This document shows, piece by piece, positions 1 to 64,000 of a stretch of 64,000 nt of DNA. Made by a program: the position numbers and the translations under genes. The DNA is from Puniceicoccaceae bacterium (GTDB taxonomy: Bacteria; Verrucomicrobiota; Verrucomicrobiia; Opitutales; Oceanipulchritudinaceae), in contig JBFOMH010000017.1 in the NCBI GenBank assembly GCA_040830765.1, positions 32,001 to 96,000 of the forward strand, in the 5' to 3' direction. The notes beneath the pieces are model-generated. The model saw only the letters and a program-made list of their open reading frames with translations. It was not told where the DNA came from and made no database searches. The first letter of the stretch is position 1, and each line of letters opens with the position of its first letter.

Positions 1-1
1 G

Positions 2-373
2 CGAGACGGGGTCGAATACGAATTCACAACTGTCTTCGACGTTGACTTGTCACACAATGCAGCCACCTCAAAGGACCGCACCGGGCTATTCACCGACAAG
101 ATTTTCCAGATCACGGAGGAAACCGGATCACAGCTGGCCAAGTGGTTGGAATCCGCTGGATCAGTGGAAGCTCCACAACCCCCCGCAGAGGAATCGGTCT
201 ACATGGCAATTGATGTCCAGGTGGCGGAAATTGCTGATCTGATCCAGAAGGGGAGGTTCACCCCTGAACAGGTAACCAAATGGCGTCTGTCCGATCCATC
301 ATCGCTCACAAGGGAGCAGGCCGACAAGGCCATCGTCTTCCTGCAATCCAAACTTGATGGAGGTCAGGCGTGA
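2..373 (+). CDS. AAA_24/Sak4-like phage ATPase, C-terminal part (5' end outside window)
   Basis: Frame is open from position 2: RDGVEYEFTTVFDVDLSHNAATSKDRTGLF, typical of this family; adjacent to Gp157 and an SSB-like gene. Confidence 0.75.
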   Translation, partial: RDGVEYEFTTVFDVDLSHNAATSKDRTGLFTDKIFQITEETGSQLAKWLESAGSVEAPQPPAEESVYMAIDVQVAEIADLIQKGRFTPEQVTKWRLSDPSSLTREQADKAIVFLQSKLDGGQA

Positions 374-894
374 GGCTCTACGAAACCTACTTTGAGATAG
401 AGGAGCTTTGGCAAGGGGTTGAAGATATCCTCATTGGTGAAGTGACCGAGGGCCCAGACGGCCTTCCAGTAACCGGCGACATGGCCCTTGATTGGATCGA
501 GGATGCCCTTTCCCGAGTAGAGGAGGAGCGTGACGAGAAAGCCCTAAATATTGCCTGCCTGATCAAGAATTTCCGGGCGGATGCAGAAGCCCTGAAACTT
601 GAGAAAGTGAGATTGGCGAAAAGGCAGCAGGCCGCTGAGAAAACAATTGAGCGCCTGACCCGGTACCTTGAGCAATTCCTTGATTCAGGGCTCAAGCTGA
701 AGGATTCACGGGCCACCATTGGATGGCGCCGCTCCCAGAGGATTGTCCTGTCAGTTCCGGCGGAGGAGCTACCGGATGAATATGTCCGGATTAAGCGCGA
801 AGCGAATCTCTCCCTGATCAAGGAGGACATCAAGGAAGGTGATGAAGTTCCCGGGGCCATCCTCGAGGAGCGCCAGAACATCCAGATTCGTTGA
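370..894 (+). CDS. Siphovirus Gp157 family protein
   Basis: MRLYE start, KALNIACLIKN coiled coil, RRSQ, and IKEDIKEGDEVPGA.LEE.QNIQIR C-terminus. Confidence 0.85.
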   Translation: MRLYETYFEIEELWQGVEDILIGEVTEGPDGLPVTGDMALDWIEDALSRVEEERDEKALNIACLIKNFRADAEALKLEKVRLAKRQQAAEKTIERLTRYLEQFLDSGLKLKDSRATIGWRRSQRIVLSVPAEELPDEYVRIKREANLSLIKEDIKEGDEVPGAILEERQNIQIR

Positions 895-898
895 CCAG

Positions 899-1084
899 AT
901 GAAAGTCAATGGAACCACACGAGCCATCCTCCGGCGTAAAGTTACCCGACGGCAATGGCGAATCATCGAGTTGCGCCCACCGCACCTCCGTTTAACCGCC
1001 CTTTGGCGGACCTTAAGATACAACGACACCAGTTGGTACGACTGGGACCTCAAAGAATTAATAACAACCGAAGAAGAAATATAA
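899..1084 (+). CDS. Small hypothetical phage protein
   Basis: ATG at 899 fills the gap between Gp157 and DUF3127. Confidence 0.4.
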   Translation: MKVNGTTRAILRRKVTRRQWRIIELRPPHLRLTALWRTLRYNDTSWYDWDLKELITTEEEI

Positions 1085-1086
1085 TC

Positions 1087-1452
1087 ATGTCAGACATACT
1101 AACGATTACCGGTACATTGCTTGAAATCTACCCGGAACAAACATTCCCCAGCGGATTCTCGAAACGTGAATTCGTCGTCCAGACCGACGGCCGCTATCCC
1201 CAGCCCGTCAAATTCGAACTAACCAAGGACAGGTGTTCGCGCCTGGATACATTCCAGGTAGGTGATCCTGTGAAGGTGAACTTCGATGTGCGGGGCAACG
1301 AATACGAGGGACGTTACTTCGTGAACCTTGTCTGCTGGAAAATCTCTCCCCGTGACGAGATGCATGCAGCAGCCAACGCCGGACAACCAGCCCCCGCGCA
1401 GGGAGGTAGATTCGATTCAGGAGTGTATGAAGATGATGAGGTACCCTATTGA
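1087..1452 (+). CDS. DUF3127 family putative single-stranded DNA-binding protein
   Basis: GFSKREFVVQTDGRYPQPVKFEL...GNEYEGRYFVNLVCWKI with acidic tail DDEVPY. Confidence 0.85.
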   Translation: MSDILTITGTLLEIYPEQTFPSGFSKREFVVQTDGRYPQPVKFELTKDRCSRLDTFQVGDPVKVNFDVRGNEYEGRYFVNLVCWKISPRDEMHAAANAGQPAPAQGGRFDSGVYEDDEVPY

Positions 1453-2443
1453 GCGTATCAATAAATCACTACAAGCACGAATAGGAGATTGGGTGAAAGT
1501 CCTTCTGCCAGGAGCAAAGCTATCAGGTTCACACTACCGGGCCGGTTCGGTCCGGGGTGAGCCGGGTACAAGTCTGGTCATAGATGCCTCTACAGGTATC
1601 TGGTTTGACCATGCTACCGGGCAGAAGGGCGATCCCCTTGCCCTGATCATGGCTGCAAAGGAAATCCCGTTTCCGAGGGCTGTGAGCTGGGCACTGGATT
1701 GCCTGGAGGGGAAACTCTATGTCGAACCGGTTAAACCTGTTCCGAAATGGACAACTATCCGTCCCCTGAACAGGTATAACTGGTACGACCTGAGTAAGCC
1801 TGATGAAAGGGCTTTGATGCAGATTTGCCGGAACTTGCGCATTGGACTGGAGGGACTGCGTCTGGCGGTCAGTAGGGGGCTTCTCTGGTCATCCGGTGAC
1901 CTCATCTCAATCACCGATTTGGCACGGGTGGCCCGGGCGGACAGGAACCGGGATGGAACTCCAGTTCAGTTGTCCAACGGCTCGAAAACAAAATCCCGGT
2001 CATTGGGGAGGGCCAACTGGCCAATTGGTGCAGCCAACATCGGTGATCGATCGACCGTTATCCTGACGGAGGGATTCTCGGACTTTCTGGCAGGACACCA
2101 CCTGCTTGTGTCTGAAGGAGTACAGAAGCATGTGTCCGTATGTGCCATGTTGGGAGCTTCAATGAGGATCCATCCCCAGGCGCTTGATTACTTTGGCGGG
2201 AAGTCGGTTTTGATATTCTGCGATGCGGACAATCCCGGGATGAGGGGTGCAAAACGCTGGCTCGACCAGTTAAATGAGCACTGTCGCAATGTCACAATAT
2301 ACAGTTTCGAGGGCCTACGTCGCGACGATGGCGAACCCGTCAATGACCTGCGGGATTTCCTGCGGGTATATGTCGATGACTGGGAAGCGGATCCCGAAGT
2401 CTCCATGCCGGTAACCAGTTTTTTGGAAAGGACTACTCTATGA
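1427..2443 (+). CDS. Primase-like TOPRIM protein
   Basis: N-terminal GSVRGEPGTSL..WFDHATGQKGD domain; TOPRIM motifs ILTEGFSD and FCDADNPG. Start could be 1427, 1433 or 1436. Confidence 0.75.
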   Translation: MKMMRYPIERINKSLQARIGDWVKVLLPGAKLSGSHYRAGSVRGEPGTSLVIDASTGIWFDHATGQKGDPLALIMAAKEIPFPRAVSWALDCLEGKLYVEPVKPVPKWTTIRPLNRYNWYDLSKPDERALMQICRNLRIGLEGLRLAVSRGLLWSSGDLISITDLARVARADRNRDGTPVQLSNGSKTKSRSLGRANWPIGAANIGDRSTVILTEGFSDFLAGHHLLVSEGVQKHVSVCAMLGASMRIHPQALDYFGGKSVLIFCDADNPGMRGAKRWLDQLNEHCRNVTIYSFEGLRRDDGEPVNDLRDFLRVYVDDWEADPEVSMPVTSFLERTTL

Positions 2444-3564
2444 GCCGGTTTCTGGATGACATAGAGCCGGAGCAGCCTAAACAAAAGGTAGGTGATCCCT
2501 GGAATGGTCTGCCGCCGCCAAGGCAATGGAATGACATTGAGGCGGATCTGGATGCCGGAAAGATCAAACCGCCGGAGGAGATAATCAAGGGCCTGCTGTT
2601 TCGTGGAGGAAAGATGCTTCTTCCTGCACCATCGAAGGCCAGGAAGACTTGGATGCTGCTTCATTTAGCCGCCTGCGTTTGCAGTGGTCAGCCATGGCTT
2701 GGATTTGAGACCAAGCGTTGTCCCGTGCTGTATCTCGACCTTGAGCTGCTCCTCCACGAGGCACCGGCCCGGGAGAAGTTAATCAAGGAGGCTGCGAAAT
2801 TTTGGAACCTCTCCGATTTGCACATTCAGCAGCTGCGTGGTCACAAGCTCAACATGGATCGGATCAAGGAGGCACTGATTGCATATTGCCGTGAACATGG
2901 CATCGGCCTTTTGATCATTGATCCTTGGTACAAGCTTTCCGGTGGTGCCGACGAAATTGGAACTGAGGGTGTGGCTGACCTGATGGCTGAGCTGGAAGAG
3001 ATTGCCCGCGAAGCCAATTGTGCGGTCGCAATCAGCCACCATTTCACAAAGGGGGACAGCTCCCAGAAGAGTGTGATCGATTTGGCAAGTGGATCCGGCG
3101 TGTTCGGACGCGATCCTGACCTGATTTGCGGGATGCGCGAGTTGGCTGATTCAACCGAGGAGGAACCGCTCGTTAAAATGGAATTTGTCGCCCGCTCATT
3201 CAAACCGGTCAGGCCCATCGGCCTTAGATGGAAGTTTCCACTCTGGGTGCGTGATGACCGCCTTGATCTCAAACTCAAGATTCCTGGTTCAGTTGGTAGG
3301 CCGAAGGAGAATCATGTCGAAGACATCATGGAAGTTCTCGGAGATATGGAGCTTGCGGTCTCCGATTGGCAGGACCTTTGCCATGCTAAAAAAGGCACTC
3401 CAGCACGCACTTTTCGTGATTTGAAGGCGACAGCTAAAATTGAAGGCCGGTTCACTGAACGCAAGGAAGGTAGGACAGTGTATTGCAAGGCAACAGTGGC
3501 AGAAACGCTTCCTCCAATATCCGCCACTATTAAATCGCACCAAATGGGGCTTTCAGAGCAATGA
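2440..3564 (+). CDS. AAA_25 / RepA-like replicative helicase
   Basis: Walker A APSKARKTW, VLYLDLE, Walker B LLIIDP, SHHFTKG, ASGSGVF. Confidence 0.85.
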   Translation: MSRFLDDIEPEQPKQKVGDPWNGLPPPRQWNDIEADLDAGKIKPPEEIIKGLLFRGGKMLLPAPSKARKTWMLLHLAACVCSGQPWLGFETKRCPVLYLDLELLLHEAPAREKLIKEAAKFWNLSDLHIQQLRGHKLNMDRIKEALIAYCREHGIGLLIIDPWYKLSGGADEIGTEGVADLMAELEEIAREANCAVAISHHFTKGDSSQKSVIDLASGSGVFGRDPDLICGMRELADSTEEEPLVKMEFVARSFKPVRPIGLRWKFPLWVRDDRLDLKLKIPGSVGRPKENHVEDIMEVLGDMELAVSDWQDLCHAKKGTPARTFRDLKATAKIEGRFTERKEGRTVYCKATVAETLPPISATIKSHQMGLSEQ

Positions 3565-3723
3565 TGGCATATAGGCAAAAACTAAAAATCAATTTCCGCC
3601 ACCTTCGGAAAACAAGCTCCATAGGGTGGGAAGCGCGCGCAGCAATGGCGCTTCCACACCTGCTTGTTGGCAATAGTGGCAAAAAGGCGAAAACCCCCTT
3701 TAGGGGGTAATTTCTGCCACTAT
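3489..3723. repeat. Putative replication origin: AGTGGC iterons around a C5/G5 hairpin
   Basis: GGCAACAGTGGCAGAAA 3489-3505; GGCAATAGTGGCAAAAA 3669-3685; inverted TTTCTGCCACTAT 3711-3723; ACCCCCT-TT-AGGGGGT 3693-3708. Confidence 0.55.
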
Positions 3724-3752
3724 CCGAAATAGACCAATTTTCACTACATTCA

Positions 3753-4271
3753 ATGAACCAGAAATTTAAACCATACACAGTCCGTCGAACACCTGTCCGT
3801 CTTACAGAGATTGAACCGGTTGTCCTGGTCGATACCCGTGAGCAGACGCCACTGAAGTTTACCAGGCTAAGATCCGAACAGGCCACCCTGACAACGGGTG
3901 ACTATTCCTTCGCTGGTGGGGAGAACCAGTTGTGCATCGAACGAAAAAGCATTCCCGACCTTGTCGCCTGCTGCATGGGTAAAAATCGGGATCGATTCTT
4001 CCGTGAACTGCATCGTATGCGCGGCTTTGATTTTGCACGGCTGCTGGTTATCGGCACCCGCGATGAAATTAAGACCGGACAGTATCGCAGTGCAATTCGT
4101 CCAAGTAGTGTTCTGGCAACCCTCTCCACTATAGAGGCGCGTTTCAATGTTCCTATCGTATTCCAGCCCGATCCATTCCAGGCAGCCTGGCAGGTCGAAG
4201 AATGGGTCTGGTGGTACGCCAGGGAGCTGATCTTCAACACCAACAAACTTCTTCCCTCCAGAAAACAATGA
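3753..4271 (+). CDS. ERCC4-domain nuclease
   Basis: VDTREQ, GDYS and IERKS motifs. Confidence 0.88.
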   Translation: MNQKFKPYTVRRTPVRLTEIEPVVLVDTREQTPLKFTRLRSEQATLTTGDYSFAGGENQLCIERKSIPDLVACCMGKNRDRFFRELHRMRGFDFARLLVIGTRDEIKTGQYRSAIRPSSVLATLSTIEARFNVPIVFQPDPFQAAWQVEEWVWWYARELIFNTNKLLPSRKQ

Positions 4272-4813
4272 GTAACTATTCCGATACACAATCCACACGA
4301 AATTCCGAATACAAGAACGCCTATGCTGAATGGGTAGCTGGACTTACGCAGAAAAGGAGAAGGGAGCTGGAGGAGCAGGGCTTGTTGGAGCCGCAGGTTG
4401 ATCCATTCCATATCGGTAAACCCAAGGATGTTTCCGAGTTACCCATAGCTGCACCAAAGGAACCTGATGAAGCTATCCAGCAGGATGAAAGCGACCGGGT
4501 GTGGGATGCCCTTCGGCATCTCGTCGCCTATCTGCTTTCACGACCCAATCCGCAGCTCTCTGTTGAGTGTCTTGCAGTGGTAACTGGTCTCGGCTTTATG
4601 GGCGATTCAATGACTGCCATCGCCAAGCGCCATGGGATCACCCGTGCCGCTGTATCGAAGAGGTGCATCCAGATAACCGAGCAACTCCATCTACTGCCAT
4701 CCAGGGCTATGCGTTCGTTGACAGCACGTAAGGCGTATCGAAAAGCCCAGCACAAACATTATGAACACCGAGAACGCTTTGATAATCGACGGCGCGCACG
4801 TCCAGGTAACTGA
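4268..4813 (+). CDS. HTH protein (sigma-region-4-like), candidate late regulator
   Basis: SMTAIAKRHGITRAAVSKRC helix-turn-helix; ATG 4268 overlaps the upstream stop. Confidence 0.6.
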   Translation: MSNYSDTQSTRNSEYKNAYAEWVAGLTQKRRRELEEQGLLEPQVDPFHIGKPKDVSELPIAAPKEPDEAIQQDESDRVWDALRHLVAYLLSRPNPQLSVECLAVVTGLGFMGDSMTAIAKRHGITRAAVSKRCIQITEQLHLLPSRAMRSLTARKAYRKAQHKHYEHRERFDNRRRARPGN

Positions 4814-5453
4814 AATCGGCCTCCGCTTTGATGGGGAGATCAGTTTCGAGCAATGGCTTGAAATTGGTCGTAAGGTCGGCCGGGTTGCCCGAACCTCCCT
4901 CTTCCTTGTGGGCGACTGGCTCAACTATGGCCAGGATCGGTGGAATGGTGGTGAGCGGTTCGAGAAGATGGCCGAAGATCTGCGCGAGCGTTACGAGTCG
5001 GCCATGGCTGAGACTGGACTAGAGATGCGATCCTTGATGAATGCCGCCTACGTCGCACGGAATGTTCCGCAAGACCACCGCCGGCCACATTTGACCTTTG
5101 AACATCACACAGCGGTCGCAAGGGTTAAGGACAAGGAGGAGCGTCGTCAATGGCTCGCAAAGGCGGACAAACACGACATGTCCACACGGCGCCTACGCAA
5201 ATCTATCAATCTTGGTCGGGTTGCCACCGAAGCAGAAATGCAACCGGACCCGAAGACCACAGGCATCGACAACCACCTTTCTTGGATTGATGGCCTGATG
5301 CGCTGGTGGAAGCGTTTTGAACGCTCAGATTGGATGGCAGATGCATCCAGGGAAATGATCGAGGAAATGCTGTCTGACTTTCGGGATGTCCAGGCGATCA
5401 TTGCTTATCTGGAGGAGGAAGCGCAAAACCGTGAGCCGATAATCGAGGTTTAG
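4761..5453 (+). CDS. LmbU-like DNA-binding protein
   Basis: FEQWLEIG...LVGDWLNYG...AYVAR..RRPHLTFEHHTAVA. Confidence 0.65.
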   Translation: MNTENALIIDGAHVQVTEIGLRFDGEISFEQWLEIGRKVGRVARTSLFLVGDWLNYGQDRWNGGERFEKMAEDLRERYESAMAETGLEMRSLMNAAYVARNVPQDHRRPHLTFEHHTAVARVKDKEERRQWLAKADKHDMSTRRLRKSINLGRVATEAEMQPDPKTTGIDNHLSWIDGLMRWWKRFERSDWMADASREMIEEMLSDFRDVQAIIAYLEEEAQNREPIIEV

Positions 5454-5459
5454 TGCCAC

Positions 5460-5487
5460 TTTTGTCGTGTTTTGTCGTGTTTTGTCG
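5460..5487 (+). repeat. Tandem 10-bp repeat TTTTGTCGTG (about 2.8 copies)
   Basis: Directly visible; followed by the palindrome CATGGCGCCATG at 5491-5502. Confidence 0.85.
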
Positions 5488-5551
5488 ACTCATGGCGCCA
5501 TGAATCGAGGAGATTTCTAAGGAATCTATTAGAACCATTGCCTCAGGTAGG

Positions 5552-5608
5552 GTCCCTCAGAAGACCGGTCGATTTAAGAGACATCCGGATTTTTTCATTT
5601 CCCACAAA
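5552..5608 (+). repeat. 57-bp dispersed repeat, copy A
   Basis: GTCCCTCAGAAGACCGGTCGATTTAAGAGACATCCGGATTTTTTCATTTCCCACAAA; 54/57 identical to copy B. Confidence 0.92.
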
Positions 5609-5827
5609 ATTACATACCTGAAAAAGACCAGTTCCCTGATTAATTGAGAAATCCAGATGGCTGTGAGATACTGGAAAGTGGGAAATCATCATCACCCCTT
5701 ACATTCAGTCATTCCAAATCTCTTAGAGAATTTTGAATTACTTGCATTTATGAAGAGTGTACTTATTTCTCTTCCCTGAAACAGAACTTCGAAGTCCTAC
5801 TATAAAACAGTCGGATATACGTGGGCG

Positions 5828-6328
5828 ATGATTGGGCTAAAAAGAGGAACATTAAAGTTGCTTCCCTATGATAAGCATTGGGAGAAAGAATATTTGTCCG
5901 AAGCAGCACGATTGGAATCAAACTTGGAAAATAACATTCTGCGAATTGCTCATATCGGAAGTACATCTATTCCAGGAATACGTTCTAAGCCCGTGATTGA
6001 TATCGCAATGGAGGTTGCAGACCTATCGCAAACACGAAAATTATTAGAAAAACTTGGATATGAGTATCTGGGGGATCGAAGATCCGACGGTGACCATTTT
6101 TTCGCGAAAGGTCCTGACGAAAATAGAACCCATTACATGCATGTTTCAACTATTGAGAATTCCCGATTCGACAAGTATGTAAGATTTCGAGATTCGCTGC
6201 GAAACAACAAAGATTTAGCACAAAAGTATGACCAACTTAAATCCGACCTAATGAACAAATATAAACAAGATCGAGAAAGATATACGGCAGCGAAATCAAA
6301 TTTTATTAATGAGGTTATTAGATCATGA
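5828..6328 (+). CDS. GrpB family (UPF0157) nucleotidyltransferase-fold protein
   Basis: IAHIGSTSIPG..SKPVIDI and FRDSLR...Y..LK motifs. Confidence 0.88.
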   Translation: MIGLKRGTLKLLPYDKHWEKEYLSEAARLESNLENNILRIAHIGSTSIPGIRSKPVIDIAMEVADLSQTRKLLEKLGYEYLGDRRSDGDHFFAKGPDENRTHYMHVSTIENSRFDKYVRFRDSLRNNKDLAQKYDQLKSDLMNKYKQDRERYTAAKSNFINEVIRS

Positions 6329-6384
6329 TCCAACCAGTCGATGTAGGTGTCGTACCTCAGCTTTAACTTTGTCCATCAAACACT

Positions 6385-6864
6385 ATGTTACCCGAAGTAC
6401 CTGAAGAAAAGAACTTAGTTCTAGTACAGGAGAGCCAGAAAGAATTCTGGCTTTATCCTCGGGCAGCTGAGAATTGGATAAAAATGCAAAAAACCGCGAG
6501 AGAAGAAGGAATCGTTCTAAAGATTATCTCAGCTTATCGAAGCATTGAGCGTCAGGAAAAGATCGTGGAGGCTAAAAGAAAAAAGGGGTTATCGGAGGAA
6601 GAGATTTTTCGATTCAGCGCACCACCTGGCTTCAGTGAACACCATTCTGGACGAGCAATAGACATTACTACTGATGGAGTGACTCCTCTGGAAGAAGAGT
6701 TTGAAAAAACCAAAGCGTTTAAGTGGCTAACGCAAAACGCTAGCAGGTTCTCATTTAGGATGAGCTATCCCAGAAAAAATGAATACGGTTTGGGGTACGA
6801 ACCTTGGCATTGGGTATACTTTGAATTAACACAACCAGTTACCGAAAATGACGATCCCTATTGA
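6385..6864 (+). CDS. M15B (VanY-like) D-Ala-D-Ala carboxypeptidase
   Basis: SAYRS, SAPPGFSEHHSGRAID, YEPWHW. Confidence 0.88.
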   Translation: MLPEVPEEKNLVLVQESQKEFWLYPRAAENWIKMQKTAREEGIVLKIISAYRSIERQEKIVEAKRKKGLSEEEIFRFSAPPGFSEHHSGRAIDITTDGVTPLEEEFEKTKAFKWLTQNASRFSFRMSYPRKNEYGLGYEPWHWVYFELTQPVTENDDPY

Positions 6865-6899
6865 AGTCGACCGGCACTTTAGACTTAACGGTATCTAAA

Positions 6900-7523
6900 A
6901 TGAATCAGAGAGATCTATCCATTGAAATCACCAACGCACTGATCGCTTCAGCTGCGTTTGAAACAGTAGAATTAAGGGGAAGTCTTAACGGCGGAAAGAT
7001 CGATTCATTCTCCGACATAGATATCGAGGTTTCGAACAACCAGCGAGCCGCGACAGACAACGTCCATGTAGCCATAGAGGTCTTAAGGGAAAGGAAAAAG
7101 ATATTACTAATCGATTGGGCTACATCACTTCTTCCGGATCAAAGCATAGCGTCGATCTACTTGTCAGGATATTCGGTTTTCTGGAACGTGGACATATCGT
7201 GTAGAGCCAATCAACACGTCAAGGCTCCGGAAAATGCAATCATACAAGAGAAGAATGGTCATATATTGAAGCTCTGGATACTAAATGCTAAGTACGTTCT
7301 AAGATCCAATACTGAAAAATGCACCTTAGACGGACTTTTTAGGAGATTATTCCCTGAAGAAAATTTATCCGGCACCCAACAAGCGAAGCTAATTCGGATT
7401 TGGAGAAGTATAGATCGCGAAGCAATAGATTCAGAGCTGGTCGATCAATGCGAAGATCTGATCGAAGAACATGGCTGGAATGAATGCTTCGATAACCAGG
7501 CGAGCGAGGCTACTGCCTATTGA
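6900..7523 (+). CDS. Nucleotidyltransferase-domain protein
   Basis: LRGSL...DSFSDIDI motif; ATG 6900 chosen as start. Confidence 0.65.
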   Translation: MNQRDLSIEITNALIASAAFETVELRGSLNGGKIDSFSDIDIEVSNNQRAATDNVHVAIEVLRERKKILLIDWATSLLPDQSIASIYLSGYSVFWNVDISCRANQHVKAPENAIIQEKNGHILKLWILNAKYVLRSNTEKCTLDGLFRRLFPEENLSGTQQAKLIRIWRSIDREAIDSELVDQCEDLIEEHGWNECFDNQASEATAY

Positions 7524-7539
7524 CGGTATGCTACAAAAG

Positions 7540-8208
7540 ATGAACAGTGAAAAGATCTCCGAAGAGTATTGGAGTAAGATTCCGCACGAGAACCTTCCTC
7601 ATTTTGCAAGTAAGGAAAAGACCCAGGCCGAAGTAGCGTTTCTCAAAAAGTATTTACCTGTAAACTCGCGTGTTCTTGATCTAGGCTGCGGGTGGGGGCG
7701 AGTTGCTGCTGCCTTAGCGTACGAGGGTTATTCTGTAAGAGGGATTGATTTGTCACCACATCTTGTGGAACTCGCTCGCAAAAATGCTCCTCAAGAATTA
7801 AAGATTTCATACTCGACTGGCAGTCTGTTAGACATCCCTTGCCGCGACAGCTCCTTCGATTGTGTTGTTTGCCTGTGGGGAACATTTAATCACTTGCTTT
7901 CTCCTGATGAACAACTCACAGGATTGAACGAGATCTTTCGCGTGTTGTGCTTAGGTGGAGTCGCCATCCTTGAGATGAGCAACGGAGAATCGAAAGCAAA
8001 TAGAATTAATCGCCAGAAACTGGGGTTTGGTCATCAGAACCGTGTATTCGAATTACGTTACAAGCCTAAGAGTCCACCCAATACGATTTACATTCACGAT
8101 AGAAAGACCCTTGATGGGCTAGGGCATGCTTCTGATTTCTTAGACTATTCCGTAGGATTCAAAACTATCTTTGGAAAGAGAAGGCTTGTAGCTTTTCTCA
8201 AGAAATAG
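7540..8208 (+). CDS. Class I SAM-dependent methyltransferase
   Basis: VLDLGCGWGR, GIDLS, SFDCVVC. Confidence 0.85.
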   Translation: MNSEKISEEYWSKIPHENLPHFASKEKTQAEVAFLKKYLPVNSRVLDLGCGWGRVAAALAYEGYSVRGIDLSPHLVELARKNAPQELKISYSTGSLLDIPCRDSSFDCVVCLWGTFNHLLSPDEQLTGLNEIFRVLCLGGVAILEMSNGESKANRINRQKLGFGHQNRVFELRYKPKSPPNTIYIHDRKTLDGLGHASDFLDYSVGFKTIFGKRRLVAFLKK

Positions 8209-8264
8209 GTATAACCAGTCGCTGATGTCGCTCGTATCGGCCCTTCAGTTTTAACGTCAATAAA

Positions 8265-8918
8265 ATGAATAGCCCCTTAAGCAGTTCACTTGAAAACATG
8301 TATTGGATTGGTGGAACCAGTGGTTCCGCGAAATCCACCATCGCACGCCGAATAGCTGCAGAACATGACATGCTCTTATATTCCACAGATGAGGTTATGG
8401 GAAATCATGCGAATCGTTGTACTAGGGAGGAATGCCCATTACTGGAAGAATTCAAGCAGATGACGATGGATGAGCGGTGGGCAACTCGCACACCGGAAGC
8501 CATGTTCGAAACCTTCCAATGGTTTCATGGTGAAGGATTTAATCTCATAATCGAAGATTTGCTCGAATTACCCAGTGACCGGAAAGTAATCGTTGAGGGA
8601 TTTCGATTGCTTCCAAATCTCGTGAAGCCCCTGCTCAAAAAAACATGCCAGGCAGTGTGGCTTATTTCTACTCCGGAATTCCGATTCAAGGCGTTCAATG
8701 AACGGGGCACGCTACGCGATATCCCGGACAAGACATCAAATCCTGAGAAAGCGCTTCAGAACCACCTGGAGCGGGAGTCTCTGTTTATGCAGCATCTCAT
8801 TGAAGAGACGAGGACTGAAGGTGTCACGGCCTTAACGGTTGATGGGAGTTTTTCAGAAGAAGAGTTACTGAAAAGAGTTTCTACACATTTTGAAATAGGA
8901 CAACCAAACAAAGCTTAA
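8265..8918 (+). CDS. P-loop kinase-like protein
   Basis: WIGGTSGSAKST and IVEG motifs. Confidence 0.7.
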   Translation: MNSPLSSSLENMYWIGGTSGSAKSTIARRIAAEHDMLLYSTDEVMGNHANRCTREECPLLEEFKQMTMDERWATRTPEAMFETFQWFHGEGFNLIIEDLLELPSDRKVIVEGFRLLPNLVKPLLKKTCQAVWLISTPEFRFKAFNERGTLRDIPDKTSNPEKALQNHLERESLFMQHLIEETRTEGVTALTVDGSFSEEELLKRVSTHFEIGQPNKA

Positions 8919-8980
8919 ACAAAACCACGCCGGTCATCCGATAGTGTCATGTCCAACATTAACTTACTGAATAATAATCA

Positions 8981-9451
8981 ATGAAAAAGGAGTATCCGAC
9001 ATTAATTCACGAAAGAGTTGCTCTTGCCAGGGAGGGAAAGAACAAAACTGTAATCGCCAGAGTTCCTTCTGGCTGGGTTGTTCTGGGTGATGATCAAAGA
9101 TTAAAAGGTTATTCTCTGCTTCTCTCTGATCCCGTCGCCGACAATTTGAACGACTTGGGTGAAGAAGAAAGAAAGCAGTTTATGTGGGATATGTCCGCCG
9201 TTGGGGATTCTCTGATGACTGTGTTAAATCCATCGATTATCAATTATTCAATTTTAGGCAACTTGGACAGGGCGTTGCATGTTCACATTCATCCCCGATA
9301 TGATGAAGAGGAGGAGGATAAGAGAAGAAACACTCCACTGGTATATTGGTGGCTGAAAATGCCAGTTATACCTTTTGATTTCGAAAGAGACTCAAGTTTA
9401 ATGAAGCAGATCAAGGAAGAGCTTTCGAAGAGAACAACGATTATTTCATGA
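8981..9451 (+). CDS. HIT family hydrolase
   Basis: LGN...ALHVHIHPRY histidine triad. Confidence 0.85.
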   Translation: MKKEYPTLIHERVALAREGKNKTVIARVPSGWVVLGDDQRLKGYSLLLSDPVADNLNDLGEEERKQFMWDMSAVGDSLMTVLNPSIINYSILGNLDRALHVHIHPRYDEEEEDKRRNTPLVYWWLKMPVIPFDFERDSSLMKQIKEELSKRTTIIS

Positions 9452-9978
9452 AAATATTGGATAAAGTTGGCTTGTTTATAGCATCTGGCGGCAGTGGTGA
9501 TCCCAACTCGCCAAAAATAAAATGCTTGTCGAATGTTGCAGTGCAGAAAGGTATTGAATACATCCTCCCTGATTGGCGTTACTTGCCCTGTGACCCAGAG
9601 CCTAGATTGAAAGACTTAGAGGAGAGAACTGATCAGAAATTTGAAAGTCTAGTATTAGCTGGATCGAGCTTAGGCGGCTATGTTTGTTCCGTTTACGCAC
9701 ATAAGAGAAAAGTTGATGGACTATTCCTCCTAACCCCTATCCTCGGTAAAGACGGCTACAAGGATGACTCTCCAAAACCGATGTCCGAAGATACGGTTAT
9801 AATAGCAGCCTCAGAGGATGAATACACAAACGCCAAAGATGTAATCGCGTTTGCAAAAACAATTAATGCATCTCTGCACCTGCTATCGGGCAACCATTCT
9901 TTAGAGAATCATTCAGAATTCATAGCTCGTGAATTCGGTGCATTTATTGATAGAATTAAAAGCAGGAAAACCTTTTAA
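9448..9978 (+). CDS. Alpha/beta hydrolase
   Basis: GSSLGG nucleophile elbow and C-terminal GNH. Confidence 0.75.
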   Translation: MKILDKVGLFIASGGSGDPNSPKIKCLSNVAVQKGIEYILPDWRYLPCDPEPRLKDLEERTDQKFESLVLAGSSLGGYVCSVYAHKRKVDGLFLLTPILGKDGYKDDSPKPMSEDTVIIAASEDEYTNAKDVIAFAKTINASLHLLSGNHSLENHSEFIAREFGAFIDRIKSRKTF

Positions 9979-10156
9979 ATATAAATGAAGCCCCTCACTA
10001 AAGCTCTCTCAGGTTGATTTCTCGATTCAAGAACAAAGTGTAGTTATGCATTCGCGACAGAAAGACGGATTAGATCTTTAATTTTGTCGCCGATCTGCCA
10101 GAGTGATAACATGGGAACGGACCCCATAGTTAAGAACTCCAACAGAAAGGAAAATC

Positions 10157-10621
10157 ATGGATAAACTATACTGGATCGTATGCGAGGAGGGTGATCAGAC
10201 ACTGTTCGAAGGTCGCTTCCTCGGAAGGACGCGGGGAGCAGCACTCAAGCACATGAAAGAGCAATTGGGCCGGTCGAATTTGATCGGCCTTGTTTTTTCA
10301 ATCACTGAGATCCCTGTTCCTCTAATTAGGGATATCGTGAATGAGATTTTGGCGGAGCAGTTGCCCAAACAGATGAATGCAGTTCAAGTGGAGCCGAAGG
10401 AGGAACCTGAGGAGGAACAGGTTGAATTGGAGATCGAGCCGAATCCCTTCATGAATCCGCAACCCCGACCTGAATATGACTGGGAAGCGATCAAGGCATG
10501 CTACATGCAGGGGTGGGGTCCGAAGGGTGTAGCCAGGAAGATGGAGGTCCCGATAAATACTCTAAGAGGACGGATCCGCAGGGAATGCTGGGCGCACGAG
10601 CGCCGGGAGGTGGATGCATGA
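10157..10621 (+). CDS. Hypothetical phage protein with C-terminal HTH
   Basis: RBS AAAGGA; DWEAIKACYMQG..PKGVARKMEVPINTLRGRIRRECW. Confidence 0.7.
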   Translation: MDKLYWIVCEEGDQTLFEGRFLGRTRGAALKHMKEQLGRSNLIGLVFSITEIPVPLIRDIVNEILAEQLPKQMNAVQVEPKEEPEEEQVELEIEPNPFMNPQPRPEYDWEAIKACYMQGWGPKGVARKMEVPINTLRGRIRRECWAHERREVDA

Positions 10622-11070
10622 GAATCTATGAGGCATCCCTGAAATACAAACTCGTTAAATCAGGCCCGCTCACGGTGGTAGACTCCCCGGAGCGGGTTTT
10701 TAACTATATGGAGGGAGCGTTTGATCCTGATCCCACAGTGGAATGGTTCTTTGTGATACCCCTGAACCGCAAGAACCGGGCACTTGGCAGGGTTGCCATC
10801 ACGAAGGGAACGGCCACCGCATCACTTGTTCATCCGCGGGAAGTGTACCGGCCAGCGGTTCTTTGCAATGCATCATCCCTGATTGCTGTCCACAATCATC
10901 CCAGTGGCGATCCGTCACCCAGTCAGGCTGATATCCGGGCCACGAGACAACTGAGGGAAGCGGCGAAGGTGATGCAGATTGATCTTCTTGATCACGTGAT
11001 TATCGGGGAAAAGGATGCCGATCCCATGGGAAGTGGTTACTACTCATTTGCAGAAGCGGGATTACTGTGA
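10618..11070 (+). CDS. radC: RadC/JAB-domain protein
   Basis: VHPREV, HNHPSGDPSPSQAD, LLDHVII. Confidence 0.9.
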   Translation: MRIYEASLKYKLVKSGPLTVVDSPERVFNYMEGAFDPDPTVEWFFVIPLNRKNRALGRVAITKGTATASLVHPREVYRPAVLCNASSLIAVHNHPSGDPSPSQADIRATRQLREAAKVMQIDLLDHVIIGEKDADPMGSGYYSFAEAGLL

Positions 11071-11080
11071 GGAGAGCCAA

Positions 11081-11086
11081 TTGACA
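11081..11086 (+). promoter_or_regulatory. TTGACA-N14-ATG motif
   Basis: 14 nt before ATG 11101. Confidence 0.75.
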
Positions 11087-11100
11087 CTCACTCCTCGCAC

Positions 11101-11751
11101 ATGAGTGAAACTGAATCAGTGAAAGCCAAGGGCCTGGCCGATGGAATTGAAGTATGGTGTGGTTATGAAAAGCTGGTTCCGGTTGAGGATTTAAAGGCCA
11201 ATCCGCGTAATCCGAATACGCACCCGGTCCGCCAAATTGAACTGCTCGCCAAGAATATTCGATATTTTGGATGGCGCCACCCGATTTCTGTTTCCAGGCG
11301 AAGCGGATTGATTGTGGCCGGCCATGGCAGATTGGAAGCGGCCAAGCATTTGAACCTGCAGCTGGTGCCTGTGGATTATCAGAACTTCGCGAGCGAGAAT
11401 GATGAAATGGCGGTATTGATTGCCGACAACCGTTTGGCAGAACTTGCCAGTGTGGATCTCAATTCACTTGAAGGCGTGATCAACGATTTGAAGGTGGAGG
11501 GATTTGATACGCTGCTGACCGGTTTTGAAGACGCCGATTTGGACAGCCTGCTTTCGCCGGACAATTCAAATGAGGTGCTGGAGGAAGAAGATGGAGAGCT
11601 GGAGAAAGGCGACGTCACGATCACTTTGGGTTTGTATCGTTGGAAGGTCAGCCAGGAGGATTACCTCGCTTGGATTGATTCGGTGAAGCAGGAAGTCGGC
11701 TTCGATAAGGAATCGGTGATGAGGGAATTGAGAAAGCGACTGGGTGTATGA
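11101..11751 (+). CDS. ParB/Srx-domain protein
   Basis: NPRNPNTH..FGWRHPI..IVAGHGRLEAA..IADNRLAE. Confidence 0.88.
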   Translation: MSETESVKAKGLADGIEVWCGYEKLVPVEDLKANPRNPNTHPVRQIELLAKNIRYFGWRHPISVSRRSGLIVAGHGRLEAAKHLNLQLVPVDYQNFASENDEMAVLIADNRLAELASVDLNSLEGVINDLKVEGFDTLLTGFEDADLDSLLSPDNSNEVLEEEDGELEKGDVTITLGLYRWKVSQEDYLAWIDSVKQEVGFDKESVMRELRKRLGV

Positions 11752-13259
11752 TCAAGCTTGAGCCATTAGAAGCTGTCGCCCCGTCGACCTACAATCCGCG
11801 CAGCGCGGATCCTCAGCGTCTGGACCTGATTGAGCTTTCGTTAAGGAAACTTGGATTTCTGGCTCCGATCTTTGCCGACGAAAATGGGGAGATTCTTTCC
11901 GGTCACCAGCGACATCTCGTCGCCACCCGGATGGGAGCGAAGCATCTACCGGTATTCCGTACCCGCCCCATGGGGCTCCCTCAAAGAAAGGCGCTGAACA
12001 TCGTTTTCAACCGGGCAACCAATGACTTTGATTGGAACAGTACACCGGAGAAATCCACCCGGGAACTTGCATCACTGGATGTGCATCGCCTTGCGGAATC
12101 GATTTCCGATAAGGCTGTGGATTCCCCCGAATTTATCCGCTGTCTGACTCCGAATCAGGTGAGTGTGAAGGAGCTCTGCCGGACCAATTCCGGAAAGTGG
12201 AAGCAGTATGCGAAGAATCTGGCGAAGACCCTGCATCGAAACGGAATTCTCATGCCGATTATCTGCAAGAGAGATGGTACGGTGATCAATGGTATCGGGC
12301 GCCTTGAAATGCTCGCTGAAAAGAAGATCGAGAATGCTCCTGTCGTATATGTATCGGAAGAGGAGGCAGCTTTCGCAGAAGCGATGATGAACCTGCTTTC
12401 CATGGATTTCGATGTTGAGAGCCGCTATGATGATCTTCTGCGGTATAATTCATTCAGGCGTGCCCGCCGGGTGCGGGAGGAACTGGGCAATGGATTCATA
12501 TTCGCTGTCCACGGGGCAAAGCCTTGCTACACATTTGATATTTTCAATCCGAAGCAGAAGGCAAAGTGGCTGAGGGAACACGGTAATCGCATACTTGATT
12601 TCGGTGCCGGGCACTTGACGGAGACCAAGATTCTCCGCCGGGCGGGAATGGAAGTGTGTGCCTTTGAACCCTATCATATTACGCGATCGGATATTGATAA
12701 GGAGAAGAGTCTTGAGATATGCAGGGAGTTTATTGAAGCAGTTCGAGAAGGCAGAGAGTGGACTTCCATCTTTCTGGCCAGTGTCTTGAACTCGGTACCG
12801 TTCCAGACGGATCGGGAACACATTGCGGTGCTCCTGCAGGCGCTTTGCAGACCGGAAACAAAAGTCTATGCCTGTGCTTCGAGTGTGAGTGAAACCGGTT
12901 GGAGGCAGGTGAATGGGAAGGCATTTTTAAACAAGTCCAATTCAGCGAACATCGCATTCCGGTTGGATTATGAAACGGGAATCAGGATTGGTGATTTCCA
13001 GGACAAGCCGAAGGTGCAGAAGTACCATACGATAAAAGAATTCCATCAGCTATGGACTCCGTTTTTCCGCTCTGTTAGGGTGCGTGAAATGAGTAATAAC
13101 ATTACCGCTACATGCGCACATGCACTACCTGTCGATAAGGAACGGTTGAGGGCGGCAATTGAATTTGAATTTGATCTACCGTATCCGGATGGAACCCGGA
13201 TGGATATGGTTGAGGAAGCAATCGAAGCATTTGAAAAACGATTGGGTGTTAAACTGTGA
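11748..13259 (+). CDS. Tandem ParB domains fused to a class I SAM-methyltransferase-like domain
   Basis: YNPR..ILSGHQRH; second ParB VINGIGRL; RILDFGAGH..AFEPY..LASVLNSVP. Confidence 0.75.
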   Translation: MIKLEPLEAVAPSTYNPRSADPQRLDLIELSLRKLGFLAPIFADENGEILSGHQRHLVATRMGAKHLPVFRTRPMGLPQRKALNIVFNRATNDFDWNSTPEKSTRELASLDVHRLAESISDKAVDSPEFIRCLTPNQVSVKELCRTNSGKWKQYAKNLAKTLHRNGILMPIICKRDGTVINGIGRLEMLAEKKIENAPVVYVSEEEAAFAEAMMNLLSMDFDVESRYDDLLRYNSFRRARRVREELGNGFIFAVHGAKPCYTFDIFNPKQKAKWLREHGNRILDFGAGHLTETKILRRAGMEVCAFEPYHITRSDIDKEKSLEICREFIEAVREGREWTSIFLASVLNSVPFQTDREHIAVLLQALCRPETKVYACASSVSETGWRQVNGKAFLNKSNSANIAFRLDYETGIRIGDFQDKPKVQKYHTIKEFHQLWTPFFRSVRVREMSNNITATCAHALPVDKERLRAAIEFEFDLPYPDGTRMDMVEEAIEAFEKRLGVKL

Positions 13260-13672
13260 TATATCTATTGGATTTAAACTACACGCTGGTTGGGAATTCC
13301 CCAAGAAGGGGAGATCCACCTATCCGGCCATTCATCAGGCAGATCGAGCAAGAAGAGTACCGCCAGTGGTTGGTTGAACTATTGAGGCCTCACAAGGTGA
13401 TTTTAATTACCGCCCGACCGGACCGGTACAGGGAAGTGACCTTGGAGCGTATAAAGGAAAAGACGGGCTGGGAACCGGTGGATGCTTACTTCGCACAAAT
13501 ACAGGCACGACCTCCCCAGATTAAGGAGCACCTTTTGAAAACGCACATCTTCCCAAAGTATGGGAATAATGGATACTTTGCACTTGAGAGTAATCCGTAC
13601 ACTAGGGAGATGTATAAAGGATATGGCATAGAGGCGGTCCGGGTGACGGATCAGGAACTGATGAAATGTTGA
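13256..13672 (+). CDS. HAD-fold phosphatase-like protein (PNKP-phosphatase type)
   Basis: LLDLNYTL, LITARP, IKE and ALESNP variant HAD motifs. Confidence 0.7.
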   Translation: MIYLLDLNYTLVGNSPRRGDPPIRPFIRQIEQEEYRQWLVELLRPHKVILITARPDRYREVTLERIKEKTGWEPVDAYFAQIQARPPQIKEHLLKTHIFPKYGNNGYFALESNPYTREMYKGYGIEAVRVTDQELMKC

Positions 13673-13674
13673 CA
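13669..13674 (+). promoter_or_regulatory. TTGACA-N14-ATG motif
   Basis: 14 nt before ATG 13689. Confidence 0.75.
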
Positions 13675-13688
13675 CTGACTTAACCGGC

Positions 13689-14384
13689 ATGGACGCCGGA
13701 CAGGGGATCGAGACATCGCGCAGCAACTGGGTATTCGACGAAAAGGTCGCACCGAAGTTTGATGAGCATGTGAGAAAAAGCGTTCCCGACTATGATCGGA
13801 TCCAGGATCTGGCAGCAAGTCTTTCTGACTGGTTTGTGAAGGACGGAGGAACCGTTGTGGATCTGGGGGCATCAACCGGTGAAACACTTCATCGCATTCA
13901 AAAACGCAACCCGGCAAAGAAGATCGAGGTTATTGGTTACGACAATTCCAGTGCGATGATCCAGCAGGCGAAGGCAAAGGGAGTGGATGTGCATTTTTGC
14001 GATCTCTCCATGCTTACTGAAATGCGGGGTCACGATTACGGGGTATCGCTCTACACGCTCCAATTTCTGCGCCCGGGAGCCAAGCAGACGGTGCTTTCAG
14101 TATGCTATGATTCATTGAAGCGGGGCGGGGGATTTTTCGTTGTTGAGAAAGTCCATGGAAGCATTCCGGAATTCCAGGACATCACCCAGCAGCTGTACTG
14201 GGAAATGAAACTTGAAAATGGCCTTACACCAAAGGAAGTCCTGAACAAGGCGGCCGCATTGAGGGGCAATATGTTCCCCATGACAGTGGCGGAGAATGAG
14301 GCACTTTTCAGGCGCGTCGGCTTCGTTCGGTATGAGCTTGTATACCGCCATCTGCAATTTGCCGGTTGGCTCCTAATGAAGTAG
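13689..14384 (+). CDS. CmoA-like (carboxy-SAM synthase family) protein
   Basis: WVFDEKVAPKFDEHVRKSVPDY..DLGASTG..YDNSSAM..YTLQFL..VEK follows the CmoA layout over the full length. Confidence 0.8.
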   Translation: MDAGQGIETSRSNWVFDEKVAPKFDEHVRKSVPDYDRIQDLAASLSDWFVKDGGTVVDLGASTGETLHRIQKRNPAKKIEVIGYDNSSAMIQQAKAKGVDVHFCDLSMLTEMRGHDYGVSLYTLQFLRPGAKQTVLSVCYDSLKRGGGFFVVEKVHGSIPEFQDITQQLYWEMKLENGLTPKEVLNKAAALRGNMFPMTVAENEALFRRVGFVRYELVYRHLQFAGWLLMK

Positions 14385-14390
14385 CGGACA

Positions 14391-14396
14391 TTGACA
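14391..14396 (+). promoter_or_regulatory. TTGACA-N14-ATG motif
   Basis: 14 nt before ATG 14411. Confidence 0.75.
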
Positions 14397-14410
14397 CATG
14401 AATCCGGTGC

Positions 14411-15025
14411 ATGGACAACCTGACACCGGATACGGCAACCAAGATTCTCGACGCCGATTTTCAGAACATAGTGAAAAAAGTCGCGGGAGGGAAGACGCTT
14501 ACTGTTGCCGAGAGGGCACTGATTGAGGCACGGGCCTCCGGGAGTAATAACACAACGGCCTATGCCAAGACTGTTGTGGAATTATCTGAGGTACTGGGAG
14601 TAACCAGGCGGACGGTCGGCATGTGGCGCAAAATGCAGGGAGCACCAAAACCACTGTCCAACGGCGACCATGATGTTTCCGCATGGAGAGAGTTTGTCCG
14701 GTTAAACGGCCTGAAAGGCGGCAAGGAACTGGAGGGAGCCAACCATGAGGCCCTAAAGGCAAGGCGGCTACTTGTCGATATTGAGGAACGGGAACTTCGC
14801 CTGGCTATAAAGAGGGGAGACTACCTGCCCATGGAAGAGGTGAGACGGACTGTGATTGAGGGGATGGCACGGCTCTTCGCCATCTTACACAAACGACTCG
14901 AGGACGAATTGCCACCACTGTCCTGTGGAAAGGATGCAGTGGGTATCCGGGAGGAGAATGCCAAGGCTTTGGATGAGGCCCGGCAGGAGGCATATGAATT
15001 TTTCAGCGGATGGACCACAGCTTAA
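14411..15025 (+). CDS. Terminase small subunit (Nu1-like)
   Basis: HTH ELSEVLGVTRRTVGMWRK..GAP and coiled coil ELRLAIKRGDYLP; directly upstream of the large subunit. Confidence 0.8.
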   Translation: MDNLTPDTATKILDADFQNIVKKVAGGKTLTVAERALIEARASGSNNTTAYAKTVVELSEVLGVTRRTVGMWRKMQGAPKPLSNGDHDVSAWREFVRLNGLKGGKELEGANHEALKARRLLVDIEERELRLAIKRGDYLPMEEVRRTVIEGMARLFAILHKRLEDELPPLSCGKDAVGIREENAKALDEARQEAYEFFSGWTTA

Positions 15026-16818
15026 ATCCTGAAATTGCCGGCATGTTTGCCGAAGGGGTAAAACCTCCGGACAGGCGTCCTCCATGGCAGTGGGCTGAGG
15101 AGCATGTTACTTCCATCCCATATTCGCCTATGCCCGGACGGTTCCGCTCGGACAATTCACCGTGGGTTAGGGAGGTAATGGAGGCGATGGTGGATCCGCG
15201 GGTGAAAGTGGTGTCCATTATCGCATCTGTCCAATCCTCAAAGACGACCGCTCCGGAGCTGACCCTCTCTTACATCATATCCAACTTGCCCGGGCCCACC
15301 TTGTGGCTGGACCAGACTGACGAGGATGCGAAGGACCAGTCCGAGTCGCGCCTGCAAAAACTCTTCGAGGAATGTGAACCGGTTAAAAACTTGTATCCAA
15401 AAGACCGGCACAAAAGGAGAAACCATACTATCCACTTTGCCAATGGAATGACGCTCTGGATCCTTGGGGCACATAACAAAACCAATCTGCAACGCCGTTC
15501 CATTCGCTGGTTGATCGGTGATGAAACGTGGCGCTGGCCAACAGGACATATGGCTGAGGCGGAAGCCCGTGTAACTGCTTTCGGATGGCTGGGTAAATGC
15601 ATCTTCATGTCCCAGGGCGGTGAGGAAGATGATGATACGCATCGCAAATTTGAGACGACTGACATGCGCGAATGGACTTTCCAGTGTCCACATTGTGGAA
15701 AGCGTCAGCCCTTCGACTGGGATAATGTGGAGTGGTCCAAATCGGCAAGAACAGCGGAAGGGGATTGGGATTTCACTGAAGTGAGGAAAACCACTTCGCT
15801 TCGGTGTTGTGAGTGTAACCATTACTTTGCTGATTCGGATGCGACCCGCCGCCAGCTCAATGCCACGGGCAAGTTTGTGCGGACCAACCCGAAGGCATCT
15901 GAAGAGAATGTGGGATTTCATTGGAATGCCCTGTGCGCAATGTCGTGGGGGAAACTTGCGGAGATGTACCTTCGGGCCAAGGCAGCAGCAAGGCAGGGCG
16001 ACACATCCTTGTTGCAGCAGTTTTATCAGAAGCGACTCGCATTGCCCTGGAGGGAGTATGTTGAGGACTTCAAGGCGGATATTACCCGTAGCAACTATTG
16101 CATGGGGGATCCATGGCCGGATGAGGGGTATCTGACGGCAAAAGGCACGGTTGTGGATTCACCCACCGATGGTGCCACGGTTGTCCCGCTTCGATTCCTT
16201 TCAGTGGATGTGCAGATGGATCACTTCTGGTTGGTGGTCCGTGCCTGGAGTGCCAGCGGATCCTCAAGGCTAATGTGGTGCGAGCGTGCCCTCACATGGG
16301 AGGACGTTGAGCGGGTACAGGAACGCTTTGGTGTCCACGGCAGCTTGGTATTTGTGGATGCAGGATACAACAGCTATGAGGTATACCGCCACTGTGCCCG
16401 AAAGGGCTGGACTGCCCTAATGGGGGATAACCGTCCAACTTTCACCCACAAGGTAGGAAAACAAAGGGTTCAACGCTTCTACTCTCCGGTGCGGAAGGTC
16501 TATGTAGCCAATGGACAGGTTTGCCGGATGCACTATTGGAGCAATCTGAACATGAAGGATTCGCTCGCCAGGCTGCGGAGGAATCTGGAAGGCGGACCTA
16601 CATGGGAGATCCCCGAAGACATCCCCGAAGAGTACCTGCTTCATATGGACTCAGAGCACCGGATTAAGAGGGGCGGTAAATGGTTCTGGGATCAGATCGG
16701 CAAACGCCCGAACCACATGTTTGATGCGGAGTGCGAGCAGGTTGTCGGAGCCCATATGCTTAAGATTATTGGGCGCGAAAGTGTGCCTCAATCAGGAGAA
16801 TCCGATCCCGAAGGATAA
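15010..16818 (+). CDS. Terminase large subunit, lambda GpA family
   Basis: SVQSSKT Walker A, LIGDE Walker B, CPHCG, GFHWNAL, VDVQ, NHMFDAE. Confidence 0.93.
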   Translation: MDHSLNPEIAGMFAEGVKPPDRRPPWQWAEEHVTSIPYSPMPGRFRSDNSPWVREVMEAMVDPRVKVVSIIASVQSSKTTAPELTLSYIISNLPGPTLWLDQTDEDAKDQSESRLQKLFEECEPVKNLYPKDRHKRRNHTIHFANGMTLWILGAHNKTNLQRRSIRWLIGDETWRWPTGHMAEAEARVTAFGWLGKCIFMSQGGEEDDDTHRKFETTDMREWTFQCPHCGKRQPFDWDNVEWSKSARTAEGDWDFTEVRKTTSLRCCECNHYFADSDATRRQLNATGKFVRTNPKASEENVGFHWNALCAMSWGKLAEMYLRAKAAARQGDTSLLQQFYQKRLALPWREYVEDFKADITRSNYCMGDPWPDEGYLTAKGTVVDSPTDGATVVPLRFLSVDVQMDHFWLVVRAWSASGSSRLMWCERALTWEDVERVQERFGVHGSLVFVDAGYNSYEVYRHCARKGWTALMGDNRPTFTHKVGKQRVQRFYSPVRKVYVANGQVCRMHYWSNLNMKDSLARLRRNLEGGPTWEIPEDIPEEYLLHMDSEHRIKRGGKWFWDQIGKRPNHMFDAECEQVVGAHMLKIIGRESVPQSGESDPEG

Positions 16819-17051
16819 ATCGTGGGATTCCCTGTTTGCATCAATAATCCTGAAACAAACGGTTCATTATGGGATTTGGTTACCTCCCTTCTTGGCATAG
16901 ATTGAAGGTTATCATGTAGGTATGGGGAATTATCCAGAATGTAGGCATCTTCTGGAAGTATTGCTTGGATTGCTGCGGCTCCAAGTACCGTATATGTAAT
17001 ATACTTTTTCATAGTACTGGGAGTTACACTTATTCAGTGATTTAGGGAATA

Positions 17052-17561
17052 GTGAGACCTGAATTTTTTCTTTCTATTAATCGCGTCTCTTTATACTCTG
17101 TATTCATGGGATCCGACTTACAAGTACAGGCAGGAGCAATTATTGGTGGAACCATTGTTGATCCAACATGGATAGATTACACTTTTTGTGAGAATGAATC
17201 ACAATTTTCCGAGGTTCTTGGGTTCGTTATTAAGATCACAAATATATCCAATTCAAAACTGATCATTGATAACATATATTTTGTATTTAGTACTCATTCT
17301 CAAGAAGACGAACGGTTACCCGTTTATAGCAACAGATCTTTTTCTAGGCCAAACAAACTTCCTTCAACACAACATCCATGTATTACCTCGACCTATGAGT
17401 GCGGAATAAAGGATATCCCGCCCATAGCAGGTAATGCCATAGGGATATTAATCGCATACAAGAGTTGGCTGAATCCCTTTAAGGTTTTTCAATTCCATTT
17501 ACACCGTGACAATGACTTTCGGTTATTTACTGGAGCCTTGAAGGAAAGGTATTCGAGCTAA
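17052..17561 (+). CDS. Hypothetical protein in an AT-rich insert (moron)
   Basis: 169-aa ORF in a compositionally distinct gap between terminase and head-joining gene; start uncertain (ATG 17106 is an alternative). Confidence 0.45.
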   Translation: MRPEFFLSINRVSLYSVFMGSDLQVQAGAIIGGTIVDPTWIDYTFCENESQFSEVLGFVIKITNISNSKLIIDNIYFVFSTHSQEDERLPVYSNRSFSRPNKLPSTQHPCITSTYECGIKDIPPIAGNAIGILIAYKSWLNPFKVFQFHLHRDNDFRLFTGALKERYSS

Positions 17562-17576
17562 TCAACTAGCCAACGA

Positions 17577-17582
17577 TTGACA
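17577..17582 (+). promoter_or_regulatory. TTGACA-N14-ATG motif
   Basis: 14 nt before ATG 17597. Confidence 0.75.
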
Positions 17583-17596
17583 ATAAGTCGCCTTCG

Positions 17597-17851
17597 ATGG
17601 CGACAATTGATTATTCCATAGGTTTTACCCAGACGGAGGTAGAGGAGATCCTCACCGCTCAAAAGGCTGAGTTGAAAAAGACATTGGCCGCTTACGCCAA
17701 TGATGGATCCAGTGTGACCAAACGCCGTATTGATGAAATTCATGAGATCATCTCTGCCTGCCAGAAGGCCCTACAGAAGCTCGCTCCCGATACTTATGGT
17801 AAGGGGTTGAAGGTATCCCGGACGGGATTTGTCGACCACATGCAGTTGTAG
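17597..17851 (+). CDS. Head-completion protein (gpW-position)
   Basis: 84-aa ORF between terminase and portal; GSSVTKRRIDEI resembles the gpW hairpin. Confidence 0.6.
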   Translation: MATIDYSIGFTQTEVEEILTAQKAELKKTLAAYANDGSSVTKRRIDEIHEIISACQKALQKLAPDTYGKGLKVSRTGFVDHMQL

Positions 17852-17857
17852 GCATGA

Positions 17858-17863
17858 TTGACA
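17858..17863 (+). promoter_or_regulatory. TTGACA-N13-GTG motif
   Basis: 13 nt before in-frame GTG 17877. Confidence 0.65.
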
Positions 17864-17876
17864 TGTGCCTGGAGCC

Positions 17877-19322
17877 GTGAAGATCCTCCAAAGCATTGGC
17901 AAAGTTCTAATGGGTTCATCCTATGAGGCGGCAAATCCATCAATTCGCCGTTCAAGGGTGCCTGGTGCCGCGCCGTCCGATGCAAGAAGGGAGTTGACGG
18001 CCCATACCCGCCGCGAACTGGTACGCAAAAGCAGATACCTGAACAAGAACAGTGGTTTCTCTCGCGAGGTCGTGGGGGACATGGCGATTTATTCGACCGG
18101 AGATGGAATCCGTCCCCAGGCACAAACAGCGGATCCAGCATGGAACAGGCAGGCGGAGGAATTTTTCAAACGGTGGTCCGCACGTCCCGAAGTGACCAAC
18201 CGGTTCTCATTCGAGGAATGCCAGAATCTGGTTTGCCGGGGAATCGATGTGGACGGGGAATATTTTGTATTGAAAATTCGCGACAAGTTCGGACGTGCCC
18301 GGATACAGTTGGTGGAATCCCACAGGATAGGATCGGCTTCTGAGGATAGAAAGGTGATCGATGGTATTGAATTTGATGCGATAGGAGCGCCGTTTGCTTA
18401 TCATCTTATCCAGGACAATGGAAAGCCTCGGAAGGTGTTCGCCAATGCGGTGATGCATGTCTTTGAACCGGAGTTTGCAAGTGGTGCGCGAAGTCACCCG
18501 ACTTTGCAGCATTCCATCAACCACATTCTCGATGAAATGGAGATGCTTGCGTTGGAAAAGCATGCGGTGAAGGATAATCAGGATGTTTCACGGATCATTA
18601 AGCGCGAAAGCGGAACTTTGGAGGATGATGGAGATTTTAGAGTATCGCCGGATACAGGTGAAGCAGCTGACCAGAGTGATCCGTCCGCTATCCAGAGAAT
18701 CACAGGAGGCAAGGTCCTGGCATTGAAGCCGGGAGAGTCCATGGACAGTTTTCAGTCGAACAGGCCAAGCTCCATGTTCACCGGATTTCTGGAGCACTTG
18801 AAGCGGGACAGCAGCGCCGGGGTACTCCCCTATGAATTTGTACTGGATTCATCCAGTGTGGGTGGTGCCGGAGTACGCTTGATTGTAGCGAAGGCAGACC
18901 GTCGCTTTTCCTACCGGCAACTAATCCTCATCCAGCGATTCCTCAAACCAACATGGGGCTGGGTGATTGGTGATGCCATTGATAGGGGAGAGTTGGAACC
19001 GATGAAGGGTTGGAACAAGGTGACCTGGGTTACTCCACGCCGCATCACGGTCGATGCAGGCCGGGAGGCAGAATCCCACCGGAAAGATGTGGAGATGGGC
19101 CTACTCACATTTTCGGATCATTTCTCAGAGATTGGAATGGATTTTCGCGAAGAAATTGAGCGTAGGGCACAGGATTCAAGAGACATATTGGATATGGCAA
19201 ACCGATATGGTGTACCCGTGGATATGCTCTATCGCCCAAGTGGGACGAAAAGTACTCCTGCTCAGGAACCTTTGACATCGGACGGGGGCAGTGCCCCACA
19301 AAGATCCGAAGAAGAAAGCTGA
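17877..19322 (+). CDS. Portal protein, lambda family
   Basis: SYEAA..ELVRKSRYL..GDGIRPQ..DGEYF..DGIEFD..G.P.AY..GVLPYE. Start placed at GTG 17877 using the upstream motif. Confidence 0.92.
   Translation: MKILQSIGKVLMGSSYEAANPSIRRSRVPGAAPSDARRELTAHTRRELVRKSRYLNKNSGFSREVVGDMAIYSTGDGIRPQAQTADPAWNRQAEEFFKRWSARPEVTNRFSFEECQNLVCRGIDVDGEYFVLKIRDKFGRARIQLVESHRIGSASEDRKVIDGIEFDAIGAPFAYHLIQDNGKPRKVFANAVMHVFEPEFASGARSHPTLQHSINHILDEMEMLALEKHAVKDNQDVSRIIKRESGTLEDDGDFRVSPDTGEAADQSDPSAIQRITGGKVLALKPGESMDSFQSNRPSSMFTGFLEHLKRDSSAGVLPYEFVLDSSSVGGAGVRLIVAKADRRFSYRQLILIQRFLKPTWGWVIGDAIDRGELEPMKGWNKVTWVTPRRITVDAGREAESHRKDVEMGLLTFSDHFSEIGMDFREEIERRAQDSRDILDMANRYGVPVDMLYRPSGTKSTPAQEPLTSDGGSAPQRSEEES
19272..19277 (+). 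promoter_or_regulatory. TTGACA-N13-GTG motif
   Basis: 13 nt before GTG 19291, inside the portal 3' end. Confidence 0.65.
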
Positions 19323-19944
19323 ATACAACCGCCGCTACTACCAAGAAAACCGGGAGCGGCTTAAGGAACATGCACGTAAATATTACCACGATAATATTGA
19401 TGCTCAAAAAATTGTTAGAAAACAATGGCGAGAGGCCAACAAAGACAAAGTTAAAGCTTCAAACAAAGCATACCAGCGAGAGCAAAAGCAAAAAATACGA
19501 GAATATCAACAGGGTCGGAAGAATGATCCTGAGGTCATTGCAAAACGCCGAAATCAAAAGCGTCGATACTATCAACAGCGAATTCAAAGAGATCCACAAT
19601 GGCGGGTAGTTCGTGCTCTTCGTCTTCGACTTTGGACTGCGCTTAAGCAGCGTAAAATAGACAAGTCAGAATCCAGCCTCGAACTTGTTGGATGCGAAAT
19701 CAGTGCCCTCGTCAGACACATTGAAAACCTGTTTCAGCCAGGAATGTCTTGGGAAAATTACGGATCAAAAGGCTGGCATATTGACCACATTACTCCCTGC
19801 GCTGCCTTCGATCTTAGTGATCCAGCACAACAGAAGAAATGTTTCCATTACACGAACCTGCAACCTCTATGGGCGAGAGACAATATAGTTAAAGGGCATA
19901 GTCTTCCCACATCGCTTTCTGAAGCAGTCGTCCCACCCGGTTGA
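19291..19944 (+). CDS. HNH endonuclease with a basic helical N-terminus
   Basis: GMSWENYG..WHIDHITPC..CFHYTNLQPLWARDNIVK. Confidence 0.85.
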   Translation: MPHKDPKKKAEYNRRYYQENRERLKEHARKYYHDNIDAQKIVRKQWREANKDKVKASNKAYQREQKQKIREYQQGRKNDPEVIAKRRNQKRRYYQQRIQRDPQWRVVRALRLRLWTALKQRKIDKSESSLELVGCEISALVRHIENLFQPGMSWENYGSKGWHIDHITPCAAFDLSDPAQQKKCFHYTNLQPLWARDNIVKGHSLPTSLSEAVVPPG

Positions 19945-19946
19945 CA
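19941..19946 (+). promoter_or_regulatory. TTGACA motif upstream of the tRNA
   Basis: 19 nt before the tRNA 5' end at 19966. Confidence 0.6.
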
Positions 19947-19965
19947 GAGTCCAGTTTCAACAAAC

Positions 19966-20035
19966 ACGAGGGAGAAAAGGATTCGGTCGGGCTCATAACC
20001 CGGCAACGCAGGTTCGATTCCTGCCCCTCGTCCCA
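19966..20035 (+). tRNA. Atypical tRNA-Met(CAT), initiator-like anticodon arm, shortened D arm
   Basis: Acceptor ACGAGGG/CCCTCGT, anticodon arm TCGGG-CTCATAA-CCCGG, T arm GCAGG-TTCGATT-CCTGC, encoded CCA; 70 nt. Confidence 0.8.
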
Positions 20036-20044
20036 ATTATAGCC

Positions 20045-20866
20045 ATGAGACTAGCACACATCACCAATACAATGTATCGGCAGCCCTGGAATATCACCAC
20101 CGATGGCTGGCTGTCGTTGCATCAGATTGTACAAAGCAGGTTGTTTAACGATGCCGTGAATCTGGATTTTTCAGATTTCGTAAATCCCCGCCCGGATGGT
20201 GAAATTGACGGTAATGGTATCGCTCATATCCATGTAATGGGTACTTTGGGGAAACACTTAAGCCAGATTGAGCGTTCCTGCGGCAACACCGGATATGAGC
20301 AAATAGAGGAGGAGATTCGTATAGCAAACGAAGACGGTGCAAAGGGATTCCTGTTTCATATCAATTCTCCGGGAGGAATGGCTGCCGGTAATATTGAGAT
20401 TTCCCGGATGCTTTCAGAAATCAAGAAACCAAAGGCTGTTTGGGTGGATGAACTGGCAGCCTCGGCAGCATATGCCATAGCCAGCGGTGCCGACATTATT
20501 GCGATGGCGCCATCGGCACAGGTCGGGAGCATAGGTACTATTCTTCCATTGGTTGATGTGTCCGGTGCATGGGAGCAGAGGGGATGGAAGCCCGCTTACA
20601 TCACCCATACCGGAGGAGATCTAAAGGATGCCACATGGCCTCCATCATTCACTGATGAGCACCGTGCCCACCTTCAGGAAATGGTGGACGATTATTTCGG
20701 ACAGTTTAAGGAACACGTCTTACAACACAGGAACATGGGACCGGATGCCATGCGCGGACAGACATTCATAGGTCGCAAGGCGAAGGAGGCGAATTTGGTG
20801 GACCATGTGGGCAGTCTGGAAGACACCTACGCGGAGCTCCTCAAGCGGGTTGACAAGGCAAAGTAG
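20045..20866 (+). CDS. S49 prohead protease (lambda gpC-like)
   Basis: INSPGG, AASAAYAIAS, VGSIG. Confidence 0.92.
   Translation: MRLAHITNTMYRQPWNITTDGWLSLHQIVQSRLFNDAVNLDFSDFVNPRPDGEIDGNGIAHIHVMGTLGKHLSQIERSCGNTGYEQIEEEIRIANEDGAKGFLFHINSPGGMAAGNIEISRMLSEIKKPKAVWVDELAASAAYAIASGADIIAMAPSAQVGSIGTILPLVDVSGAWEQRGWKPAYITHTGGDLKDATWPPSFTDEHRAHLQEMVDDYFGQFKEHVLQHRNMGPDAMRGQTFIGRKAKEANLVDHVGSLEDTYAELLKRVDKAK
20850..20855 (+). promoter_or_regulatory. TTGACA-N13-ATG motif
   Basis: 13 nt before ATG 20869, inside the protease 3' end. Confidence 0.7.
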
Positions 20867-20868
20867 GC

Positions 20869-21381
20869 ATGGATTTTCCAAAAGCAGAAGAACTCAACAC
20901 ACTGGCACAGGCACGCGATGCATTTGCTTCCCTTCTCTCAGAACATGAAGCCTCCCGGGATAATCTTTCCCAGGCTTCAGAGGCTCTTGATAAGGCAAAT
21001 GCTGAACTGGATGCGGTGCGTGACGACCTGAAGGCGGCCAATGAAATGCTCGATGAGGCGAATACCAATATTGGTTCCCTGACCGGGAAGTTGAAAGAAT
21101 CCCAGGATAAGGAGCAGACTCTCAGTAATGAATTGAAAGTGGCCAAGGAGTTGAACCAGTCGGTTGAACAGAAGGTTTCCAAGCTGGAAGCAGATGCAAA
21201 GTCTGCTGAGGCTAAAGCGGCTGAAATCTGTGCTTCCGTTGGTGTGGAGCCTGCGCAGGTTACTCCGGGTGGGGAGCCTAAACAGCAGTCCCTGATTGAG
21301 CAATTGAAGGAGATCAAGAATCCTGCTGAACAAATGACTTTCTTTCGCAAGCACCGCGACGAGATCATTAAGGGGCATTAA
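20869..21381 (+). CDS. Coiled-coil scaffold-like protein
   Basis: Long heptad coiled coil between protease and capsid. Confidence 0.65.
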   Translation: MDFPKAEELNTLAQARDAFASLLSEHEASRDNLSQASEALDKANAELDAVRDDLKAANEMLDEANTNIGSLTGKLKESQDKEQTLSNELKVAKELNQSVEQKVSKLEADAKSAEAKAAEICASVGVEPAQVTPGGEPKQQSLIEQLKEIKNPAEQMTFFRKHRDEIIKGH

Positions 21382-21410
21382 TATATTAAGAGGTTTGTGT
21401 GTATATAATC

Positions 21411-21442
21411 GCGCTGTGGTTTACGGGCCATGGCGCTTTTTT
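21411..21442 (+). terminator. Intrinsic terminator
   Basis: GCGCTGTGGT-ttacgg-GCCATGGCGC stem (with G:U pairs) followed by TTTTTT. Confidence 0.65.
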
Positions 21443-21466
21443 GTATCCAGATCTCCAGCACAGCGG

Positions 21467-21472
21467 TTGACA
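21467..21472 (+). promoter_or_regulatory. TTGACA-N13-ATG motif
   Basis: 13 nt before ATG 21486. Confidence 0.75.
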
Positions 21473-21485
21473 CGCCATGCAGTGC

Positions 21486-22391
21486 ATGGCCAATAACCTT
21501 ACCGAAGTACAAGACCTGCGCATCGCAGACAAGTTTCTGGAAGCCTTTGTTGCTGAACTGACCGCCCTGCGTGCCTTCTCCACTGATTTTACCCCTGAAT
21601 TTGCCAAGCGTGGCAAGACCGTGAATGTTCCGGTTATCGGGGCCGCGAACTCTTCCTATGACTTCGCCGGCAGCTATTCCGCAAATGCGGACAGCGATGT
21701 CCAGGGAATCCCGGTTGTGCTGGATAAGCATAAAGTACAGTCGCTGCACCTGACTGATAAGGAAGTGAGCGAATCCGCATGGGTATCTCTAGAACGCCTC
21801 GCAATATCCAAGGCCCGACAGTTAGCACAGGATGTCCTCACCGACATCTGGAGTCTTGTGACCATCGAAAATTATGGTCCGGCTTCGATTCCTGGACTTG
21901 CGGCCACTGACTTTAGTGCTGATTCAGTCCTCGCAGTCCGACAGGCTTGTGCCGCTGCAAAGATGCCGGCCACTGATCGTGCACTTATCCTGGATAGTGC
22001 CTATTACTCCAATCTGCTTGGGGATGCCAAGATTTCCAATAGCTATCTTAGTCAGATGAGTGCACCATCGCTCATGGAGGCGAAGATTCCAAGGGTCTAT
22101 GGATTCGATATCTACGAAACCACCATTATGCCGGACAATGCGGAGAACCTGGTCGGTTTTGCAGCCCATCCTCGGGGAATTGCAGTAGCGATGCGCTACC
22201 TTCAGCCAATCGACAGCTCAGCCTATCTGGATGCAGGACCGGTCACTGACCAGTCCACTGGTATCACCCTCGGGTACCGAAAGTACTACGATACCGATTC
22301 AGGTAAGATGATCGCCGCATTTGAGTGTGTCTACGGATACCGCAAGGCAATCGCCGATGGTATCAAGCGTATCGAAGATACCGGGGCTTAA
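21486..22391 (+). CDS. Major capsid protein
   Basis: MANNL..RGKTVNVP..VVLDKHK..IPRVYGFDIYE..VYGY; size and position fit. Confidence 0.85.
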   Translation: MANNLTEVQDLRIADKFLEAFVAELTALRAFSTDFTPEFAKRGKTVNVPVIGAANSSYDFAGSYSANADSDVQGIPVVLDKHKVQSLHLTDKEVSESAWVSLERLAISKARQLAQDVLTDIWSLVTIENYGPASIPGLAATDFSADSVLAVRQACAAAKMPATDRALILDSAYYSNLLGDAKISNSYLSQMSAPSLMEAKIPRVYGFDIYETTIMPDNAENLVGFAAHPRGIAVAMRYLQPIDSSAYLDAGPVTDQSTGITLGYRKYYDTDSGKMIAAFECVYGYRKAIADGIKRIEDTGA

Positions 22392-22418
22392 ATCAATTTG
22401 ATAGTCGTTTGTATTCTC

Positions 22419-22448
22419 AGGGCTCCATCTCACCGGTGGGGCCCTTTT
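22419..22448 (+). terminator. Intrinsic terminator after the capsid gene
   Basis: AGGGCTCCAT...GTGGGGCCCT followed by a short T run. Confidence 0.6.
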
Positions 22449-22475
22449 GTATTAAAGTCTTCTACGGTTAAATCA

Positions 22476-22892
22476 TTACTTATTCGAAGGTACCCTATCG
22501 CCTGGCATTTTAAAATAATTTGCGAAAACATACGGCCAAGGGATTGCTATGACGCAGATACCCAAACCGATGCCACAAGCTATGATTGTGTCGATTGCCC
22601 ATTGATTCGCTGTCTTATCCAGCAATAAGGGCAATCCCACAAATATTAGCCAGATTGATTTCCATAGTGTCTCGAATAACAACAGTGGTAATAGCTTAAT
22701 TGGATAACGTATGCCTAGGATAGCCATCACCTGAACTGCACCCAACAAACTAAACTGCACAGAAACATTTGATAGGGCGAATCTCTCATCATGCCAGATC
22801 AATGCGGGCCAGATCATGAACAACAACCAAACCGCTATCAAAAGATATGTGAATCTAAGAATATACATCCGGAGCCTTGAGACACCATTCAT
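22476..22892 (-). CDS. Four-TM hypothetical membrane protein (moron)
   Basis: Hydrophobic helices, GIRYPIKLLPLLLFE..WKSIW; opposite strand to phage genes. Confidence 0.75.
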   Translation of the reverse strand: MNGVSRLRMYILRFTYLLIAVWLLFMIWPALIWHDERFALSNVSVQFSLLGAVQVMAILGIRYPIKLLPLLLFETLWKSIWLIFVGLPLLLDKTANQWAIDTIIACGIGLGICVIAIPWPYVFANYFKMPGDRVPSNK

Positions 22893-23042
22893 AATTTTCC
22901 CCTTTCTCTTAATTAAGTACGTTCTTTCCTGAGCTTAACCTTGCTTGGATTTTCTATAATGTAACGAAATGGAAGTGGCCTATATTCAATCGCCCAATAT
23001 TAGAAATGAGGTAATCTGGGTGCGTCTTCGAATAGTCACGGG

Positions 23043-23774
23043 TTAGGCGCTTGTTGAAGAATGATCTTTAGCCACAGATAATTTCAAGCCTTTGAAGATA
23101 AGCCAAATCCCCAATGCCAGCTCAAAAACCACTATTGGCATATCATACCAGGTGGGGTGAACAACATATTGAAAGTCAGAGGAAATGATGAATGTGAAAG
23201 CACAAAAAACGCACCAAACAGATGAAAAAATACCAAAAACAGCCAGTGCTCTCGGAATATAACGAGACTTAAACCACAGGTAGCTAACAATACAGGAGGA
23301 CAAAGTCCAGAAAGGCAGACCGATGTAATAGGCATCATAGCTAAAGTCCAAGAGAAGCCTTACCATAGCATGTAATTGATTGGTTTCGAAAGCATTCAAG
23401 AAGGAACTGCCTCCCAAGATCCGTAGAGAGGCAAGCATCATTAGTGAAGTAACACCCCACATGACAGAAACCAATAAACGGCAGAATGCTGCAATCATGG
23501 CGAGGTTCCGGCCTGCTGGCTTAAGAATTACATAAAGCGATGAGAGGAGTATCAATTGGATTGTCGCATAGAGTAGATTGCAGAAAATGTTGAATCGCCA
23601 TAATCCTTCATTCTCAACGATGTTTCTGGCAGTTTCTTCGGCTTTGCCTGGTATGCTCAGACGGAAACTGACTCCATAATTTGCAACAACAACAATTATC
23701 AAGGCGAATATGAACGTAAATCCTGCGAGACTCGCCGCATTTCGCTGCGTTTTATTAAGAGCATTAGTTGCCAT
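23043..23774 (-). CDS. DUF4386 family membrane protein (moron)
   Basis: AASLAG..ETARNI..FKSRYIPRAL..FELALGIWLIFKG; start placed at MATN. Confidence 0.75.
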   Translation of the reverse strand: MATNALNKTQRNAASLAGFTFIFALIIVVVANYGVSFRLSIPGKAEETARNIVENEGLWRFNIFCNLLYATIQLILLSSLYVILKPAGRNLAMIAAFCRLLVSVMWGVTSLMMLASLRILGGSSFLNAFETNQLHAMVRLLLDFSYDAYYIGLPFWTLSSCIVSYLWFKSRYIPRALAVFGIFSSVWCVFCAFTFIISSDFQYVVHPTWYDMPIVVFELALGIWLIFKGLKLSVAKDHSSTSA

Positions 23775-24026
23775 TCGTGTTTTCTCCCTTCGTCTAAAGA
23801 CTCTACAAAATAATAGTTGTCTATTGGTTGGTTGTACAAACTTGGGGTTAGCGTTTCGTGGTGACGGATAAGGGTACTTTCTGGTAAATGCGAGACTTTT
23901 CCCAATTCTATAAGCCTTTATCAAATGACCTTCTCGGTTGATTTCAATGTTGTAGTATTCCTACTATATAGGCAAAGCGTGATCATCGACTCTATTGGCC
24001 AATCGTGAAAACAGCCTGACACTATG

Positions 24027-24032
24027 TTGACA
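24027..24032 (+). promoter_or_regulatory. TTGACA-N13-ATG motif
   Basis: 13 nt before ATG 24046, right after the moron insert. Confidence 0.75.
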
Positions 24033-24045
24033 AGCCCTTCGGGGC

Positions 24046-24360
24046 ATGAGTTTCGAATCAGATCAATTGGAGGGTTTCAGGGAACTGCTGGAAACATCCG
24101 GTGGCCTTTTTGTTCACCCATCCGGAGAGTTTCGTGGCCTGGTTAAGCGTATTGAACCGGAGAATGAGGAGTTTGACCTGACCCCCGGCGACGACGACCG
24201 GGTACAGGTATCGGGGCTAAAGACCGAAGTCCCTGCTGAAGTGGTCAAGGTGGGAGCATCCTTAACTGATTCCGAAGACTATTCGTACCGGGTAACCGGG
24301 ATACGCCGCTCACCAAACCATGTGGCTGTGCGCCTTGAATGCGAAGTTGTGAACCCATGA
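24046..24360 (+). CDS. Head-tail joining protein (gpFII-like)
   Basis: 104-aa beta-rich ORF in the post-capsid position. Confidence 0.55.
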   Translation: MSFESDQLEGFRELLETSGGLFVHPSGEFRGLVKRIEPENEEFDLTPGDDDRVQVSGLKTEVPAEVVKVGASLTDSEDYSYRVTGIRRSPNHVAVRLECEVVNP

Positions 24361-24614
24361 CGCCTGAGGATCTAAAGAAAGACTGCGATATTTGCAGGGA
24401 AAGGTTGGCTGAACGCTTTGCCCAGATGGAACACCGTCTGACCACATTGGAAATCACCCTCTGGGGACAGGATGGCAGCAATGGTATCAAGGGCACCCTC
24501 AATGAGTTGAAGCGTAAGATGGACATGCTCCTTCGCTTCTTCTGGGGAGCGAGCGCTGCACCGGCAATCACCATCGCGCTTCTGGCTGTGCTAAAATTTC
24601 TGGGAATGATATGA
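24357..24614 (+). CDS. Small coiled-coil protein with C-terminal TM helix
   Basis: LWGQDGSNGIKG and a hydrophobic C-terminus; ATGA coupling at both ends. Confidence 0.6.
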   Translation: MTPEDLKKDCDICRERLAERFAQMEHRLTTLEITLWGQDGSNGIKGTLNELKRKMDMLLRFFWGASAAPAITIALLAVLKFLGMI

Positions 24615-25189
24615 GACAGGATCTGGTTGAGTTTAACCGGAGCCTGCAAAAGTACCTGCAGTACAACAAGCGGGACCTGGGCCCCCTGATTGAAAACCGT
24701 GGCCGGCGGATTCAATGGGCACTGTATCGACAATTTCGCGACATTGCTCCGACTCCCGGTAAAATCATGCAGGACGCAAAGTCTAGGCAGTACCGGATCA
24801 AGAGACGCAAAGGCAAAAGTGGGAAGAAGTTGTCTTTGAAGCAGGAGCTGGCAGTGCGGCGCCAGTCTGTGAAGTGGCTTTCGGTTAGTTTCCTGATTCG
24901 CAATTGGAAGGCAAAGAGGGAAGGGCAGGCGGCTGCCTATCATGCTGTATCGCGCAAGAAGTGGAAGATAGGAAAGGCGATTCTTCGGACTGCAAAGGGG
25001 AGGAGTAATCCAAGTGTGCGGATTGAAAGCTATTTGGAGGGTGCTGCCATCCAGAACGCCCAGCGTGGTATCGTGAACCGGGTGATAAGCGGTGAGGCAG
25101 CTGACATGGAAACCTATGTGGCCCGCAAGCAACAGGAGGCCTTCAAGCGCCAGTTTGGCCGGGCACTAACCCAAATAATCCGCATATGA
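24611..25189 (+). CDS. Basic neck/tail-completion protein
   Basis: Very K/R-rich, coupled ORF in the head-tail connector region. Confidence 0.55.
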   Translation: MRQDLVEFNRSLQKYLQYNKRDLGPLIENRGRRIQWALYRQFRDIAPTPGKIMQDAKSRQYRIKRRKGKSGKKLSLKQELAVRRQSVKWLSVSFLIRNWKAKREGQAAAYHAVSRKKWKIGKAILRTAKGRSNPSVRIESYLEGAAIQNAQRGIVNRVISGEAADMETYVARKQQEAFKRQFGRALTQIIRI

Positions 25190-25623
25190 CTCTTTCAGAT
25201 ATAGTCCCAACGATTGTTACCCTCTTAAAAGGCAGCGAGTTGCTCTCAACACTGGAGATCCTCACCAATGCGGATGAGAGCTACAACACGAGGCTGGAGC
25301 AGGCATTGCGGGAGAAGGGCGTGGCACTGGTCGTGGTCCAGTCAGCGGGGGAATTGAAGGACAAGAAGAGTCCGCTCCTTTATTTGGTGAATTCGGTTAT
25401 GGTGACCGTACTTGAGAATCCGGCCACCAATGAGACAGGCACAAGTGCCCTGGGCATTGTGGAGGAGGTATTAAGGCAGGTGCACGGGGCACAGTGGAAA
25501 ACGCAGAAGGGATTACAGAACCGGTACACGGTTGACACCCCCGCGTACGAGATGGGGCCGCTCGATGGAGGGCTGATCACGTACTTCTGCAACTTTCACA
25601 TTCTGACCATTCACGAAAACTAA
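25186..25623 (+). CDS. Tail terminator-like protein
   Basis: 145 aa, immediately before the tail tube gene. Confidence 0.5.
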   Translation: MTLSDIVPTIVTLLKGSELLSTLEILTNADESYNTRLEQALREKGVALVVVQSAGELKDKKSPLLYLVNSVMVTVLENPATNETGTSALGIVEEVLRQVHGAQWKTQKGLQNRYTVDTPAYEMGPLDGGLITYFCNFHILTIHEN

Positions 25624-26154
25624 ATGAACTCTTCTGCCCGTGTAATTGGAAACCACGCCTTCTTTGTCCGTGAGGGCGACACTGCAACAACGCCCGCCGG
25701 CGATGTCAGCAAACTCTTGAAACCTGATGTGGATGATCCTTCCTGGATCAACCTCGGGGTCATCGAGCAGGCGGGGATCGAATACCAGTCCGAAGAGAAG
25801 GAAGTATGGCAACCTTCCCCCGGACAGCTGCGACTGGCGGATGTAATCGAGGTGAAGCGCGGCCTGAAGCTTTCCTTCACGGTTAAGGAAATGAGCGCAC
25901 TCATGTTCGAGCTCATGTTCGGCACCGAGGCCCTCACCGATGCCTCCACCCAATACAATCCGCTGGAGGGAACGACGAAGAAGGGGTGGCTCAAACTCCA
26001 GCAGTATGACCATCACGACGCCATTGTGAATACAACCGATGTGTATGTTCACCTGAAGGTATCAAGCGAAGTATCCCTGGGAGACGATGTCGCGACCTTT
26101 GAAATCGAGGCCCGAGTGCTCCACAGCACCCTTAACACCGGAACGCTTGCGTAG
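25624..26154 (+). CDS. Major tail tube protein (putative)
   Basis: WINLG..LKLSFTVKEMS..ELMFG beta-rich pattern and position. Confidence 0.65.
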   Translation: MNSSARVIGNHAFFVREGDTATTPAGDVSKLLKPDVDDPSWINLGVIEQAGIEYQSEEKEVWQPSPGQLRLADVIEVKRGLKLSFTVKEMSALMFELMFGTEALTDASTQYNPLEGTTKKGWLKLQQYDHHDAIVNTTDVYVHLKVSSEVSLGDDVATFEIEARVLHSTLNTGTLA

Positions 26155-26585
26155 TGGCTGAAGCGATCACAGTTGAATCTGCCCAATATGATAATGGGGA
26201 TGCCTTCCCGAATACTCTGGGGTTTGAAGGTGCTTCACCAGTTGCACCTGCGCCAAGGGATTTAGCCGCCGCCACGCAATCCGACGATGATGCGTTACCC
26301 ATTGCAGGGGATCTGCCCGGGAGCGTCCATTCCAACGATGATGCGATTCCTATTCCATGGGATCAGGCCAGTGGCGAGCATTCCAATGATGCTGCCGTTC
26401 CTATTTCAGGGAATCTGCCCGGGAGTGTCTATTCCAACGATGATGCGGTCCCGATAGCAGGGGACTTGCCCAACACAATCCAATCAAACGATGAAGCTGA
26501 AGCATTCGGAATGGATGGACTGAAATTTCCTCCTGAGGGAGCGGTCATGGATATCGAGGGCCACTACCTGTTTGTTTGCACCTAG
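26154..26585 (+). CDS. Acidic 17-aa repeat virion-associated protein
   Basis: SNDDA-x-PI-x-GDLPG repeats; 51-nt DNA period over 26280-26498. Confidence 0.6.
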   Translation: MAEAITVESAQYDNGDAFPNTLGFEGASPVAPAPRDLAAATQSDDDALPIAGDLPGSVHSNDDAIPIPWDQASGEHSNDAAVPISGNLPGSVYSNDDAVPIAGDLPNTIQSNDEAEAFGMDGLKFPPEGAVMDIEGHYLFVCT

Positions 26586-26594
26586 AACTTTGTC

Positions 26595-27005
26595 ATGTCG
26601 ATTCTACTACAAGTCACTGCCGCGGAAATCAATAACGGCGTCCAGAAGGCCAACACCGAAATCGACGGGAAGGTCCCGAAGCCTGGATTCAATACCCAGA
26701 CGGGAACAAGTTACACTCCCCAACTAACAGATAACAACGGTGTCATTGAAATGGATAGTGCAGAGTTGAACACGGTGAATCTGCCCACAGACGCAGAGGT
26801 CGCTTTCCCGGTTCCCTCTGAAGGGATTTTGCGGACCTCTTTCGATGTCGTGCCAATTGGTGCCGGGACGACAGCTATCCAGGCACCTGCAGGAGTGCTT
26901 CTAAATGGAATAGATGGAGGAACCATTTTGAGCCTTGATCCATATGCGGCCATGGCCGTGTACAAGAGGGGCGAAAATGACTGGGTGGCAATTGGAGGGG
27001 AATAA
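26595..27005 (+). CDS. Tail fibre-type domain protein
   Basis: NTQTGTSYT..TVNLP..VAFP..GAGTTAI.AP.GV.LNG..KRGENDWVAIG is a common fibre module. Confidence 0.65.
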   Translation: MSILLQVTAAEINNGVQKANTEIDGKVPKPGFNTQTGTSYTPQLTDNNGVIEMDSAELNTVNLPTDAEVAFPVPSEGILRTSFDVVPIGAGTTAIQAPAGVLLNGIDGGTILSLDPYAAMAVYKRGENDWVAIGGE

Positions 27006-27008
27006 GCG

Positions 27009-27443
27009 ATGCCTGTACTGACCGTATTGATCCGTGGAATACATCCGAACAAGGGCTGGAGAGGCACTCCCCGGAATGTTTTTGCTGATCCTTTAATTCA
27101 GATTGGCCTACAGGATTTGGACTATGAGCTGGTTGTCGTGTCAGGCGACCCCGGATCGCAGGATGCACTCATTGAAATGGGGCTTCAGAGTGTGGACTAC
27201 ATGGCGGCAGTGATTGATGCCGGAAGCCCAATCCCGGATGAGGCAGTTGTTGAGATGGGACTTCAAAGCGTGGACTATATGGCAGCAGTGATAGATGCCG
27301 GAAGCCCAATCCCGGATGAAGCAGTGCTTAATATCGGTATCCAGAGCGTCGATTACTTTGATGCAATTCCCTTCAGCTCAACCTTTATCGACGAATCGAA
27401 AGTGGAGATGGGACTCCATTCAGTTGACTACTCAATCCCGTAA
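27009..27443 (+). CDS. 25-26-aa repeat protein
   Basis: Five xG(L/I)(Q/H)xxDY units; near-identical 78-nt DNA repeats start at 27174 and 27252. Confidence 0.7.
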   Translation: MPVLTVLIRGIHPNKGWRGTPRNVFADPLIQIGLQDLDYELVVVSGDPGSQDALIEMGLQSVDYMAAVIDAGSPIPDEAVVEMGLQSVDYMAAVIDAGSPIPDEAVLNIGIQSVDYFDAIPFSSTFIDESKVEMGLHSVDYSIP

Positions 27444-27448
27444 AAGAC

Positions 27449-28669
27449 ATGAAAAACCGCAAAATCACAGGAAATATTGGCTTTGGGGCCAAGGTACTTT
27501 TTAAGACCCAGATCTTGAACAAGGATGGATCGATCGCCAAGGAGCGGGATTGGGACCACAACCTTGTCCTGGATATTGGTCTGGACATGATGTGCCGTGA
27601 CAAGTTCGCCTCCCTCAACGAGGTGTGTGAAATCGGTACCAGCACTACTCCAACCGAGCGTGACAGCGGTTCGATCACCTTCACCCAGACTGGGGACACG
27701 ATCACAGCCAGTGGAGCTTTCTTTGAATCCGGTGACGTGGGACGCCTGTTCAAATATGACACAGGTGAAGAATATTATATCACCGCATTCACGGATGATC
27801 AGAATGTAACAGTTGATACCAGCGCTGCCCATTCCGCAACCGAGGCCACGATCTACTACGTGAACCAGACGGGGCTCATATCTCCCACGAAGGTTACAGA
27901 AAACAAGGTAACCGGAGGAGGTAACTGCGGCACAACATATTCCAATGGAGTTTTGGAACACAAAAGAACGTTCCTTTTCCCGGCTGAGACTGCGGAAGTC
28001 ACCTACAACGAAATTGGATGGGGACCAAAGTACGACTATAACAATACAAATGGTGGTACTTCAACAACCCGCAATGGATTGGGCAATTTACGGTTTGGCC
28101 GGGCTATTATTGCCGGAGGTGACACCCTGCAGGCCGACCAGCAGTACAAGGTTGCAGTCCGTGTTCAGGTTGCCTTCAGCCCGGTGACCCAAACCCCCGT
28201 TGCAAACGTCGGGAACAATGGATTCGACACAACTGGCGATCACATCATCGCACAACTTGTTACAGCCATTGGCCAAGGTGGCGCCAATTCCTATGTTGAT
28301 TCAAATGGATATACCCAGGGTGACGCCCGCATGGAGCCTATGTATACGCCAACCTTGGCGATGATGGCCAATACCGCTGTGTTGCCGACCGAGCCGGCTT
28401 CCGGAAATGTGAATTACCCGGACTTAAATTACTACACCATGACCAGGGGAAATTACACCGAGGGTAATCACTACCGTGAACACACCAAGGTGTACGCTCC
28501 AAATGAAGGGAATTCATCAGCCATTCGTGGATTCATGCTCGGTCAAAATTATGCCAGTGATTTCTATGGCCACTATCTGCTCAAATTCGATGCTGACCAA
28601 GAGAAGCTGGATACACACCGGCTCACAGCCACCTTCCGCTGGACGGTCAGCAGACAGCTAGTGAACTGA
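27449..28669 (+). CDS. Putative tail fibre/structural protein
   Basis: NLVLDIGLD..IGTSTTP..YNEIG; T/G/N-rich. Confidence 0.65.
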   Translation: MKNRKITGNIGFGAKVLFKTQILNKDGSIAKERDWDHNLVLDIGLDMMCRDKFASLNEVCEIGTSTTPTERDSGSITFTQTGDTITASGAFFESGDVGRLFKYDTGEEYYITAFTDDQNVTVDTSAAHSATEATIYYVNQTGLISPTKVTENKVTGGGNCGTTYSNGVLEHKRTFLFPAETAEVTYNEIGWGPKYDYNNTNGGTSTTRNGLGNLRFGRAIIAGGDTLQADQQYKVAVRVQVAFSPVTQTPVANVGNNGFDTTGDHIIAQLVTAIGQGGANSYVDSNGYTQGDARMEPMYTPTLAMMANTAVLPTEPASGNVNYPDLNYYTMTRGNYTEGNHYREHTKVYAPNEGNSSAIRGFMLGQNYASDFYGHYLLKFDADQEKLDTHRLTATFRWTVSRQLVN

Positions 28670-28715
28670 TAACAGGGTGGTGCCCATTAGTTGGGTTGCA
28701 TTTGCTTGATTCCAA

Positions 28716-28961
28716 ATGAAGAGGTTTCAGGACATTGAAGTCGGTCGCTGGTTCCTGAAAGAGGGTCGGGTCTGCCAGCGTCTGGAACCGCTAAACGGAT
28801 CAAATACCTACAATTTCACTCGTTCGAAGTGGGACTACACCCACCCCAAAACCCCGGTTGAGCCAACCTTCTCCCCTATTCACCCAAAGGACTTTGGACC
28901 GGGACGAAAGGCCGTGGAAACAATCCACCTGTTTGGTGATGGTCTCTGGGCGAAGGGCTGA
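28716..28961 (+). CDS. Small hypothetical protein
   Basis: 81-aa ORF filling the gap before the chaperone gene. Confidence 0.5.
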   Translation: MKRFQDIEVGRWFLKEGRVCQRLEPLNGSNTYNFTRSKWDYTHPKTPVEPTFSPIHPKDFGPGRKAVETIHLFGDGLWAKG

Positions 28962-28969
28962 ACTAACGG

Positions 28970-28975
28970 TTGACA
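28970..28975 (+). promoter_or_regulatory. TTGACA-N16-ATG motif variant
   Basis: 16 nt before ATG 28992. Confidence 0.55.
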
Positions 28976-28991
28976 CACCCTCATCCGTATC

Positions 28992-29345
28992 ATGGCGGAT
29001 GAAAATCAAGGCAATGTGATCGCCAAGGGCGGTCAGGAACTCGAAGTGCAACTGGAAACCGGTCACTGCGAGACGGTGAAGGTACGACTGCTCCCATTAG
29101 GGAAAATGCCGGATTTCTTCCGGGGCCTGGATGACGACATCTTCTTGATCCAGTTGGTCACTGGAAAAACCAAAACCTTCGCAGAATCGCTCAACTTTGA
29201 GAGCGGGATGGAAATCGTGGAAAAGGCGCACGAGGTAAATTTCCCCAATGCCCTCCGGTGGTCGGAAAGGAGGGCAAAGCGGCTCGCTCCACTGATTCCC
29301 ATGGCCGAGAAGGGAATGAAGATCCAGCGACAATTGATGACCTGA
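28992..29345 (+). CDS. Tail assembly chaperone (gpG-like)
   Basis: Position before the tape measure, with an overlapping -1 frame ORF. Confidence 0.65.
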   Translation: MADENQGNVIAKGGQELEVQLETGHCETVKVRLLPLGKMPDFFRGLDDDIFLIQLVTGKTKTFAESLNFESGMEIVEKAHEVNFPNALRWSERRAKRLAPLIPMAEKGMKIQRQLMT

Positions 29346-29566
29346 TCATCCAGGGTGCGGTACTTCTTGGAAGGTTTCCCAGGGAAGTGGCAAGGCACCT
29401 GTCCTTGCGCGAGCTGATAGCCCTTTCAGAAGCCCACGGGAAAGAGGAGGCACAGAGGATCCGGTTTTTGATGAAGATGATCTACCACTCCGCCATCAGC
29501 CCCCACTCGAAGGAGGCACGCAACTGGGTGAAGGAGACTGATAAACGAATCGAGAAAGCAATTTAG
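29201..29566 (+). CDS. gpT-like frameshift extension of the tail chaperone
   Basis: The -1 frame is open from 29201 to 29566; GRFPREVARHLSLRELIAL resembles T domains; no convincing start of its own. Confidence 0.55.
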   Translation, partial: ERDGNRGKGARGKFPQCPPVVGKEGKAARSTDSHGREGNEDPATIDDLIIQGAVLLGRFPREVARHLSLRELIALSEAHGKEEAQRIRFLMKMIYHSAISPHSKEARNWVKETDKRIEKAI

Positions 29567-32119
29567 ATGGCAACGGCTAAGGTCACACTCCTAATCGATC
29601 TGAAAAGCCGCCTGAACGCGCTTAACCGCACGATTGGGCGGTTTCGTGCGTTGGGGACCACTATCCAATCGGCCTTCCTTCCATTGGCAGGTGTGGCAGG
29701 TGTTGCAGCAGGAGTGCGCGGCTCCGTTTCCGCGATCCATGGATTTGAGACATCGATGCTCCGTGTGCAGGCCTTAACCGGTGCCACGGACGAGACATTT
29801 TCACGATTGACTGCCCAGGCCGCCCATCTTGGAGAAACGACACAGTTCTCAGCCAGCCAGGCTGCGGATGCCATGGGATTTCTCGGTATGGCAGGCATGA
29901 ACACCGGGCAGATTGTGGGGGCGATGCCTGATACCCTGAACCTGGCCGCAGCTGCACAGATTGGGTTGGGAGAGGCCGCGGACATTACAACCAACATTCT
30001 TTCCGGCTACGGCATGCAGGTGGATGACCTGGGACGGGTGAATGACATCCTGGTCAACACAATCACCACGACCAACACAAACATGCTTGAACTGGGGGAG
30101 GCCATGAAGTCGGTGGGACCGGTTGCATCCCAGTTGAAGATCCCCATCGAGGAAACAGCCGCGGGAATCGGAATTCTGGCCAATGCGGGCTTCAAGGGTG
30201 AAATGGGGGGCACTGCTTTGCGTAATTCCCTTGTCCGGTTGCTCAATCCAAGTGGCGAGGCGGCAAAGACAATTGAGTCACTGGGCATGAACCTGCGAGA
30301 CAACCAGGGAAATCTCAAGGGCTTCACTGAAATCCTTTCTGAGCTGGAACGAACAGGCGCATCGACCGAGCAAATCATGCAGATCTTTGGTGTGCGTGCC
30401 GGTCCCGCAATGCTCGCCCTATTGAAACAGGGATCAGGGGCATTGGTGGAGCAAACCAACCGCTTACTTGAACAGGGATCAGCCAGCCGTATCGCGAATT
30501 TGCAAATGAGCGGCCTTGATGGGGCATGGAAGCGCTTAAAGAGCGCAACCGAGGGTCTTGCCCTTCGATTCGGGGAACAGGGCTTCAAGGGCGTGCTGAC
30601 AGGTGTAGTGAATACGCTGACACAGATTGTGCAGGTAATCTCCTACGTAGTCGGTGCCGGAGCAGATTTGCATATTCTTTCCCTTGCCCTTGAAGCGGCG
30701 ATTGAAGAGGGAGTGGCTAAGGCGCGCAGCATCCTGCTTAACCTCTTCAGCGGTTCCGGTGGTGTGTTTGAAACGATCTTTGCCCTGACAGCCCGTGCGG
30801 GGGTGAACATTGCCCAGGTGATGCTTGATGCCTTCACGACCCCGATAGCGGGGATCAGCGCGGCATGGCGGTATCTCTTCCAGGGATTGCGGATCATGTA
30901 TGCCGATGTGATGGGCGTCATCGTCGAAGGTGCTGAAACCGCCATCAACAAGGTCATTGCCGGAGTGAACAAGATTTTGCCCAAGGCAAAGGAGTTTGAG
31001 CAAGTCCAGTTTGATTTCGGGATCGATACCCAGACAAAAAAGTTCTCGGAGCTCTACGCTGAGCAGAAGTCCGGGATGCAGGAACTGACCACCCTTGCCA
31101 AGGACTATCTGGACAATGGCTTGAACGAGGGTCTGACCATCCTTGGCCTCCAGCAGGGGGTGATCGAAAACCAGCAAAGTGCATGGGAACAGATCCAGGC
31201 ACTGATTGCCCAATCCAATCAGGATGCTGCTGAATTCATTTCGGGAACAGGGGATACCGGAGGATTGCTGCCATCCGCCGATCTAGGAGGCTCAGGCGAT
31301 GAATTTGCGCAAGACGATTCCGCGATGGGTCCTGAAGATCTCACTACACTGGGTGATGTAGTCACACAGGTTGAAGGAAACATCACTGGTGGCCTAAGTA
31401 ATGCCATTACCGGGGTAATTACCAAGACCACCACATGGGCACAGAGTCTACAACAGATCGGTACTAGTGTGGTTGGATCCATTGTTGGCGGATTTGTGGA
31501 AATGGGCATGGTCTGGGTGAAGCAACTAGCCATGATGGGCGCAAAATGGGTCGCCATGAAGTTGGGGATGTTTGCCCTTGGCCAGAAGTTGAAGGTTGCT
31601 GACAGCGCAACCACGGCCACCAAGGGCGCTACGGATGCCGCCGCCATGGCTCCTGCTGCGACGGCAGCTTCCATTTCATCATTCGGTGCCGCCGCCATCA
31701 TCGGTCTGGCACTGGTTATGGCAGCACTCCTTGCCTTCGCCGGTGGTTTCGCCGGTGGTGGTTACACTGGCCACGGAGGCAAGTACCAGCCAGCGGGTGT
31801 CGTCCACAGGGGCGAGTTTGTATTTCCCGCGGATGTCGTATCAAAACATGGTCCGGGCTACTTCTATGCCATGATGCAATCGCTTCGCTTTGAGGAGCGT
31901 ACAGCCGGTATACAGGGCTATGCCTCTGGGGGTCTGGTTGACCTGAAAAGCGATGTGATGACAGGGCAATCAAATACACCAGCTCCCACAGCAAACAACC
32001 GCTTCAATATCGGGCTCTTCAACGATCCATCAGCACTTAACCGCTGGGCCCAGTCCCTTGAGGGAGAAACGGTCATCCTGGATGTATTAAAACGCAACCG
32101 TCACGAATTCCAGGCATGA
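29567..32119 (+). CDS. Tail tape measure protein (TP901 family)
   Basis: FETSMLRVQALTGAT..TTQFSASQAADAM..GTALRN; FAGGGYTG..G.VHRGEFV. Confidence 0.93.
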   Translation: MATAKVTLLIDLKSRLNALNRTIGRFRALGTTIQSAFLPLAGVAGVAAGVRGSVSAIHGFETSMLRVQALTGATDETFSRLTAQAAHLGETTQFSASQAADAMGFLGMAGMNTGQIVGAMPDTLNLAAAAQIGLGEAADITTNILSGYGMQVDDLGRVNDILVNTITTTNTNMLELGEAMKSVGPVASQLKIPIEETAAGIGILANAGFKGEMGGTALRNSLVRLLNPSGEAAKTIESLGMNLRDNQGNLKGFTEILSELERTGASTEQIMQIFGVRAGPAMLALLKQGSGALVEQTNRLLEQGSASRIANLQMSGLDGAWKRLKSATEGLALRFGEQGFKGVLTGVVNTLTQIVQVISYVVGAGADLHILSLALEAAIEEGVAKARSILLNLFSGSGGVFETIFALTARAGVNIAQVMLDAFTTPIAGISAAWRYLFQGLRIMYADVMGVIVEGAETAINKVIAGVNKILPKAKEFEQVQFDFGIDTQTKKFSELYAEQKSGMQELTTLAKDYLDNGLNEGLTILGLQQGVIENQQSAWEQIQALIAQSNQDAAEFISGTGDTGGLLPSADLGGSGDEFAQDDSAMGPEDLTTLGDVVTQVEGNITGGLSNAITGVITKTTTWAQSLQQIGTSVVGSIVGGFVEMGMVWVKQLAMMGAKWVAMKLGMFALGQKLKVADSATTATKGATDAAAMAPAATAASISSFGAAAIIGLALVMAALLAFAGGFAGGGYTGHGGKYQPAGVVHRGEFVFPADVVSKHGPGYFYAMMQSLRFEERTAGIQGYASGGLVDLKSDVMTGQSNTPAPTANNRFNIGLFNDPSALNRWAQSLEGETVILDVLKRNRHEFQA

Positions 32120-34170
32120 TTTCCTCCACTGACACAATCCTGAATGAATCCTGCTGGATTCTTCCCTTTGAACCGGACTGGCAAAAAGGGGTCGAAACCC
32201 GCTTCACAATTCCCACCGGTTCGGAGAGGGGACTTACCGGGCGTGAGAGTCGCCAGGCCTATGCCTCGAAGCTTCGCTGTGAGATGGAATTCAGCAGTCT
32301 CCTCACACCAGCGGAAGTCGCAGACCTTCGCAACGTGATGCAGTGTAATGACTTTGCCACTACACCAGTCTGGTTTCCCTTCTGGCCGGGACAGTGGCGA
32401 TTTGAACCGGGCTATGGGAACCGCTTTTCTTCCGCACAGGCGGTAGTAAGGATCAGCAATACAGATGCTTCCCTGCAAACGGATCCTGAAAACCTGGTCG
32501 GGCCATATCCGGCTTACACATGGATTGTCCCGGCTTTAAGGGGATTCTTTGTGGAGCCCCCCTCCATCAATGCCATTGGCAGCAACCTGTACCAGGTAAA
32601 ATTCCGGCTTCGCGAGGATGGTCCACCCGAACTGGCCCTGCAGGTCAATGCATCCGCCTTTACGGCTGGTCCTCAAATATCCGGCAGGGATTACAACATC
32701 TTCCCCTTTAACCCGAATTGGACTGGCAGGATTCAAACCGGTTCTGCTGTTATCGAAACAGATGGCAAGGAGATCGGCTTCAACCGGGAACAGGCTTTAG
32801 CTGTCTATCCCCAGTTACCGGAACGCCCCCTTCGGTTTGACCTGTCACTGCACTCCAACCAGGAGGGCGCGGACTTGATTGGTTTTTACTCCAACATGGA
32901 GGGCAATTCCGGACCATTCTGGTGCCCAACCTGGGTTTCCGAAGCCCCGTTGGTCAGCGATGCCCCAAGTGGAGCCTCCTCGCTAGTAGTATCCAATGGT
33001 CTCGGGATTGGGGACAACGGATACATCGCTGTGGTGGACCAGTTGGGGGAGACTGAGGTGAAGGCGGTTTCCTCGAAGACGGATGAAGCAATAATGCTGG
33101 ATGGATCTTTGGATGGAGTCCATTCACGGGATACCAGCTATCTCACAACGGCAGCACTGGCACGGTTCAACCGGTCCGGCCTTACCCTGAACTGGAATTC
33201 CCCGGAAGAAATAAAAGCTTCTGTCCAGGTTAGGGAAGTCGCCTATGACTACTATTCCCCGACTGGAGAAGTACATGGGGAATCGATTGGGGCACTGGAT
33301 AAGATCTGTTTCCTGTACCGGTTCTCGATTTGCTATCCATCCACTACCAAGGCATGGCATTTTACCTCTTTCGAGGAAGAGCTGTCCTTTGATGACGAGA
33401 CCTGGAGCCCCAAGCCGGTTGAACACGGGGATATCCGTGAGACCCTGAATCTGGAGCGCAATGAGGTACGCCTGCAAACACGGGCATTCACCGACAATCC
33501 CCTGCTTAAATTCATTCCCTTCCGGCTGGAATTCCCACTGAAGCTGGAAATCTTTGAAGCGCAGCTTTTGCCAAACAGCGTTACGCCAACTGGGCAAAGG
33601 CGGATCTTCTCAGGAGAAGTCACCCGTGTATCCTTCGATGGCCCTTTTATCACCGCAAGGGCGGTCACAGTGGGTAACATGTTTGAACGCAAGATTCCGC
33701 GGGTACTTCTGCAGCCAACCTGCAATTATGCGCTCTTCGATGGTGCCTGCGGGCTGAACAAGAACAGCTGGAAGTACAGTGGATTAGTTACTGCCGTTCT
33801 CGAAAACCCAACCCGCCTCCAATTGAGAACCCTGACACGGGTAAGCGGAACCTGGGTGCAACCGGATTCGCACTGGTTCGCCGGAGGCTGGGTTGAACTG
33901 GGATCAGGAGAAGAGTTCGAGAGCCGCTTCATTGCGGACGCGGATTCATACAACCCCACAGGTGAGGGATACATTGAAATAACCCTGTCCACGCCGCTTA
34001 ACCGCACACCTGCAATTGATGAGGAAATATTCCTCTTTCCCGGTTGTGATGGGAAGAAGGGAACCTGCTTAAGCAAGTTCAGTAACTACAACACATTCGG
34101 AGGCTTTCCCCATATGCCGGTGGGCAATCCATCCATGGTCAAGATGCCGGCCAATCGGAATATGAAATGA
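32116..34170 (+). CDS. Distal-tail plus hub fusion (DUF2460-like + DUF2163/BR0599)
   Basis: N-terminal TIPTGSERGLTGRESR; C-terminal QPTCNYALFDGACGL..FAGG..PGCDG....C..KFSN...FGGFP. Confidence 0.8.
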   Translation: MISSTDTILNESCWILPFEPDWQKGVETRFTIPTGSERGLTGRESRQAYASKLRCEMEFSSLLTPAEVADLRNVMQCNDFATTPVWFPFWPGQWRFEPGYGNRFSSAQAVVRISNTDASLQTDPENLVGPYPAYTWIVPALRGFFVEPPSINAIGSNLYQVKFRLREDGPPELALQVNASAFTAGPQISGRDYNIFPFNPNWTGRIQTGSAVIETDGKEIGFNREQALAVYPQLPERPLRFDLSLHSNQEGADLIGFYSNMEGNSGPFWCPTWVSEAPLVSDAPSGASSLVVSNGLGIGDNGYIAVVDQLGETEVKAVSSKTDEAIMLDGSLDGVHSRDTSYLTTAALARFNRSGLTLNWNSPEEIKASVQVREVAYDYYSPTGEVHGESIGALDKICFLYRFSICYPSTTKAWHFTSFEEELSFDDETWSPKPVEHGDIRETLNLERNEVRLQTRAFTDNPLLKFIPFRLEFPLKLEIFEAQLLPNSVTPTGQRRIFSGEVTRVSFDGPFITARAVTVGNMFERKIPRVLLQPTCNYALFDGACGLNKNSWKYSGLVTAVLENPTRLQLRTLTRVSGTWVQPDSHWFAGGWVELGSGEEFESRFIADADSYNPTGEGYIEITLSTPLNRTPAIDEEIFLFPGCDGKKGTCLSKFSNYNTFGGFPHMPVGNPSMVKMPANRNMK

Positions 34171-34613
34171 AAACCTGGTTTCACAGTGAGGAGCGTATTG
34201 ATGCTTTGGAGAAGGAGGCTAATTCATGGTTGGGTACTCCCTTCCGGGCAAATGCCGCATTCAAGGGCTCTGGAGTTTGCTGCCACCTGTTTGTGGCGGA
34301 AGTGTTCATGAAGATCGGGGCGATAAAGCGTCAGGATTTTCCGCAAGCTGATCCCAACCATTCCATCAGCCAGTCGGAAAGCCTGATAGAACCCTTCATG
34401 GCAGCAATGCCGGGCTTTGTAGAAGTCGAGGGACCACCGATGCCGGGAGATGTACTGGGCTTCAAAATAGGAGGGTGTACTCATCATATTTCTATCGTCC
34501 TTCCACACGAGGAAATGATCCATGCGGTACGCCGTCACGGGGTAATGATCAACCGCTGGGATGATCCAATGTGGGAGCGCCGGTTGACGCGTATCTGGAG
34601 GTTACAGGCATGA
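34167..34613 (+). CDS. NlpC/P60 tail peptidase
   Basis: SWLGTPF..GVCC..PGDVLGF..HH..MIHA. Confidence 0.85.
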   Translation: MKTWFHSEERIDALEKEANSWLGTPFRANAAFKGSGVCCHLFVAEVFMKIGAIKRQDFPQADPNHSISQSESLIEPFMAAMPGFVEVEGPPMPGDVLGFKIGGCTHHISIVLPHEEMIHAVRRHGVMINRWDDPMWERRLTRIWRLQA

Positions 34614-34801
34614 GCTTTGGAAACCGAAATAGCATCCCGGATCCCGAACCCGAAATCGGAGGCATCGAGGAGGAAACCCTTTCCAACTCCCAGGAATCGG
34701 TCCCGCTTCCCCTGCATACCGGTACACGCAAGCTCGCCATTCGCTGGATCACCCCCATCTACAACCAAAAAGCAATCCAGAAGGAGGAGAAAGCCAAATG
34801 A
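34610..34801 (+). CDS. Separate N-terminal segment of the tail-tip protein
   Basis: SVPLPLHTGTRKLAIRWI matches the P-x-P-xx-G-xx-R leader of tip proteins; ATGA overlaps on both sides. Confidence 0.6.
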   Translation: MSFGNRNSIPDPEPEIGGIEEETLSNSQESVPLPLHTGTRKLAIRWITPIYNQKAIQKEEKAK

Positions 34802-37284
34802 GTGCGGGTGGTGGCAGTATCAAGTACTGGGAGTATCAGGGATCCCTTGCAGGAGTCATCTGTAATGGACCAGTCGATACGCTGGAGGAAATTATTGTCG
34901 ACGGGGAGACCGCGTGGAAGGGTCCATTGCACAGGGGCAGCTCCACCAACTATTCCACAATCACTTTGGATTCGAGGAGGGTTGTCCGGTTCTATTGGGG
35001 GACTGAGATCCAATCCGTGGATCCGCTGTTGATTTCAGGCGGAAATAACTATTCCCAAAGCCATCCCGCTTACAAGGGAGTGTGCTACATTGTGTTGGTG
35101 GATTTCTTCTTTGGCAGGGAACGCACCAGTGCGCCGAATGTGGAAGTAATTGTCAGTCGAAAGCCTGCGCAGGATGTTTTATCGGGAACTGTGGCAGCAC
35201 TTTCAGATGGTCAGGCTTCTCCCTTGTGTTCGCTTGCTGATTTCTTTACGCATCCGCGCTATGCACTTGGACTATCCCCGTCCTGCTTCGATTCAGTTTC
35301 GTGGGGGAGTGCAGCGGATCAACTTTACCAGGGCGCAATGCAGGCCAATACCTATGTATCCGCACTTCTAAACCAGCAGGTGCCGGCTCGGAAAGCCGCA
35401 GCAGAAATGTTCCTCAATGCGGACCTGTGGCTGAGGTTCAATCCAGAGATTGATAAAATCGAGGCAGGACTCTTTCCACATGATCCATCGATGGATGTCA
35501 GTGGCTTACCACTTCTGACAGCGGATGATCTCACGGAGCGCCCCCGGTTCGACGGTGGAGGATGGGGTGAGAGTGAAACGGGTTGGGCGATCACCTTCAC
35601 GGACCGGGATCGTGGATTCAAGGAGACTACTGAGAAGCATGACGACTTAAGGGCATTACGCATTGTAGGTGATCATCGCCGGGCAACTCTCAAGCGTCCC
35701 TGGATAATGAGGCGCAAGCAGGCTTTCTTTCATGTTACCGAATACGGAAAAGCAAAGGGGCAGCCCGTTATTACGGGAGAGTTGAGCGTTCGTAGGGCAA
35801 GAGGGATGGATATCCGTCCCGGAGATTTGATTCGTGTGGATATGGATCCGGAACCCGGAGGCATGCAATTGCAGCAGGTATGCCGGGTAAAGGAGCGGAC
35901 CATTCCACAGACAGGTCCCATCAAACTCAGCCTTGAAGTGGAAACAGGAATTTCACCGGTTGTCTATATCCCCGAAGCTGATTTGCCCGATGCTCCACAA
36001 TCATCGGAACCACCGGAAGTCACCAATCACCGCATCTTTGAAATGCCAGCCCCTCTGGCTTCCTCAAGTAATGAAGTGGGTGTGCTGGCCAGGCGTCCCC
36101 ATGGAATGGTCACCGGAATCAATGTCTACTATGACAGTGCGCAAACCGGCTCTTTCCAGCTCCTCGGTGTCCAGGAGGAATTTGCACTCTGGGGACAACC
36201 CTCGGAAGGGTGGTCAGCGGACGATGATGGACCGTTTGAAGTGGAGATTTACTCATCCGTTGATCGTGACCTGTTAATTGATGATGATCCCGGCCCCACC
36301 GCTGCAAGGGATAACCAGTTGCTGATGGTATGCCTGCAAATCGACGAGAACGGCAACATTGCCCAGGACGCAAACGGCCTCGCCATAATGGAAATCCTCT
36401 CAATCGAGTCCTTTGTTCAAACAGGCCATGAGACCTATGCTGTCACAGCCTACCGGGAGCGCTACGGAACAAAGAAGAACTCCTTCTGGCATGGCGCCAG
36501 TGAATGCTGGATCATTCCGTCCTTTGGACTGAAGGGATTTGTGCACCGGGATTTCGCATCGCTCCAAGCACAAGAGCGGGGAGGATATTTCCGCCTCCAG
36601 CCATTCAACATGTTCTCCCAGCGTGAGCTCTCTTCATGCGCGGACATTCCCTTCTCATTTCCGGTAGCGGCTGCCTATGCTCCGCAGGTCAGCTTTACGA
36701 CACCGGCAAGCTCAAGCCTGCAGTACGCGACTCCTCCCGGATTCGTTGAATTTGCGGGAGATGTGGTCGATGCTGACGGTAACCTGACCACGTTCTCCAT
36801 GATCTTAAGGGCATCGGATGGAAGTGAGCTAACACTCGCAACAGTTCCATTGAACCAGACTGGATATTTCCATTTCGAGCAGACTGTGGATTTGAGCCTG
36901 CCAGGTGTATTCACAGTTATCGCTCGTGCCCAGGATAGCTCTGGGGCCGTATCAGAGGCCCAGATCACAATCGAGAACGGTCAGCCGGCAGGTAAGGTGG
37001 CGACTCCGCTGATTAGCCCGAATGGTGGCGACATCCTGAGGCCTCAAACTGTATCTATCTCCTGTTCCACTCCTGACTCTCAAATTGAGTACAAGATTGG
37101 CCCAATAGGCATGCCATCCACAACGGGTTCCTATACCCCATATACTGATCCTTTCCTGATTGATCCAATGATGCGGGTATGGGCAAGGGCTACGGCCAGC
37201 GGGTTGACAGATTCGGATTATGCAAGGGCGGATTTCTACCTCGATGATATCTACAATGACGGAAAGCAGTACATAATCCCATGA
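34798..37284 (+). CDS. Tail-tip/host-specificity protein with C-terminal Ig/Fn3-like domains
   Basis: AGVICNGPVD..RFYWG..HPAYKGVCY..PNVEV..IRPGDLI; VATPLISPNGG..TVSISC.TP...I.Y. Confidence 0.8.
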   Translation: MSAGGGSIKYWEYQGSLAGVICNGPVDTLEEIIVDGETAWKGPLHRGSSTNYSTITLDSRRVVRFYWGTEIQSVDPLLISGGNNYSQSHPAYKGVCYIVLVDFFFGRERTSAPNVEVIVSRKPAQDVLSGTVAALSDGQASPLCSLADFFTHPRYALGLSPSCFDSVSWGSAADQLYQGAMQANTYVSALLNQQVPARKAAAEMFLNADLWLRFNPEIDKIEAGLFPHDPSMDVSGLPLLTADDLTERPRFDGGGWGESETGWAITFTDRDRGFKETTEKHDDLRALRIVGDHRRATLKRPWIMRRKQAFFHVTEYGKAKGQPVITGELSVRRARGMDIRPGDLIRVDMDPEPGGMQLQQVCRVKERTIPQTGPIKLSLEVETGISPVVYIPEADLPDAPQSSEPPEVTNHRIFEMPAPLASSSNEVGVLARRPHGMVTGINVYYDSAQTGSFQLLGVQEEFALWGQPSEGWSADDDGPFEVEIYSSVDRDLLIDDDPGPTAARDNQLLMVCLQIDENGNIAQDANGLAIMEILSIESFVQTGHETYAVTAYRERYGTKKNSFWHGASECWIIPSFGLKGFVHRDFASLQAQERGGYFRLQPFNMFSQRELSSCADIPFSFPVAAAYAPQVSFTTPASSSLQYATPPGFVEFAGDVVDADGNLTTFSMILRASDGSELTLATVPLNQTGYFHFEQTVDLSLPGVFTVIARAQDSSGAVSEAQITIENGQPAGKVATPLISPNGGDILRPQTVSISCSTPDSQIEYKIGPIGMPSTTGSYTPYTDPFLIDPMMRVWARATASGLTDSDYARADFYLDDIYNDGKQYIIP

Positions 37285-37709
37285 TCCCCACTGAAATCAT
37301 AACCTTTACCGCGGCCACTGCCATTGGTGCCTGGATAAAGCTCAAGTCCAAGCAGATGGAGGTGCAAAAGCACAATGCGGACCTTTGGGCTCAGAAAGCC
37401 GGGGTAATCATGGATGACCGCACCCGTGCCCGGGAGTTTGTACCGCCGGGTGGTCCATGGGTGAGGCGGCTGATTGTGATCTCCGTTCTCTTCGCAGTGT
37501 TCATCGCGCCGTTCATCCTGGCCGCCTTCTTCCCCCAGACTCCGGTGTTCTTCGCCTATGCTGAGAAGAGCAGGGGATTTTTGTTCCTGCTAGAGTCTTT
37601 GGACCAGATGCAGTTCCAAGAGATGAGCGGTTATGTGATCCTCCCTGTCCACACGCAGATGGCGGCGGCGATTAGTGGATTTTATTTTGGGGGTGGTTTG
37701 GCGAAGTAG
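37281..37709 (+). CDS. Holin-like membrane protein
   Basis: TM helices, WVRRLI, GFYFG C-terminus; follows the tail genes. Confidence 0.6.
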   Translation: MIPTEIITFTAATAIGAWIKLKSKQMEVQKHNADLWAQKAGVIMDDRTRAREFVPPGGPWVRRLIVISVLFAVFIAPFILAAFFPQTPVFFAYAEKSRGFLFLLESLDQMQFQEMSGYVILPVHTQMAAAISGFYFGGGLAK

Positions 37710-37793
37710 ATTGGTTGTTCCACCTACTTGCTGCATTTTCCACTAAGAGGAGATTGTCATGGATGGGTTGAGAATACTAAAATCCATGGGCAC

Positions 37794-39014
37794 ATGGATA
37801 AGTCCGAATCCATCATCTTCCACAGGATCCTTAACTTGGGTCAACTGACCGCTATGCGCGAGTGGATTAAGGCCGGTAAACAGCTTCATGAGAATAAGGG
37901 GAGAAACCACAGGCGTGCGAAGAGTGCACTGGAAATAGCAGTACGATCAGGTTTCCATGGCATGGTGGAAATGCTCCTGGAGGAGGCTAAGTGGAGCGAT
38001 GAGGATTTGAATACCTCACTGTATATAGCTGGGACAGAGGAGAGGGCGGACCTGATGAACCTGCTGCTCGACCATGGGGCACCAGCAGAGTGTGCATCAC
38101 CAAGTGATGTTTTGTGCACAATGGATTTTGAGCTGATTAATCGCTTCATGAAACTGGGGATGGATCTGACTGAGGAGGATGCGTTCTATGATGCATTGGA
38201 TACCAAGCGGGCACGACCACTTCTAAGATTGTATAAGGCAAACCGCGAGAAGTACCCGGAGCTGGAAGTGCAGATTGCCAAGGCCCTTGTCAGCGCAGTA
38301 GAGAAAAAGAAGGTTAAGTGGGCAATCCTGCTTCTTTGGGCCGGTGCAGATCCCACTCTGGAAGTATCACTGCATCATTATGGGCCGCTTGAAAAAGACG
38401 GATGGGGAACCACGGCAATGGAGGAAGCCTACCAGCATGCAGACCTGGAGTATATCCGTGCACTGAAGCTGGATAGATATCCTGTTAACCTTGATAAAAT
38501 TCTGTGGTACCAGTCCATCGATCCGAAATTGGATGTCATTGAGGATCTCTTGAAGGAAGCGAAGCCTCAAGATTTGAATACCAAGGCGAACAATTCAAGT
38601 GCGGCTCTGGAGTCATTTGTATCGTATGAACAGTATTCCTGGAGCCACGACTGGTATCCGAAGGAAAAAGCAAAAAGGAGGATCAAGGCGATTGATATGA
38701 TCTTGAAGGCTGGTGGAAGATGGGATCCGGACAAGGATGATTTTCGGCATGACAGGTCCGGTCTGGCATCGAACGGGAAGGAGCATGTTGTCCAGGTTGT
38801 CCGGTTGCTGATGTACACACCGGGTGCTGCACCATTTGAAAAGATATGGGAGCTATGTCGTACCCCGAAACTAACTGATATGATCCGCACAGCCGACATG
38901 AAGTTGTGGTGGGAGTTGAAGGACAAGGTGAAAGCCATAGATCCCAAGGCAGCTACCAGCGGGAAGTCCTTATTGCCCCGATCGCCTCGAGAATTTCGTT
39001 CACATCATGAGTGA
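37794..39014 (+). CDS. Ankyrin-repeat protein
   Basis: SALEIAVRSGFHGMVEMLLE, LLLDHGA, LLLWAGADP. Confidence 0.75.
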   Translation: MDKSESIIFHRILNLGQLTAMREWIKAGKQLHENKGRNHRRAKSALEIAVRSGFHGMVEMLLEEAKWSDEDLNTSLYIAGTEERADLMNLLLDHGAPAECASPSDVLCTMDFELINRFMKLGMDLTEEDAFYDALDTKRARPLLRLYKANREKYPELEVQIAKALVSAVEKKKVKWAILLLWAGADPTLEVSLHHYGPLEKDGWGTTAMEEAYQHADLEYIRALKLDRYPVNLDKILWYQSIDPKLDVIEDLLKEAKPQDLNTKANNSSAALESFVSYEQYSWSHDWYPKEKAKRRIKAIDMILKAGGRWDPDKDDFRHDRSGLASNGKEHVVQVVRLLMYTPGAAPFEKIWELCRTPKLTDMIRTADMKLWWELKDKVKAIDPKAATSGKSLLPRSPREFRSHHE

Positions 39015-40197
39015 CACCCAGCCTTGGTTCACATTCAGGGTAGGGGCCTCCCATCTCGATTGCGTCAGGATCAAATCCACCGTCAATTTCTGGATCGGGA
39101 TAGCAGCATAAAAGCGGATCCATCTTGCAGGCGACATTTCTTGCCCAGAATAGCCACTGATACCTTTCTTCTGTGATGTCAGGACTCCACCGGTCCTCTA
39201 CCTCCTGCGCAAAGCGCATGATCCGTTCGCTCTCTTCCCAGAGCCTTGCTGCGCGAACAAGAGTGCGTTCCCGGGCAATCAATGCCTCCTTGATCATGCC
39301 CATATGTTCGCGGATGCGCTGTTGTTCCCTGTATCGCTTTTCCGCTTCCTCACGTTCCTTCTCCCTGCGGATTTCTGCTAGGCGCCGTTCCTCCATGTCA
39401 GTTAGTACCTCGTCAATGCGCTGGACGACCTCAGGAACAAATTCAATCAGGGTTTTCCTCTTACCTTCCTTCCAGCTCTTCCGGCCCCAGAACCTGTGAG
39501 AGCTTTCCAGATGAACCCGCATCTTACCTGTAGGCACCCAGATCCGCAGATCCCACTCCCAGCTGGGAGTGCGCTTCTCTTCCTCGGTGGGTTCACGTTC
39601 TTGACGTTCGATCAATTCCTCAATGAAGAGACCAACATCGAAGCCATCGCGCTTCATGAGCAGTTCACCGGTGTCAAGATCACGACCAAGCTTTATGCCC
39701 AGGTCCTGCACCGCGTAAAACACCTGGCTCAAGAATTCTGCCAACCTTTCTCCACATTCCAAACTAACTAGAATCCTGGGAAGATCCACCCGGCTCATTT
39801 CAGATAGACCATTTTTATCAACCTTTGCATTTGGAAGCATTTTCAAGAATCGGGCTGCCAGCGGATGGGTCTTCTCTTTCGCTTTTTCCACTGATGGAGC
39901 GATCTGGGCTAGACCCTCCCGCTTAACCTGAACTGCTTCCTCGGCTCTCTTGCGCCTATCTTTGTTGAGCCCAATGTCGATAGAGATGTCCACATTCTCA
40001 CCTTTGGGCAGCGGTTCTCTCTTCAACTTATGCCCTGCTGCAAGCTTGGCCCAATATCCCCTGGGAGGTCGGGGAATATCGTGCTTTCTGCAGATTTTAG
40101 CCAACCCAACATCCGATAGGCCGTATTCCTTGGACAATTTGGTGATAGGTGTAGACCAGATTCTCTTATAAAGGGATTTTCTGGAAATAGTCTTCAT
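38953..40197 (-). CDS. Mobile-element-associated protein with N-terminal HTH
   Basis: RBS AAGGAGG; SRKSLYKRIWSTPITKLSKEYGLSDVGLAKICRKHDIPRPPRGYWAK. Confidence 0.8.
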   Translation of the reverse strand: MKTISRKSLYKRIWSTPITKLSKEYGLSDVGLAKICRKHDIPRPPRGYWAKLAAGHKLKREPLPKGENVDISIDIGLNKDRRKRAEEAVQVKREGLAQIAPSVEKAKEKTHPLAARFLKMLPNAKVDKNGLSEMSRVDLPRILVSLECGERLAEFLSQVFYAVQDLGIKLGRDLDTGELLMKRDGFDVGLFIEELIERQEREPTEEEKRTPSWEWDLRIWVPTGKMRVHLESSHRFWGRKSWKEGKRKTLIEFVPEVVQRIDEVLTDMEERRLAEIRREKEREEAEKRYREQQRIREHMGMIKEALIARERTLVRAARLWEESERIMRFAQEVEDRWSPDITEERYQWLFWARNVACKMDPLLCCYPDPEIDGGFDPDAIEMGGPYPECEPRLGVTHDVNEILEAIGAIRTSRW

Positions 40198-40373
40198 AGT
40201 CCGCCTCCTTAGTTCGTGCGGACTTACCATATCACCGTGATCTATGTGTGTGAAGCAGGGAATTGAAACGTCAGCGCAGAAGTGTTTGTTCGATCTTTAC
40301 CGGTCCATACCCAAATGGCGACGTTGGTCAGTGGATTCATCGTAGGGGGTTGGCTGACTATGTAGGACCAAAT

Positions 40374-40469
40374 GTCCCTCAGCAGACCGGTCGGTTTGAG
40401 AGACATCCGGATTTTTTCATTTCCCACAAACGGTCTGAGAGGCATCTGGATTTTTTCATTTTCCACAAA
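40374..40469 (+). repeat. 57-bp dispersed repeat, copy B, plus a tandem duplicate of its last 39 bp
   Basis: 40374-40430 matches 5552-5608 at 54/57; 40431-40469 repeats 40392-40430 with 4 mismatches. Confidence 0.92.
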
Positions 40470-40489
40470 GCATTTTTGATCCACCTATA

Positions 40490-40506
40490 AACCTGTAATA
40501 TAGCTT
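40490..40506. promoter_or_regulatory. Putative FadR/GntR operator overlapping a -35 TTGACA
   Basis: AACCTGTAATATAGCTT, a variant of the palindrome at 44371. Confidence 0.6.
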
Positions 40507-40549
40507 GACAGGAAGGTCGATACTGTAGAAGAGTCTTCTAGCAATTGAA

Positions 40550-42247
40550 ATGGATACGTTATTACTAATTGGGCTGGTAGTGAGTGGTTACTTCGGGATT
40601 ACGATACTGATCGGGATTTTATTTTCGCGTCATATCAAATCAAGCGGTGATTATTATAAAGGCGGGAGTGTTATTCCGTGGTGGGCTGCAGGATTATCCC
40701 AGTACATGGCCGGATTCTCATCCTATTCATTTGTTGTTGTAGCGGGTGTAATTTATGCAAAAGGAGCATTTGGAGTATTATGGGCTTTAATTGGGCCCGT
40801 AAGCATACTAATTGGAGCTCGTTTGTTTAGCCACTTGTGGCACCGGTCTGGAATTACAACTCCAATAGAGTTTCTTGAAGAACGGTTCTCAGGGGGAATG
40901 AAACAGTTTTTTGCCTGGATGGGTATACTCAGCAGGCCCTTGAGCAATGGAGTTCGATTGGCAGCCTTTGGGATATTGATTTCCGCTTTATTAGGATTTG
41001 GAATGTCCGATATCCTTAATGGATCAATCCCAGTGCCTGTGATGGTTGTTGTTATTGGTGGACTAGTCGTATGCGCCTATACTCTTTTGGGGGGACTCTT
41101 TGGCGCTGTTGTAACGGATGTTCTTCAATTCATAATCCTTCAGACGGCACTAATTCCTTTATTTGTTTTATGCTATATTGAGGTAGGTGGCATAGGTGGA
41201 TTTATAGCACAGACACCTTCGGGATTTTTAGCGATGCCAGGGCTGGAGAGTACAGAGTGGCTTTGGTTGTTTGCCTGGTGTGTAATTTTCTTCTGCGATT
41301 ATAATGCTGGTCAATGGGGATTGATTACTCGTTACATTTGTACGAAGTCTGAAAGAGATGCTCGAAAAGTAGGGCTTCTTGCGGGAATCCTTTACCTGCC
41401 TATGACAATTCTTGTAATGTTCCCCATTCTTGTTGCAAGGATGCTTAATCCTGAGATCCATCCGGAATCTTCGTTTGGATGGATAATTCAAGAAGTATTT
41501 CCGCCTGGGATGGTTGCAATAATGCTTGCCGCGATGTTTGCAGCAACATTATCCACAATCAGTGCTGAATTGAATACCCTATCAGGGGTATTTACTGTGG
41601 ATGTTTACAAACGATTTTTCCACCCGATGGCTACTGAGGGAAATCTGGTGTTAGCTGGGCGAGTTATGACCATGCTTATCGGGATATCAACCATCGCCAT
41701 CAGTATCGTAATACTGTTGTGGGCGAATTCAATTTTGTCAGTTGCTCAAGAGATGGCAACTTACCTCGTCTTACCCAGTTCAACAGTCTTCCTGCTTGGC
41801 CTAATGACATGGAAAACTGGAACAAAGGGAGCGCTCTCCGCGCTGGTCTCCGGGATTATTTTCGGTTGGCTTGGAAAAATCATTGCCTTAAAAATGGGTT
41901 GGGAAGGCAATATCGTTATTTTTTTCCAAAATGGGCTAGCTGTTTTTGTGACGGCTGGATTATTTTTTGCTGTAGGAACACTTTTTCCTCAAAAAGGGGA
42001 TTTGGCAAAGAGGGCTCAGAACTTTCGAAAGCGTCTCGGCCAGAGATCTGTCGAACAATTAACGGAGGTGAATTCCAGTTTTCCTGCGCCGCTTAGAATT
42101 GTGGGAATTAGTGTGGTTTTAATAGCGGTTATGCTCCTTGCTACACTCCTGCACCCTTCGAATTTTGACGGTACAATTGTTATCGCATCGACTGGAGGAA
42201 TTCTCCTCTTTGGCGGACTTATACTATGCCGCGCAAACAAAGTTTAA
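40550..42247 (+). CDS. Sodium:solute symporter
   Basis: DYYKGG..PWWAAGLS..TPIEFLEERF..YTLLGGL.GAVVTDVLQ..AATLSTIS. Confidence 0.92.
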   Translation: MDTLLLIGLVVSGYFGITILIGILFSRHIKSSGDYYKGGSVIPWWAAGLSQYMAGFSSYSFVVVAGVIYAKGAFGVLWALIGPVSILIGARLFSHLWHRSGITTPIEFLEERFSGGMKQFFAWMGILSRPLSNGVRLAAFGILISALLGFGMSDILNGSIPVPVMVVVIGGLVVCAYTLLGGLFGAVVTDVLQFIILQTALIPLFVLCYIEVGGIGGFIAQTPSGFLAMPGLESTEWLWLFAWCVIFFCDYNAGQWGLITRYICTKSERDARKVGLLAGILYLPMTILVMFPILVARMLNPEIHPESSFGWIIQEVFPPGMVAIMLAAMFAATLSTISAELNTLSGVFTVDVYKRFFHPMATEGNLVLAGRVMTMLIGISTIAISIVILLWANSILSVAQEMATYLVLPSSTVFLLGLMTWKTGTKGALSALVSGIIFGWLGKIIALKMGWEGNIVIFFQNGLAVFVTAGLFFAVGTLFPQKGDLAKRAQNFRKRLGQRSVEQLTEVNSSFPAPLRIVGISVVLIAVMLLATLLHPSNFDGTIVIASTGGILLFGGLILCRANKV

Positions 42248-42284
42248 AAGCCTTACTGCGTTTGTGGGTAAGCCATATAATGCT

Positions 42285-43517
42285 TTAACCTAGACTTGCC
42301 TCGAGTGCTTCTGAGAATACCTGCAAGGAAGTTGAAACAATATTTGGCCTGTGGGCTAACATCAAGCAAAGTGATAGCCCACGGACATCCTTGCGGATAA
42401 GCACACCTCTCTTTGCACATTCTATCAGAAACCTGTCGTTTAGCGCTGCTTCTACTTTCTCTTCTCGTTTGAATCGGAATGTTATTCCCGGCAGTGGATC
42501 ATCGGTTTCGGCAAGAATTCCTTTATCCTTTGCAATTTCCTGTATTCCCTCTGTAAGAAGCTTACTAATATGATGCAGCTGCTGAGGCACCCTTTCCTCC
42601 TTTAAAATGGATATTGTTTCAATAGACGCTACAATTGACAGTGATTCGCTAGCGTACGTCGAGCTAATCCAATTGTCTGCAATTGCTTCCATGAAGCTGT
42701 CTTTTCCAACTAATGCCGCAATTGGCATGCCATTAGCCATGCTCTTTGCAAAAGTAGCCAAGTCTGGTATGACTCCATACTTTTCCTGAGCACCTCCCAG
42801 GGCGTAGCGAAATCCCGTAATAATTTCATCGAAAATCAATACGGCCCCCTTTTCATCAGCCAGTGAGCGCAAGCCCTCCAGAAAACCAAGGGGTGGATTA
42901 TGGCCGTATAATGCAGGAGTCACTATGATGGCGGCTACTTTGTTGCCTATCTTATCCATTAATGCGCGTGCCGATGCCAGATCACCAAAGCCAAATTCAT
43001 GTGTCAGGTCATGGACTGCATGCGGAATGCCATCTTTGGATTTTAGCAAGGCCCACCAGTCGTGCCAACCTGAATATCCGCAGGATAGGATGTGTTCTTT
43101 TCCTGTTGAAAGTCTCGCCGCTCGCACTGCTGCTGATGTTGCTTCAGCACCAGTCTTCAGCAATCTCACTTTTTCGGCACATGGGATTGTGTTTACAAGT
43201 AATTCTGCCAGTTCGATTTCTTCAGGGCACGGCAGCGAAAGCAGTGCACCCTTGTCTAGTTGTTTATGTATTCTACTGTCGATTCGCTCAATCCCATATC
43301 CAAGTACAATTGGGGCTAACGCAGCCACATAGTCTATATAGCGATTACCATCAAGATCCCAAACATAGGACCCTTTACCTCGGATCAGATAGGCAGGATA
43401 ATGGTCTATTCCACAAAAATTTGTCACCCTTTTGCTGATGGTGTGCGTTCCTCCGGGAATCACCTTTAAGGCTCTCTCCCAATGTAGTTTGGATACTGTG
43501 TGGTTATTTGTTTTCAT
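42285..43517 (-). CDS. Class III PLP aminotransferase (GSA-aminomutase-like)
   Basis: GKGSYVWDLDGNRYIDY, TGAEA, LIFDEIITGFR, DLATFAKSMANG. Confidence 0.9.
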   Translation of the reverse strand: MKTNNHTVSKLHWERALKVIPGGTHTISKRVTNFCGIDHYPAYLIRGKGSYVWDLDGNRYIDYVAALAPIVLGYGIERIDSRIHKQLDKGALLSLPCPEEIELAELLVNTIPCAEKVRLLKTGAEATSAAVRAARLSTGKEHILSCGYSGWHDWWALLKSKDGIPHAVHDLTHEFGFGDLASARALMDKIGNKVAAIIVTPALYGHNPPLGFLEGLRSLADEKGAVLIFDEIITGFRYALGGAQEKYGVIPDLATFAKSMANGMPIAALVGKDSFMEAIADNWISSTYASESLSIVASIETISILKEERVPQQLHHISKLLTEGIQEIAKDKGILAETDDPLPGITFRFKREEKVEAALNDRFLIECAKRGVLIRKDVRGLSLCLMLAHRPNIVSTSLQVFSEALEASLG

Positions 43518-43551
43518 ATTTGTGAATTTAGAATTTTCTTATGCTCCTATA

Positions 43552-43568
43552 AGGCTGTAATACAAGTA
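43552..43568. promoter_or_regulatory. Putative FadR/GntR operator in the divergent promoter
   Basis: AGGCTGTAATACAAGTA with the TGTAATACA core. Confidence 0.55.
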
Positions 43569-43629
43569 TAAAATTAGACAAACTTCTTGACCCTGTCGAA
43601 TCTCAGGCAAAAAATAATCAATAACCACT

Positions 43630-44343
43630 ATGAGAACTCTGAAAAAAGTGACGTTGGTAGACCAGGCAGTCCGGGAAATTTTCCTTTACATTCAAAACAA
43701 TGGTATGAAGCCGGATGATGTATTACCCTCCGAAGGGAAATTGTCAGAGTTTCTCGGAGTAAGCAGACCGGTGGTAAGGGAAGCGCTAAGAACCCTACAG
43801 GGGAGGGGTGTTCTTGATTTGGTAAATGGCAAAGGCGCTGTTGTGCGACCTGTTGATGGAAGTCTGCTTTCGACCTATTTTGACCGAATTGCGGAATCAG
43901 GCATTAGTAATCTGATTGAATTGGAAGAGGCGCGGCACGGATTGGACATGCATGCATCGAGGCTTGCTGCTGAGAAGCGCACGGAAGAAGGCATAGAAGC
44001 ACTTGATGAAGTTTTGACTGAAATGCGCGAGTGTGTCAGAGACACAAGAAAGTACAGCGATTTAAATGAGCGTTTTCATAAGTTGATCGCAGAAATCGGT
44101 GGTAACAGGATCATCATCAATCTCTCCGAAGCTCTCTCCGCAACCCTTGGAAATGCCCTTGAGCCGATTTACGATAGTGTCATTGATGAAGACCATTGGG
44201 TTGGTATTCATCCTTACCACGAAATGCTTTTCAAATACATAAAGGAGGGAAAGCCACAGGAGGCATCAGACATCACGCTCGAGCATTTGAGGTTTTCTCT
44301 GGAGCGAAAAAGGGACGAAGGAGCCCTCTCTTCAAACGAATAG
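43630..44343 (+). CDS. GntR/FadR family regulator
   Basis: LPSEGKLSEFLGVSRPVVREAL and an FCD domain. Confidence 0.92.
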   Translation: MRTLKKVTLVDQAVREIFLYIQNNGMKPDDVLPSEGKLSEFLGVSRPVVREALRTLQGRGVLDLVNGKGAVVRPVDGSLLSTYFDRIAESGISNLIELEEARHGLDMHASRLAAEKRTEEGIEALDEVLTEMRECVRDTRKYSDLNERFHKLIAEIGGNRIIINLSEALSATLGNALEPIYDSVIDEDHWVGIHPYHEMLFKYIKEGKPQEASDITLEHLRFSLERKRDEGALSSNE

Positions 44344-44370
44344 TTTTCGGGAGGAGTATTTTTTTGGTCT

Positions 44371-44387
44371 AACCTGTAATACAGGTT
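44371..44387. promoter_or_regulatory. Perfect palindromic operator
   Basis: AACCTGTA-A-TACAGGTT, overlapping TTGACA at 44386-44391. Confidence 0.75.
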
Positions 44388-44412
44388 GACAATAAGGATG
44401 TAATACCACTTA

Positions 44413-45219
44413 ATGCCCACATCTGATCATAATATGAATATATGGGATATAGATTTTCATGTGGGCCTCACCTTTGAGAATGGAAGGGCATGGGTAGCTG
44501 AGGACAAAGTAGTCGATTTGTTGGACCGCTATGGGATTGAGCGTGCAGTTATAAGTGCAAGTGGCTTGGGACCGGATGGCTGGGTAGATGCAAACCTAAG
44601 GATTTCGAAATTAGTAGCCTCAGCTAATGACCGATTGATTGGTGGGTATACCTCACCAACAAACGCTTTCCGTGAAAGTGAAACTTTGAAGGAGTATGCT
44701 GAGGAATTAGTTGCTAATGGAATATCCTGTATCCGGTTGATGCCAGAGACAGGACCTCAGGCAGCACCGATGGTATTGGGTAAAGACTGCGCCATTTTAG
44801 AAGCAATAGAAGTCTATGCTATGCACAGAGTACCATTAATATTGCCTGTTGGCCACTTTTTCACGGGTAAAAAAAGATTCGAGTATGGACCGGATGCAAT
44901 TGAACGAATTGCAAAACAGTTTCCGGAAATGCCGATAATCCTCGTCCAGGGAAATTACCGATTAATGCAAGTACTGGAAGGAATGCTTAAAAGGTGCTCC
45001 AACCTGTATCTAACCATTTCTGGATTAGGATTGTTCTATCAACTAGAAAGCCTTGTCAGGAGAATCGGGGCTGAGCGGTTCGTTTTCGGATCTGGTGCTC
45101 CAGAAATGGAACCGTCCATGGGTATTGGAATGCTTCTTTGGTCAAGGCTTTCAGTTGAGGAGAAGCAAAAAATCGCGAGCAGCAATGTAGCCGGAATATT
45201 AGGAAAATCAAAATGCTAG
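44413..45219 (+). CDS. Amidohydrolase_2-like protein
   Basis: DIDFHVG..IGAERFVFGSGAP; several metal ligands look degenerate. Confidence 0.75.
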   Translation: MPTSDHNMNIWDIDFHVGLTFENGRAWVAEDKVVDLLDRYGIERAVISASGLGPDGWVDANLRISKLVASANDRLIGGYTSPTNAFRESETLKEYAEELVANGISCIRLMPETGPQAAPMVLGKDCAILEAIEVYAMHRVPLILPVGHFFTGKKRFEYGPDAIERIAKQFPEMPIILVQGNYRLMQVLEGMLKRCSNLYLTISGLGLFYQLESLVRRIGAERFVFGSGAPEMEPSMGIGMLLWSRLSVEEKQKIASSNVAGILGKSKC

Positions 45220-46103
45220 ATGAAGCTATCAGAGCAAGGACCTTAAGAGGACAACCAATTGATTCATGCCCTGTTTTTGACGTGCATGGCCACATTGGCG
45301 CCAGTCGCGATTCCCTTGTTGGCGAAATTATGGATTCCAACTGTGATGAAAAATTCAACTCAGTTTATGTTAACCTAGAACAACAAAGGGGCATTTCCTG
45401 GCCAAGAGCGCTTCCGCTATTAATGGAAGCGATGAATTTAACAGGAATCAATAGAATGGTGTTCAGTCATTTGGACGCAATCACAGCCAGGACAACGGAC
45501 ATCTATTTCAAGGCTCACAGGGAGGCGGAAGAAGCCATATGGTTCACTGAGAAACGGCTTCTTGGTTATGTAGTTTATGCGCCTCATTTTGTTGAATCAT
45601 CTTTAACTCAACTTAAGCGATTGAAGGAAAGTTCGAGTGGTTTTGTTGGTGTCAAACTGCACTGCGAAGTTCACGATGTTCGAATTAGCGACGAGCGTTT
45701 TAATGGTTTATTCGAGCATTTAAAAGATTATCCATGTCCAGTGCTGATTCATGCACATCCTTTGGATACGCCATTGGAAATTGCAAGGCGGGCTAAAAGT
45801 GTTCCAGATACTACTTTCATTATGGCACACTTCTGGCCAGGGGAGCACATGGCAAAGTTCCTTACCCAAGAATGTCCTAATGTATGCATTGATATATGTG
45901 CTTCAAAAACTCCCCTTGGCCAGCTTGAACGAATGGTCGAGTTAGTTGGTTCAAGTCGGCTTTTGTATGGATCCGACGCAACCTATCTTAGCCTTGGAGC
46001 ACAATTGGCAAAGGTAACCCTCGCTGATCTAACGCAGGCTGAGAAGGAAGCAATTCTGTTCCAAAATGCATCACACATTTTCTCAGAGTATTTAACCAGA
46101 TAG
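45213..46103 (+). CDS. Amidohydrolase_2 family protein
   Basis: DVHGH, GVKLH, LIH, MAH, LLYGSD. Confidence 0.85.
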   Translation: MLDEAIRARTLRGQPIDSCPVFDVHGHIGASRDSLVGEIMDSNCDEKFNSVYVNLEQQRGISWPRALPLLMEAMNLTGINRMVFSHLDAITARTTDIYFKAHREAEEAIWFTEKRLLGYVVYAPHFVESSLTQLKRLKESSSGFVGVKLHCEVHDVRISDERFNGLFEHLKDYPCPVLIHAHPLDTPLEIARRAKSVPDTTFIMAHFWPGEHMAKFLTQECPNVCIDICASKTPLGQLERMVELVGSSRLLYGSDATYLSLGAQLAKVTLADLTQAEKEAILFQNASHIFSEYLTR

Positions 46104-46116
46104 AAAGTATGCTATA

Positions 46117-48975
46117 ATGAAAATTCAAAATATCTCAACTCCAGGAATCCGTTCAATTCTGTTATCCATATTCCTAATGGTTAATCTGAATTCTTTCGCT
46201 CAAGGTACAGGTAATCTTGTCGGATACGTCTATGATGAGTTAACAGAGTCTTATCTCGTAGGTGCATCTGTAACAGTTGCTTCTTCGGGACAAAAAGTCT
46301 TTAGTGAAGAAGGTGGTCGCTTCCGGTTAAGGAATGTACCACTGGGACCACAAACATTAATCACAAATTACCAGGCTTATATGCCTGTTCGTGACAATGT
46401 TGAAGTTCGTGGAGACACTGTTGTTTCAATATTAATTCGCATGAATCCGAAGCAGGGTGAACAGGTTTATAATTTGGATGAGTTTGAAGTGATAGCGGGT
46501 GGTCTAACTGGTAATGCGAGAGCAAACCAACTACAAAAATCCTCTGATGCCCTTGTGAGCATATATTCCTCGGACGTATTCGGAGATTTCCCAGATCGAG
46601 CTGCAGCCGAATCACTTAACAGGTTGCCTGGTGTCAGTATCCGTCGCTTGGATGGTCAAGGCGACATGGTCTCAGTTCGTGGTTTGAACCCGGACTTGAA
46701 CAATTTCTCAGTAAATGGGCAACGTCTATCAGCTGGTGATACCGGTGGACGAATGGTCTCGATGGCAGTATTCTCTTCTAGTAATTTCGAGAGGTTCGAA
46801 GTAAATAAAGTCTTTCTACCTGAATTGCCTGGTGACTTTCTTGGCGCATCGGTGAATCTGGTAACCAAATCTGCATTCGACAGGGGAGGTCAGTTTGTAA
46901 ACGCCAGCATCCAGCATGGTAATGTGGAAATTACTGATGGTGAGTTATTTGAAGGGGAGGTCACCTATGGAAATGTGGTTGGGAAGGATAAGAATTTTGG
47001 GATTTTGATTACCGGTGGACTGTCTAACATTGAGAGGGGAACAGAAGGTATTCTTTCCCAATTCCTTAATTTTGGTTCTGGAGATAGTCCGGTATATGCA
47101 CCAGCAGGGCATCAGCTTGACAAATCGTTGACAGACAACACTCGCGAAAGCTTAGCCGTTGACTTCGAGTACAGGCCAACCGATTTTTCATCTTTCTTCC
47201 TTCGTGGAACCTTCAATCATCTGGAGCGGGATCAGTTAGCCCAGCGCAGGACTTACAGACTGCTCTTCACTCCCAGCCTTCGGCCACAAGTTGGAGATGG
47301 CGAGGCAATGTTTGCCGGTGCAAATTATCAGAGGACAAGCAGCGAAAATTTGCAGGAATCTGATTTTGTTAATGTCACTGGAGGTGGGTCAATAGATTTT
47401 GAGTCTTCAACATTGGATTTCCAGATTGGATGGACTCAGACAAATAACATAGATAGTGATCTTCAGGTGTTTGTCTTTGAGACAGGGCCAGTTCCCGGTG
47501 CAATAGGCATTAACTGGAAAGAACCAAGATACATCGATGTTTCTCCTCCGGAGCATCTTCCGCTTGCGAATCCCGAATCGTATAGATTTTTTGCAGCTGA
47601 CAGGATGCCACCTGAAACTTTACGCGACGTTTATGACCGCGACTGGAGCGCCGCTTTAGATTGGACACGTAGCTTGGGACTGTTTGGATATCAAGGAGAA
47701 TTCAAAAGTGGGGTTGCTGTAAGGCTTAAGGACAGGGCCGTTAACTTTGAAGGACGTTTCTATCGCAATTACTCAGGTGGCAGTTTAACTTTGGCCGACT
47801 TTGCAATCGAGCAAGTCGATGACGAATTGCTAAGCGGACGTTATGATTTTGGCTTGGGTGTCGATGCGGTTGGCTTCTATGAATTTTTTAAGACAAACAA
47901 GGATGATTTCGTTCCTAGTGAAGAAACGGCAAAAGCTGCATCAAACGAGCAGGATAGTGAAATTGGTGAAGATGTTTACGCAGTTTACTTGCAACAGGCA
48001 CTCGATATAAAATCTACTCGTTTGTACTTTGGAGCCAGGCTTGAAACTACTAGAACGGATCTCCAAGCTCGAAAGGTCACCCGCAATGCTTCGGGACAAA
48101 TTCAAAGTATAGAACCCATTTCTGCAAACAATGACTATACTAACATTCTTCCAGCTATCGTAACACGGACCGAGCTTGGTGAGAACATTGTTCTTAGAGC
48201 CGGGCTCACGCGAACTATTTCAAGACCTCGACTTGATCAACAATCACCTATTGAAGCACTTTCTTTACCCGATCCAAGTTCTGTTGGTGGAAGGGTGATT
48301 ACTCGTGGTAATCCGGATTTGAATCCATTGAGTTCTAACAACATTGATCTTTCAATAGAGTACTATACTGAAAACCTTGGGATGTTCTCTGCGGGAGTAT
48401 TTTACAAGGATATTAAAGATGTTACTGGACGGACAACCGAGATTATTGACGATCCCTTGTCTCCAGGAGAAATGGCCCAGCTCACTACCTATCAAAACTT
48501 TGGTTCAGCCGAGGTCAAAGGGCTTGAATTGAGTTTTACCAGGAAGATGGATTTTCTTCCTGAACCTTTGGACTCGTTTACTCTAACCGGAACATACACC
48601 TACACGGATTCAACGGTTGATGTGGTTGGCCGTAGTGGTTCCGATATGCCTCTTCCTGAGCAGGCTGATCATATAATCTCGGGTTCTATTGGTTTTAATC
48701 GTTGGGGATTTTCCGCGAATTTGGCATACGTTTATGACTCTGAAATGCTGAGATCCCTGAACTCAGATCCAAATCTGGATCTGTATATGGATGGAAGAGG
48801 GCAGTTTGACTTGAGCATGTCCTATCGGGTTAACAGCAGGGTCAAAGTATTCGCCGAGGTCCGTAATCTTACAGATGAGGAAACTTACATGTATATGGGT
48901 GATCCCAGCAGGGCTCAATCTACGGAGGTGTTTGGTCGAGTGGTCTCCTTTGGTTTAAACATAGACTGGGATTAA
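46117..48975 (+). CDS. TonB-dependent receptor
   Basis: Signal peptide, N-terminal CarboxypepD-like domain, AESLNRLPGVS plug, GNPDLNP, RNLTDE. Confidence 0.93.
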   Translation: MKIQNISTPGIRSILLSIFLMVNLNSFAQGTGNLVGYVYDELTESYLVGASVTVASSGQKVFSEEGGRFRLRNVPLGPQTLITNYQAYMPVRDNVEVRGDTVVSILIRMNPKQGEQVYNLDEFEVIAGGLTGNARANQLQKSSDALVSIYSSDVFGDFPDRAAAESLNRLPGVSIRRLDGQGDMVSVRGLNPDLNNFSVNGQRLSAGDTGGRMVSMAVFSSSNFERFEVNKVFLPELPGDFLGASVNLVTKSAFDRGGQFVNASIQHGNVEITDGELFEGEVTYGNVVGKDKNFGILITGGLSNIERGTEGILSQFLNFGSGDSPVYAPAGHQLDKSLTDNTRESLAVDFEYRPTDFSSFFLRGTFNHLERDQLAQRRTYRLLFTPSLRPQVGDGEAMFAGANYQRTSSENLQESDFVNVTGGGSIDFESSTLDFQIGWTQTNNIDSDLQVFVFETGPVPGAIGINWKEPRYIDVSPPEHLPLANPESYRFFAADRMPPETLRDVYDRDWSAALDWTRSLGLFGYQGEFKSGVAVRLKDRAVNFEGRFYRNYSGGSLTLADFAIEQVDDELLSGRYDFGLGVDAVGFYEFFKTNKDDFVPSEETAKAASNEQDSEIGEDVYAVYLQQALDIKSTRLYFGARLETTRTDLQARKVTRNASGQIQSIEPISANNDYTNILPAIVTRTELGENIVLRAGLTRTISRPRLDQQSPIEALSLPDPSSVGGRVITRGNPDLNPLSSNNIDLSIEYYTENLGMFSAGVFYKDIKDVTGRTTEIIDDPLSPGEMAQLTTYQNFGSAEVKGLELSFTRKMDFLPEPLDSFTLTGTYTYTDSTVDVVGRSGSDMPLPEQADHIISGSIGFNRWGFSANLAYVYDSEMLRSLNSDPNLDLYMDGRGQFDLSMSYRVNSRVKVFAEVRNLTDEETYMYMGDPSRAQSTEVFGRVVSFGLNIDWD

Positions 48976-49015
48976 GCCAGGTTTTGAAATATTCTAAACT
49001 CGTATTACATTCGAA

Positions 49016-50383
49016 ATGAAAAAACTGATTTCACTCTATGCTTTAATTGCATGTGCTCAAATCCTGCATCCAGAGGTCTGCTTGAATCCCGCGTTTGATC
49101 CTCAAAATTGGCCGGGGCCCGTTCCCGAAGCGATTCAGAGATCCGTTAAGCCGCTACAATTAGAACTGGAATCGGCGATGCTTCAAGAGGATGCAGATGG
49201 CATTGATGCTATTATATCAGAAATGGAAGCTGCTTTGGGAGACTGGGTTGGTGTGCCAGAGGTCAAACCTCAGTATGGTTTACCAATAGATAGCTCCTTA
49301 CCCGATCTCAACCATGTTGAAAAGCTCTGGCTTGAAAGCTATGAAAAATTGATTGTAAAGATGAATTCGCTCTGGTCTGACCCCAAAAGGCAGGAGAGAG
49401 AGGGGGATGCCCCAAGATTACGAATCAGCCTTCGGTTAGCCCGAGCATTCCTCCAGTCCTATGAAGCACAGCTTGAAAACAGTCATTCTTATGGAGAGGC
49501 TGGCAAGAAAGGAATGGATTTCCTAGTGACGCAGCAGACAAGTAATGGTGCATTTGGATATCCCGTTTATGAAGGAGGACAGCAGCGGCTGCAGCTTATT
49601 GTAGCTGAGGTTTTGAAGAAAGGCCGTTCTCTTGAATTGGATATGACCGAAAAGGGATATCTAATAAATGACCTCGGGGATGGGGGATTGAATTTTGATC
49701 ATGGCGTTGTTGGCTGTGGCCTTGTCTACGCATATTGGATTTCTGGAGACGAACGCTACTTGAATTCAGCTATTAGAGCGGGAGAATGGGTGTTTTCCCG
49801 GAACGATGTAAGAACACAGAATTTCAACTACAATTGCTTTTCAGGACAACTCATGGCCCGATTGTACAGGGCAACTGGAGAGGTTCGATACCTTGACGAA
49901 GCCCGGAATCTATTTGAATTTGGTGTTCTGCCAGGATTAATGGAAAATGGTCGCTGGATCGATCCCCACAACGCGCGAATTCAATACCATTCGGTTATGT
50001 TGCGGAGCATGTTTGAATACTATTTAGCCCTTCAGGATGCTGGCGACTGTAGAAATGCAAATAAAGTTAAGAACGCTTTGGTTCTCGGGCTTGATAATCT
50101 AGCATTGCAGATAACAACTTTCGGAGCAAGCAATGTTCACGAATTGTTGTCAATTGATCCTCTAGTCTATGGTTTGATGCTTTTGGATCCGAAGGATTCC
50201 TGGGAAGCTGCAGTTAACATTAATATTAACTATCTCGTCGACTATTTCATGCCAAAACTCGAGAAGAATGGGTTTCCCATGACAGAGTCAGTCGGCACCT
50301 ATCTTTTGTACCGAATGAGCAAGATGGAGGATGAGTTACCATTAGAGCTGCGTCTTGGCATGTTTAAGCCGGACAACCAATAA
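49016..50383 (+). CDS. Secreted alpha/alpha-barrel protein of unknown function
   Basis: Signal peptide; repeats such as SGDERYLNSAIRAGEW and LYRATGEVRYLDEA. Confidence 0.65.
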   Translation: MKKLISLYALIACAQILHPEVCLNPAFDPQNWPGPVPEAIQRSVKPLQLELESAMLQEDADGIDAIISEMEAALGDWVGVPEVKPQYGLPIDSSLPDLNHVEKLWLESYEKLIVKMNSLWSDPKRQEREGDAPRLRISLRLARAFLQSYEAQLENSHSYGEAGKKGMDFLVTQQTSNGAFGYPVYEGGQQRLQLIVAEVLKKGRSLELDMTEKGYLINDLGDGGLNFDHGVVGCGLVYAYWISGDERYLNSAIRAGEWVFSRNDVRTQNFNYNCFSGQLMARLYRATGEVRYLDEARNLFEFGVLPGLMENGRWIDPHNARIQYHSVMLRSMFEYYLALQDAGDCRNANKVKNALVLGLDNLALQITTFGASNVHELLSIDPLVYGLMLLDPKDSWEAAVNININYLVDYFMPKLEKNGFPMTESVGTYLLYRMSKMEDELPLELRLGMFKPDNQ

Positions 50384-50434
50384 TTTAGGGACGTTCTGAT
50401 CCTGCGAAAATCCTGATTAGTTCGATAGAATTGA

Positions 50435-52129
50435 TTGCAAGGAGTTTTAAAAGTGACTGAAACATTAGTCATAAAATTGGTTGTTGCTGCATATCTTCTG
50501 GTAATGCTCGGAGTGGGCATCGCTTCAGGAAGATTTGTTAAGTCTTCAGGGGATTTCCTAATTGGTGGGAGAAGAATACCTTGGTGGGTTGCTGGTACAT
50601 CCGTATATATGAGTGCCTTTAGTGTCTTCACTTTCGTTGCGGATGCTGGAAATGCTTATACACATGGTATGGTGGGCGCATTGATAAATGTGGGTCCTGT
50701 TCTTGGGTGGTTTGCTGCAGGTTTGTTGACTGCTTCATTATGGAACCGCTCCAGAATTGTCACTCCGGTTGAATACCTTGAAGAGCGCTTTGGGCCGGAA
50801 GTTCGAAAGTGGTTCGCATTATTGAGTATACTTTTCTCATTGAACAGCATTGCAACAAGGCTTTTTGCATTCAGTGTATTAGCGGGGACACTTCTCGATA
50901 TGCCGGTGAGTCATGTAATAGTGATATCCGGAATCGTTGTTGCTGTATACAGTTTGATGGGAGGTCTTTGGGCAGTAGTCCTCACAGATGTTATCCAATT
51001 CATTATTCTTCTTATCGGAATTATTCCTCTAGTTGCGCTCAGCTTAATTGAGATTTGGGGATTCACAGGATTTTCTGAATGGGTTAGCTCTGATGCATTT
51101 TCATGGAGCAAAACTGATAGGAATTATATCTGGCTAATGGGTTGGTGGGGTGTTGAAATAATAAATGCGCTTTTTCGATTTGAAGGCATTCAGAGGTTCT
51201 CTGCCGTACCATCAGAATCTGATGCTAGAAATTCGGCCTTTCTTGCGTCGGCCCTTCTTGCTCCAACTTTAGTTGCGGCATTGATTCCGATTTTTGCAGC
51301 AGCTTATCTTTTACCTGGCATTTCCGGTGAACAGGCCTTCGCGAGTATGGTAGCTTTGGTACTGCCAACAGGTTTAGTCGGACTTATCATGGGGGCTATG
51401 TTTGCAGCAACTATAAGTGCTTTGGACTCAGAACTTAATGTGTCTGCAGGCATAATAGCTAGAGACATATATCAGCGATTTATAAATAATCACTGTTCGG
51501 ACAATGACTTGCTTTATGCCAGTCGCTCAGCGACTTTGATTTTGGCTTGCTGCGCTGTGTTATGCGCACTCTTGATCGCTTCTACTGAAATGGGTGTTTT
51601 CGAATGGGCAGAGTTTGTTGTAAGCCGTTTCCTTGTTATTCCATTATTATGTTTTGTGCTGGGCCTTTTTTTTCGGAGAGCTTCTACCAAGGGTTTCATA
51701 TTCTCCCTGGTTCTAGGAACTACAATTTCAATGTTTCTATGGGGAATAGGATGGTCTCCATCTAGTGTCCGGTTTCCAGTTATTGTTACTTGTGTTTTGT
51801 CGATGCTTGTAGCTAACACTTTCTTTCCTGCTTCTGGTCGGGAAAAGGTCAGAGTGGATAACTTTACAAGGAAGATTACAACACCGTGTAGTAAAGAACC
51901 CACTACAATTGCTAAAGCCATGCATTCGGATATCCTGAAATTAATAGGATCCTCGCTGATTGCTGTTAGTTTAATCCCGCTCTCCATTGCTGTGATTTAT
52001 TTAAATGAAACGAGTTCTAGTTACTTGGAGTTATGGACTGGACTTTCGACATTGTTAACTGGTTTGAGCCTTTTGAAATTTAGTCAAAAGCAATCCGGAG
52101 AGCATGCTGATTCAAGTATCGTATCTTAA
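50435..52129 (+). CDS. Sodium:solute symporter
   Basis: DFLIGGRRIPWW..TPVEYLEERFG..GGLWAVVLTDVIQ; start uncertain. Confidence 0.9.
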   Translation: MQGVLKVTETLVIKLVVAAYLLVMLGVGIASGRFVKSSGDFLIGGRRIPWWVAGTSVYMSAFSVFTFVADAGNAYTHGMVGALINVGPVLGWFAAGLLTASLWNRSRIVTPVEYLEERFGPEVRKWFALLSILFSLNSIATRLFAFSVLAGTLLDMPVSHVIVISGIVVAVYSLMGGLWAVVLTDVIQFIILLIGIIPLVALSLIEIWGFTGFSEWVSSDAFSWSKTDRNYIWLMGWWGVEIINALFRFEGIQRFSAVPSESDARNSAFLASALLAPTLVAALIPIFAAAYLLPGISGEQAFASMVALVLPTGLVGLIMGAMFAATISALDSELNVSAGIIARDIYQRFINNHCSDNDLLYASRSATLILACCAVLCALLIASTEMGVFEWAEFVVSRFLVIPLLCFVLGLFFRRASTKGFIFSLVLGTTISMFLWGIGWSPSSVRFPVIVTCVLSMLVANTFFPASGREKVRVDNFTRKITTPCSKEPTTIAKAMHSDILKLIGSSLIAVSLIPLSIAVIYLNETSSSYLELWTGLSTLLTGLSLLKFSQKQSGEHADSSIVS

Positions 52130-52143
52130 TATTTTTCCTAATT

Positions 52144-53484
52144 ATGCACCCTTATGTAGAACGTACCATCAGGAGGATATACGCGCTCAATAGCAATGAG
52201 AAGTTATTCCTCCAGGCCATTAATGAAGTCCTCGACTCCCTTTCTTTTGTGCTGGAAGAGTTTCCGGAGATAGAAGACTGGAATTTACTGGAACGCATTT
52301 GTGAACCGGAGAGACAAAAAATATTCCGAATCAATTGGATGGATGATAAAGGAAAAGTTAATGTTAATCGAGGATTTAGGGTTGGATTTAGCAGTGCCTT
52401 GGGACCTTACAAGGGAGGTCTTCGATTTCATCCGTCTGTTGATCTCTCCGTCATTAAGTTTTTGGCTTTTGAGCAAGTTTTCAAGAACTCATTGACCGGA
52501 CTCAGCCTTGGAGCAGGGAAAGGTGGGTCTGATTTCGATCCAAAGGCCAAATCTGAAAGAGAGGTGATGAGGTTCTGTCAGGCGTACATGACCCAACTTT
52601 ACAGGGACATCGGCCACAAAACAGATGTTCCAGCTGGAGACATTGGTGTGGGATCGAGAGAAATTGGTTTTCTATTTGGACAGTACAAAAGGCTAACTGA
52701 TCGTCATGAAATGGGTGTTTTGACTGGAAAAGAAGCATTCCATGGAGGTTCATTTGTGCGTAAAGAGGCAACTGGGTATGGGACTGTGTATTTCGCCGAG
52801 GCGATGCTTGCCTCCCTTGGTGATGAATTATCGGGAAAACAGTGCATCGTATCTGGATCTGGCAATGTCGCAATATACGCAATTGAGAAGCTTCAGGGAA
52901 AGGGAGCAAACGTAATTGCCTGCTCTGACAGCGATGGAGTAGTCTACGCGCCCAACGGCATTCAGTTACCCTTGTTGAAGGAGATAAAAGAAGTCAAACG
53001 CGGACGTCTTCTTGAGTACGCAGAGAGATGCGAAGATGCCAAGTATGTTAAAGCTGGGAACATATATCAAATTCCTTGTTATGCTGCCTTTCCATGTGCT
53101 ACCCAGAACGAATTAGATGCACCGGATGCTCAGAAGCTCATAGGATCTGGGATTAGGTGTGTTGCTGAAGGAGCGAATATGCCTTGCACAAGTGCTGCGG
53201 TAAGGTTGTTTCGAAAATCTGGTGTACTCTACGGCCCCGGTAAAGCTGCCAATGCAGGAGGAGTTACGGTTTCCGGATTGGAAATGCAGCAAAACGCCTC
53301 AATAAGAAATTGGTCATTCGAAGATGTTGATGCCCAACTCAAGGGTGTGATGATTTCGATCCATGAAAAATGCAGTTACTACGGTCAGCAATATGGAACT
53401 GGACCTTCAGATTATGTTGCTGGAGCGAACATTGCGGGATTTTTGAGGGTCGTTAAAGCGCTAATGGGATATGGCGTTGGCTAA
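52144..53484 (+). CDS. gdhA: NADP-specific glutamate dehydrogenase
   Basis: GPYKGGLRFHPSV, GAGKGGSDFDPK, DVPAGDIGVG, EATGYG, GKAANAGGV. Confidence 0.95.
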   Translation: MHPYVERTIRRIYALNSNEKLFLQAINEVLDSLSFVLEEFPEIEDWNLLERICEPERQKIFRINWMDDKGKVNVNRGFRVGFSSALGPYKGGLRFHPSVDLSVIKFLAFEQVFKNSLTGLSLGAGKGGSDFDPKAKSEREVMRFCQAYMTQLYRDIGHKTDVPAGDIGVGSREIGFLFGQYKRLTDRHEMGVLTGKEAFHGGSFVRKEATGYGTVYFAEAMLASLGDELSGKQCIVSGSGNVAIYAIEKLQGKGANVIACSDSDGVVYAPNGIQLPLLKEIKEVKRGRLLEYAERCEDAKYVKAGNIYQIPCYAAFPCATQNELDAPDAQKLIGSGIRCVAEGANMPCTSAAVRLFRKSGVLYGPGKAANAGGVTVSGLEMQQNASIRNWSFEDVDAQLKGVMISIHEKCSYYGQQYGTGPSDYVAGANIAGFLRVVKALMGYGVG

Positions 53485-53769
53485 CTAAATTTTCGTAATA
53501 ACTAAATACGCCACCATAGCCAAGAGTATGCCAAGGTTGTCGGACATTAAACAATGAATCCAGCTTACGCATCATTGAGTCGTGAAAGCCCAAAAGGATG
53601 GGACATGACGAGAAAGTATAATTGTTCATTGAAATTCCGTATTGATACTGACCAGGTGGGAAACCCGGCTGAGAGGGTTTGGCAAACACTCGGGACCGAT
53701 TCTTGCGTAGCCGACCCGATTAGCCCGTTATAAATAACATTCGAGTCAGTACCCGTTAACTTCGTATAT

Positions 53770-54765
53770 ATGAATCCATTAAAAGTTGTCAGTATAGGCG
53801 GGTTCGGACATTCTGGACTTGTTTTCAATGACATGCTGGGTATGTCAGAGGCCAAGCTGGTTGGTCTTGCTCCTGCATTTGAAGGAGAGGACATCAGTTT
53901 CTTTGCAGGACATGAGCTTTGTCAGGAAGTACCGGTGTATGATGATTACCTGAACATGATCGATGAGGTTGATCCGGATGTAGCAGTGATCAGCACCCGG
54001 TTGGACATCATTCCGCTAATCATCATCGCTGCAGCCAATCGTGGTTGTCATATTATTGCTGAAAAGCCTTTGGCACTGGATTTTAAGATACTTGCAAAAG
54101 TGCGAGAAGCGGTTGAGGCCAATGGTACTAAACTGACAGCGATGCTTTCGATGAGAAGTGAGCCGCAGTTTATTGCTGCAAAAGAACTCTATGATTGTGG
54201 CCTGATAGGCGAAGCTGTTCTTGTGAATGGTCGAAAGTCCTACAAATGGGGATCGCGTTCGGAGTGGATGGGTGAAAAGGATAACTATGGAGGAACGATC
54301 GGCTGGGTTGGTATTCACGCGGTTGATTTTATCAACTTTGTTACGGGACTTGGTTTCAGCAAAGTCTCTGCCATGAAGGGTAATTTCTCACATCCCGAGC
54401 GTCCAGCATGTGATGACAATTGCGCGATGCTGCTAGAGCTCTCCAATGGTGCGCATGCAACAGTTAGTGTTGATCTTTATCGTCCGGGTTCTGCTACCAC
54501 CTGGGGCGATGACTGGATCCGGGTTGTGGGGACCAAGGGAGTCATAGAGGCTCGTGGATCGGATATGACCTGCACAGTTCTGGTGGATAGAGAGGAACCG
54601 GTTTTTGTCGAGCTGCCGCAGAAGTCGAAAATGTTCAGGGAATTCCTACTGGCAGTTGCAGGAGATGAATCACTTGAAATTCACCAGGAAGAGTCATTTA
54701 TGCTGACTCATGTCTGTTTGTGCGGTCGGGAATCAGCGGAACAAGAAACATTTGTAGAGATATGA
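53770..54765 (+). CDS. Gfo/Idh/MocA oxidoreductase
   Basis: IGGFGH, AEKPLA, GGTIGWVGIHAVD. Confidence 0.88.
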   Translation: MNPLKVVSIGGFGHSGLVFNDMLGMSEAKLVGLAPAFEGEDISFFAGHELCQEVPVYDDYLNMIDEVDPDVAVISTRLDIIPLIIIAAANRGCHIIAEKPLALDFKILAKVREAVEANGTKLTAMLSMRSEPQFIAAKELYDCGLIGEAVLVNGRKSYKWGSRSEWMGEKDNYGGTIGWVGIHAVDFINFVTGLGFSKVSAMKGNFSHPERPACDDNCAMLLELSNGAHATVSVDLYRPGSATTWGDDWIRVVGTKGVIEARGSDMTCTVLVDREEPVFVELPQKSKMFREFLLAVAGDESLEIHQEESFMLTHVCLCGRESAEQETFVEI

Positions 54766-54781
54766 TCATTACGAATAGTTC

Positions 54782-55282
54782 ATGAAAATTTTGAAATATA
54801 CTAGATTTATAGCTTTATCCACAATCGCAATGGGATACATGGCTGCGGAACGACCGAATATTGTCTTATTAATCGCGGATGATGTATCGCCTGACTTCAG
54901 CTGTTACGATTTCCCAGTTCAGCCTCTGAATATTGACAGGTTGGCTGCCGGGGTAGTTCGGTTTAACAATGCATATGTCGCAGCCAGCTCAAGTAGCCCT
55001 AGCCGATGCAGCATCATAATCGGACGGTATGCACATAATATTGGCGCTCTTGACTTGCAAATGGCTTTGCCGAAAGGACAGTTCCTGTTTCCAAAGGCGC
55101 TCAAGGATTCAGGATACTATTGTGCCAAGTTTGGGAAGTTCCATATGGGTGATTATTCCAAGGAAGGATTCGATGTAGTTCAGGAGAATCCAACCTACGC
55201 GCCAAGGGCGTGCCAGTTGACGCCGGGCTTTTTGAGAATGAACGCAATGTACAGGCCTCGCGGGGACGCTTTTTTACCCTAA
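54782..55282 (+). pseudogene. Truncated sulfatase
   Basis: RPNIVLLIADD..SSSSPSRCSIIIGRY..GKFHMG, then loss of similarity and a stop at 166 aa. Confidence 0.75.
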
Positions 55283-55313
55283 TCACTCCTTAACACGACG
55301 TTATGCCGCGAAA

Positions 55314-55532
55314 ATGATCGAACACAATCGAAAATCTACCTCTGTGCTCCTTGAACGGTCCCTGATATACCAGAGGTATAAAGCCGAAAAGGAAGAGATT
55401 GACCGGCATAAGTGGATCGAGAGCGAAAAAGCTGGTTATGACATTGGTTTTGATCGGGCTATGTTTGAGTGGGTTCGTCATCATAGAAACGACTTTCTGA
55501 ACCATTACCGGGATTCACAATTTATGCCTTAG
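55314..55532 (+). CDS. Small conserved protein (DUF4032-like)
   Basis: AEKEEIDRHKWIESEKAGYDIGFDRAMFEW. Confidence 0.75.
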   Translation: MIEHNRKSTSVLLERSLIYQRYKAEKEEIDRHKWIESEKAGYDIGFDRAMFEWVRHHRNDFLNHYRDSQFMP

Positions 55533-55645
55533 ACCAAAATACCGGAGGCAAATCAAAGACTTCGCGGCGGCGTTTCCATACCCTCAAAAAAACTACTCAA
55601 TCTGCTAATTGTACTCGTATTCAACTGTTTGTCATTTAGAGAAGA

Positions 55646-56041
55646 ATGTCAGCTACTATCACCTTTAACTCATACTTCACTTTGAAGTATTCCCATATAG
55701 TCGAAATTCATGAAACCACATCGGTTCTTGATCAACTTGTAGGTTGTTCGACTTTCGACAATTGCATCTTTGGCATTATTGATTTCAGGGAAGTCCATCA
55801 GTTGGCCTATGAAAAGATGGATTTTCAAATGCATGGGGCGTTCATCAATACTTTGTGGAAGATGAAACGAAGAGATGACACCTTTAAACTCGCTTATGTT
55901 GTGAATGACGAGGAGGCTGTAGCTTGGGCTGAACGGATCCAATCATCTTGTCAGCTAGATAACTGTTTCAAAAGGCAAGCGATCTTCATGGATTTCGGTC
56001 AGGCAATTAACTGGGGGCAGGATGCTAAAGCCCAATGTTAA
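55646..56041 (+). CDS. Hypothetical protein (SpoIIAA-like pattern)
   Basis: IIDFREV..KLAYVV..IFMDFGQAINW. Confidence 0.5.
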   Translation: MSATITFNSYFTLKYSHIVEIHETTSVLDQLVGCSTFDNCIFGIIDFREVHQLAYEKMDFQMHGAFINTLWKMKRRDDTFKLAYVVNDEEAVAWAERIQSSCQLDNCFKRQAIFMDFGQAINWGQDAKAQC

Positions 56042-56157
56042 GTGTCCCCCAATACCACTCAATGCTATTCAACACGACTCCAGTGTATTGATTATGCCTA
56101 AACTAAAAATCTACGCTTTTTGCTAAGTGTTTGATTATAAGTACTTAAGCGATTTAT

Positions 56158-56181
56158 GTACAAGTCCCCCCCTCTCCGCCA
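56158..56181 (+). other. tRNA 3'-end remnant (att-like, probably tRNA-Ser)
   Basis: GTACAAGTCCCCCCCTCTCCGCCA: T-loop-like start and CCA end, with no 5' half upstream. Confidence 0.6.
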
Positions 56182-56182
56182 C

Positions 56183-56259
56183 TCGACAAGCTCGTGGCAG
56201 GCCAAGCCAGAGCTTGGACTGGCTCGAGTGCAGGCGAGTGCCCTGAGCTTGTCGAAGGG
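56183..56259. repeat. REP-like inverted repeat
   Basis: TCGACAAGCTC (56183-56193) pairs with GAGCTTGTCGA (56245-56255), the latter inside CCCTGAGCTTGTCGAAGGG. Confidence 0.7.
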
Positions 56260-56337
56260 CTAGACTAGCCGTCAACAGACGAAATTGACTAATTTTCGAC
56301 CTCTTAAAGTAGTTTGGGTCCCCCACATCCTTCCCGG

Positions 56338-56646
56338 ATGCCATCGTTAACCCACCACGTCTACCTGCTCCGCTGCGCCAATGGCACGATCTATGTTGGC
56401 CAGACGCATGACATCGAGAGCCGAATGGAGCGTCACCGAAGTGGGACTGGTGCCCGCCATACGGCACAAAACAAACAATTTGAGGTCATTTACACGGAAG
56501 GACCAATGTCGTTTAAGGAGGCCGTTGCCCGTGAGCGGCAGCTCAAGAAATGGAGTCGAGCCAAGAAGCAGGCGCTGGCTAATGGAGACTTGGACCAACT
56601 GCGGAAATTGAGTCGAGGTACCGGCCGGCGATCCGCAAGCTGTTGA
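56338..56646 (+). CDS. GIY-YIG nuclease (UPF0213-like)
   Basis: HVYLLRCANGTIYVGQT..RH..ARERQLKKWSRAKK. Confidence 0.88.
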   Translation: MPSLTHHVYLLRCANGTIYVGQTHDIESRMERHRSGTGARHTAQNKQFEVIYTEGPMSFKEAVARERQLKKWSRAKKQALANGDLDQLRKLSRGTGRRSASC

Positions 56647-56659
56647 AAATCATGCGGAA

Positions 56660-56719
56660 ATCGTCAGAACTGGACGGCTGGGGGACATGCTTAACTTCTA
56701 TCGAAGGAAGGCCGCCTGA
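56660..56719 (+). pseudogene. C-terminal stub of an rve-type transposase/integrase
   Basis: Translates IVRTGRLGDMLNFYRRKAA*, like the RLGGLLxxY.R.AA end of these elements. Confidence 0.5.
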
Positions 56720-56765
56720 TGAGTTGGGGCATAAGAAGTCTATAAGAGAAGAATATCAACGTGTG

Positions 56766-56821
56766 GTCCCTTAGCAGACCGGTCGGTTGAGAGACATCTG
56801 GAGTTTTCCATTTCCCACAAA
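56766..56821 (+). repeat. 57-bp dispersed repeat, copy C
   Basis: Differs from copy B by 4 substitutions and a 1-nt gap. Confidence 0.9.
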
Positions 56822-56824
56822 GGA

Positions 56825-58378
56825 TTACCCTTCTAGCGGATCATTACCAAGAGAAGCGGAATCTCCCTTCAATGGGGCAACGGTAATGAGCACTCGGCGG
56901 TAGTCTACCAAAGGTATATCTGGATGCTGATCCCAAACTTCCAGGATGATGTGCAGTTCCTTCCCGGCAGCGTCCTCAGGTACAACGAATTTGAGTGTCT
57001 CTTTGTCAGCGTACTGCAAGTCGAGTGATTTGCCGTAGGGCACACGTCCTGCCTCGGGATAGTTCCACCATCGATAGCTCAGGGTGTCCCCGTCCGGGTC
57101 GCTTGAGCCCGCCGCGGATAGCGTTAACGTTTGACCGGGAGTTGCAGTAAGGAAGAGAATCCGGTCGGAGTGGTCATTTTCGAGGACGGCTTTTGGATGA
57201 TGGTTTGCCTTCTCAAAGGGCTCAACGCACCAATCCATACGGGCTTTGAGATCGTTCCACATGGCCCGCCTCCAACGCCAGACCGGCGCGTATTGACCGC
57301 TGAAATCCTTGCCGGACTCTGGATCGATCCAATGGTCCGTGATGTGGGGCCCATCGGTGTAGGCCGCGAAGGGAGGCATTTTGAGTTCGTCATCCCGAAC
57401 GAGGGAAAAGTGAGAGTAAACCTCAGGATGTTTTTCGGCAGAGTATCTCCCACTCCAGCCTCCCCAAGATGGTTCGGATCGATTGGTCAATCCTGGAATG
57501 TAAAAGTCGGCCAGGGGGATGGTTCCGCCACCTTCGATGAAGTGGAGGCGGTTGGCGGCTGCTCGATTGGGATAGAGTTCACCAAGCGGACCGTGCCCCG
57601 ATTGCACGTGCACCTTGGCCCATTCATGTTGTCCGTCAACGCTGTATTCAAATGGTTCCCACACGCTGGGACCAATCATCGTGTTGGAGGGGCCACCATA
57701 GGCCCGGGATTGTTCGACGCTGCGCACATAGTGGAGGTCGGGAAACTGGTTGCAAATCCAAGCCCCTGCGTCGTCTTGACCTCCGTTGTCGTATACCCGC
57801 AATTTGGATACAAAGGCGGCTAGTTCTTCATTCGTGCTCCGGGCGCGGTAGTCGATCAAGGCTTGGGCCAAGGTATTGGATCCAGCGTTGATCACTATGT
57901 TGAGTGGCCGCTCGTCTGCCTTGGTGGCGGCGGCAATAATCAGATCGGATCCTGGTGTGGACTTTCCAGGGCCGGTATCGGCGATGCCATCTGAGACTTG
58001 CCCGGTTGAAACGATACTTCGCAAGTAATCTGGCTCGTGCCATCCGTCGGCGTGGCACTTGAGATTTGGGTATACTTTTTCGTAGGCGTCGATGAGGGCG
58101 TGAAATAATTGCGGCCGCAAGTCTTTGGAGCCCGGAGGAGGATTTGGGCGGAAGAAGCGGCCGGTGACGGTGATCAAGCCTTCCAGCTCAAATTGGTTGG
58201 AACACATGAGCATGTGGGTGATTTGCTGTTCCTCGTCGGGATCGTGTCCCATGTCCGCCAATACAATTACACGATCCTTGGTGGACGGAGTCTCTTGATT
58301 TGTGGGCATTTGGGCTTGGGAAGTAGAGGTTGCTATGAGAATGCAGTAGAAGAGGAAGGTGAGTTTTAAAGCGCGCAT
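56825..58378 (-). CDS. DUF1593 nucleoside-hydrolase-like secreted protein
   Basis: RVIVLADMGHDPDEEQ..NTLAQAL..QDDAGAWI..WGGWSGRY..ARMDWC..ANHHP. Confidence 0.85.
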   Translation of the reverse strand: MRALKLTFLFYCILIATSTSQAQMPTNQETPSTKDRVIVLADMGHDPDEEQQITHMLMCSNQFELEGLITVTGRFFRPNPPPGSKDLRPQLFHALIDAYEKVYPNLKCHADGWHEPDYLRSIVSTGQVSDGIADTGPGKSTPGSDLIIAAATKADERPLNIVINAGSNTLAQALIDYRARSTNEELAAFVSKLRVYDNGGQDDAGAWICNQFPDLHYVRSVEQSRAYGGPSNTMIGPSVWEPFEYSVDGQHEWAKVHVQSGHGPLGELYPNRAAANRLHFIEGGGTIPLADFYIPGLTNRSEPSWGGWSGRYSAEKHPEVYSHFSLVRDDELKMPPFAAYTDGPHITDHWIDPESGKDFSGQYAPVWRWRRAMWNDLKARMDWCVEPFEKANHHPKAVLENDHSDRILFLTATPGQTLTLSAAGSSDPDGDTLSYRWWNYPEAGRVPYGKSLDLQYADKETLKFVVPEDAAGKELHIILEVWDQHPDIPLVDYRRVLITVAPLKGDSASLGNDPLEG

Positions 58379-58415
58379 TTAACTGAAGGTTGGTATCGAG
58401 GGAAAAAGAGGTGTT

Positions 58416-60584
58416 CTAGGGCGGCGTGATTGTGGATTTTGGCACGGGAGGAGCGCTGCGGGAGACTTGGCGGACGTAGTCGATTTCCTTGTCAACGTAT
58501 TCAGTGGTCGCTTGCCAGTCGAGTACCTGACCCCGGGCCAGCACTTGCGGGCGGTACTGACTGCTGGCGAGGCGAGCATAGACCCGCCAATCCCGGGCTG
58601 CGTTTTCCAGGTCGCCTATTGCGGCTGCCTGACGTTGGGGATTGCCGGTTTTGCGGAACCAGGCGAGGTGTGTGGCACCACGGATCTTGTCCGCATAGTA
58701 GCGACCCATCCAAGACATTGCTTCGATATCGGTAAGTACGCTCGACAGTTCAGAAGAGATATCCATGGATTGCCGTCTCAAGCGTTCGACACCGTCGAGG
58801 GCTTGATCAGCGAATGCATCCAGGTTTTGGGCTACTTCAAGGGGGTTGCGCGAGTTTTCTGCTCCGGGATGATCGGCTTGGGCGAGGAATTCTGGGATGC
58901 TGATTTCCGGGGCTCCACTCATCGGTTCCCCATTTATGAAGTCTTCAACGGTGAGGAAGGGTTCCTTGGCAAAGTGACAGCCTTCGGGCGAGAACATCCA
59001 ATCACCGCGCTTGAAGAAGAAGCGATTGATTTGCGGCATTATTTTCGAGCTATGAGTCCAGGTATCGTAGAGCAAGGAGGGGTCTGCTTCGGGAAAGCGG
59101 TCGTGGAGTGCAGCTTCGAAAAAGCGACGATCAAGGGAGGGGTCATATCCAAGCCTTCCCCAAATCATGAAATTGTACCAGTGGCGGTCGATTTCCATTT
59201 GTCCGCGTTGGGCTTCGTCCAGGAGGGCGAAGTTGCGAGCCCATACGTAGCCATCCGATCCCATGTGAAATCCAATGGTTTGCTCCGGTGGCATGTTCTT
59301 TATCATCGAGCGGGCGTAGGAAGGATCACCCCAGCGAAGGCAATAAAGGTCGTCGTTGCGCAGATTCCACCAAGCTTTAATGCGGTTCTGTCGCATGTCC
59401 TCAATCAGAGGATCAGCAAAGATCGGGTTGGGCATGGAGTGGATACGCGCTTTGGCATATTTGAAGCTTGTGTCAAAGGGACCCGGGTAGTCCGTAAAAG
59501 CGTCGAGAACAGGCTTGAGCCCGGTTTGCCAATCTCGATGGATGAATCGGACCTGCCGGTCCGGTTGCAGTTTGACAACATCCTGGACGGGCACCCCGTA
59601 GGCATCCCAAAGCCATGCTTCCTTGGCTTCGTTGTTGGGAAACTGTTTCATCTTCTCGCCGGCTGTGACGCCGATGCCAGCCAAGTCTGGATAGGCAAGC
59701 AAGGTTTCGCGAACACTGGAGCGGAGGTAATCGATGGTTATCGCGTTGTCGGGCGATGCGTCGATGCCGTATTTGCCATAAGCTCCATCCAGATGAACGT
59801 TCCAGGTGATAATGAAAAACTGGATACCGCGATCCTTGGCGTAGGCCATGACTTTACGCCAAAAGGCGATTTTTTCCTCAATGGTGATTTCCTTGAGGAT
59901 GACGAGATTATCCAGCACCTCTTGAGCGACATAGCGAGGGTGATAGTCCAAGGGGTAACGGTAGGTTGTGCCGCAGACATCGTTGAGGGCGACCTTTGGA
60001 TAGTCCTCCAGTTTAACCAATGAGGGAAAGGGATGCGGGTTCCACAAGGTAATGGCGTTGTACCGGAAGCGAGCCATCGCGTCCAATTGTGCTGTCCAGA
60101 AATCGAAGTCCCACATGGTTTCGATATTCCACTTGGCGGAATCGCCGGTATCATCGTAGCTTGGCGTACGGGCATCTAGCGGGAAATTAATTTTAAGAGC
60201 CCGGAATTCGAGATAGGGTGACGCAGATTGGGATCGAATCCGGTCAATGTTCTGTTTGAATTGAATCGATTCGGCAAGGGCCAAGCCACCATACATCAAG
60301 CCTGCCGGGTCGCCTCCATAGAGGGTGAAGTGTCCAGCTCCGTTCGCCTCGATACGATAGGCTTCGGCTTGGAGTCCACTATCCTCGACAAAGCGCACAT
60401 TGAGCGATGTGTAATCGGATTCGACGGAGGTGGCGGCTTGCTTCAACTCGCCCAGGGCAAAGTTCACTTGCGGAGAGAGACAATCGCCGGAAGCATTAAT
60501 TTCAGTGGCCTTGGCTGGAGTTATGGTGAGAGACGCGACGAGCGCAGCGAAGCTCACGGAAAATTTCCCGATCGTAGTAGGCAT
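58416..60584 (-). CDS. Secreted glycoside-hydrolase-like protein (family unassigned)
   Basis: Signal peptide; EAYRI..GGDPAGLMYG zincin-like N-domain; PLDARTPSYDD; TAGE. Confidence 0.65.
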   Translation of the reverse strand: MPTTIGKFSVSFAALVASLTITPAKATEINASGDCLSPQVNFALGELKQAATSVESDYTSLNVRFVEDSGLQAEAYRIEANGAGHFTLYGGDPAGLMYGGLALAESIQFKQNIDRIRSQSASPYLEFRALKINFPLDARTPSYDDTGDSAKWNIETMWDFDFWTAQLDAMARFRYNAITLWNPHPFPSLVKLEDYPKVALNDVCGTTYRYPLDYHPRYVAQEVLDNLVILKEITIEEKIAFWRKVMAYAKDRGIQFFIITWNVHLDGAYGKYGIDASPDNAITIDYLRSSVRETLLAYPDLAGIGVTAGEKMKQFPNNEAKEAWLWDAYGVPVQDVVKLQPDRQVRFIHRDWQTGLKPVLDAFTDYPGPFDTSFKYAKARIHSMPNPIFADPLIEDMRQNRIKAWWNLRNDDLYCLRWGDPSYARSMIKNMPPEQTIGFHMGSDGYVWARNFALLDEAQRGQMEIDRHWYNFMIWGRLGYDPSLDRRFFEAALHDRFPEADPSLLYDTWTHSSKIMPQINRFFFKRGDWMFSPEGCHFAKEPFLTVEDFINGEPMSGAPEISIPEFLAQADHPGAENSRNPLEVAQNLDAFADQALDGVERLRRQSMDISSELSSVLTDIEAMSWMGRYYADKIRGATHLAWFRKTGNPQRQAAAIGDLENAARDWRVYARLASSQYRPQVLARGQVLDWQATTEYVDKEIDYVRQVSRSAPPVPKSTITPP

Positions 60585-60813
60585 AGTAGTTAATGAGGTA
60601 GTTTCCGGTTCGTTCTGTATAAAAGTTATTCTTGGCTGGTCTTCTCGTAAGGATCCAAGGGATCCATGGAGTCGTGGCCATCAGATAAGGTCTTATTTGG
60701 CAAACGTGGAGAGCGCTTGCAAGTTTAGAGGATATTGCCCATCAATATTTTGGAGGTGGGACCCGCAGGCCAAACTGAACTGGGACTTGCCAATTAACGC
60801 CTTACGAAATCCA

Positions 60814-60837
60814 GTTCGAATCCCTCCTTCTCCACTA
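60814..60837 (+). other. Second tRNA 3'-end remnant (att-like)
   Basis: GTTCGAATCCCTCCTTCTCCACTA with no tRNA 5' half upstream. Confidence 0.55.
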
Positions 60838-60947
60838 TTAGACTAGCGCGTGGCACCCCAAGGCGCCCGTTTCTCCTAATAACTCGACACTAGGGCGTGG
60901 GTTGGCCATGATTCAGTTCGCAAGCAGCTGAAACCATTCGTTATACA

Positions 60948-62273
60948 ATGACTTTCCGATTCATCGAACGGTACCTGAAAAAGAATTTTCCGTCGTTCGT
61001 TATTGGATTCACCTGTGCGGCAATGGCGACGGGGGCATCCCCTTCCACCAATCCCACTCCCGAAGACTGGGGAATGGGAATGGTATATCGCGTAGCATCG
61101 ATTCCCTACATTGGATCTGAGGACTATATTGGGAGCTTCGTTCCGGTCCTGTTTTTTGAGGATGATCTGTTTTTTCTCCGCGGCACATCCGGTGGAATCA
61201 CACCCCTGCGCTGGGAGAGTTGGGAACTCAGCCTGTTGGGCCGCTTCCGCTTCATGGACCTGCCCGATGACCTGGTTGAGAAGAAATTCGCCGATGACCT
61301 GTTCATGGGTGCTCAACTGCGTTATAAACTGGGTGACTGGCAGCGCATCGACCTTGAGGCCCTCGCAGATTCCCATGGTCGCATGGTAACCAATCTCCGC
61401 TGGTCCGGACGGATCACCTCCACGGAGTGGCAACTGCAGCCCTACCTGCAAGCCCAATTCAAGAGCAAGAAGATGAACAGTTTCTACTATGGGCTGGACC
61501 AGCAGGCGCTGGAGCAGGGATATGAGTTCTCTGCAGGTCTACAGGCCCGCTACCATTTATTCAGAAATCTATACATGCTCGGGTCGGCGGGGGTTACCTA
61601 CCTCGACGAGGAAACAACCCGAAGTGTCTTTGTCGAGGACTCGTGGGCTACCGAGGTTTCCATTGGCTTTTCCATCGGCCATGACCCTGGCTATGTCAGC
61701 CTTCCCCGTGAAGAGGATGGACCGCGACCCTACATCCGTGTTGCACACGGTCTCGGCAACCTGTCCAACTTCCTCGAGATTCTCAGTGCTGACATCAAGA
61801 GGGATCCATACAATAATCAGCTCACTTCAGTATTCTACGGATTTCCCCTTGCCGATTCCCTGTTCGGCCTGCCAGTTGATACCTACCTCACCGCTGGAGC
61901 CGCATGGCACTGGGAAAGCGAAGTTCAGGATTCCGGCCAGGAGCTGATCCTTGCCTTCAAGTTTTACTACACCGTGCCCCTGCCGTGGCGGGTCCGCATC
62001 GGATTCGCCGAGGGGATTTCCTACATCACCGAGCCGACCTATATCGAATATGTGAACATCGAGGAGGATCAGTTAGAGCCCGTCAACTGGCAGAATTATC
62101 TGGATTTCTCAGTGGATGTAAATCTGGGTGACGTCTTTACCGACTCACTTGACCGGTTCTGGCTGGGCTTCGGGGTGCATCACCGGTCAGCCATCTTTGG
62201 CAACTCCCAGCAATTCGGTCGCTCCAACGCCGGCAGCAACTACAATACGCTCTACCTTCAGATCGATCTATAG
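60948..62273 (+). CDS. MipA/OmpV outer-membrane protein with a second barrel domain
   Basis: PYIG..VPVLFFE..NSFYYG; C-terminal HHRSAIFG..GSNYNTLYL. Confidence 0.8.
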   Translation: MTFRFIERYLKKNFPSFVIGFTCAAMATGASPSTNPTPEDWGMGMVYRVASIPYIGSEDYIGSFVPVLFFEDDLFFLRGTSGGITPLRWESWELSLLGRFRFMDLPDDLVEKKFADDLFMGAQLRYKLGDWQRIDLEALADSHGRMVTNLRWSGRITSTEWQLQPYLQAQFKSKKMNSFYYGLDQQALEQGYEFSAGLQARYHLFRNLYMLGSAGVTYLDEETTRSVFVEDSWATEVSIGFSIGHDPGYVSLPREEDGPRPYIRVAHGLGNLSNFLEILSADIKRDPYNNQLTSVFYGFPLADSLFGLPVDTYLTAGAAWHWESEVQDSGQELILAFKFYYTVPLPWRVRIGFAEGISYITEPTYIEYVNIEEDQLEPVNWQNYLDFSVDVNLGDVFTDSLDRFWLGFGVHHRSAIFGNSQQFGRSNAGSNYNTLYLQIDL

Positions 62274-62459
62274 GAGCCACCTCAACCATTCGGATTGCTT
62301 CGAATGATCGCTGTTAAGTGATGCCACTGAAGGGTGATAACGGACTACACCAAATTACCAACTAGAGCTGAGCTCAGATTTTAACTGTGACAGTGATGCT
62401 CCTGTTGCAGGCAAAATATACAGTTGCCTAGGACACTGACATAACTAAGTTCCAAGTAC

Positions 62460-62747
62460 ATGGTCGGAAGAAGACAGTTTGTGCGAGCTGGATTTTTGGC
62501 GGGTTTGTCGACCCTCTTGCCGACGGTTGCTTTTGCCAGCCGGTTGGACCGATGGGTGGCTCGTTATGGTGTCGGCCAATTGGAACAGGATGGCACGCTC
62601 ATTCTGCAACTGGAGTTGGACGCAAAACACATGGGCATCGCCTTGGATGAGCTCTCCCGGATGGCGGGTCGACTCTATTGTGATGGTTCCCAAGCCAGAT
62701 GCCAGTTGGAAGGAAAACAGGTTCTCTTGAACCTGAGAATCAGTTGA
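62460..62747 (+). CDS. Small protein with twin-arginine-like leader
   Basis: MVGRRQFVRAGFLAGLSTLLPTVAFA. Confidence 0.5.
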   Translation: MVGRRQFVRAGFLAGLSTLLPTVAFASRLDRWVARYGVGQLEQDGTLILQLELDAKHMGIALDELSRMAGRLYCDGSQARCQLEGKQVLLNLRIS

Positions 62748-63039
62748 CGGTGACCTGCATGCAATGCTGCAGATAAGGGGAGGCGGTCAAGACTGCTTGA
62801 AAGCCATCCTCAGTTTCGAGGCGATAGAGACCTTGAACACGGGGACCATCACCCACGTCAAAACAAAGCCAATAGCAGTCGCTTTCCGCCAACTCCTCAA
62901 TCGGTGGCTTGGGCAGCTCCTCGCAATGGGTGAGTCTCCAGTGCATCTGGGATTCCTCATCCACTTCGGTTGCAGTGAACGCAATTCCGATGCGCTCCTT
63001 GAACTCAGAGAATCGTGGTCGATGATCGGGAGCTTCCAT
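62740..63039 (-). CDS. Small hypothetical protein (DUF6916-like)
   Basis: F...IG..F...L.F.....QGLYRL pattern. Confidence 0.5.
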   Translation of the reverse strand: MEAPDHRPRFSEFKERIGIAFTATEVDEESQMHWRLTHCEELPKPPIEELAESDCYWLCFDVGDGPRVQGLYRLETEDGFQAVLTASPYLQHCMQVTVN

Positions 63040-63062
63040 GGGCCTGTGGAGGCAATATCAGA

Positions 63063-64000
63063 TCAATCCGCCACCGTGCCGACAATCTGGAAGAAGTAAC
63101 GATCGCTTTCCTCCGAATCCGGTATCGGCAATTCGAAGGGAAACCGATAACTGGCATAATAATCATCAATGGGTTGAATTTCTTCAGGGGTTGTGGAGAT
63201 CACCTGCCACTGCATCAAGTCCGTCGAGACGACCAGGCTATACAGTGCGTGTTGAACCAATCCCTCAAAAAGCAATTCGCCGCCACCCGGCATTCCCGGT
63301 TCGCCTGACATAACTGAAAACATATCCCGAGAGGGGATGGAGCCGTTGTACAAAAACTGGGACAAATAGGTATTTCCTTCCGGTCCAGCTGATTGATCCG
63401 GATCGATGTCCAGGACACTGGAGGCAAATTGCAGCTCCCATTCATCAAGCAGGAAATCCCCATCCAGATCGCCAATCGTGTAGTGCTCGAATCCCCGGCC
63501 ATTACCGGCGATTCCTGAAAAGACAGGGAAGTGGGTCCCGCTGATGAAATTGAGCTGATTGATGCTTCCTGACCCGGAAACCGTACAATACAAAATTCCC
63601 TTGCGGTCGAAATCCAATCCGCGAGGTCCCTGTAGACCGGAAACCATTGTGATCAAGGATGTCCCTTTGAGGAGACTGACTTCACCGAGATCATGACTGG
63701 ATACGTATAAATCCGCGTTGGTAGGGCTTTTGGCGATTCCCCATACCCCTACGTAGGGAATGCTTTCAATAAGCGAGCCGGATCCATCATAGACCCAGAT
63801 GACATCGGCCCCTGAATCCGTGATGTAAATCATGTTGCCATCAACAAGAACGTCATTGGGCCGGATTACTCCGTCGGCCTTGCCGGAAACATGGACCATC
63901 GGTGAACCTCCCCCGGTGGAGATGGATTCCAGTGTATCGGTGGCCGAATCAAGGAAGTAAAGCCGGTCATTCTCAGCATCCAGGTATAGTCCCTTGAATA
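63063..64000 (-). CDS. Beta-propeller (NHL/SMP-30-like) protein; 5' end outside window
   Basis: PNDV..IYITDSG, GPRGLDFD; D.DGD.L.DEWE and STDLMQW C-terminal module; frame stays open to the window edge. Confidence 0.7.
   Translation of the reverse strand, partial: FKGLYLDAENDRLYFLDSATDTLESISTGGGSPMVHVSGKADGVIRPNDVLVDGNMIYITDSGADVIWVYDGSGSLIESIPYVGVWGIAKSPTNADLYVSSHDLGEVSLLKGTSLITMVSGLQGPRGLDFDRKGILYCTVSGSGSINQLNFISGTHFPVFSGIAGNGRGFEHYTIGDLDGDFLLDEWELQFASSVLDIDPDQSAGPEGNTYLSQFLYNGSIPSRDMFSVMSGEPGMPGGGELLFEGLVQHALYSLVVSTDLMQWQVISTTPEEIQPIDDYYASYRFPFELPIPDSEESDRYFFQIVGTVAD

Follow-up and report, generated by a model that had tools for sequence, protein, structure and literature searches.

TTGACA boxes at fixed distances from late-gene starts

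The window analysed here, the whole stretch of 64 kb, carries a prophage whose host is a marine verrucomicrobial bacterium. Its late region includes genes for a ParB-like protein, a methyltransferase, the small terminase, the portal, a protease, a coiled-coil (scaffold-like) protein and the major head protein, together with a tRNA gene and intrinsic terminators (Table 1). Between 11 and 29 kb, the hexamer TTGACA occurs twelve times on the + strand, whereas a hexamer search of the same interval returned zero copies on the − strand. Ten of these twelve boxes stand 13-14 nt upstream of an ATG or GTG, and the other two lie 16 nt before an ATG and 19 nt before tRNA-Met. Given that a random ATG or GTG would fall at either of the two offsets in about 0.06 of sites, simple arithmetic yields P ~4e-11 for ten of twelve. 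Across the whole window and both strands, TTGACA is rather rare (26 observed vs 39.9 expected from shuffles), yet it is concentrated in 11-29 kb.

All twelve positions and spacings listed in a preliminary description of this DNA were recovered by the search, and its statement that the box persists within upstream coding sequence holds for the 3′ ends of the portal and protease genes. One entry requires correction: the box at 25532 does lie 14 nt before an ATG, as described, but this ATG (25552) is internal to ORF 25186-25623 and in frame with it, thus opening just 23 codons and marking no gene start. Late genes without a box had been described as mostly coupled to their upstream neighbours, and most of them indeed overlap or abut the preceding gene (gaps −22 to +9), the box-less and uncoupled exceptions being 17052, 20045 (behind the tRNA) and 28716.

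Table 1. Boxes and associated features in the window; spacings run from the hexamer to the start codon or tRNA.
Feature	Position	Strand	Remarks
Candidate specificity factor, 181 aa	4268..4813	+	C-terminal half resembles sigma region 4
Box in 3′ end of gene 4268	4718..4723	+	encodes Leu-Thr of conserved S-L-T-A-R; 37 nt before ATG 4761
Box and ParB-like gene 11101-11751	11081..11103	+	14 nt, ATG; family 3
Box and methyltransferase gene 13689-14384	13669..13691	+	14 nt, ATG; family 6; box includes TGA stop of ORF 13256-13672
Box and small terminase gene 14411-15025	14391..14413	+	14 nt, ATG; family 9
Box and 84-aa gene 17597-17851	17577..17599	+	14 nt, ATG; family 1
Box and portal gene 17877-19322	17858..17879	+	13 nt, GTG; family 0
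Box and gene 19291-19944	19272..19293	+	13 nt, GTG; box within portal 3′ end
Box before tRNA	19941..19946	+	19 nt; box includes TGA stop of gene 19291-19944
tRNA-Met (CAU), initiator-like	19966..20035	+	70 nt; Rfam tRNA 39.9 bits
Box and coiled-coil (scaffold-like) gene 20869-21381	20850..20871	+	13 nt, ATG; box within protease 3′ end; family 4
Intrinsic terminator	21411..21446	+	11-bp stem and TTTTTTGTAT; 30 nt before box 21467
Box and major head protein gene 21486-22391	21467..21488	+	13 nt, ATG; family 8
Intrinsic terminator after head protein gene	22419..22455	+	11-bp stem, 7 pairs GC
Box and gene 24046-24360	24027..24048	+	13 nt, ATG; family 2; first gene past opposite-strand DUF4386 insert
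In-gene box	25532..25537	+	codons GTT GAC A of ORF 25186-25623; 14 nt before ATG 25552; 86 nt before gene 25624
Box and gene 28992-29345	28970..28994	+	16 nt, ATG
Possible further in-gene box	37204..37209	+	cgggTTGACA context as usual; 71 nt before gene 37281

Conservation in related prophages and contrast with the host

The layout is kept in 38 related Opitutales/Puniceicoccales prophage loci, ahead of 19 protein families. Together with the window, these loci contain 271 distinct + strand sites; counted to starts opening at least 50 aa, a spacing of 13 nt occurs 108 times, one of 14 nt 26 times and one of 15 nt 14 times. When the search was restricted to ATG or GTG (other start codons may exist), 172 sites were start-linked across 19 unrelated protein families, and the spacing within a family shifted only between 13 and 14-15 nt, except in family 1 (the 84-aa gene), where it ranged from 13 to 17 nt with a mixed base at −1. 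The portal family starts with GTG at 31/31 sites, with 13 nt in 28 and C or T at −1 in 31; the ParB-like family has 17 sites with a spacing of 13 or 14 nt and C at −1 in 16; and the major head protein family combines 13 nt with C at −1 in 6/6 sites. Coding conservation begins at the ATG 13 nt past the box, and the PHROG profile of the head protein starts at the Met encoded by ATG 21486. Some conserved boxes lie 20 or 25 nt before starts, and the in-gene box at 25532 of the window recurs in 15 related loci with its codon choice conserved.

The hexamer is strongly strand-biased (277 vs 18) and ranks first of 180 same-composition hexamers on the + strand, while its antisense depletion is unremarkable (rank 39 of 180). 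Among 52 distant loci (dereplicated), an unbiased scan of hexamers also placed TTGACA first at spacing 13-15 (54 vs 4.2 expected). In the whole genome (3.99 Mb), TTGACA-N13/14-[AG]TG opening an ORF of at least 40 aa gave 32 matches, 9 of them in the prophage, and by this genome-wide count host genes show no excess of the layout. Motif, spacing, conservation and the absence of a host-gene excess are direct observations.

The hexamer itself is identical to the −35 consensus of the host, whose TTGACN boxes stand 34-45 nt 5′ of tRNA genes (17/22 matches), and the prophage sites all carry the exact TTGACA. In phage P8625 (KP792622, host Puniceicoccales sp. IMCC8625), four annotated start codons each follow a TTGACA at a distance of exactly 30 nt, in the order TTGACA, 17-nt spacer, TATTGG-type −10 box, 7 nt and ATG (4 among 14 + strand hexamers). 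Since both host and P8625 place the hexamer at canonical distances, the clade uses canonical geometry, and the 13-nt layout is something else. This bears on the idea that the sites are host sigma A promoters of the ordinary kind, whose canonical −35 would be TTGACA and whose start would lie ~30 nt downstream, an idea we consider practically untenable despite the host and P8625 usage, as the observed geometry (starts 13-14 nt and tRNA 19 nt past the box) already contradicts it, the start would land ~16 nt inside ORFs or at tRNA position 11, no TANNNT lies 16-19 nt downstream, and coding conservation runs from the ATG 13 nt past the box.

Signals between and around the boxes

The spacers between box and start are mutually unrelated, GC-rich and end in C in 8/11 cases; logos and a consensus scan found no TANNNT within them, as the preliminary description had reported of −10-like elements, and none 16-19 nt 3′ of any box. 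The logos of boxed sites show few A residues where −11 would be expected. A sigma54 promoter was not recognized, with no conserved GG upstream of the box and the conserved word falling where the sigma54 spacer would be. The spacers contain no Shine-Dalgarno, whose usage in the host is essentially nil (17.6% vs 14.8% control), and the box shows no complementarity to the ordinary 16S 3′ end (GGATCACCTCCTTTCT) of four relatives, which served for the comparison, the host assembly itself being without a 16S gene. In these relatives, the complement of the box occurs in 16S only near position 1203, and at 614 in one. C or T occupies −1 in most sites of 16/19 families, compared with a host figure of 48%; transcription usually prefers to start on a purine (+1) preceded by a pyrimidine (−1). 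At sites without a start at 13/14 nt, the pyrimidine-purine step at the expected distance is no commoner than at control offsets (77/125 vs 50-78).

Strong terminators precede boxes by 8-30 nt in seven cases (the window, L002, L030, L014, L024, L027 and L036), which concern the head protein gene and homologues of gene 24046. The terminator-then-box module of the head protein gene recurs in L002 and L030, and in L014, L024 and L027 the box homologous to 24027 comes 8-15 nt after the terminator T-tract. Such proximity leaves ~35-40 nt for a promoter.

Inverted repeats and an initiator-like tRNA

At 145/159 sites, inverted repeats join the spacer to the first codons. In the window, CCGGC/GCCGG surrounds ATG 13689, GTCGCC/GGCGAC encloses ATG 17597, GGGGC/GCCCC lies over GTG 19291, and CATCCG/CGGATG holds ATG 28992 in its loop (z = −3.6). 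Stems are kept through compensatory changes in families 0, 1, 3, 6, 7 and 10, including a change in L032 at the repeat around the family 6 start. Boxed starts are more structured (family mean z −0.82, MFE −8.5) than host starts (+0.11, −4.8; P = 1.8e-4) and than coupled starts of the same phages (z +0.16, MFE −6.1). The repeats are about as strong antisense as sense (z −0.75 vs −0.87), so that the sense RNA is not singled out, and the hairpin centres vary in position from −8 to +8.

The phage tRNA carries a GGG/CCC anticodon stem at loop CUCAUAA, A1:U72, C73 and an encoded CCA, nine nucleotides past which comes the protease ATG 20045. It thus has the initiator features of three G:C anticodon-stem pairs and a weak 1:72 pair, with an atypical 3-bp D stem. 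Position 1:72 is A:U or G.U in 8/8 loci, and a host initiator-like gene (C21:45476) likewise combines C73 with a weak 1:72 pair. The distance from box to tRNA is exactly 19 nt in 8/8 tRNA-bearing loci, across six different spacer sequences; because a tRNA needs no ribosome signal, this fixed box speaks for a promoter.

A helix-turn-helix protein linked to the box

In the protein of gene 4268, an N-terminal helical hairpin, in which Y15, Y19 and W22 are conserved, is joined by an acidic linker to a sigma-region-4-like helix-turn-helix at the C-terminus. The protein has 549 homologues, a few of which are named in their source records as sigma24, YlxM or DNA-binding phage protein, and none was found among sequenced phage records. 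In an AF2 model (pLDDT 75.6), the N-terminal part consists of just two helices, and residues 60-142 align to region 4 of sigma32, SigH, SigL, sigmaA, AlgU and SigE-r4 with −35 DNA at Z scores of only 5.0-5.9. Sigma region 4 heads the list of structure matches, yet other helix-turn-helix proteins score equally, and the best Foldseek E is 0.045. Sigma region 2 was not detected in the protein, nor did any Pfam sigma model match at E 0.01 or better; the conserved Y15, Y19 and W22 offer a lead towards region 2 but no match.

In relatives, the 4268 homologue directly precedes the first TTGACA-headed gene. Across 60 loci, which were located via homologues of the 4268 protein, the 481 kb upstream of the homologue contain 4 start-linked boxes and the 515 kb downstream contain 76; the late-only distribution and the link to gene 4268 are thus observed directly. 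The gene also contains a box in its own 3′ end, within the S-L-T-A-R motif, whose box codon choice is the same in 11/12 homologues inspected. In the window, the codon at +13 after this box is ATC; more distant relatives carry an ATG at +13 that shares the frame of the following gene. L054 has a deviating motif and, ahead of the following gene, a separate TTGACA-13-ATG. The 4268 protein is the best candidate factor for the box; the preliminary description had already pointed at this gene.

A putative compact late promoter

Judged from sequence, TTGACA probably is a phage-specific compact late promoter giving leaderless or nearly leaderless mRNAs, a reading to which we assign a probability of roughly 0.55. 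The hexamer would be the promoter core, its last base ~14 bp before a transcription start at, or a few bases away from, the A/G of the start codon, so that each late block not coupled to its upstream neighbour would produce its own leaderless or nearly leaderless mRNA. The box would then occupy −19 to −14, the zone touched by sigma domain 3 in extended −10 promoters. We infer that the 181-aa 4268 protein may read the box on double-stranded DNA, serving host RNA polymerase either as an adaptor or as a minimal sigma. The repeats may act in one of two ways: by hiding the start codon in read-through RNA, which would restrict translation to messages born at the promoter, or by helping the GC-rich DNA to open. 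The initiator-like tRNA, made from the same type of box, may help to translate leaderless messages by supporting initiation at 5′-terminal start codons.

The preliminary description had proposed a late promoter of compressed geometry with a transcriptional rather than a ribosomal role. The preference for transcription is favoured by the tRNA box, the terminators, the sigma-region-4-like gene, the canonical distance in the host and the lack of 16S complementarity, and the in-gene boxes (25532 and its counterparts in 15 loci) and those at 20/25 nt are likewise easier to reconcile with a promoter than with a ribosome site. The compressed promoter itself meets opposition from the hairpins and the composition of the melting region. 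The 13 bp from box to start are GC-rich and without a −10-like element, and we know of no bacterial polymerase that opens such GC-rich DNA without one. Moreover, an RNA hairpin needs the spacer in the transcript, and since a leaderless mRNA lacks it, the repeats count against the promoter reading. The match to the sigma region 4 fold is also weak (Z below 6, Foldseek E 0.045), with no region 2. The unremarkable antisense depletion of the hexamer and the pyrimidine-purine count at sites lacking a start at 13/14 nt weigh against it as well. The most detailed version is put forward tentatively, as a possibility we rather doubt: a minimal sigma-like protein with a region-4 helix-turn-helix at −19 to −14, with host polymerase opening the GC-rich start-codon repeat without a −10, would yield leaderless mRNAs, the repeats silencing read-through starts, and a phage initiator tRNA from a promoter of the same type would serve their translation in a nearly Shine-Dalgarno-free host. 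If true, this would add a promoter architecture so far undescribed for a bacterial polymerase.

The main rival is a translational operator at the RNA level, in which long transcripts would have each uncoupled start codon locked in a small hairpin, which a phage factor opens or closes by landing on UUGACA immediately 5′ of it. The start-codon repeats and the GC-rich supposed melting region keep this model alive, although we consider it unlikely. It would account for the tight box-to-start spacing, the unusual structure of start regions relative to host and coupled starts, the compensatory changes that preserve stems, the lack of Shine-Dalgarno sequences in a host that uses almost none, and GC-rich spacers unlike a melting region. 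It sits poorly with the fixed distance to the tRNA in 8/8 loci, boxes 8-30 nt past strong terminators, conserved boxes far from any start, and repeats as strong antisense with centres from −8 to +8; the sole associated conserved protein resembles a DNA-binding helix-turn-helix, and no RNA-binding protein for the model was identified. An RNA-library contig that starts 8 nt before box 17577 and spans four more boxes counts against the promoter reading, but as contigs can neither resolve transcript starts nor show single transcripts, it is not decisive. Phage Mu Com on mom mRNA provides a precedent, with a protein site directly 5′ of a start-codon hairpin, a single gene and a zinc-finger RNA-binding protein. 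The present case differs in its dozen genes, its tRNA and its helix-turn-helix protein, and its hairpins are present and covarying but loosely placed.

RNA processing is improbable as an explanation. An endoribonuclease of host or phage would cut at UUGACA and the hairpin would shield the new 5′ end, giving stable transcript units, much as RNase III divides the long transcript of phage T7 into units. Sites do recur between late cistrons and ahead of the tRNA, with hairpins adjoining the box, but cleavage would not require a constant 13-14 nt to a start, a start-codon hairpin would hinder translation, boxes right behind terminators leave little RNA to cut, and the ORFs scanned include no nuclease gene. 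Quite improbable, too, are DNA-binding sites other than promoters, at which the 4268 protein or region 4 of host sigma A would block, pause or mark polymerase at gene starts, for example for late-gene silencing in the lysogen or for loading of an antitermination factor. The identity of the box with the host −35 consensus, the associated helix-turn-helix protein and the terminators inside the late region, which suit antitermination, agree with such sites, but roadblocks or loading need not hold 13-14 nt across 19 gene families, and known Q-type factors load once per operon, against a dozen boxes here.

Comparison with known phage systems

The virion RNA polymerase of phage N4 is a single-subunit enzyme using a hairpin promoter upstream of the start. 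The putative promoters here resemble it in their small inverted repeats of 5-7 bp, which could extrude single strands, and are unlike it in that the ORF scan revealed no RNA polymerase gene in the prophage.

In extended −10 promoters and with factors displacing sigma region 4 (P23-45 gp39, T4 AsiA/MotA), as far as the available text of the source goes, a small phage protein shifts recognition off the canonical −35 (PMC7403470). As in the proposed promoter, these systems read double-stranded DNA immediately 5′ of −12, but according to that text they retain a TATAAT-type −10, whereas here there is none and the word would lie at −19 to −14.

Dense late promoters giving leaderless mRNAs from the A/G of the start codon are described for the Thermus phages Lalka27a and phiYS40 in the accessible portion of the preprint, whose authors infer a phage factor modifying host polymerase and see no need for antitermination (bioRxiv 10.64898/2026.04.20.719267). 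On the basis of that portion, both there and here a phage-specific hexamer stands at a fixed short distance from many late start codons. The hexamer of the Thermus phages, TAGGGT, serves as a −10 element of the TANNNT kind at 6 bp from the start and is accompanied by a conserved C at −25; here, in another host phylum, a −35-consensus hexamer ends 13-14 bp before the start codon with no −10, and the starts are predicted. Dense leaderless late promoters are therefore known, and the present geometry is not.

For P8625, the available part of the genome paper is silent on promoters (PMC4642752). P8625 shares with the present prophages the host order, the hexamer, a start codon at the expected transcript start and the lack of a Shine-Dalgarno; its geometry is canonical, which sets the hexamer back from the start by another 17 nt.

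A fixed-distance TTGACA box marks the late genes

The prophage, which is siphovirus-like by gene content, extends roughly from 30 kb of contig C17 to 40 kb of the window. All 12 plus-strand TTGACA hexamers (boxes) that the preliminary description had placed between 11 and 29 kb were recovered by a hexamer listing, and a window scan found none on the minus strand of this interval; in the whole window, both strands together carry 26 copies versus 39.9 expected from shuffles. The distances that it had assigned to start codons and to the tRNA proved accurate throughout, with one gene start lost: the ATG behind the box at 25532 is an in-frame internal codon of ORF 25186-25623.

Plus-strand boxes of the late region, the starts behind them and landmark features of the prophage (window positions)
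Box	Distance (nt)	Start or feature	Annotation	Inverted-repeat example
		early side	Gam, SSB, primase, helicase	
11081	14	ATG 11101	ParB-like gene	
		11748	ParB-like gene	
13669	14	ATG 13689	methyltransferase	yes
14391	14	ATG 14411	small terminase	
		15010	large terminase	
17577	14	ATG 17597		yes
17858	13	GTG 17877	portal	
19272	13	GTG 19291		yes
19941	19	19966-20035	tRNA-Met	
		20045	protease	
20850	13	ATG 20869	scaffold-like gene	
		21411-21436 + T-tract	terminator (+)	
21467	13	ATG 21486	major head protein	yes
		22419-22445 + T-tract	terminator (+)	
24027	13	ATG 24046		
25532	14	ATG 25552	internal codon	
28970	16	ATG 28992		yes
		29567	tape measure	

Relatives fetched by the portal protein comprised 29 viral and 9 genomic loci (66-91% identity), every one of which carries many plus-strand boxes and few minus-strand ones, and the 13-14-nt spacing noticed in the single prophage recurs across them. 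After dereplication, 277 plus-strand versus 18 minus-strand boxes were counted, and TTGACA was the commonest of 180 same-composition hexamers on the plus strand. A start opening at least 50 aa lies at 13 nt in 108, at 14 nt in 26 and at 15 nt in 14 of the 271 distinct plus-strand sites; start-linked sites number 172, in 19 protein families. Members of one family differ freely in spacer sequence but keep its length at 13-14 nt, sometimes 15-17 nt. In the family-weighted logo, the base ahead of the box is G in 68% and C in 3%, with otherwise no conservation upstream of the box; behind it come one free base and three G/C-rich positions from which A is almost excluded, and a G followed by a pyrimidine immediately precedes the start. 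Nothing in this logo resembles a -10 box, whose absence had been claimed. In 16 of 19 families most sites have a pyrimidine at -1, compared to 48% in host genes. The signal is real, conserved and phage-specific.

Several features lie beside this arrangement. The low-GC (43%) cargo block at 5800-10000, between the regulator module and the late genes, encodes GrpB, a VanY-type peptidase, a methyltransferase and AAA_33 kinase-like, HIT-like and hydrolase proteins; these genes have no box, and their homologues are absent from related loci. A DUF4386 membrane-protein gene (23043-23924, minus strand) separates the head protein terminator from the head-tail genes as an insert that is missing in relatives, yet these retain the box ahead of the next gene. 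A minus-strand TTGACA at 39672-39677 may be a chance occurrence; the ATG 14 nt behind it is in frame within ORF 38953-40230 (425 aa), which lies at the prophage's right end.

Boxes away from gene starts and behind terminators

The tRNA is present in eight loci, and the box stands exactly 19 nt ahead of its 5' end in all eight, behind six different spacer sequences; in each, the protease ATG lies 9 nt behind the CCA. Where relatives lack the tRNA, a box at 13 nt directly heads the protease gene (family 5). Homologues of gene 25186 contain a box within the gene (codons GTT GAC A), found in the window and 15 related loci, approximately 70-90 nt ahead of the next gene, and two further conserved classes place the box 20 nt (11 loci) or 25 nt (5 loci) ahead of an ATG. 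A signal acting at a set distance from itself fits these sites better than one tied to the ribosome. At sites with no start at 13/14 nt, a fixed-distance pyrimidine-purine step did no better than control offsets.

Two strong plus-strand terminators flank the head protein gene, and only about 40 nt, box included, separate the first T-tract from the head protein ATG. The same terminator-box module occurs at this gene in the related loci L002 and L030, and a second module, with 8-15 nt, precedes homologues of gene 24046 in L014, L024 and L027. A simple scan of all related loci returned 62 distinct terminator-like sites, seven with a box within 100 nt downstream, these modules among them. With terminators placed just ahead of boxes, transcription must restart in the short gap, unless the terminators are overridden.

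Inverted repeats enclose box-linked starts

Short inverted repeats, a feature absent from the preliminary description, enclose box-linked starts: the spacer supplies the 5' arm and the first codons the 3' arm, which places the start codon either in the loop or within the 3' arm. Compensatory changes preserve the stems in families 0, 1, 3, 6, 7 and 10, and in family 10 the third base of the Ala codon behind the ATG covaries with the spacer. Folding over positions -13 to +24 gave a mean z of -0.82 and a mean MFE of -8.5 kcal/mol for box-linked starts (family means), compared to +0.11 and -4.8 kcal/mol for 400 host starts (Mann-Whitney p = 1.8e-4) and +0.16 and -6.1 kcal/mol for 171 coupled starts in the same phage loci. 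Since structure is avoided at ordinary translation starts, the box-linked ones fall outside that class. Repeat strength is the same on the antisense strand, the repeat centre is loose, with no fixed register, and inspection by eye of the tRNA and in-gene sites found no convincing repeats. A stem formed within the spacer (positions 7-9 with 16-18) was discarded at 1.38 pairs per site, versus 1.38 in the control.

Three roles may be envisaged. If the real message is leaderless it would lack the 5' arm, and the hairpin would silence read-through RNA only; alternatively, some factor would have to open the start-codon hairpin; or the repeat may act on DNA.

A candidate specificity factor

Gene 4268-4813, which overlaps the preceding gene's stop via ATGA, encodes a 181-aa protein with 549 homologues, nearly all unnamed; a few are named sigma-24 family, YlxM or DNA-binding phage protein by their sources. 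The alignment is conserved in an N-terminal stretch (Y15, Y19, W22) and strongly so in a C-terminal helix-turn-helix, the acidic linker between them being variable. A Foldseek search of its AF2 model (pLDDT 75.6) against the PDB gave no match at E ≤ 0.001, the best being sigma32 (E 0.045), and a PDB profile search returned nothing meaningful. In a wide structural search, residues 60-142 aligned to region 4 of many sigma factors (Z 5.0-5.9), tied with other helix-turn-helix proteins, a weak match on a predicted structure by which the protein may be a sigma-region-4-like candidate factor. No homologue was found among 50,697 phage records.

Where the late region follows directly, relatives carry the 4268 homologue immediately ahead of the first box-headed gene. 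The Leu-Thr codons of a conserved S-L-T-A-R motif in these homologues spell TTGACA in 11 of 12 inspected; the sole exception, L054, has a separate TTGACA-13-ATG ahead of the next gene. The codon that follows this regulator-gene box at 13 nt (window 4737-4763) is ATC in the Opitutales group, in frame with ATG 4761; in more distant relatives it is ATG, extending the next protein by 8-11 residues. The 4268 protein retrieved 80 viral loci, 60 with usable coordinates, in which four start-linked boxes lie in 481 kb upstream of the homologue versus 76 in 515 kb downstream. When every hexamer was counted without bias at 13-15 nt ahead of candidate starts, across 52 dereplicated distant loci, TTGACA came first (54 versus 4.2 expected from other spacings). 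This enrichment and ranking indicate that box and 4268 gene travel together well beyond the Opitutales group.

Host genes follow another geometry

The spacing is neither a chance product nor a general trait of the host: TTGACA-N13/14-ATG/GTG opening at least 40 aa occurs 32 times in 3.99 Mb, nine of them in the prophage, and the host TTGACA spacing profile shows coding periodicity only. No upstream motif at all was found in 2,493 host ORFs with nearly unambiguous starts, and Shine-Dalgarno-like tetramers were barely more frequent there than in the control (17.6% versus 14.8%), which fits the account in PMC10783764 of some Verrucomicrobia as poor in Shine-Dalgarno sites while retaining CCUCC. 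TTGACN lies within 100 nt upstream of 20 of 44 host tRNA genes, with the hexamer end 34-45 nt ahead of the tRNA in 17 of 22 matches, often after an A-rich stretch, which indicates that the main host sigma factor uses the word as an ordinary -35 box. TTGACA-N17-TANNNT is not enriched genome-wide in the host, and with no clear TANNNT -10 box upstream of its tRNA genes, the host -10 consensus may, judging from sequence, be unusual. These upstream regions contain pyrimidine-rich CCTTTCC-type leaders, and the A-rich stretches lie ahead of TTGACN.

Phage P8625 infects a cultured Puniceicoccales strain (PMC4642752), and its record KP792622 has TTGACA exactly 30 nt ahead of four annotated ATGs, with a TATTGG-type box 7 nt ahead of them, which suggests, at the level of sequence, that ATG-initial messages from canonical promoters are used in this clade. 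In contrast to P8625, the box of the prophage family lies 17 nt closer to the start. Canonical sigma geometry would put the start 16 nt inside the ORFs, or inside the tRNA, and is also contradicted by coding conservation that begins at the ATG 13 nt behind the box.

The box as a probable compact late promoter

We favor the box as a compact late promoter for leaderless messages, at a probability of roughly 0.55. This reading accounts for the boxes at the tRNA, behind terminators, within genes and at longer spacings, for their restriction to the late region behind a gene of DNA-binding type, and for the pyrimidine-purine step at the start; it leaves the opening of GC-rich DNA without a -10 box unexplained. 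The preliminary description had preferred a transcriptional over a ribosomal role, and the tRNA site, terminator modules and in-gene boxes favor the same choice; the inverted repeats lend themselves just as well to a reading as RNA operators. An operator at the RNA level, formed by box and hairpin, draws on that equal reading and is unlikely on balance; the remaining readings rate lower still. Pairing with 16S rRNA was rejected, the relatives' 3' end being ordinary and the box complement occurring only in the 16S body, as were sigma54 and extended -10 readings: for a 17-nt spacer, the extended -10 position is occupied by the start codon's TG, but just 4% of sites have A at the would-be -11. 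Antisense depletion as a sign of a DNA-level role was not telling (rank 39 of 180).

The geometry is less strange than it appears: the last base of the box, at -14, coincides with the end of the TG in extended -10 promoters, a place at which sigma domain 3 contacts double-stranded DNA. Displacement or replacement of sigma region 4 by phage proteins is described in PMC7403470. Thermus phages offer a precedent in their many leaderless late promoters (bioRxiv 10.64898/2026.04.20.719267), and most likely their strategy appears here in a new form, with a named candidate factor. If the starts are as predicted, a -35-type word would direct polymerase from a distance of just 14 bp, without a -10 box.

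Almost no studies address the gene-expression signals of Verrucomicrobiota or of their phages: literature searches found no paper on promoters of Verrucomicrobiota phages, and nothing on this signal under TTGACA leaderless late promoters, verrucomicrobial start sites or Opitutales prophages. The signal is very clean: hundreds of sites support it, and a candidate factor can be named. Such a signal would delimit the late regulon of a widespread group of prophages, better gene-start calling in these genomes and supply portable expression parts for a phylum without genetic tools.

The phage tRNA-Met and further observations

The tRNA-Met (Rfam tRNA score 39.9 bits) looks like an initiator by its sequence: three G:C pairs (GGG/CCC anticodon stem) adjoin the CUCAUAA loop, the 1:72 pair is weak (A:U or G.U in all eight loci), and C73 is shared with the host's initiator-like gene. 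Its D arm is shortened to a 3-bp stem. With the protease ATG so close behind the encoded CCA, tRNA processing would give the protease message a very short leader. According to PMC10783764, leaderless messages rely for their translation on ribosomes already loaded with initiator tRNA; a phage initiator tRNA among the late genes would fit the leaderless model without proving it. A literature search turned up no study in which a phage initiator tRNA serves leaderless messages.

In the host, a near-identical word, AACCTGTAATA[T/C]AG[C/G], directly adjoins TTGACA at window 40484-40510 and 44365-44391, ahead of a sodium:solute symporter gene (40550) and an amidohydrolase gene (44413), with a GntR/FCD regulator gene (43630) nearby; it is probably an operator overlapping the -35 box.

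Seven RNA-library runs contain part of the stretch, and the RNA examined came from four metatranscriptome runs of one study, as contigs, which are uninformative on starts, strands and levels. The late region is present, the contigs of run X1 containing 0.93 of sampled words. Some contigs begin 10-23 nt behind box-linked ATGs (11119, 21498, 24056 and, in two runs, 25575), and three runs have no contig between about 21392 and 21498 among those listed; being contig boundaries, these are not start evidence. Another contig begins at 17569, ahead of a box, and runs across four more, which as a contig shows no single transcript. An X1 contig (depth 277) skips 78 nt at 27215-27294, inside gene 27009-27443; because 26 letters at the joint match either side, the skip resembles a deletion variant formed between direct repeats.

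Follow-up and report, generated by a model that had tools for sequence, protein, structure and literature searches.

What do four adjacent genes, carried by a prophage ahead of its DNA-packaging genes, do for the phage? They lie in a 64,000-nucleotide stretch of a Puniceicoccaceae genome (contig JBFOMH010000017.1), termed the window below. A sequence-only reading of this DNA described four neighbouring genes before the terminase, here g1 to g4, and proposed that the phage makes a SAM derivative which the ParB-fused enzyme g2 transfers to DNA. The arrangement is as described: same-strand ORFs occupy exactly the positions given for the genes, and the quoted motifs (LDFGAGH, FEPY and SVLNSVP in g2, KAAALRG in g4) are all present in the translations. 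The module and its surroundings comprise the following features.

10498-11070, + strand: RadC-like JAB protein upstream of g1 (context; PF04002, 130.5 bits)
11081-11086, + strand: TTGACA box, 14 bases 5' of the g1 start codon
11101-11751, + strand: g1, ORF of 216 aa; small ParB/Srx-domain protein with a conserved C-terminal domain
11748-13259, + strand: g2, ORF of 503 aa; ParB-ParB-class I methyltransferase-fold fusion
11748-12038, + strand: first ParB domain of g2, residues 1-97; YNPR, SGHQR and FNRATND motifs
12153-12395, + strand: second ParB-like domain of g2, residues 136-216; NGIGRL motif
12426-13130, + strand: class I Rossmann methyltransferase-fold domain of g2, residues 227-461; DFGAGH, FEP, SVLNSVPF
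13131-13259, + strand: C-terminal tail of g2; EFEF-D/N-LPYP motif, RLG ending, invariant alignment columns, pLDDT 85-96
13256-13672, + strand: g3, ORF of 138 aa; capless HAD-fold protein resembling the T4 Pnkp 3'-phosphatase, with DLNYT and ESN replacing the catalytic acid motifs
13669-13674, + strand: TTGACA box, 14 bases 5' of the g4 start codon
13689-14384, + strand: g4, ORF of 231 aa; CmoA-like, likely a carboxy-SAM synthase of the 'Arg at position 203' type
14391-14396, + strand: TTGACA box, 14 bases 5' of the TerS start codon
14411-15025, + strand: TerS, terminase small subunit (context; phrog_57, E 7e-8)
15010-16818, + strand: TerL, terminase large subunit of the gpA type (context; PF05876, 131.6 bits; PF20454, 71.7 bits)

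Genes g1 and g2 share 4 bases, as do g2 and g3; gaps of 16 and 26 bases separate g3 from g4 and g4 from TerS. The TTGACA box stands at the identical distance from the start codon in g1, g4 and TerS, and a scan of positions 9800-15200 for sigma-70 promoters and terminators gave no more sites than shuffled sequences did. The RadC-like neighbour is kept in just 7 of 83 related loci and is thus not conserved with the module. The host genome (96.9% complete, 40 contigs) contains no match to the C5 methyltransferase family PF00145 and no CmoA-like gene besides g4. No CmoB had been noted in the window, and the genome as a whole lacks one too: its best PF08003 match, located outside g2, scores 22.8 bits against a cut-off of 23.8. 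Since CmoA, CmoB and C5 methyltransferase are all missing from its own complement, the host offers no alternative.

An RNA-library contig covers g1 through TerL (the contigs come from one study), and depth across the prophage is uneven in the RNA library (13.8-873) and flat in the DNA run (6.5-10.1); together, these data weakly suggest that the module is expressed. In the RNA library run X2, cover is almost zero over the stretch 16009-16675 of the prophage, an observation that was given no weight.

The assignment of g4 is best approached through the Synechococcus phage S-B43, for which DNA carboxymethylation via CmoA and CmoX was described in December 2025 (Yang et al., Nat Commun, PMC12783734). 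The CmoA of that phage, SpCmoA, makes carboxy-SAM according to the same paper; the sequence aligned here comes from phage S-B05, where it is identical. The top model for g4 is CmoA TIGR00740, at 120.3 bits, which does not reach the curated cut-off of 193.3 bits. SpCmoA, at 115.6 bits, likewise stays under it, and the cut-off therefore has no power to separate active from inactive phage enzymes. CmoA models were top-scoring for all 13 CmoA-like proteins tested. It should also be noted that g4 aligns over its full length with the E. coli CmoA structure 4gek (E 3e-22; 28% identity to EcCmoA), and that the alignments retain Tyr39, Asp62, Gly64, Ser66 and Asp89, which are given as SAM-contact residues of EcCmoA (Byrne 2013, PMC3663124).

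The alignment to EcCmoA given with the sequence-only reading had Tyr39, G-x-S and D-N kept, Asn132 replaced by Leu and Arg199 by Ala, with an Arg four residues on; it proves accurate throughout. Both changes are real, the second removing the Arg that forms a salt bridge to the cofactor carboxylate, but the doubt that they cast on carboxy-SAM as the product is weaker than feared. Validated SpCmoA has both deviations, namely Leu at 132 and, in place of Arg199, another residue (Glu in SpCmoA, Ala188 in g4) with an Arg four residues on (Arg192 in g4), so that the caveat is largely resolved. By extension from this one validated homologue, Arg203 may substitute for Arg199 in g4. Judged from its sequence, g4 resembles CmoA no less than does a phage enzyme whose synthesis of carboxy-SAM has been validated biochemically. 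In an alignment of 116 sequences (114 module-linked CmoA-like proteins plus the EcCmoA and SpCmoA references), 8 lack Arg at both 199 and 203, the proteins of HJ05 and PA_L9 among them. What distinguishes the locus from the E. coli CmoA/CmoB pathway to tRNA cmo5U (4GEK, 4IWN; PMC3663124, PMC4482062), apart from Ala and Leu at Arg199 and Asn132, is the absence of CmoB from both phage and host and a partner, g2, that bears ParB domains.

The partner belongs to family phrog_5475 (E 4e-104). ParB_N stretches are found at its residues 6-69 and 155-211 and a weak Methyltransf_23 match at 276-351; the ParB_N fold with its GxxR motif occurs twice in g2 and once in g1. The C-terminal domain of g2 has the hallmarks of the class I SAM-dependent fold (Rossmann, Gly-rich motif I, acidic residue after strand 2). 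Its SAM-binding motifs do not vary even when diverse relatives are aligned; they are D-F-G-x-G, the acid of FEP and, in the loop that follows strand 4, an N and a P. Also invariant are an E, a Q-K and an H in the insertion between strands 5 and 6; these, an Arg-rich helix ahead of strand 1 and the D/N-L-P-Y-P tail are candidates for binding the carboxylate.

Which class of methyltransferase this domain represents is less easily said. CmoX proteins combine PF00145 with a catalytic Pro-Cys and a carboxylate-binding Arg350; g2 neither matches PF00145 nor contains an SPPC/PC motif, and its catalytic domain is without an invariant Cys, which bears out the initial remark that the ParB-fused enzyme is devoid of an obvious C5-type PC motif. 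Analogously, g2 matches neither PF01555 nor PF02384, the signature of N6-adenine and N4-cytosine methyltransferases: where that class needs (D/N/S)PP(Y/F/W), the post-strand-4 loop reads SVLNSVPF, and the invariant D/N-L-P-Y-P of g2 comes after strand 7. PF08003, which in CmoB carries the Lys91/Tyr200/Arg315 carboxylate site, is not matched by g2 either. In structural comparison, the catalytic domain is similar to methyltransferases that act on small molecules or on tRNA, with no DNA methyltransferase among its best 50 matches, and the ESM Atlas returns Methyltransf_23-type clusters only. On these signatures, g2 appears to lie outside every known DNA methyltransferase class, and because it has neither a C5-type nor an N6/N4-type signature, its chemistry would differ. 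A sequence search of g2 against solved structures gave marginal ParB/Noc matches (E 0.04) and otherwise chance matches. Apparent 2.1-kb matches to g2, read as carrying an insertion, really have the adjoining g1 ParB domain merged into the match.

The general idea that a phage CmoA supplies a carboxymethyltransferase of DNA was published in December 2025, for a C5-type enzyme (PMC12783734); N6- or N4-carboxymethyltransferase candidates accompanying CmoA were, per that source, not found. In S-B43, as here, a phage CmoA homologue adjoins a SAM-fold transferase and often a ParB protein, and CmoB is absent from the host. The two differ in the transferase, which is of the C5 methyltransferase type in S-B43, whereas g2 represents a distinct ParB-ParB-Rossmann family, and in the additional enzyme, since the S-B43 type may include the ligase CmoY, whereas here there is no CmoY and a Pnkp-like HAD instead.

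The relation between the two transferases was assessed in the 80 viral loci nearest to a CmoX-linked CmoA (partners within 5 kb; narrower CmoA alignment). CmoX is present in 40 of these loci, g2 in 19 and both in none, and this mutual exclusion indicates that g2 takes the place of the transferase. ParB proteins recognised by the g1 profile stand near either enzyme (27/40 CmoX loci, 17/19 g2 loci), while the Pnkp-like HAD is found in all 19 g2 loci and in none of the 40 CmoX loci; CmoY is absent from all 19 g2 loci. The gene order in phage PaBG is ParB-CmoX-CmoA. As g1 and the PaBG ParB protein share only generic ParB similarity (E 1e-3), the ParB proteins beside CmoX and those beside g2 may not be orthologous.

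Another line of evidence is the recurrence of the module, whose absence elsewhere had been named as a refuting outcome. The four genes in fact co-occur in many related and distant loci, and their association is not due to chance. Relatives of g2 were found at 93 non-redundant loci with sufficient flanking sequence; g1 occurs in all of these, g4 in 90 and g3 in 86, a CmoX-like C5 methyltransferase in one, and CmoY and CmoB in none. Because a small number of verrucomicrobial phage lineages contribute most of the loci, the raw counts overstate independence, and it is fairer to count clusters: of the 8 g2 clusters cut at 50% identity, 6 have g4. For the distant g2 lineages L145 and L188, no neighbouring CmoA was found. 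The coupling of g2 and g4 nevertheless spans deep lineages, and in most loci the module lies directly upstream of TerS/TerL. Cultured carriers with unrelated hosts include Gordonia phage Evaa, Pseudomonas Samunavirus PA_L9/SM1 and Aeromonas phage HJ05, which makes the function testable; a search of the literature on Samunavirus and PaMx31 found nothing on DNA modification.

A further line of evidence is that the CmoA slot beside g2 was swapped between CmoA lineages. Relatives whose g2 is about 70% identical carry a CmoA that is just 28-32% identical to g4 and of the canonical Arg199 type. In the CmoA tree, a split with 95/95 support runs through the g2-linked CmoAs, among which EcCmoA, SpCmoA and the CmoX-linked CmoA of PaBG are interspersed; the Arg199-type CmoAs of the close relatives group with that of PaBG (97/98 support), in a tree whose branches are long.

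The remaining two genes differ in their attachment to this core. The ParB protein g1 (phrog_620, E 5e-36) is fused with g2 into one protein in P0268, and its residues 12-169 match phrog_498, the ParB-DNA-methyltransferase fusions (E 1.2e-39). In the latter (ParB_N plus N6_N4_Mtase), which are also located near the terminase, the N-terminal ParB part is homologous to g1 and to the first domain of g2, but the enzyme part is an amino-methyltransferase (PF01555), whereas g2 combines a Methyltransf_23-type domain with two preceding ParB domains and is coupled to CmoA. The HAD protein g3 had been counted as a part of the module with variant motifs. The motifs are indeed variant; the gene is nevertheless outside the conserved core, being absent from 7 of the 93 loci, including those of Samunavirus and HJ05.

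Canonical HAD phosphatases have a DxDxT motif with both Asp and an acidic motif IV. In g3 (phrog_32036, E 1.9e-33), these read D-L-N-Y-T and E-S-N; among 71 relatives, the second Asp is replaced by Asn in 70 and by His in Evaa, and E-S-N is found in all. These relatives were taken from aligned segments, since upstream ORF extension gave false long proteins in high-GC loci. The g3 ORF of locus L192, with DUF5824 and DUF3721 upstream, was uninformative on function. The modelled fold is a capless HAD closest to Pnkp, a type shared with the T4 Pnkp 3'-phosphatase and bacterial Pnkp1 (5uj0, 1ltq, 4xrp); unlike these, g3 has no kinase domain and no second catalytic Asp, and the best E of its profile against solved chains, 0.26, provides no sequence-level link to Pnkp. 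We regard g3 as an accessory protein with a Pnkp-3'-phosphatase-like fold.

The proposal that the phage makes a SAM derivative which g2 transfers to DNA thus draws support from the CmoA-likeness of g4, from the g2-g4 coupling and from the equivalence of the slots of g2 and CmoX; for the product, the cofactor and the acceptor, we infer the following. The genes would form a DNA-modification module, expressed late, in which g4 would convert SAM and prephenate to carboxy-SAM, and g2, a class I fold on two ParB/Srx domains, would move the carboxymethyl group from this cofactor to phage DNA with the assistance of g1. The acceptor would be other than cytosine C5 reached by a cysteine mechanism, and g3, an accessory confined to certain lineages, would act on the mark or on the nucleic acid. 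In our opinion, this reading has a probability of roughly 0.45. A more far-reaching version, in our view doubtful, would make g2 the founder of a new class of DNA-modifying enzymes, class I transferases which, delivered by ParB domains at packaging, would place a carboxymethyl (or further processed) group on a DNA position not known to be carboxymethylated (such as an exocyclic amine, a ring nitrogen or the backbone). Hundreds of phages from Verrucomicrobiota, Actinomycetota, Pseudomonas and Aeromonas would do so, with g3 as second-step enzyme in the place of CmoY.

Several other explanations concern the acceptor or the group transferred. If g2 were to methylate or carboxymethylate RNA, a ParB/Srx-bound nucleotide, a packaging protein, or, while DNA is being packaged, its ends or backbone, g3 might process a polynucleotide 3' end. 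This is unlikely: the only tRNA gene of the prophage is tRNA-Met(CAT) and the host is without CmoB, g2 excludes CmoX, a proven DNA enzyme, as the partner of CmoA and ParB, ParB modules like g1 are joined to true DNA methyltransferases (phrog_498; L188), and g3 is dispensable in several lineages. There is a small chance that g4 produces some other derivative of SAM than carboxy-SAM, or that its co-substrate is not prephenate, with g2 transferring a different group. The sub-threshold CmoA score, the Ala and Leu at Arg199 and Asn132, the 8 of 116 proteins without Arg at 199 and 203, and the long tree branches would all fit such a product, but validated SpCmoA has the same substitutions and scores in the same range, and close relatives hold, in the same slot, Arg199-type CmoAs that group with that of PaBG.

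Two further explanations would uncouple the genes from each other. If g2 simply methylated phage DNA with SAM, g4 could act independently, for instance by draining SAM against SAM-dependent host defences. SAM depletion by phage CmoA is posed as an open question by Yang et al. (PMC12783734), a Type I restriction-modification system lies directly upstream of the prophage, and two g2 lineages are without CmoA alongside. We give this explanation a small chance, as the g2-g4 association (90 of 93 loci; 6 of the 8 deep clusters) persists through the CmoA lineage swap, and as the exclusivity of g2 and CmoX across the 80 CmoA-centred loci is expected of alternative users of one cofactor and not of an independent SAM sink. 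The position before TerS/TerL and the presence of three ParB domains in two proteins could also suggest a service in packaging or partition, such as terminase site recognition, with a regulatory or inactive methyltransferase fold. The invariance of the SAM-binding motifs of g2 and its obligate CmoA partner, which has no place in pure packaging, make this highly improbable.

Carboxy-SAM-dependent DNA modification is so far known only from CmoX and thus from one type of enzyme, related to C5 methyltransferases; Yang et al. report that they found phage CmoA linked to no other class of transferase. About a quarter (19/80) of the sampled CmoA-centred viral loci use, in place of CmoX, the ParB-ParB-methyltransferase family, which is without a described function. 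If g2 carboxymethylates DNA, the family would represent a new natural modification of base or backbone and a new scaffold for enzymes that functionalise DNA at chosen sites, and it would give the ParB domains seen repeatedly among phage DNA-modification genes a concrete function.

The module lies in a prophage that occupies positions 1 to about 40,000 of the window, with host genes from about 40.5 kb on. Names of the nearest protein and DNA relatives indicate a verrucomicrobial host of Opitutales/Puniceicoccales type. The prophage carries replication genes, morons, a gpA-type terminase, a lambda-type portal, an S49 protease, a P22-type coat protein and tail genes. ORF calling in the window recovered the four genes exactly as the sequence-only reading had placed them, ahead of the terminase genes TerS and TerL:

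11101–11751, + strand: g1, small ParB/Srx protein
11748–13259, + strand: g2, two ParB-like domains fused to a class I methyltransferase-fold domain
13256–13672, + strand: g3, HAD protein with variant motifs, Pnkp-3'-phosphatase-like
13689–14384, + strand: g4, CmoA-like protein

Overlaps of four bases join g1 to g2 and g2 to g3, and gaps of 16 and 26 bases separate g3 from g4 and g4 from TerS. The start codons of g1, g4 and TerS are each preceded 14 bases earlier by a TTGACA box. Eleven of the 14 TTGACA matches in the window lie on the + strand within 11–29 kb (11081, 13669, 14391, 17577, 17858, 19272, 20850, 21467, 24027, 25532 and 28970), 12–16 bases ahead of an ATG or GTG and mostly at late-region ORF starts. 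What stands out is where the boxes lie relative to start codons; their total is not above that of shuffles (mean 10.1). Because the boxes precede g1, g4, TerS and further late-region ORFs, the module appears to belong with the late genes of packaging time. The module stretch is present in three metatranscriptome runs of one study. In run X2 a single contig covers 11144–15845, from g1 into TerL, and summed word depth along 1–20000 ranges from 13.8 to 873, versus a flat 6.5–10.1 in the DNA run; read from contigs, which cannot show a transcript, this is a weak hint that the late region is transcribed. From 15845 the X2 contig jumps back to 2512 through a 9-base shared overlap, a join that may be an assembly chimera.

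Elsewhere in the prophage, a low-GC (0.43) block at 5828–9978, probably a moron cluster, encodes GrpB, VanY, a class I methyltransferase (7471–8208) and AAA_33 kinase-like, HIT-like and alpha/beta hydrolase proteins. Another low-GC block (22476–25132) sits amid structural genes and contains a DUF4386 protein on the minus strand; a tRNA-Met (CAT) gene lies at 19966–20035, between portal-region genes and the protease gene. On the same contig, in the stretch just before the window (L198, G000:C17:12001-32000), positions 7537–17704 contain a tyrosine integrase and then a Type I restriction-modification system (HsdR, HsdS, HsdM) interspersed with DUF3037/HipA_2 and Hypoth_Ymh genes, directly upstream of the early genes of this prophage.

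Residues 12–169 of g1 match phrog_498 (E 1.2e-39), the N-terminal module of phage ParB-DNA-methyltransferase fusions, and its C-terminal domain is conserved. The g2 protein is a member of the uncharacterised family phrog_5475 (E 4e-104). Its DFGAGH, FEP and SVLNSVPF motifs are invariant or nearly so, even where aligned members are only 23–33% identical to the first sequence. When the catalytic domain was the sole query against 1.84 billion representatives, only 358 proteins matched at E<=1e-3, nearly all of about 500 residues and of g2-like architecture. By these comparisons g2 is a family of its own. The closest structural relatives of the domain are enzymes acting on tRNA or small molecules. 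An EFEF-(D/N)-LPYP motif is invariant at the C-terminus (residues 473–480; window 13131–13259) and is similar to the amino-methyltransferase catalytic motif in its N-L/I-P-Y form, which is found in KsgA/Erm enzymes; in the g2 model it follows strand 7, not strand 4. In one 706-residue protein (P0268), a g1-like ParB module and a full g2 appear to be naturally fused, although as a single representative it could be a gene-calling artefact. Another relative (P0270, 891 residues) has a LAGLIDADG_3 domain inserted at residues 340–393, which points to an intein or an inserted homing endonuclease.

Relatives of g2 were picked up on 347 viral contigs in one scan, on 407 in another and in 281 species genomes; the best 80 of each were used. 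Among the first 83 loci, tblastn placed g1, g3 and g4 each in 82, the misses being at contig ends. Profile searches of 190 loci, including the window and three cultured phages, found g1 in 182, g4 in 171, g3 in 170 and a CmoX-like gene in 1. Removal of 53 redundant loci and of 44 lacking 2.5 kb downstream and 0.8 kb upstream left 93, in which the conservation across phages proposed as a check was borne out: g1 recurs in 93, g4 in 90 and g3 in 86, with a CmoX-like gene in 1 and neither CmoY nor CmoB in any. Of the three loci that lack g4, one (L097) is a truncated prophage and the others (L145 and L188) are distant g2 lineages; L188 has a ParB-N6_N4 DNA methyltransferase after g2. Because most loci come from verrucomicrobial phages, cluster counts are fairer: g4 accompanies six of the eight g2 clusters at 50% identity, and g3 three. 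The terminase-adjacent trio of g1, g2 and a CmoA-like gene also occurs in Gordonia phage Evaa (with a "phosphatase" gene), Aeromonas phage HJ05 and Pseudomonas Samunavirus phages.

The g3 protein falls in phrog_32036. Among 71 non-redundant relatives, the motif D-L-N-Y-T is found in 70 and E-S-N in all; the Evaa protein has His in place of the motif Asn. The invariant Asp nucleophile and the absence of the general acid suggest that g3 binds tightly or has an altered chemistry, not that it turns over substrate in the ordinary way. In six Opitutales/Puniceicoccaceae-type loci (L118, L126, L128, L131, L135 and L158) a g3-like gene (motif DLNQT or DLNYT) also lies upstream of g1, and all but L128 have another after g2, thus two copies.

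The best matches of g4 are CmoA models, and E. coli CmoA structures are matched at E 3e-22. In CmoA, the cofactor carboxylate forms a salt bridge with Arg199, and the remainder of the cofactor is in contact with Tyr39, Asp62, Asn132, Ser66, Asp89 and Asn90 (Byrne et al. 2013, PMC3663124). Alignment shows that g4 retains Tyr39, Asp62, Gly64, Ser66, Asp89 and Asn90, with Leu at 132, Ala at 199 and Arg at 203. The sequence-only reading had taken the changes at 132 and 199 as grounds for doubting the product. Both substitutions are real, but the doubt is weakened, since SpCmoA of Synechococcus phage S-B43, shown to produce carboxy-SAM faster than the E. coli enzyme (Yang et al., PMC12783734), reads Leu, Glu and Arg at positions 132, 199 and 203 (aligned as the identical S-B05 protein). 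The g4 pattern is thus compatible with carboxy-SAM synthase activity, and Arg203, one helical turn further, would replace Arg199 in the carboxylate contact. TIGR00740 scores are 120.3 bits for g4 versus 115.6 for SpCmoA. Among 116 CmoA-like proteins (114 non-redundant g2-linked ones and two references), Arg is at 199 in 86, at 203 only in 22, including g4 and SpCmoA, and at neither in eight, including HJ05 and PA_L9.

Yang et al. (PMC12783734) was the sole relevant work found by full-text search on carboxy-SAM, CmoA or ParB-methyltransferases with phage; its Discussion states that N6- or N4-carboxymethyltransferase candidates with CmoA were not found. The transferase described there, CmoX, is of the C5 type, and CmoY is a ligase. 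A scan from the CmoA side began with the CmoX-linked CmoA of PaBG (gene order ParB-CmoX-CmoA-x-CmoY), and the best 80 of 498 viral stretches were examined within 5 kb.

Genes within 5 kb of CmoA in 80 loci (40 with CmoX, 19 with g2, 21 with neither, part of these truncated)
ParB matching the g1 profile: CmoX loci 27/40; g2 loci 17/19; neither 2/21
g3: CmoX loci 0/40; g2 loci 19/19; neither 3/21
CmoY: CmoX loci 15/40; g2 loci 0/19; neither 10/21

CmoX and g2 occur together in none of the 80. As judged from gene neighbourhoods, g2 occupies the place of CmoX beside CmoA. The two systems differ in that CmoY accompanies CmoX (15/40 versus 0/19) and g3 accompanies g2 (19/19 versus 0/40). Ten loci (L231, L237, L242, L244, L245, L248, L250, L252, L265 and L272), most of them on contigs near 260 kb in length, include a CmoY-like ligase but neither CmoX nor g2 within 5 kb; their transferase may be of a third kind, or a distant one.

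Three features lead us to infer that DNA is the acceptor of g2: the ParB modules, the equivalence of its slot to that of CmoX, and the fold of g3, which is that of a polynucleotide phosphatase. A role in tRNA modification is unlikely, since the only tRNA gene of the prophage is Met-CAT and a search of the host genome (96.9% complete) found no CmoA, CmoB or C5 methyltransferase.

In a tree of 27 representative CmoAs, g2-linked proteins fall on both sides of a 95/95 split. Those of the Arg199 type form a 97/98 clade with the CmoX-linked CmoA of PaBG, and g4 groups with SpCmoA and the Evaa protein, a placement that carries a long-branch warning. In close relatives of the prophage (g2 about 70% and TerL about 69% identical), the CmoA in the same slot is only 28–32% identical to g4; a different CmoA lineage has refilled the slot. 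Such refilling is the outcome expected if both CmoA lineages make the same cofactor.

Follow-up and report, generated by a model that had tools for sequence, protein, structure and literature searches.

A tRNA(CAU) gene with a small D arm between the portal and head protease genes of an Opitutales prophage

Among tRNAs, reduced designs are known from textbooks as a curiosity of animal mitochondria. The mammalian mitochondrial type I tRNA-Ser (UGA/UCN), as it is described in the available parts of two accounts (PMC12125218, PMC10412605), is a working tRNA of a similar plan to the element reported here, a 70-nt tRNA(CAU) gene from a prophage of the bacterial order Opitutales, and the two have in common a small D arm, a one-base connector and a sixth pair in the anticodon stem. 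These three features define the type I architecture in the available part of PMC12125218, and the fold given by ARAGORN for the phage tRNA shows all of them. Because the mitochondrial type I tRNA works, a tRNA need not be inactive for having this design. The resemblance is nevertheless one of design and not of family membership: the two do not share common descent, their anticodons and amino acids differ, and the phage tRNA keeps the G18G19 and T-loop consensus as well as a G+C-rich body.

A second point of comparison is provided by the tRNA-Met and initiator-type tRNAs encoded by phages, with which the present gene shares its placement in a tailed phage, the CAU anticodon, an encoded CCA and co-transcription with phage genes. 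The roles proposed for phage tRNAs include codon supply, sustained translation and escape from tRNA-targeting defences (available part of PMC10264068), and each of them can be entertained as a hypothesis for this gene. Unlike such tRNAs, the gene described here is a single one between portal and head protease instead of a member of a tRNA cluster, and it has a D stem of 2-3 bp, a connector of one base, a 6-bp anticodon stem and, in some relatives, an overlap with the portal stop codon. An exact-phrase search of a collection of papers, which is a weak test, turned up no phage tRNA described as having a reduced D arm. The tRNA shape and near-zero spacer also recall RNase P processing signals (mitochondrial punctuation and bacterial tRNA-mRNA co-transcripts); however, those signals are defined by demonstrated cleavage, whereas the phage element is known from its sequence and has a conserved anticodon loop.

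The window (the whole 64-kb stretch of DNA that was analysed) contains the prophage genes and belongs to the genome (4.0 Mb, 56% G+C) of a marine verrucomicrobial host. ARAGORN identified a single tRNA in it, a tRNA-Met of 70 nt on the forward strand (19966-20035), with the anticodon CAT at 19994-19996, starting at tRNA position 29. Positions 19966-20032 matched Rfam family RF00005 (39.9 bits, the gathering score being 29; E = 5.9e-05 over the window), the only Rfam family over threshold within the 64 kb. Both finders call the tRNA(CAU) that an earlier, sequence-only reading of this DNA had placed here, and the gene is genuine. The structural description in that reading also agrees with the sequence: the acceptor, anticodon and T arms are intact and followed by an encoded CCA, the acceptor and anticodon stems are separated by 14 nt (AGAAAAGGATTCGG) that fold with a D stem of only 3 bp, the anticodon stem (UCGGG/CCCGG) has three G:C pairs adjoining the loop (CUCAUAA), position 1:72 is a paired A:U and the discriminator is C. 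In the ARAGORN fold, a connector of one base leads into a D stem of 3 bp that closes a 5-nt loop containing GG; a single base then separates the D stem from an anticodon stem of 6 bp whose sixth pair is 26:44, and the variable region is 3 nt long. The T arm reads GCAGG-UUCGAUU-CCUGC. U8 is near-universal in tRNAs, and the window copy has A8 instead. Only the GG is retained from the canonical D arm (U8, two-base connector, 3-4-bp stem, 7-11-nt loop and G18G19), and the cmscan alignment to the RF00005 model has four deletions in this arm. The remaining landmarks (U33, a purine at position 37, a 7-nt anticodon loop and a T loop of the form UUCRANY) are present in the window copy and in all 10 sequences of the group to which it belongs (clade A, see below). 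Folding of single sequences by minimum free energy did not recover the cloverleaf and gave weak z-scores (-1.3 to -1.9), as is usual for tRNAs; covariation was therefore used instead. Coordinates of the gene, its parts and its neighbours are collected in Table 1.

Table 1. Positions of the tRNA(CAU) gene, its structural parts and the flanking prophage genes, numbered from the first base of the window.
Feature	Position	Strand	Basis or remark
Large terminase	15010-16818		
Portal protein (lambda family)	17865..19322	+	PHROG 21, E 1.4e-44; PF05136
Endonuclease VII/HNH-like ORF	19291..19944	+	PHROG 1035, E 5.5e-08; no Pfam family at 1e-4
TTGACA box	19941..19946	+	19 nt ahead of the tRNA start
5' leader, 19 nt, box to tRNA	19947..19965	+	Poorly conserved
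tRNA(CAU) gene	19966..20035	+	ARAGORN, Rfam, covariation in 12-13 homologues, purifying selection
Acceptor stem	19966-19972 / 20025-20031	+	ACGAGGG/CCCTCGT, A1:U72 paired
One-base connector, A8	19973	+	Fold
D arm: 3-bp stem and 5-nt loop with GG	19974-19984	+	Fold
Discriminator C	20032	+	
Encoded CCA	20033-20035	+	
Spacer ATTATAGCC, 9 nt, CCA to protease ATG	20036..20044	+	Without Shine-Dalgarno-like motif
Head maturation protease (Peptidase_S49)	20045..20866	+	PHROG 53, E 4.1e-56; PF01343, E 1.3e-25
Scaffold-like ORF	20869-21381		
Major capsid protein	21477-22391		

The surroundings consist of head genes, with a tape measure protein farther on (PHROGs, Pfam). The gene had been assigned to a head operon from its sequence context, and its neighbours (terminase, portal, protease, scaffold-like protein and capsid) bear this out. 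The protease ATG lies at 20045, 9 nt past the CCA. An S49 protease gene directly follows the tRNA in every homologous locus, at a distance from the CCA of 9-12 nt and without a Shine-Dalgarno motif in the spacer. The upstream border is equally tight in some relatives, where the UGA stop of the portal gene forms nucleotides 8-10 of the tRNA (L002 and L031) or falls within its D arm (L007); excision of the tRNA in these three would strip the portal mRNA of its stop codon. In the window, the HNH-like ORF is an insertion that separates the portal gene from the TTGACA box, and comparison of ORF ends across loci showed that its final codons reuse the former 3' tail of the portal gene in a different frame. 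As L028 and L029, the closest relatives, do not have this ORF, the portal-protease junction is an insertion hot spot. The possibility that the tRNA encodes an N-terminal extension of the protease was rejected: the protease frame is open across the tRNA, but it holds no ATG, GTG or TTG between the stop at 19886-19888 and position 20045, and the substitution pattern is RNA-like. A blastn search of positions 19000-21000 against GenBank phages returned no match. The RNA libraries consist of assembled contigs, which cannot show RNA ends, and gaps in the low-depth libraries X3-X5 are meaningless; in library X2 one assembled contig extends from below 17800 to 21239 and crosses the tRNA (depth 873.5), and may be DNA or an unprocessed transcript.

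To place the gene among its homologues, relatives were collected via the protease from viral contigs, metagenome contigs, species genomes and 401 genomes of the order. This yielded 19 related (pro)phage loci of Opitutales (66-92% protease identity), 14 of which have a tRNA(CAU) directly upstream of the S49 protease according to ARAGORN, with 13 distinct sequences. No tRNA was present upstream of the protease in any of the 12 more distant loci scanned (37-50% protease identity). Clade A comprises 10 distinct sequences of 70 nt, the window's included, and the small D arm is found in all of them. The three distinct sequences of clade B (L006/L007/L126, L012 and L125) are 68-73 nt long and have a different compact D hairpin, a strong G1:C72 pair and an anticodon loop NUCAUCC (C37 C38) that lacks the purine at position 37; CCA is encoded in one of the three. 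Scores against RF00005 were 37.3 for L011 and 32.2 for L012, while L006 and L013 fell below threshold. L013 carries a degenerate tRNA-like sequence (19.6 bits with a covariance model of the family, no Rfam match) whose D arm is canonical (stem of 4 bp, loop of 8 nt), whose anticodon stem contains two C·C mismatches and whose T loop is odd; its acceptor stem is different yet fully paired, and it has a CCA. Two further loci (L003 and L004) lack the tRNA altogether, the TTGACA box being followed by 16 nt and then the protease ATG, and in another two (L063 and L067) the tRNA site is occupied by about 105 nt forming four perfect hairpins (z-score -3.8 for the L067 copy, which was the one folded), without a match to Rfam in either locus. 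Because L003 and L004 are without a tRNA and L063 and L067 have another RNA in its stead, the tRNA is dispensable. An ancestral tRNA with later loss (L003, L004) or replacement would be the parsimonious history, although this is not proven: the protease tree has a basal polytomy and leaves both the base of the ingroup and the placement of L003 inside or outside clade A unsettled. Of 37 host-family genomes, 4 held a total of 5 copies that matched the family model with at least 94 bits, and every one of these copies was linked to the protease. A scan of viral contigs for the T-arm pattern matched 20 loci, of which only those already linked to the protease belong to the family; the rest were ordinary tRNAs of other phages or tRNA-like sequences elsewhere (L032, L046 and L048), whose shared T-arm pattern follows from a scan that selects it by construction.

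Pairing is maintained across the family in spite of sequence change. When 12 sequences were aligned with MAFFT, 96.0% of 252 cells were paired, against 42-54% in a control with slid partners, and both sides had changed in 7 of 21 pairs, compared with 2.3 in shuffled alignments (0 of 500 shuffles reached this value); with L125 added (13 sequences), the count rose to 8 of 21. Pair 26:44 is G:C in eight sequences and C:G in two. Conservation in the D stem covers G10:C25 and A11:U24, while 5 of the 13 sequences leave its third pair open; the D-loop GG and the T-loop consensus are retained in the family. In comparisons of clade A phages whose proteases are 77-83% identical, 56-67 of the 70 tRNA positions agreed, whereas fourfold-degenerate sites of the adjacent protease were 32-47% identical, and the leader, in the 17 such pairs where it was comparable, was identical at 7-13 of 19 positions. 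Across the 10 clade A sequences no position of the anticodon loop (0/7) or CCA (0/3) varied and one of seven did so in the T loop, while in the anticodon stem 7 of 12 positions varied with pairing kept. This clade A pattern is what would be expected of a decoding tRNA and does not fit a bare RNase P site. Since tRNA identity far exceeds that of the fourfold-degenerate sites and the pairs compensate, the small D arm is best regarded as a selected trait of the lineage, and its design (one-base connector, 2-3-bp D stem, 5-nt loop with GG, 26:44 pair and 3-nt variable region) is lineage-specific. The suggestion that intact pairing reflects selection, made from one sequence, is borne out by covariation among homologues and by conservation far above neighbouring synonymous sites. 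In contrast, its wording of the gene as “aberrant” does not hold in the sense of decay, the small D arm being common to every distinct sequence of clade A. We regard it as very likely that the phage tRNA is a functional RNA.

Which tRNA it is was assessed against the three CAU tRNAs of the host: an initiator type (C21:45476-45552) with A11:U24, U1:A72, C73 and an anticodon stem UCAGG/CCUGA; an elongator Met (C28) with G1·U72, C11:G24 and A73; and an Ile2-like tRNA (C5) with C4:G69, C5:G68 and A73. Raw identity was tied, at 49 of 70 positions, between the host initiator and the host elongator Met, and for this reason position-specific marks were relied on. The phage tRNA and the host initiator have in common C73, A11:U24, a CUCAUAA loop and a weak 1:72 pair, and their near-identical anticodon arms differ solely in the 29:41 pair (A:U in the host, G:C in the phage). 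Differences from the host initiator lie in the D arm (11 versus 17 nt), acceptor pairs 1-3, which are inverted (A-C-G versus U-G-C), the T loop (UUCGAUU versus UUCAAAU, that of the phage being nearer the host elongator Met's) and the variable region (3-4 versus 5 nt). Over the 13 family sequences, the three G:C pairs at 29-31:39-41 are complete in 11 (G29:C41 and G30:C40 in 13/13, G31:C39 in 11/13), position 11:24 is always purine:pyrimidine (A:U in 11, G:C in one and G·U in one) and C73 occurs in 12. With a covariance model of the family, the best-scoring host tRNAs were initiators (44-51 bits across the host family), and in the window's host genome the initiator scored 44.1, a Gly tRNA 39.5 and the elongator Met 37.3.

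These comparisons uphold one part of the initiator argument made in the sequence-only reading and overturn another. The three G:C pairs stand as initiator marks, and A11:U24 and C73 are added to them. Among Opitutales initiators, C73 and A72 are found in 29/29 sequences and U1 in 28/29. The unpaired 1:72 (C1xA72) and A73 of E. coli, which the reading had named as bacterial hallmarks, are missing from the window copy with its A1:U72 and C73, but this rule is the wrong yardstick because the host's own initiator has U1:A72 and C73. The reading of A1:U72 as an archaeal or eukaryotic initiator state was likewise not sustained, as the host initiator is already paired and relatives carry G·U or G:C (five and three, respectively); in clade A only the weak pairs A:U and G·U occur. 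In E. coli, pairs 2:71 and 3:70 matter for formylation; these are C:G and G:C in the phage tRNA and G:C and C:G in both host Met tRNAs, and the host has one formyltransferase-type gene. The TilS determinants of E. coli are C4:G69 and C5:G68. Since the phage tRNA lacks them, having A4:U69 and G5:C68, an Ile2 (lysidine) reading is unlikely. Judged by these marks, initiator use would be the best supported of the three functions suggested earlier for the gene, with mRNA processing a likely by-product and the decoy function lacking direct support.

The initiation context of the prophage genes is consistent with such a role. At least nine prophage genes have TTGACA 13-16 nt ahead of their start codon, and the stretch from 11 to 30 kb has no copy of the box on the opposite strand. 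The arrangement recurs in relatives and is conserved upstream of the tRNA or the protease in all the close relatives compared, whereas host genes show no such peak; 9 of the 31 instances of TTGACA-N12-16-ATG in the 4-Mb genome lie in the prophage. Most of the prophage gene starts listed have no Shine-Dalgarno-like motif, and many stand behind a TTGACA box. The box was rejected as a sigma-70 promoter, as no instance has a -10 partner at 16-18 nt. A hairpin between box and leader was set aside because it occurs at some loci only. More initiator tRNA (fMet-tRNA) strongly enhances the translation of leaderless mRNA according to the available part of PMC9031893, and the available part of PMC2268962 reports that properties of initiator tRNA are needed for re-initiation in coupled genes.

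Our best explanation, to which we assign a probability of roughly 0.5, is that the tRNA is charged with methionine and decodes, with use as an initiator as its less certain part. Taken on its own, the view that this is a charged, decoding tRNA is slightly more likely than not, while a specific function as initiator is a tentative proposal that falls somewhat short of even odds. The phage tRNA would be made within a longer head-operon transcript, from which RNase P and 3' trimming would release it; it would be charged with methionine through its CAU anticodon, would act in the manner of an initiator, and would raise the initiator pool for late messages that have no Shine-Dalgarno sites and may have little or no leader. 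Given the near-zero spacer, excision of the tRNA would also part the portal mRNA from the protease-scaffold mRNA. A bolder version of this model, which we consider unlikely, is a semi-private initiation system in which late messages with short or no leaders, driven by TTGACA, are served by the phage's own minimised initiator tRNA, on a plan known elsewhere from mitochondrial type I tRNA, the D arm being adaptive and not an erosion that is tolerated. The tRNA would then form the 5' part of a protease-scaffold message starting from the TTGACA box, a larger initiator pool would favour leaderless initiation over the host's Shine-Dalgarno-led initiation, and the shrunken D arm might, for example, evade an enzyme of the host that acts on tRNAs and yet leave the molecule usable by MetRS and in the P site.

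The alternative that survives best, although we consider it doubtful, is that the element is a tRNA-like punctuation mark acting in cis, where the acceptor and T-arm shape recognised by RNase P is what is selected and any decoding is incidental; cleavage would uncouple the portal from the protease-scaffold mRNA and leave the protease with a leader of at most 9 nt. In 14/14 loci the element sits between the end of the portal gene and the ATG of the protease, a fixed placement that fits such a signal, and the portal stop lying within the tRNA in L002, L031 and L007 points the same way, as do the acceptor stem, T arm and CCA being the least variable parts. Relatives add to this: L013 has kept a paired acceptor and CCA despite its damaged anticodon stem, L063 and L067 have another conserved structured RNA at the same site, and clade B tolerates C37 C38. 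However, a punctuation mark has no need of an anticodon arm, yet the clade A loop is invariant and its stem, including 26:44, is kept by compensation; the D-loop GG and T-loop consensus are also retained, and L003 and L004 manage without any element. Punctuation is, moreover, compatible with a charged, decoding tRNA and does not exclude it.

It is improbable that the gene serves mainly as a spare or decoy initiator against tRNA-cutting defences such as VapC-type PIN toxins, by resisting cutting through its altered body or loop, so that translation goes on once host tRNA-fMet is cut, or by soaking up the nuclease. One proposal for phage tRNAs is that changes in their anticodon loop counter VapC, PrrC and colicin-type tRNases (available part of PMC10264068), and the clade B loop does differ from that of the host initiator at positions 32, 37 and 38; the clade A loop, by contrast, is identical to the host initiator's CUCAUAA, which leaves no loop-based escape. 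The host genome encodes nine PIN-domain ORFs, but such domains are common and unspecific. We know of no tRNase of this host that targets tRNA-Met.

Marginally less probable again is a supplement to elongation, either as a tRNA-Met reading internal AUG or as a tRNA-Ile2, modified to lysidine at C34, reading AUA, in both cases to make up for the codon usage of the phage. Codon usage offers some encouragement for both, in that AUA reaches 7.4 per 1000 codons in 30 prophage ORFs compared to 4.1 in 728 long host ORFs (1.8-fold) and AUG 24.2 compared to 19.4 (1.25-fold), and the phage tRNA has the paired 1:72 that EF-Tu requires, as does the host elongator Met with its G1·U72 and its more similar T loop; raw identity to the elongator also equals that to the initiator. 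Against an elongator, A11:U24 and the three G:C pairs are initiator marks, the host elongator carrying C11:G24 and differing in its anticodon stem, and C73 is that of the host initiator, the host elongator Met and Ile2-like tRNAs both having A73. The Ile2 variant further conflicts with A4:U69 and G5:C68, which stand in place of the host Ile2-like pairs.

That the gene is a decaying, functionless relic of a normal phage tRNA is highly improbable: the normal D arm of L013 (the ancestor may have been canonical), the loss or replacement of the tRNA in 4 of 19 relatives and A8 in the window copy would fit it, but tRNA identity (84-96%) far above that of neighbouring fourfold-degenerate sites (32-47%), compensatory changes in 7-8 of 21 pairs and a small D arm in 10/10 clade A sequences do not, recent horizontal copying of one sequence is unlikely because protease synonymous sites are saturated, and on these substitution patterns decay is excluded for clade A.

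A tRNA that overlaps the portal stop in some relatives and ends 9 nt before the protease start would be a compact case of tRNA punctuation in a phage. More broadly, a minimal D-arm plan under purifying selection in a phage would show that such a plan can arise and work in a normal bacterial translation system, and would provide a small natural model for finding out what MetRS, the formylase, RNase P and the ribosomal P site require of a tRNA. If the tRNA is an initiator tied to late genes that are led by the TTGACA box and have no Shine-Dalgarno sites, it would link the frequent occurrence of tRNA-Met in phages to leaderless translation during infection.

Many prophage genes carried a TTGACA box 13-16 nt upstream of the start codon, and the same box lay 19 nt upstream of the 5' end of the prophage tRNA(CAU). 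No copy was present on the opposite strand between 11 and 30 kb of the window, and no sigma-70 -10 partner of the box was found. The arrangement before genes was also present in relatives of the prophage; host genes showed no comparable TTGACA peak before their starts, with the prophage holding 9 of the 31 matches to TTGACA-N12-16-ATG in the 4-Mb host genome. Start of the major capsid gene may be the ATG at 21486 (13 nt past a TTGACA box) rather than position 21477. Downstream of the preceding scaffold-like gene lay a hairpin and T run resembling a terminator, and short contigs of the RNA library X2 over the 3' end of this gene had a depth of >10,000, compared with 873 in the flanking contig.

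Coordinates of features in the prophage, the host genome and compared loci
Feature	Location	Strand	Remark
TTGACA box	window 11081, 13669, 14391, 17577, 19272, 19941, 20850, 21467, 24027, 28970	+	
TTGACA box	window 39677	-	
Scaffold-like gene, 3'-end region	window 21210-21372 and 21411-21436		
Endonuclease VII/HNH-like ORF	window 19291-19944		inserted between portal gene and TTGACA box
Lower-G+C (43%) block	window 5800-10000		prophage early region
Hairpin element at tRNA site	L063:2380-2500 and L067:2380-2500		two related viral contigs
Initiator tRNA of host	G000 C21:45476-45552		order-wide set, loci L076-L105
Short tRNA-Met, 73 nt	L110:1501-1573 (G030:C105)		

The endonuclease VII/HNH-like ORF beside the portal gene was missing from the closest relatives of the prophage (L028 and L029), and its final codons are the former 3' tail of the portal gene read in a different frame. 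The ORF probably represents insertion of a homing endonuclease into a hot spot. In the early region, the genes of the low-G+C block (encoding GrpB, a VanY-like D-Ala-D-Ala carboxypeptidase, a methyltransferase and a hydrolase) look like cargo (moron) genes.

Other RNA elements were found at the tRNA site or resembling its occupant. In the viral contigs L063 and L067 the site held ∼105 nt forming four perfect hairpins in succession; one of these is capped by a GAAA loop, and a U-rich run comes after the fourth. This element matched no Rfam family and was nearly identical between the two contigs, while their proteases were 76% identical. Three further viral contigs (L032, L046 and L048) carried tRNA-like elements with a GCGAGGG acceptor and a GCAGG T arm, a likeness partly built in by the search pattern. 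Their bodies were aberrant and without CCA, and they were surrounded by small ORFs, with no head operon; that of L032, preceded by a TTGACA box, had a UCAUAA loop and a nearly absent D arm.

The initiator tRNA of the host order does not follow the E. coli initiator rule: a paired U1:A72 occurred in 28 of 29 sequences and discriminator C73 in all 29, and A29:U41 replaced the first of the three G:C pairs. Another genome of the host family held eight tRNA genes in a phage-like cluster, among them the short tRNA-Met of L110, which had a 4-bp D stem and a 4-nt GG loop and was unrelated in sequence to the prophage tRNA(CAU) family. Compact D arms may be common among phages of these hosts.
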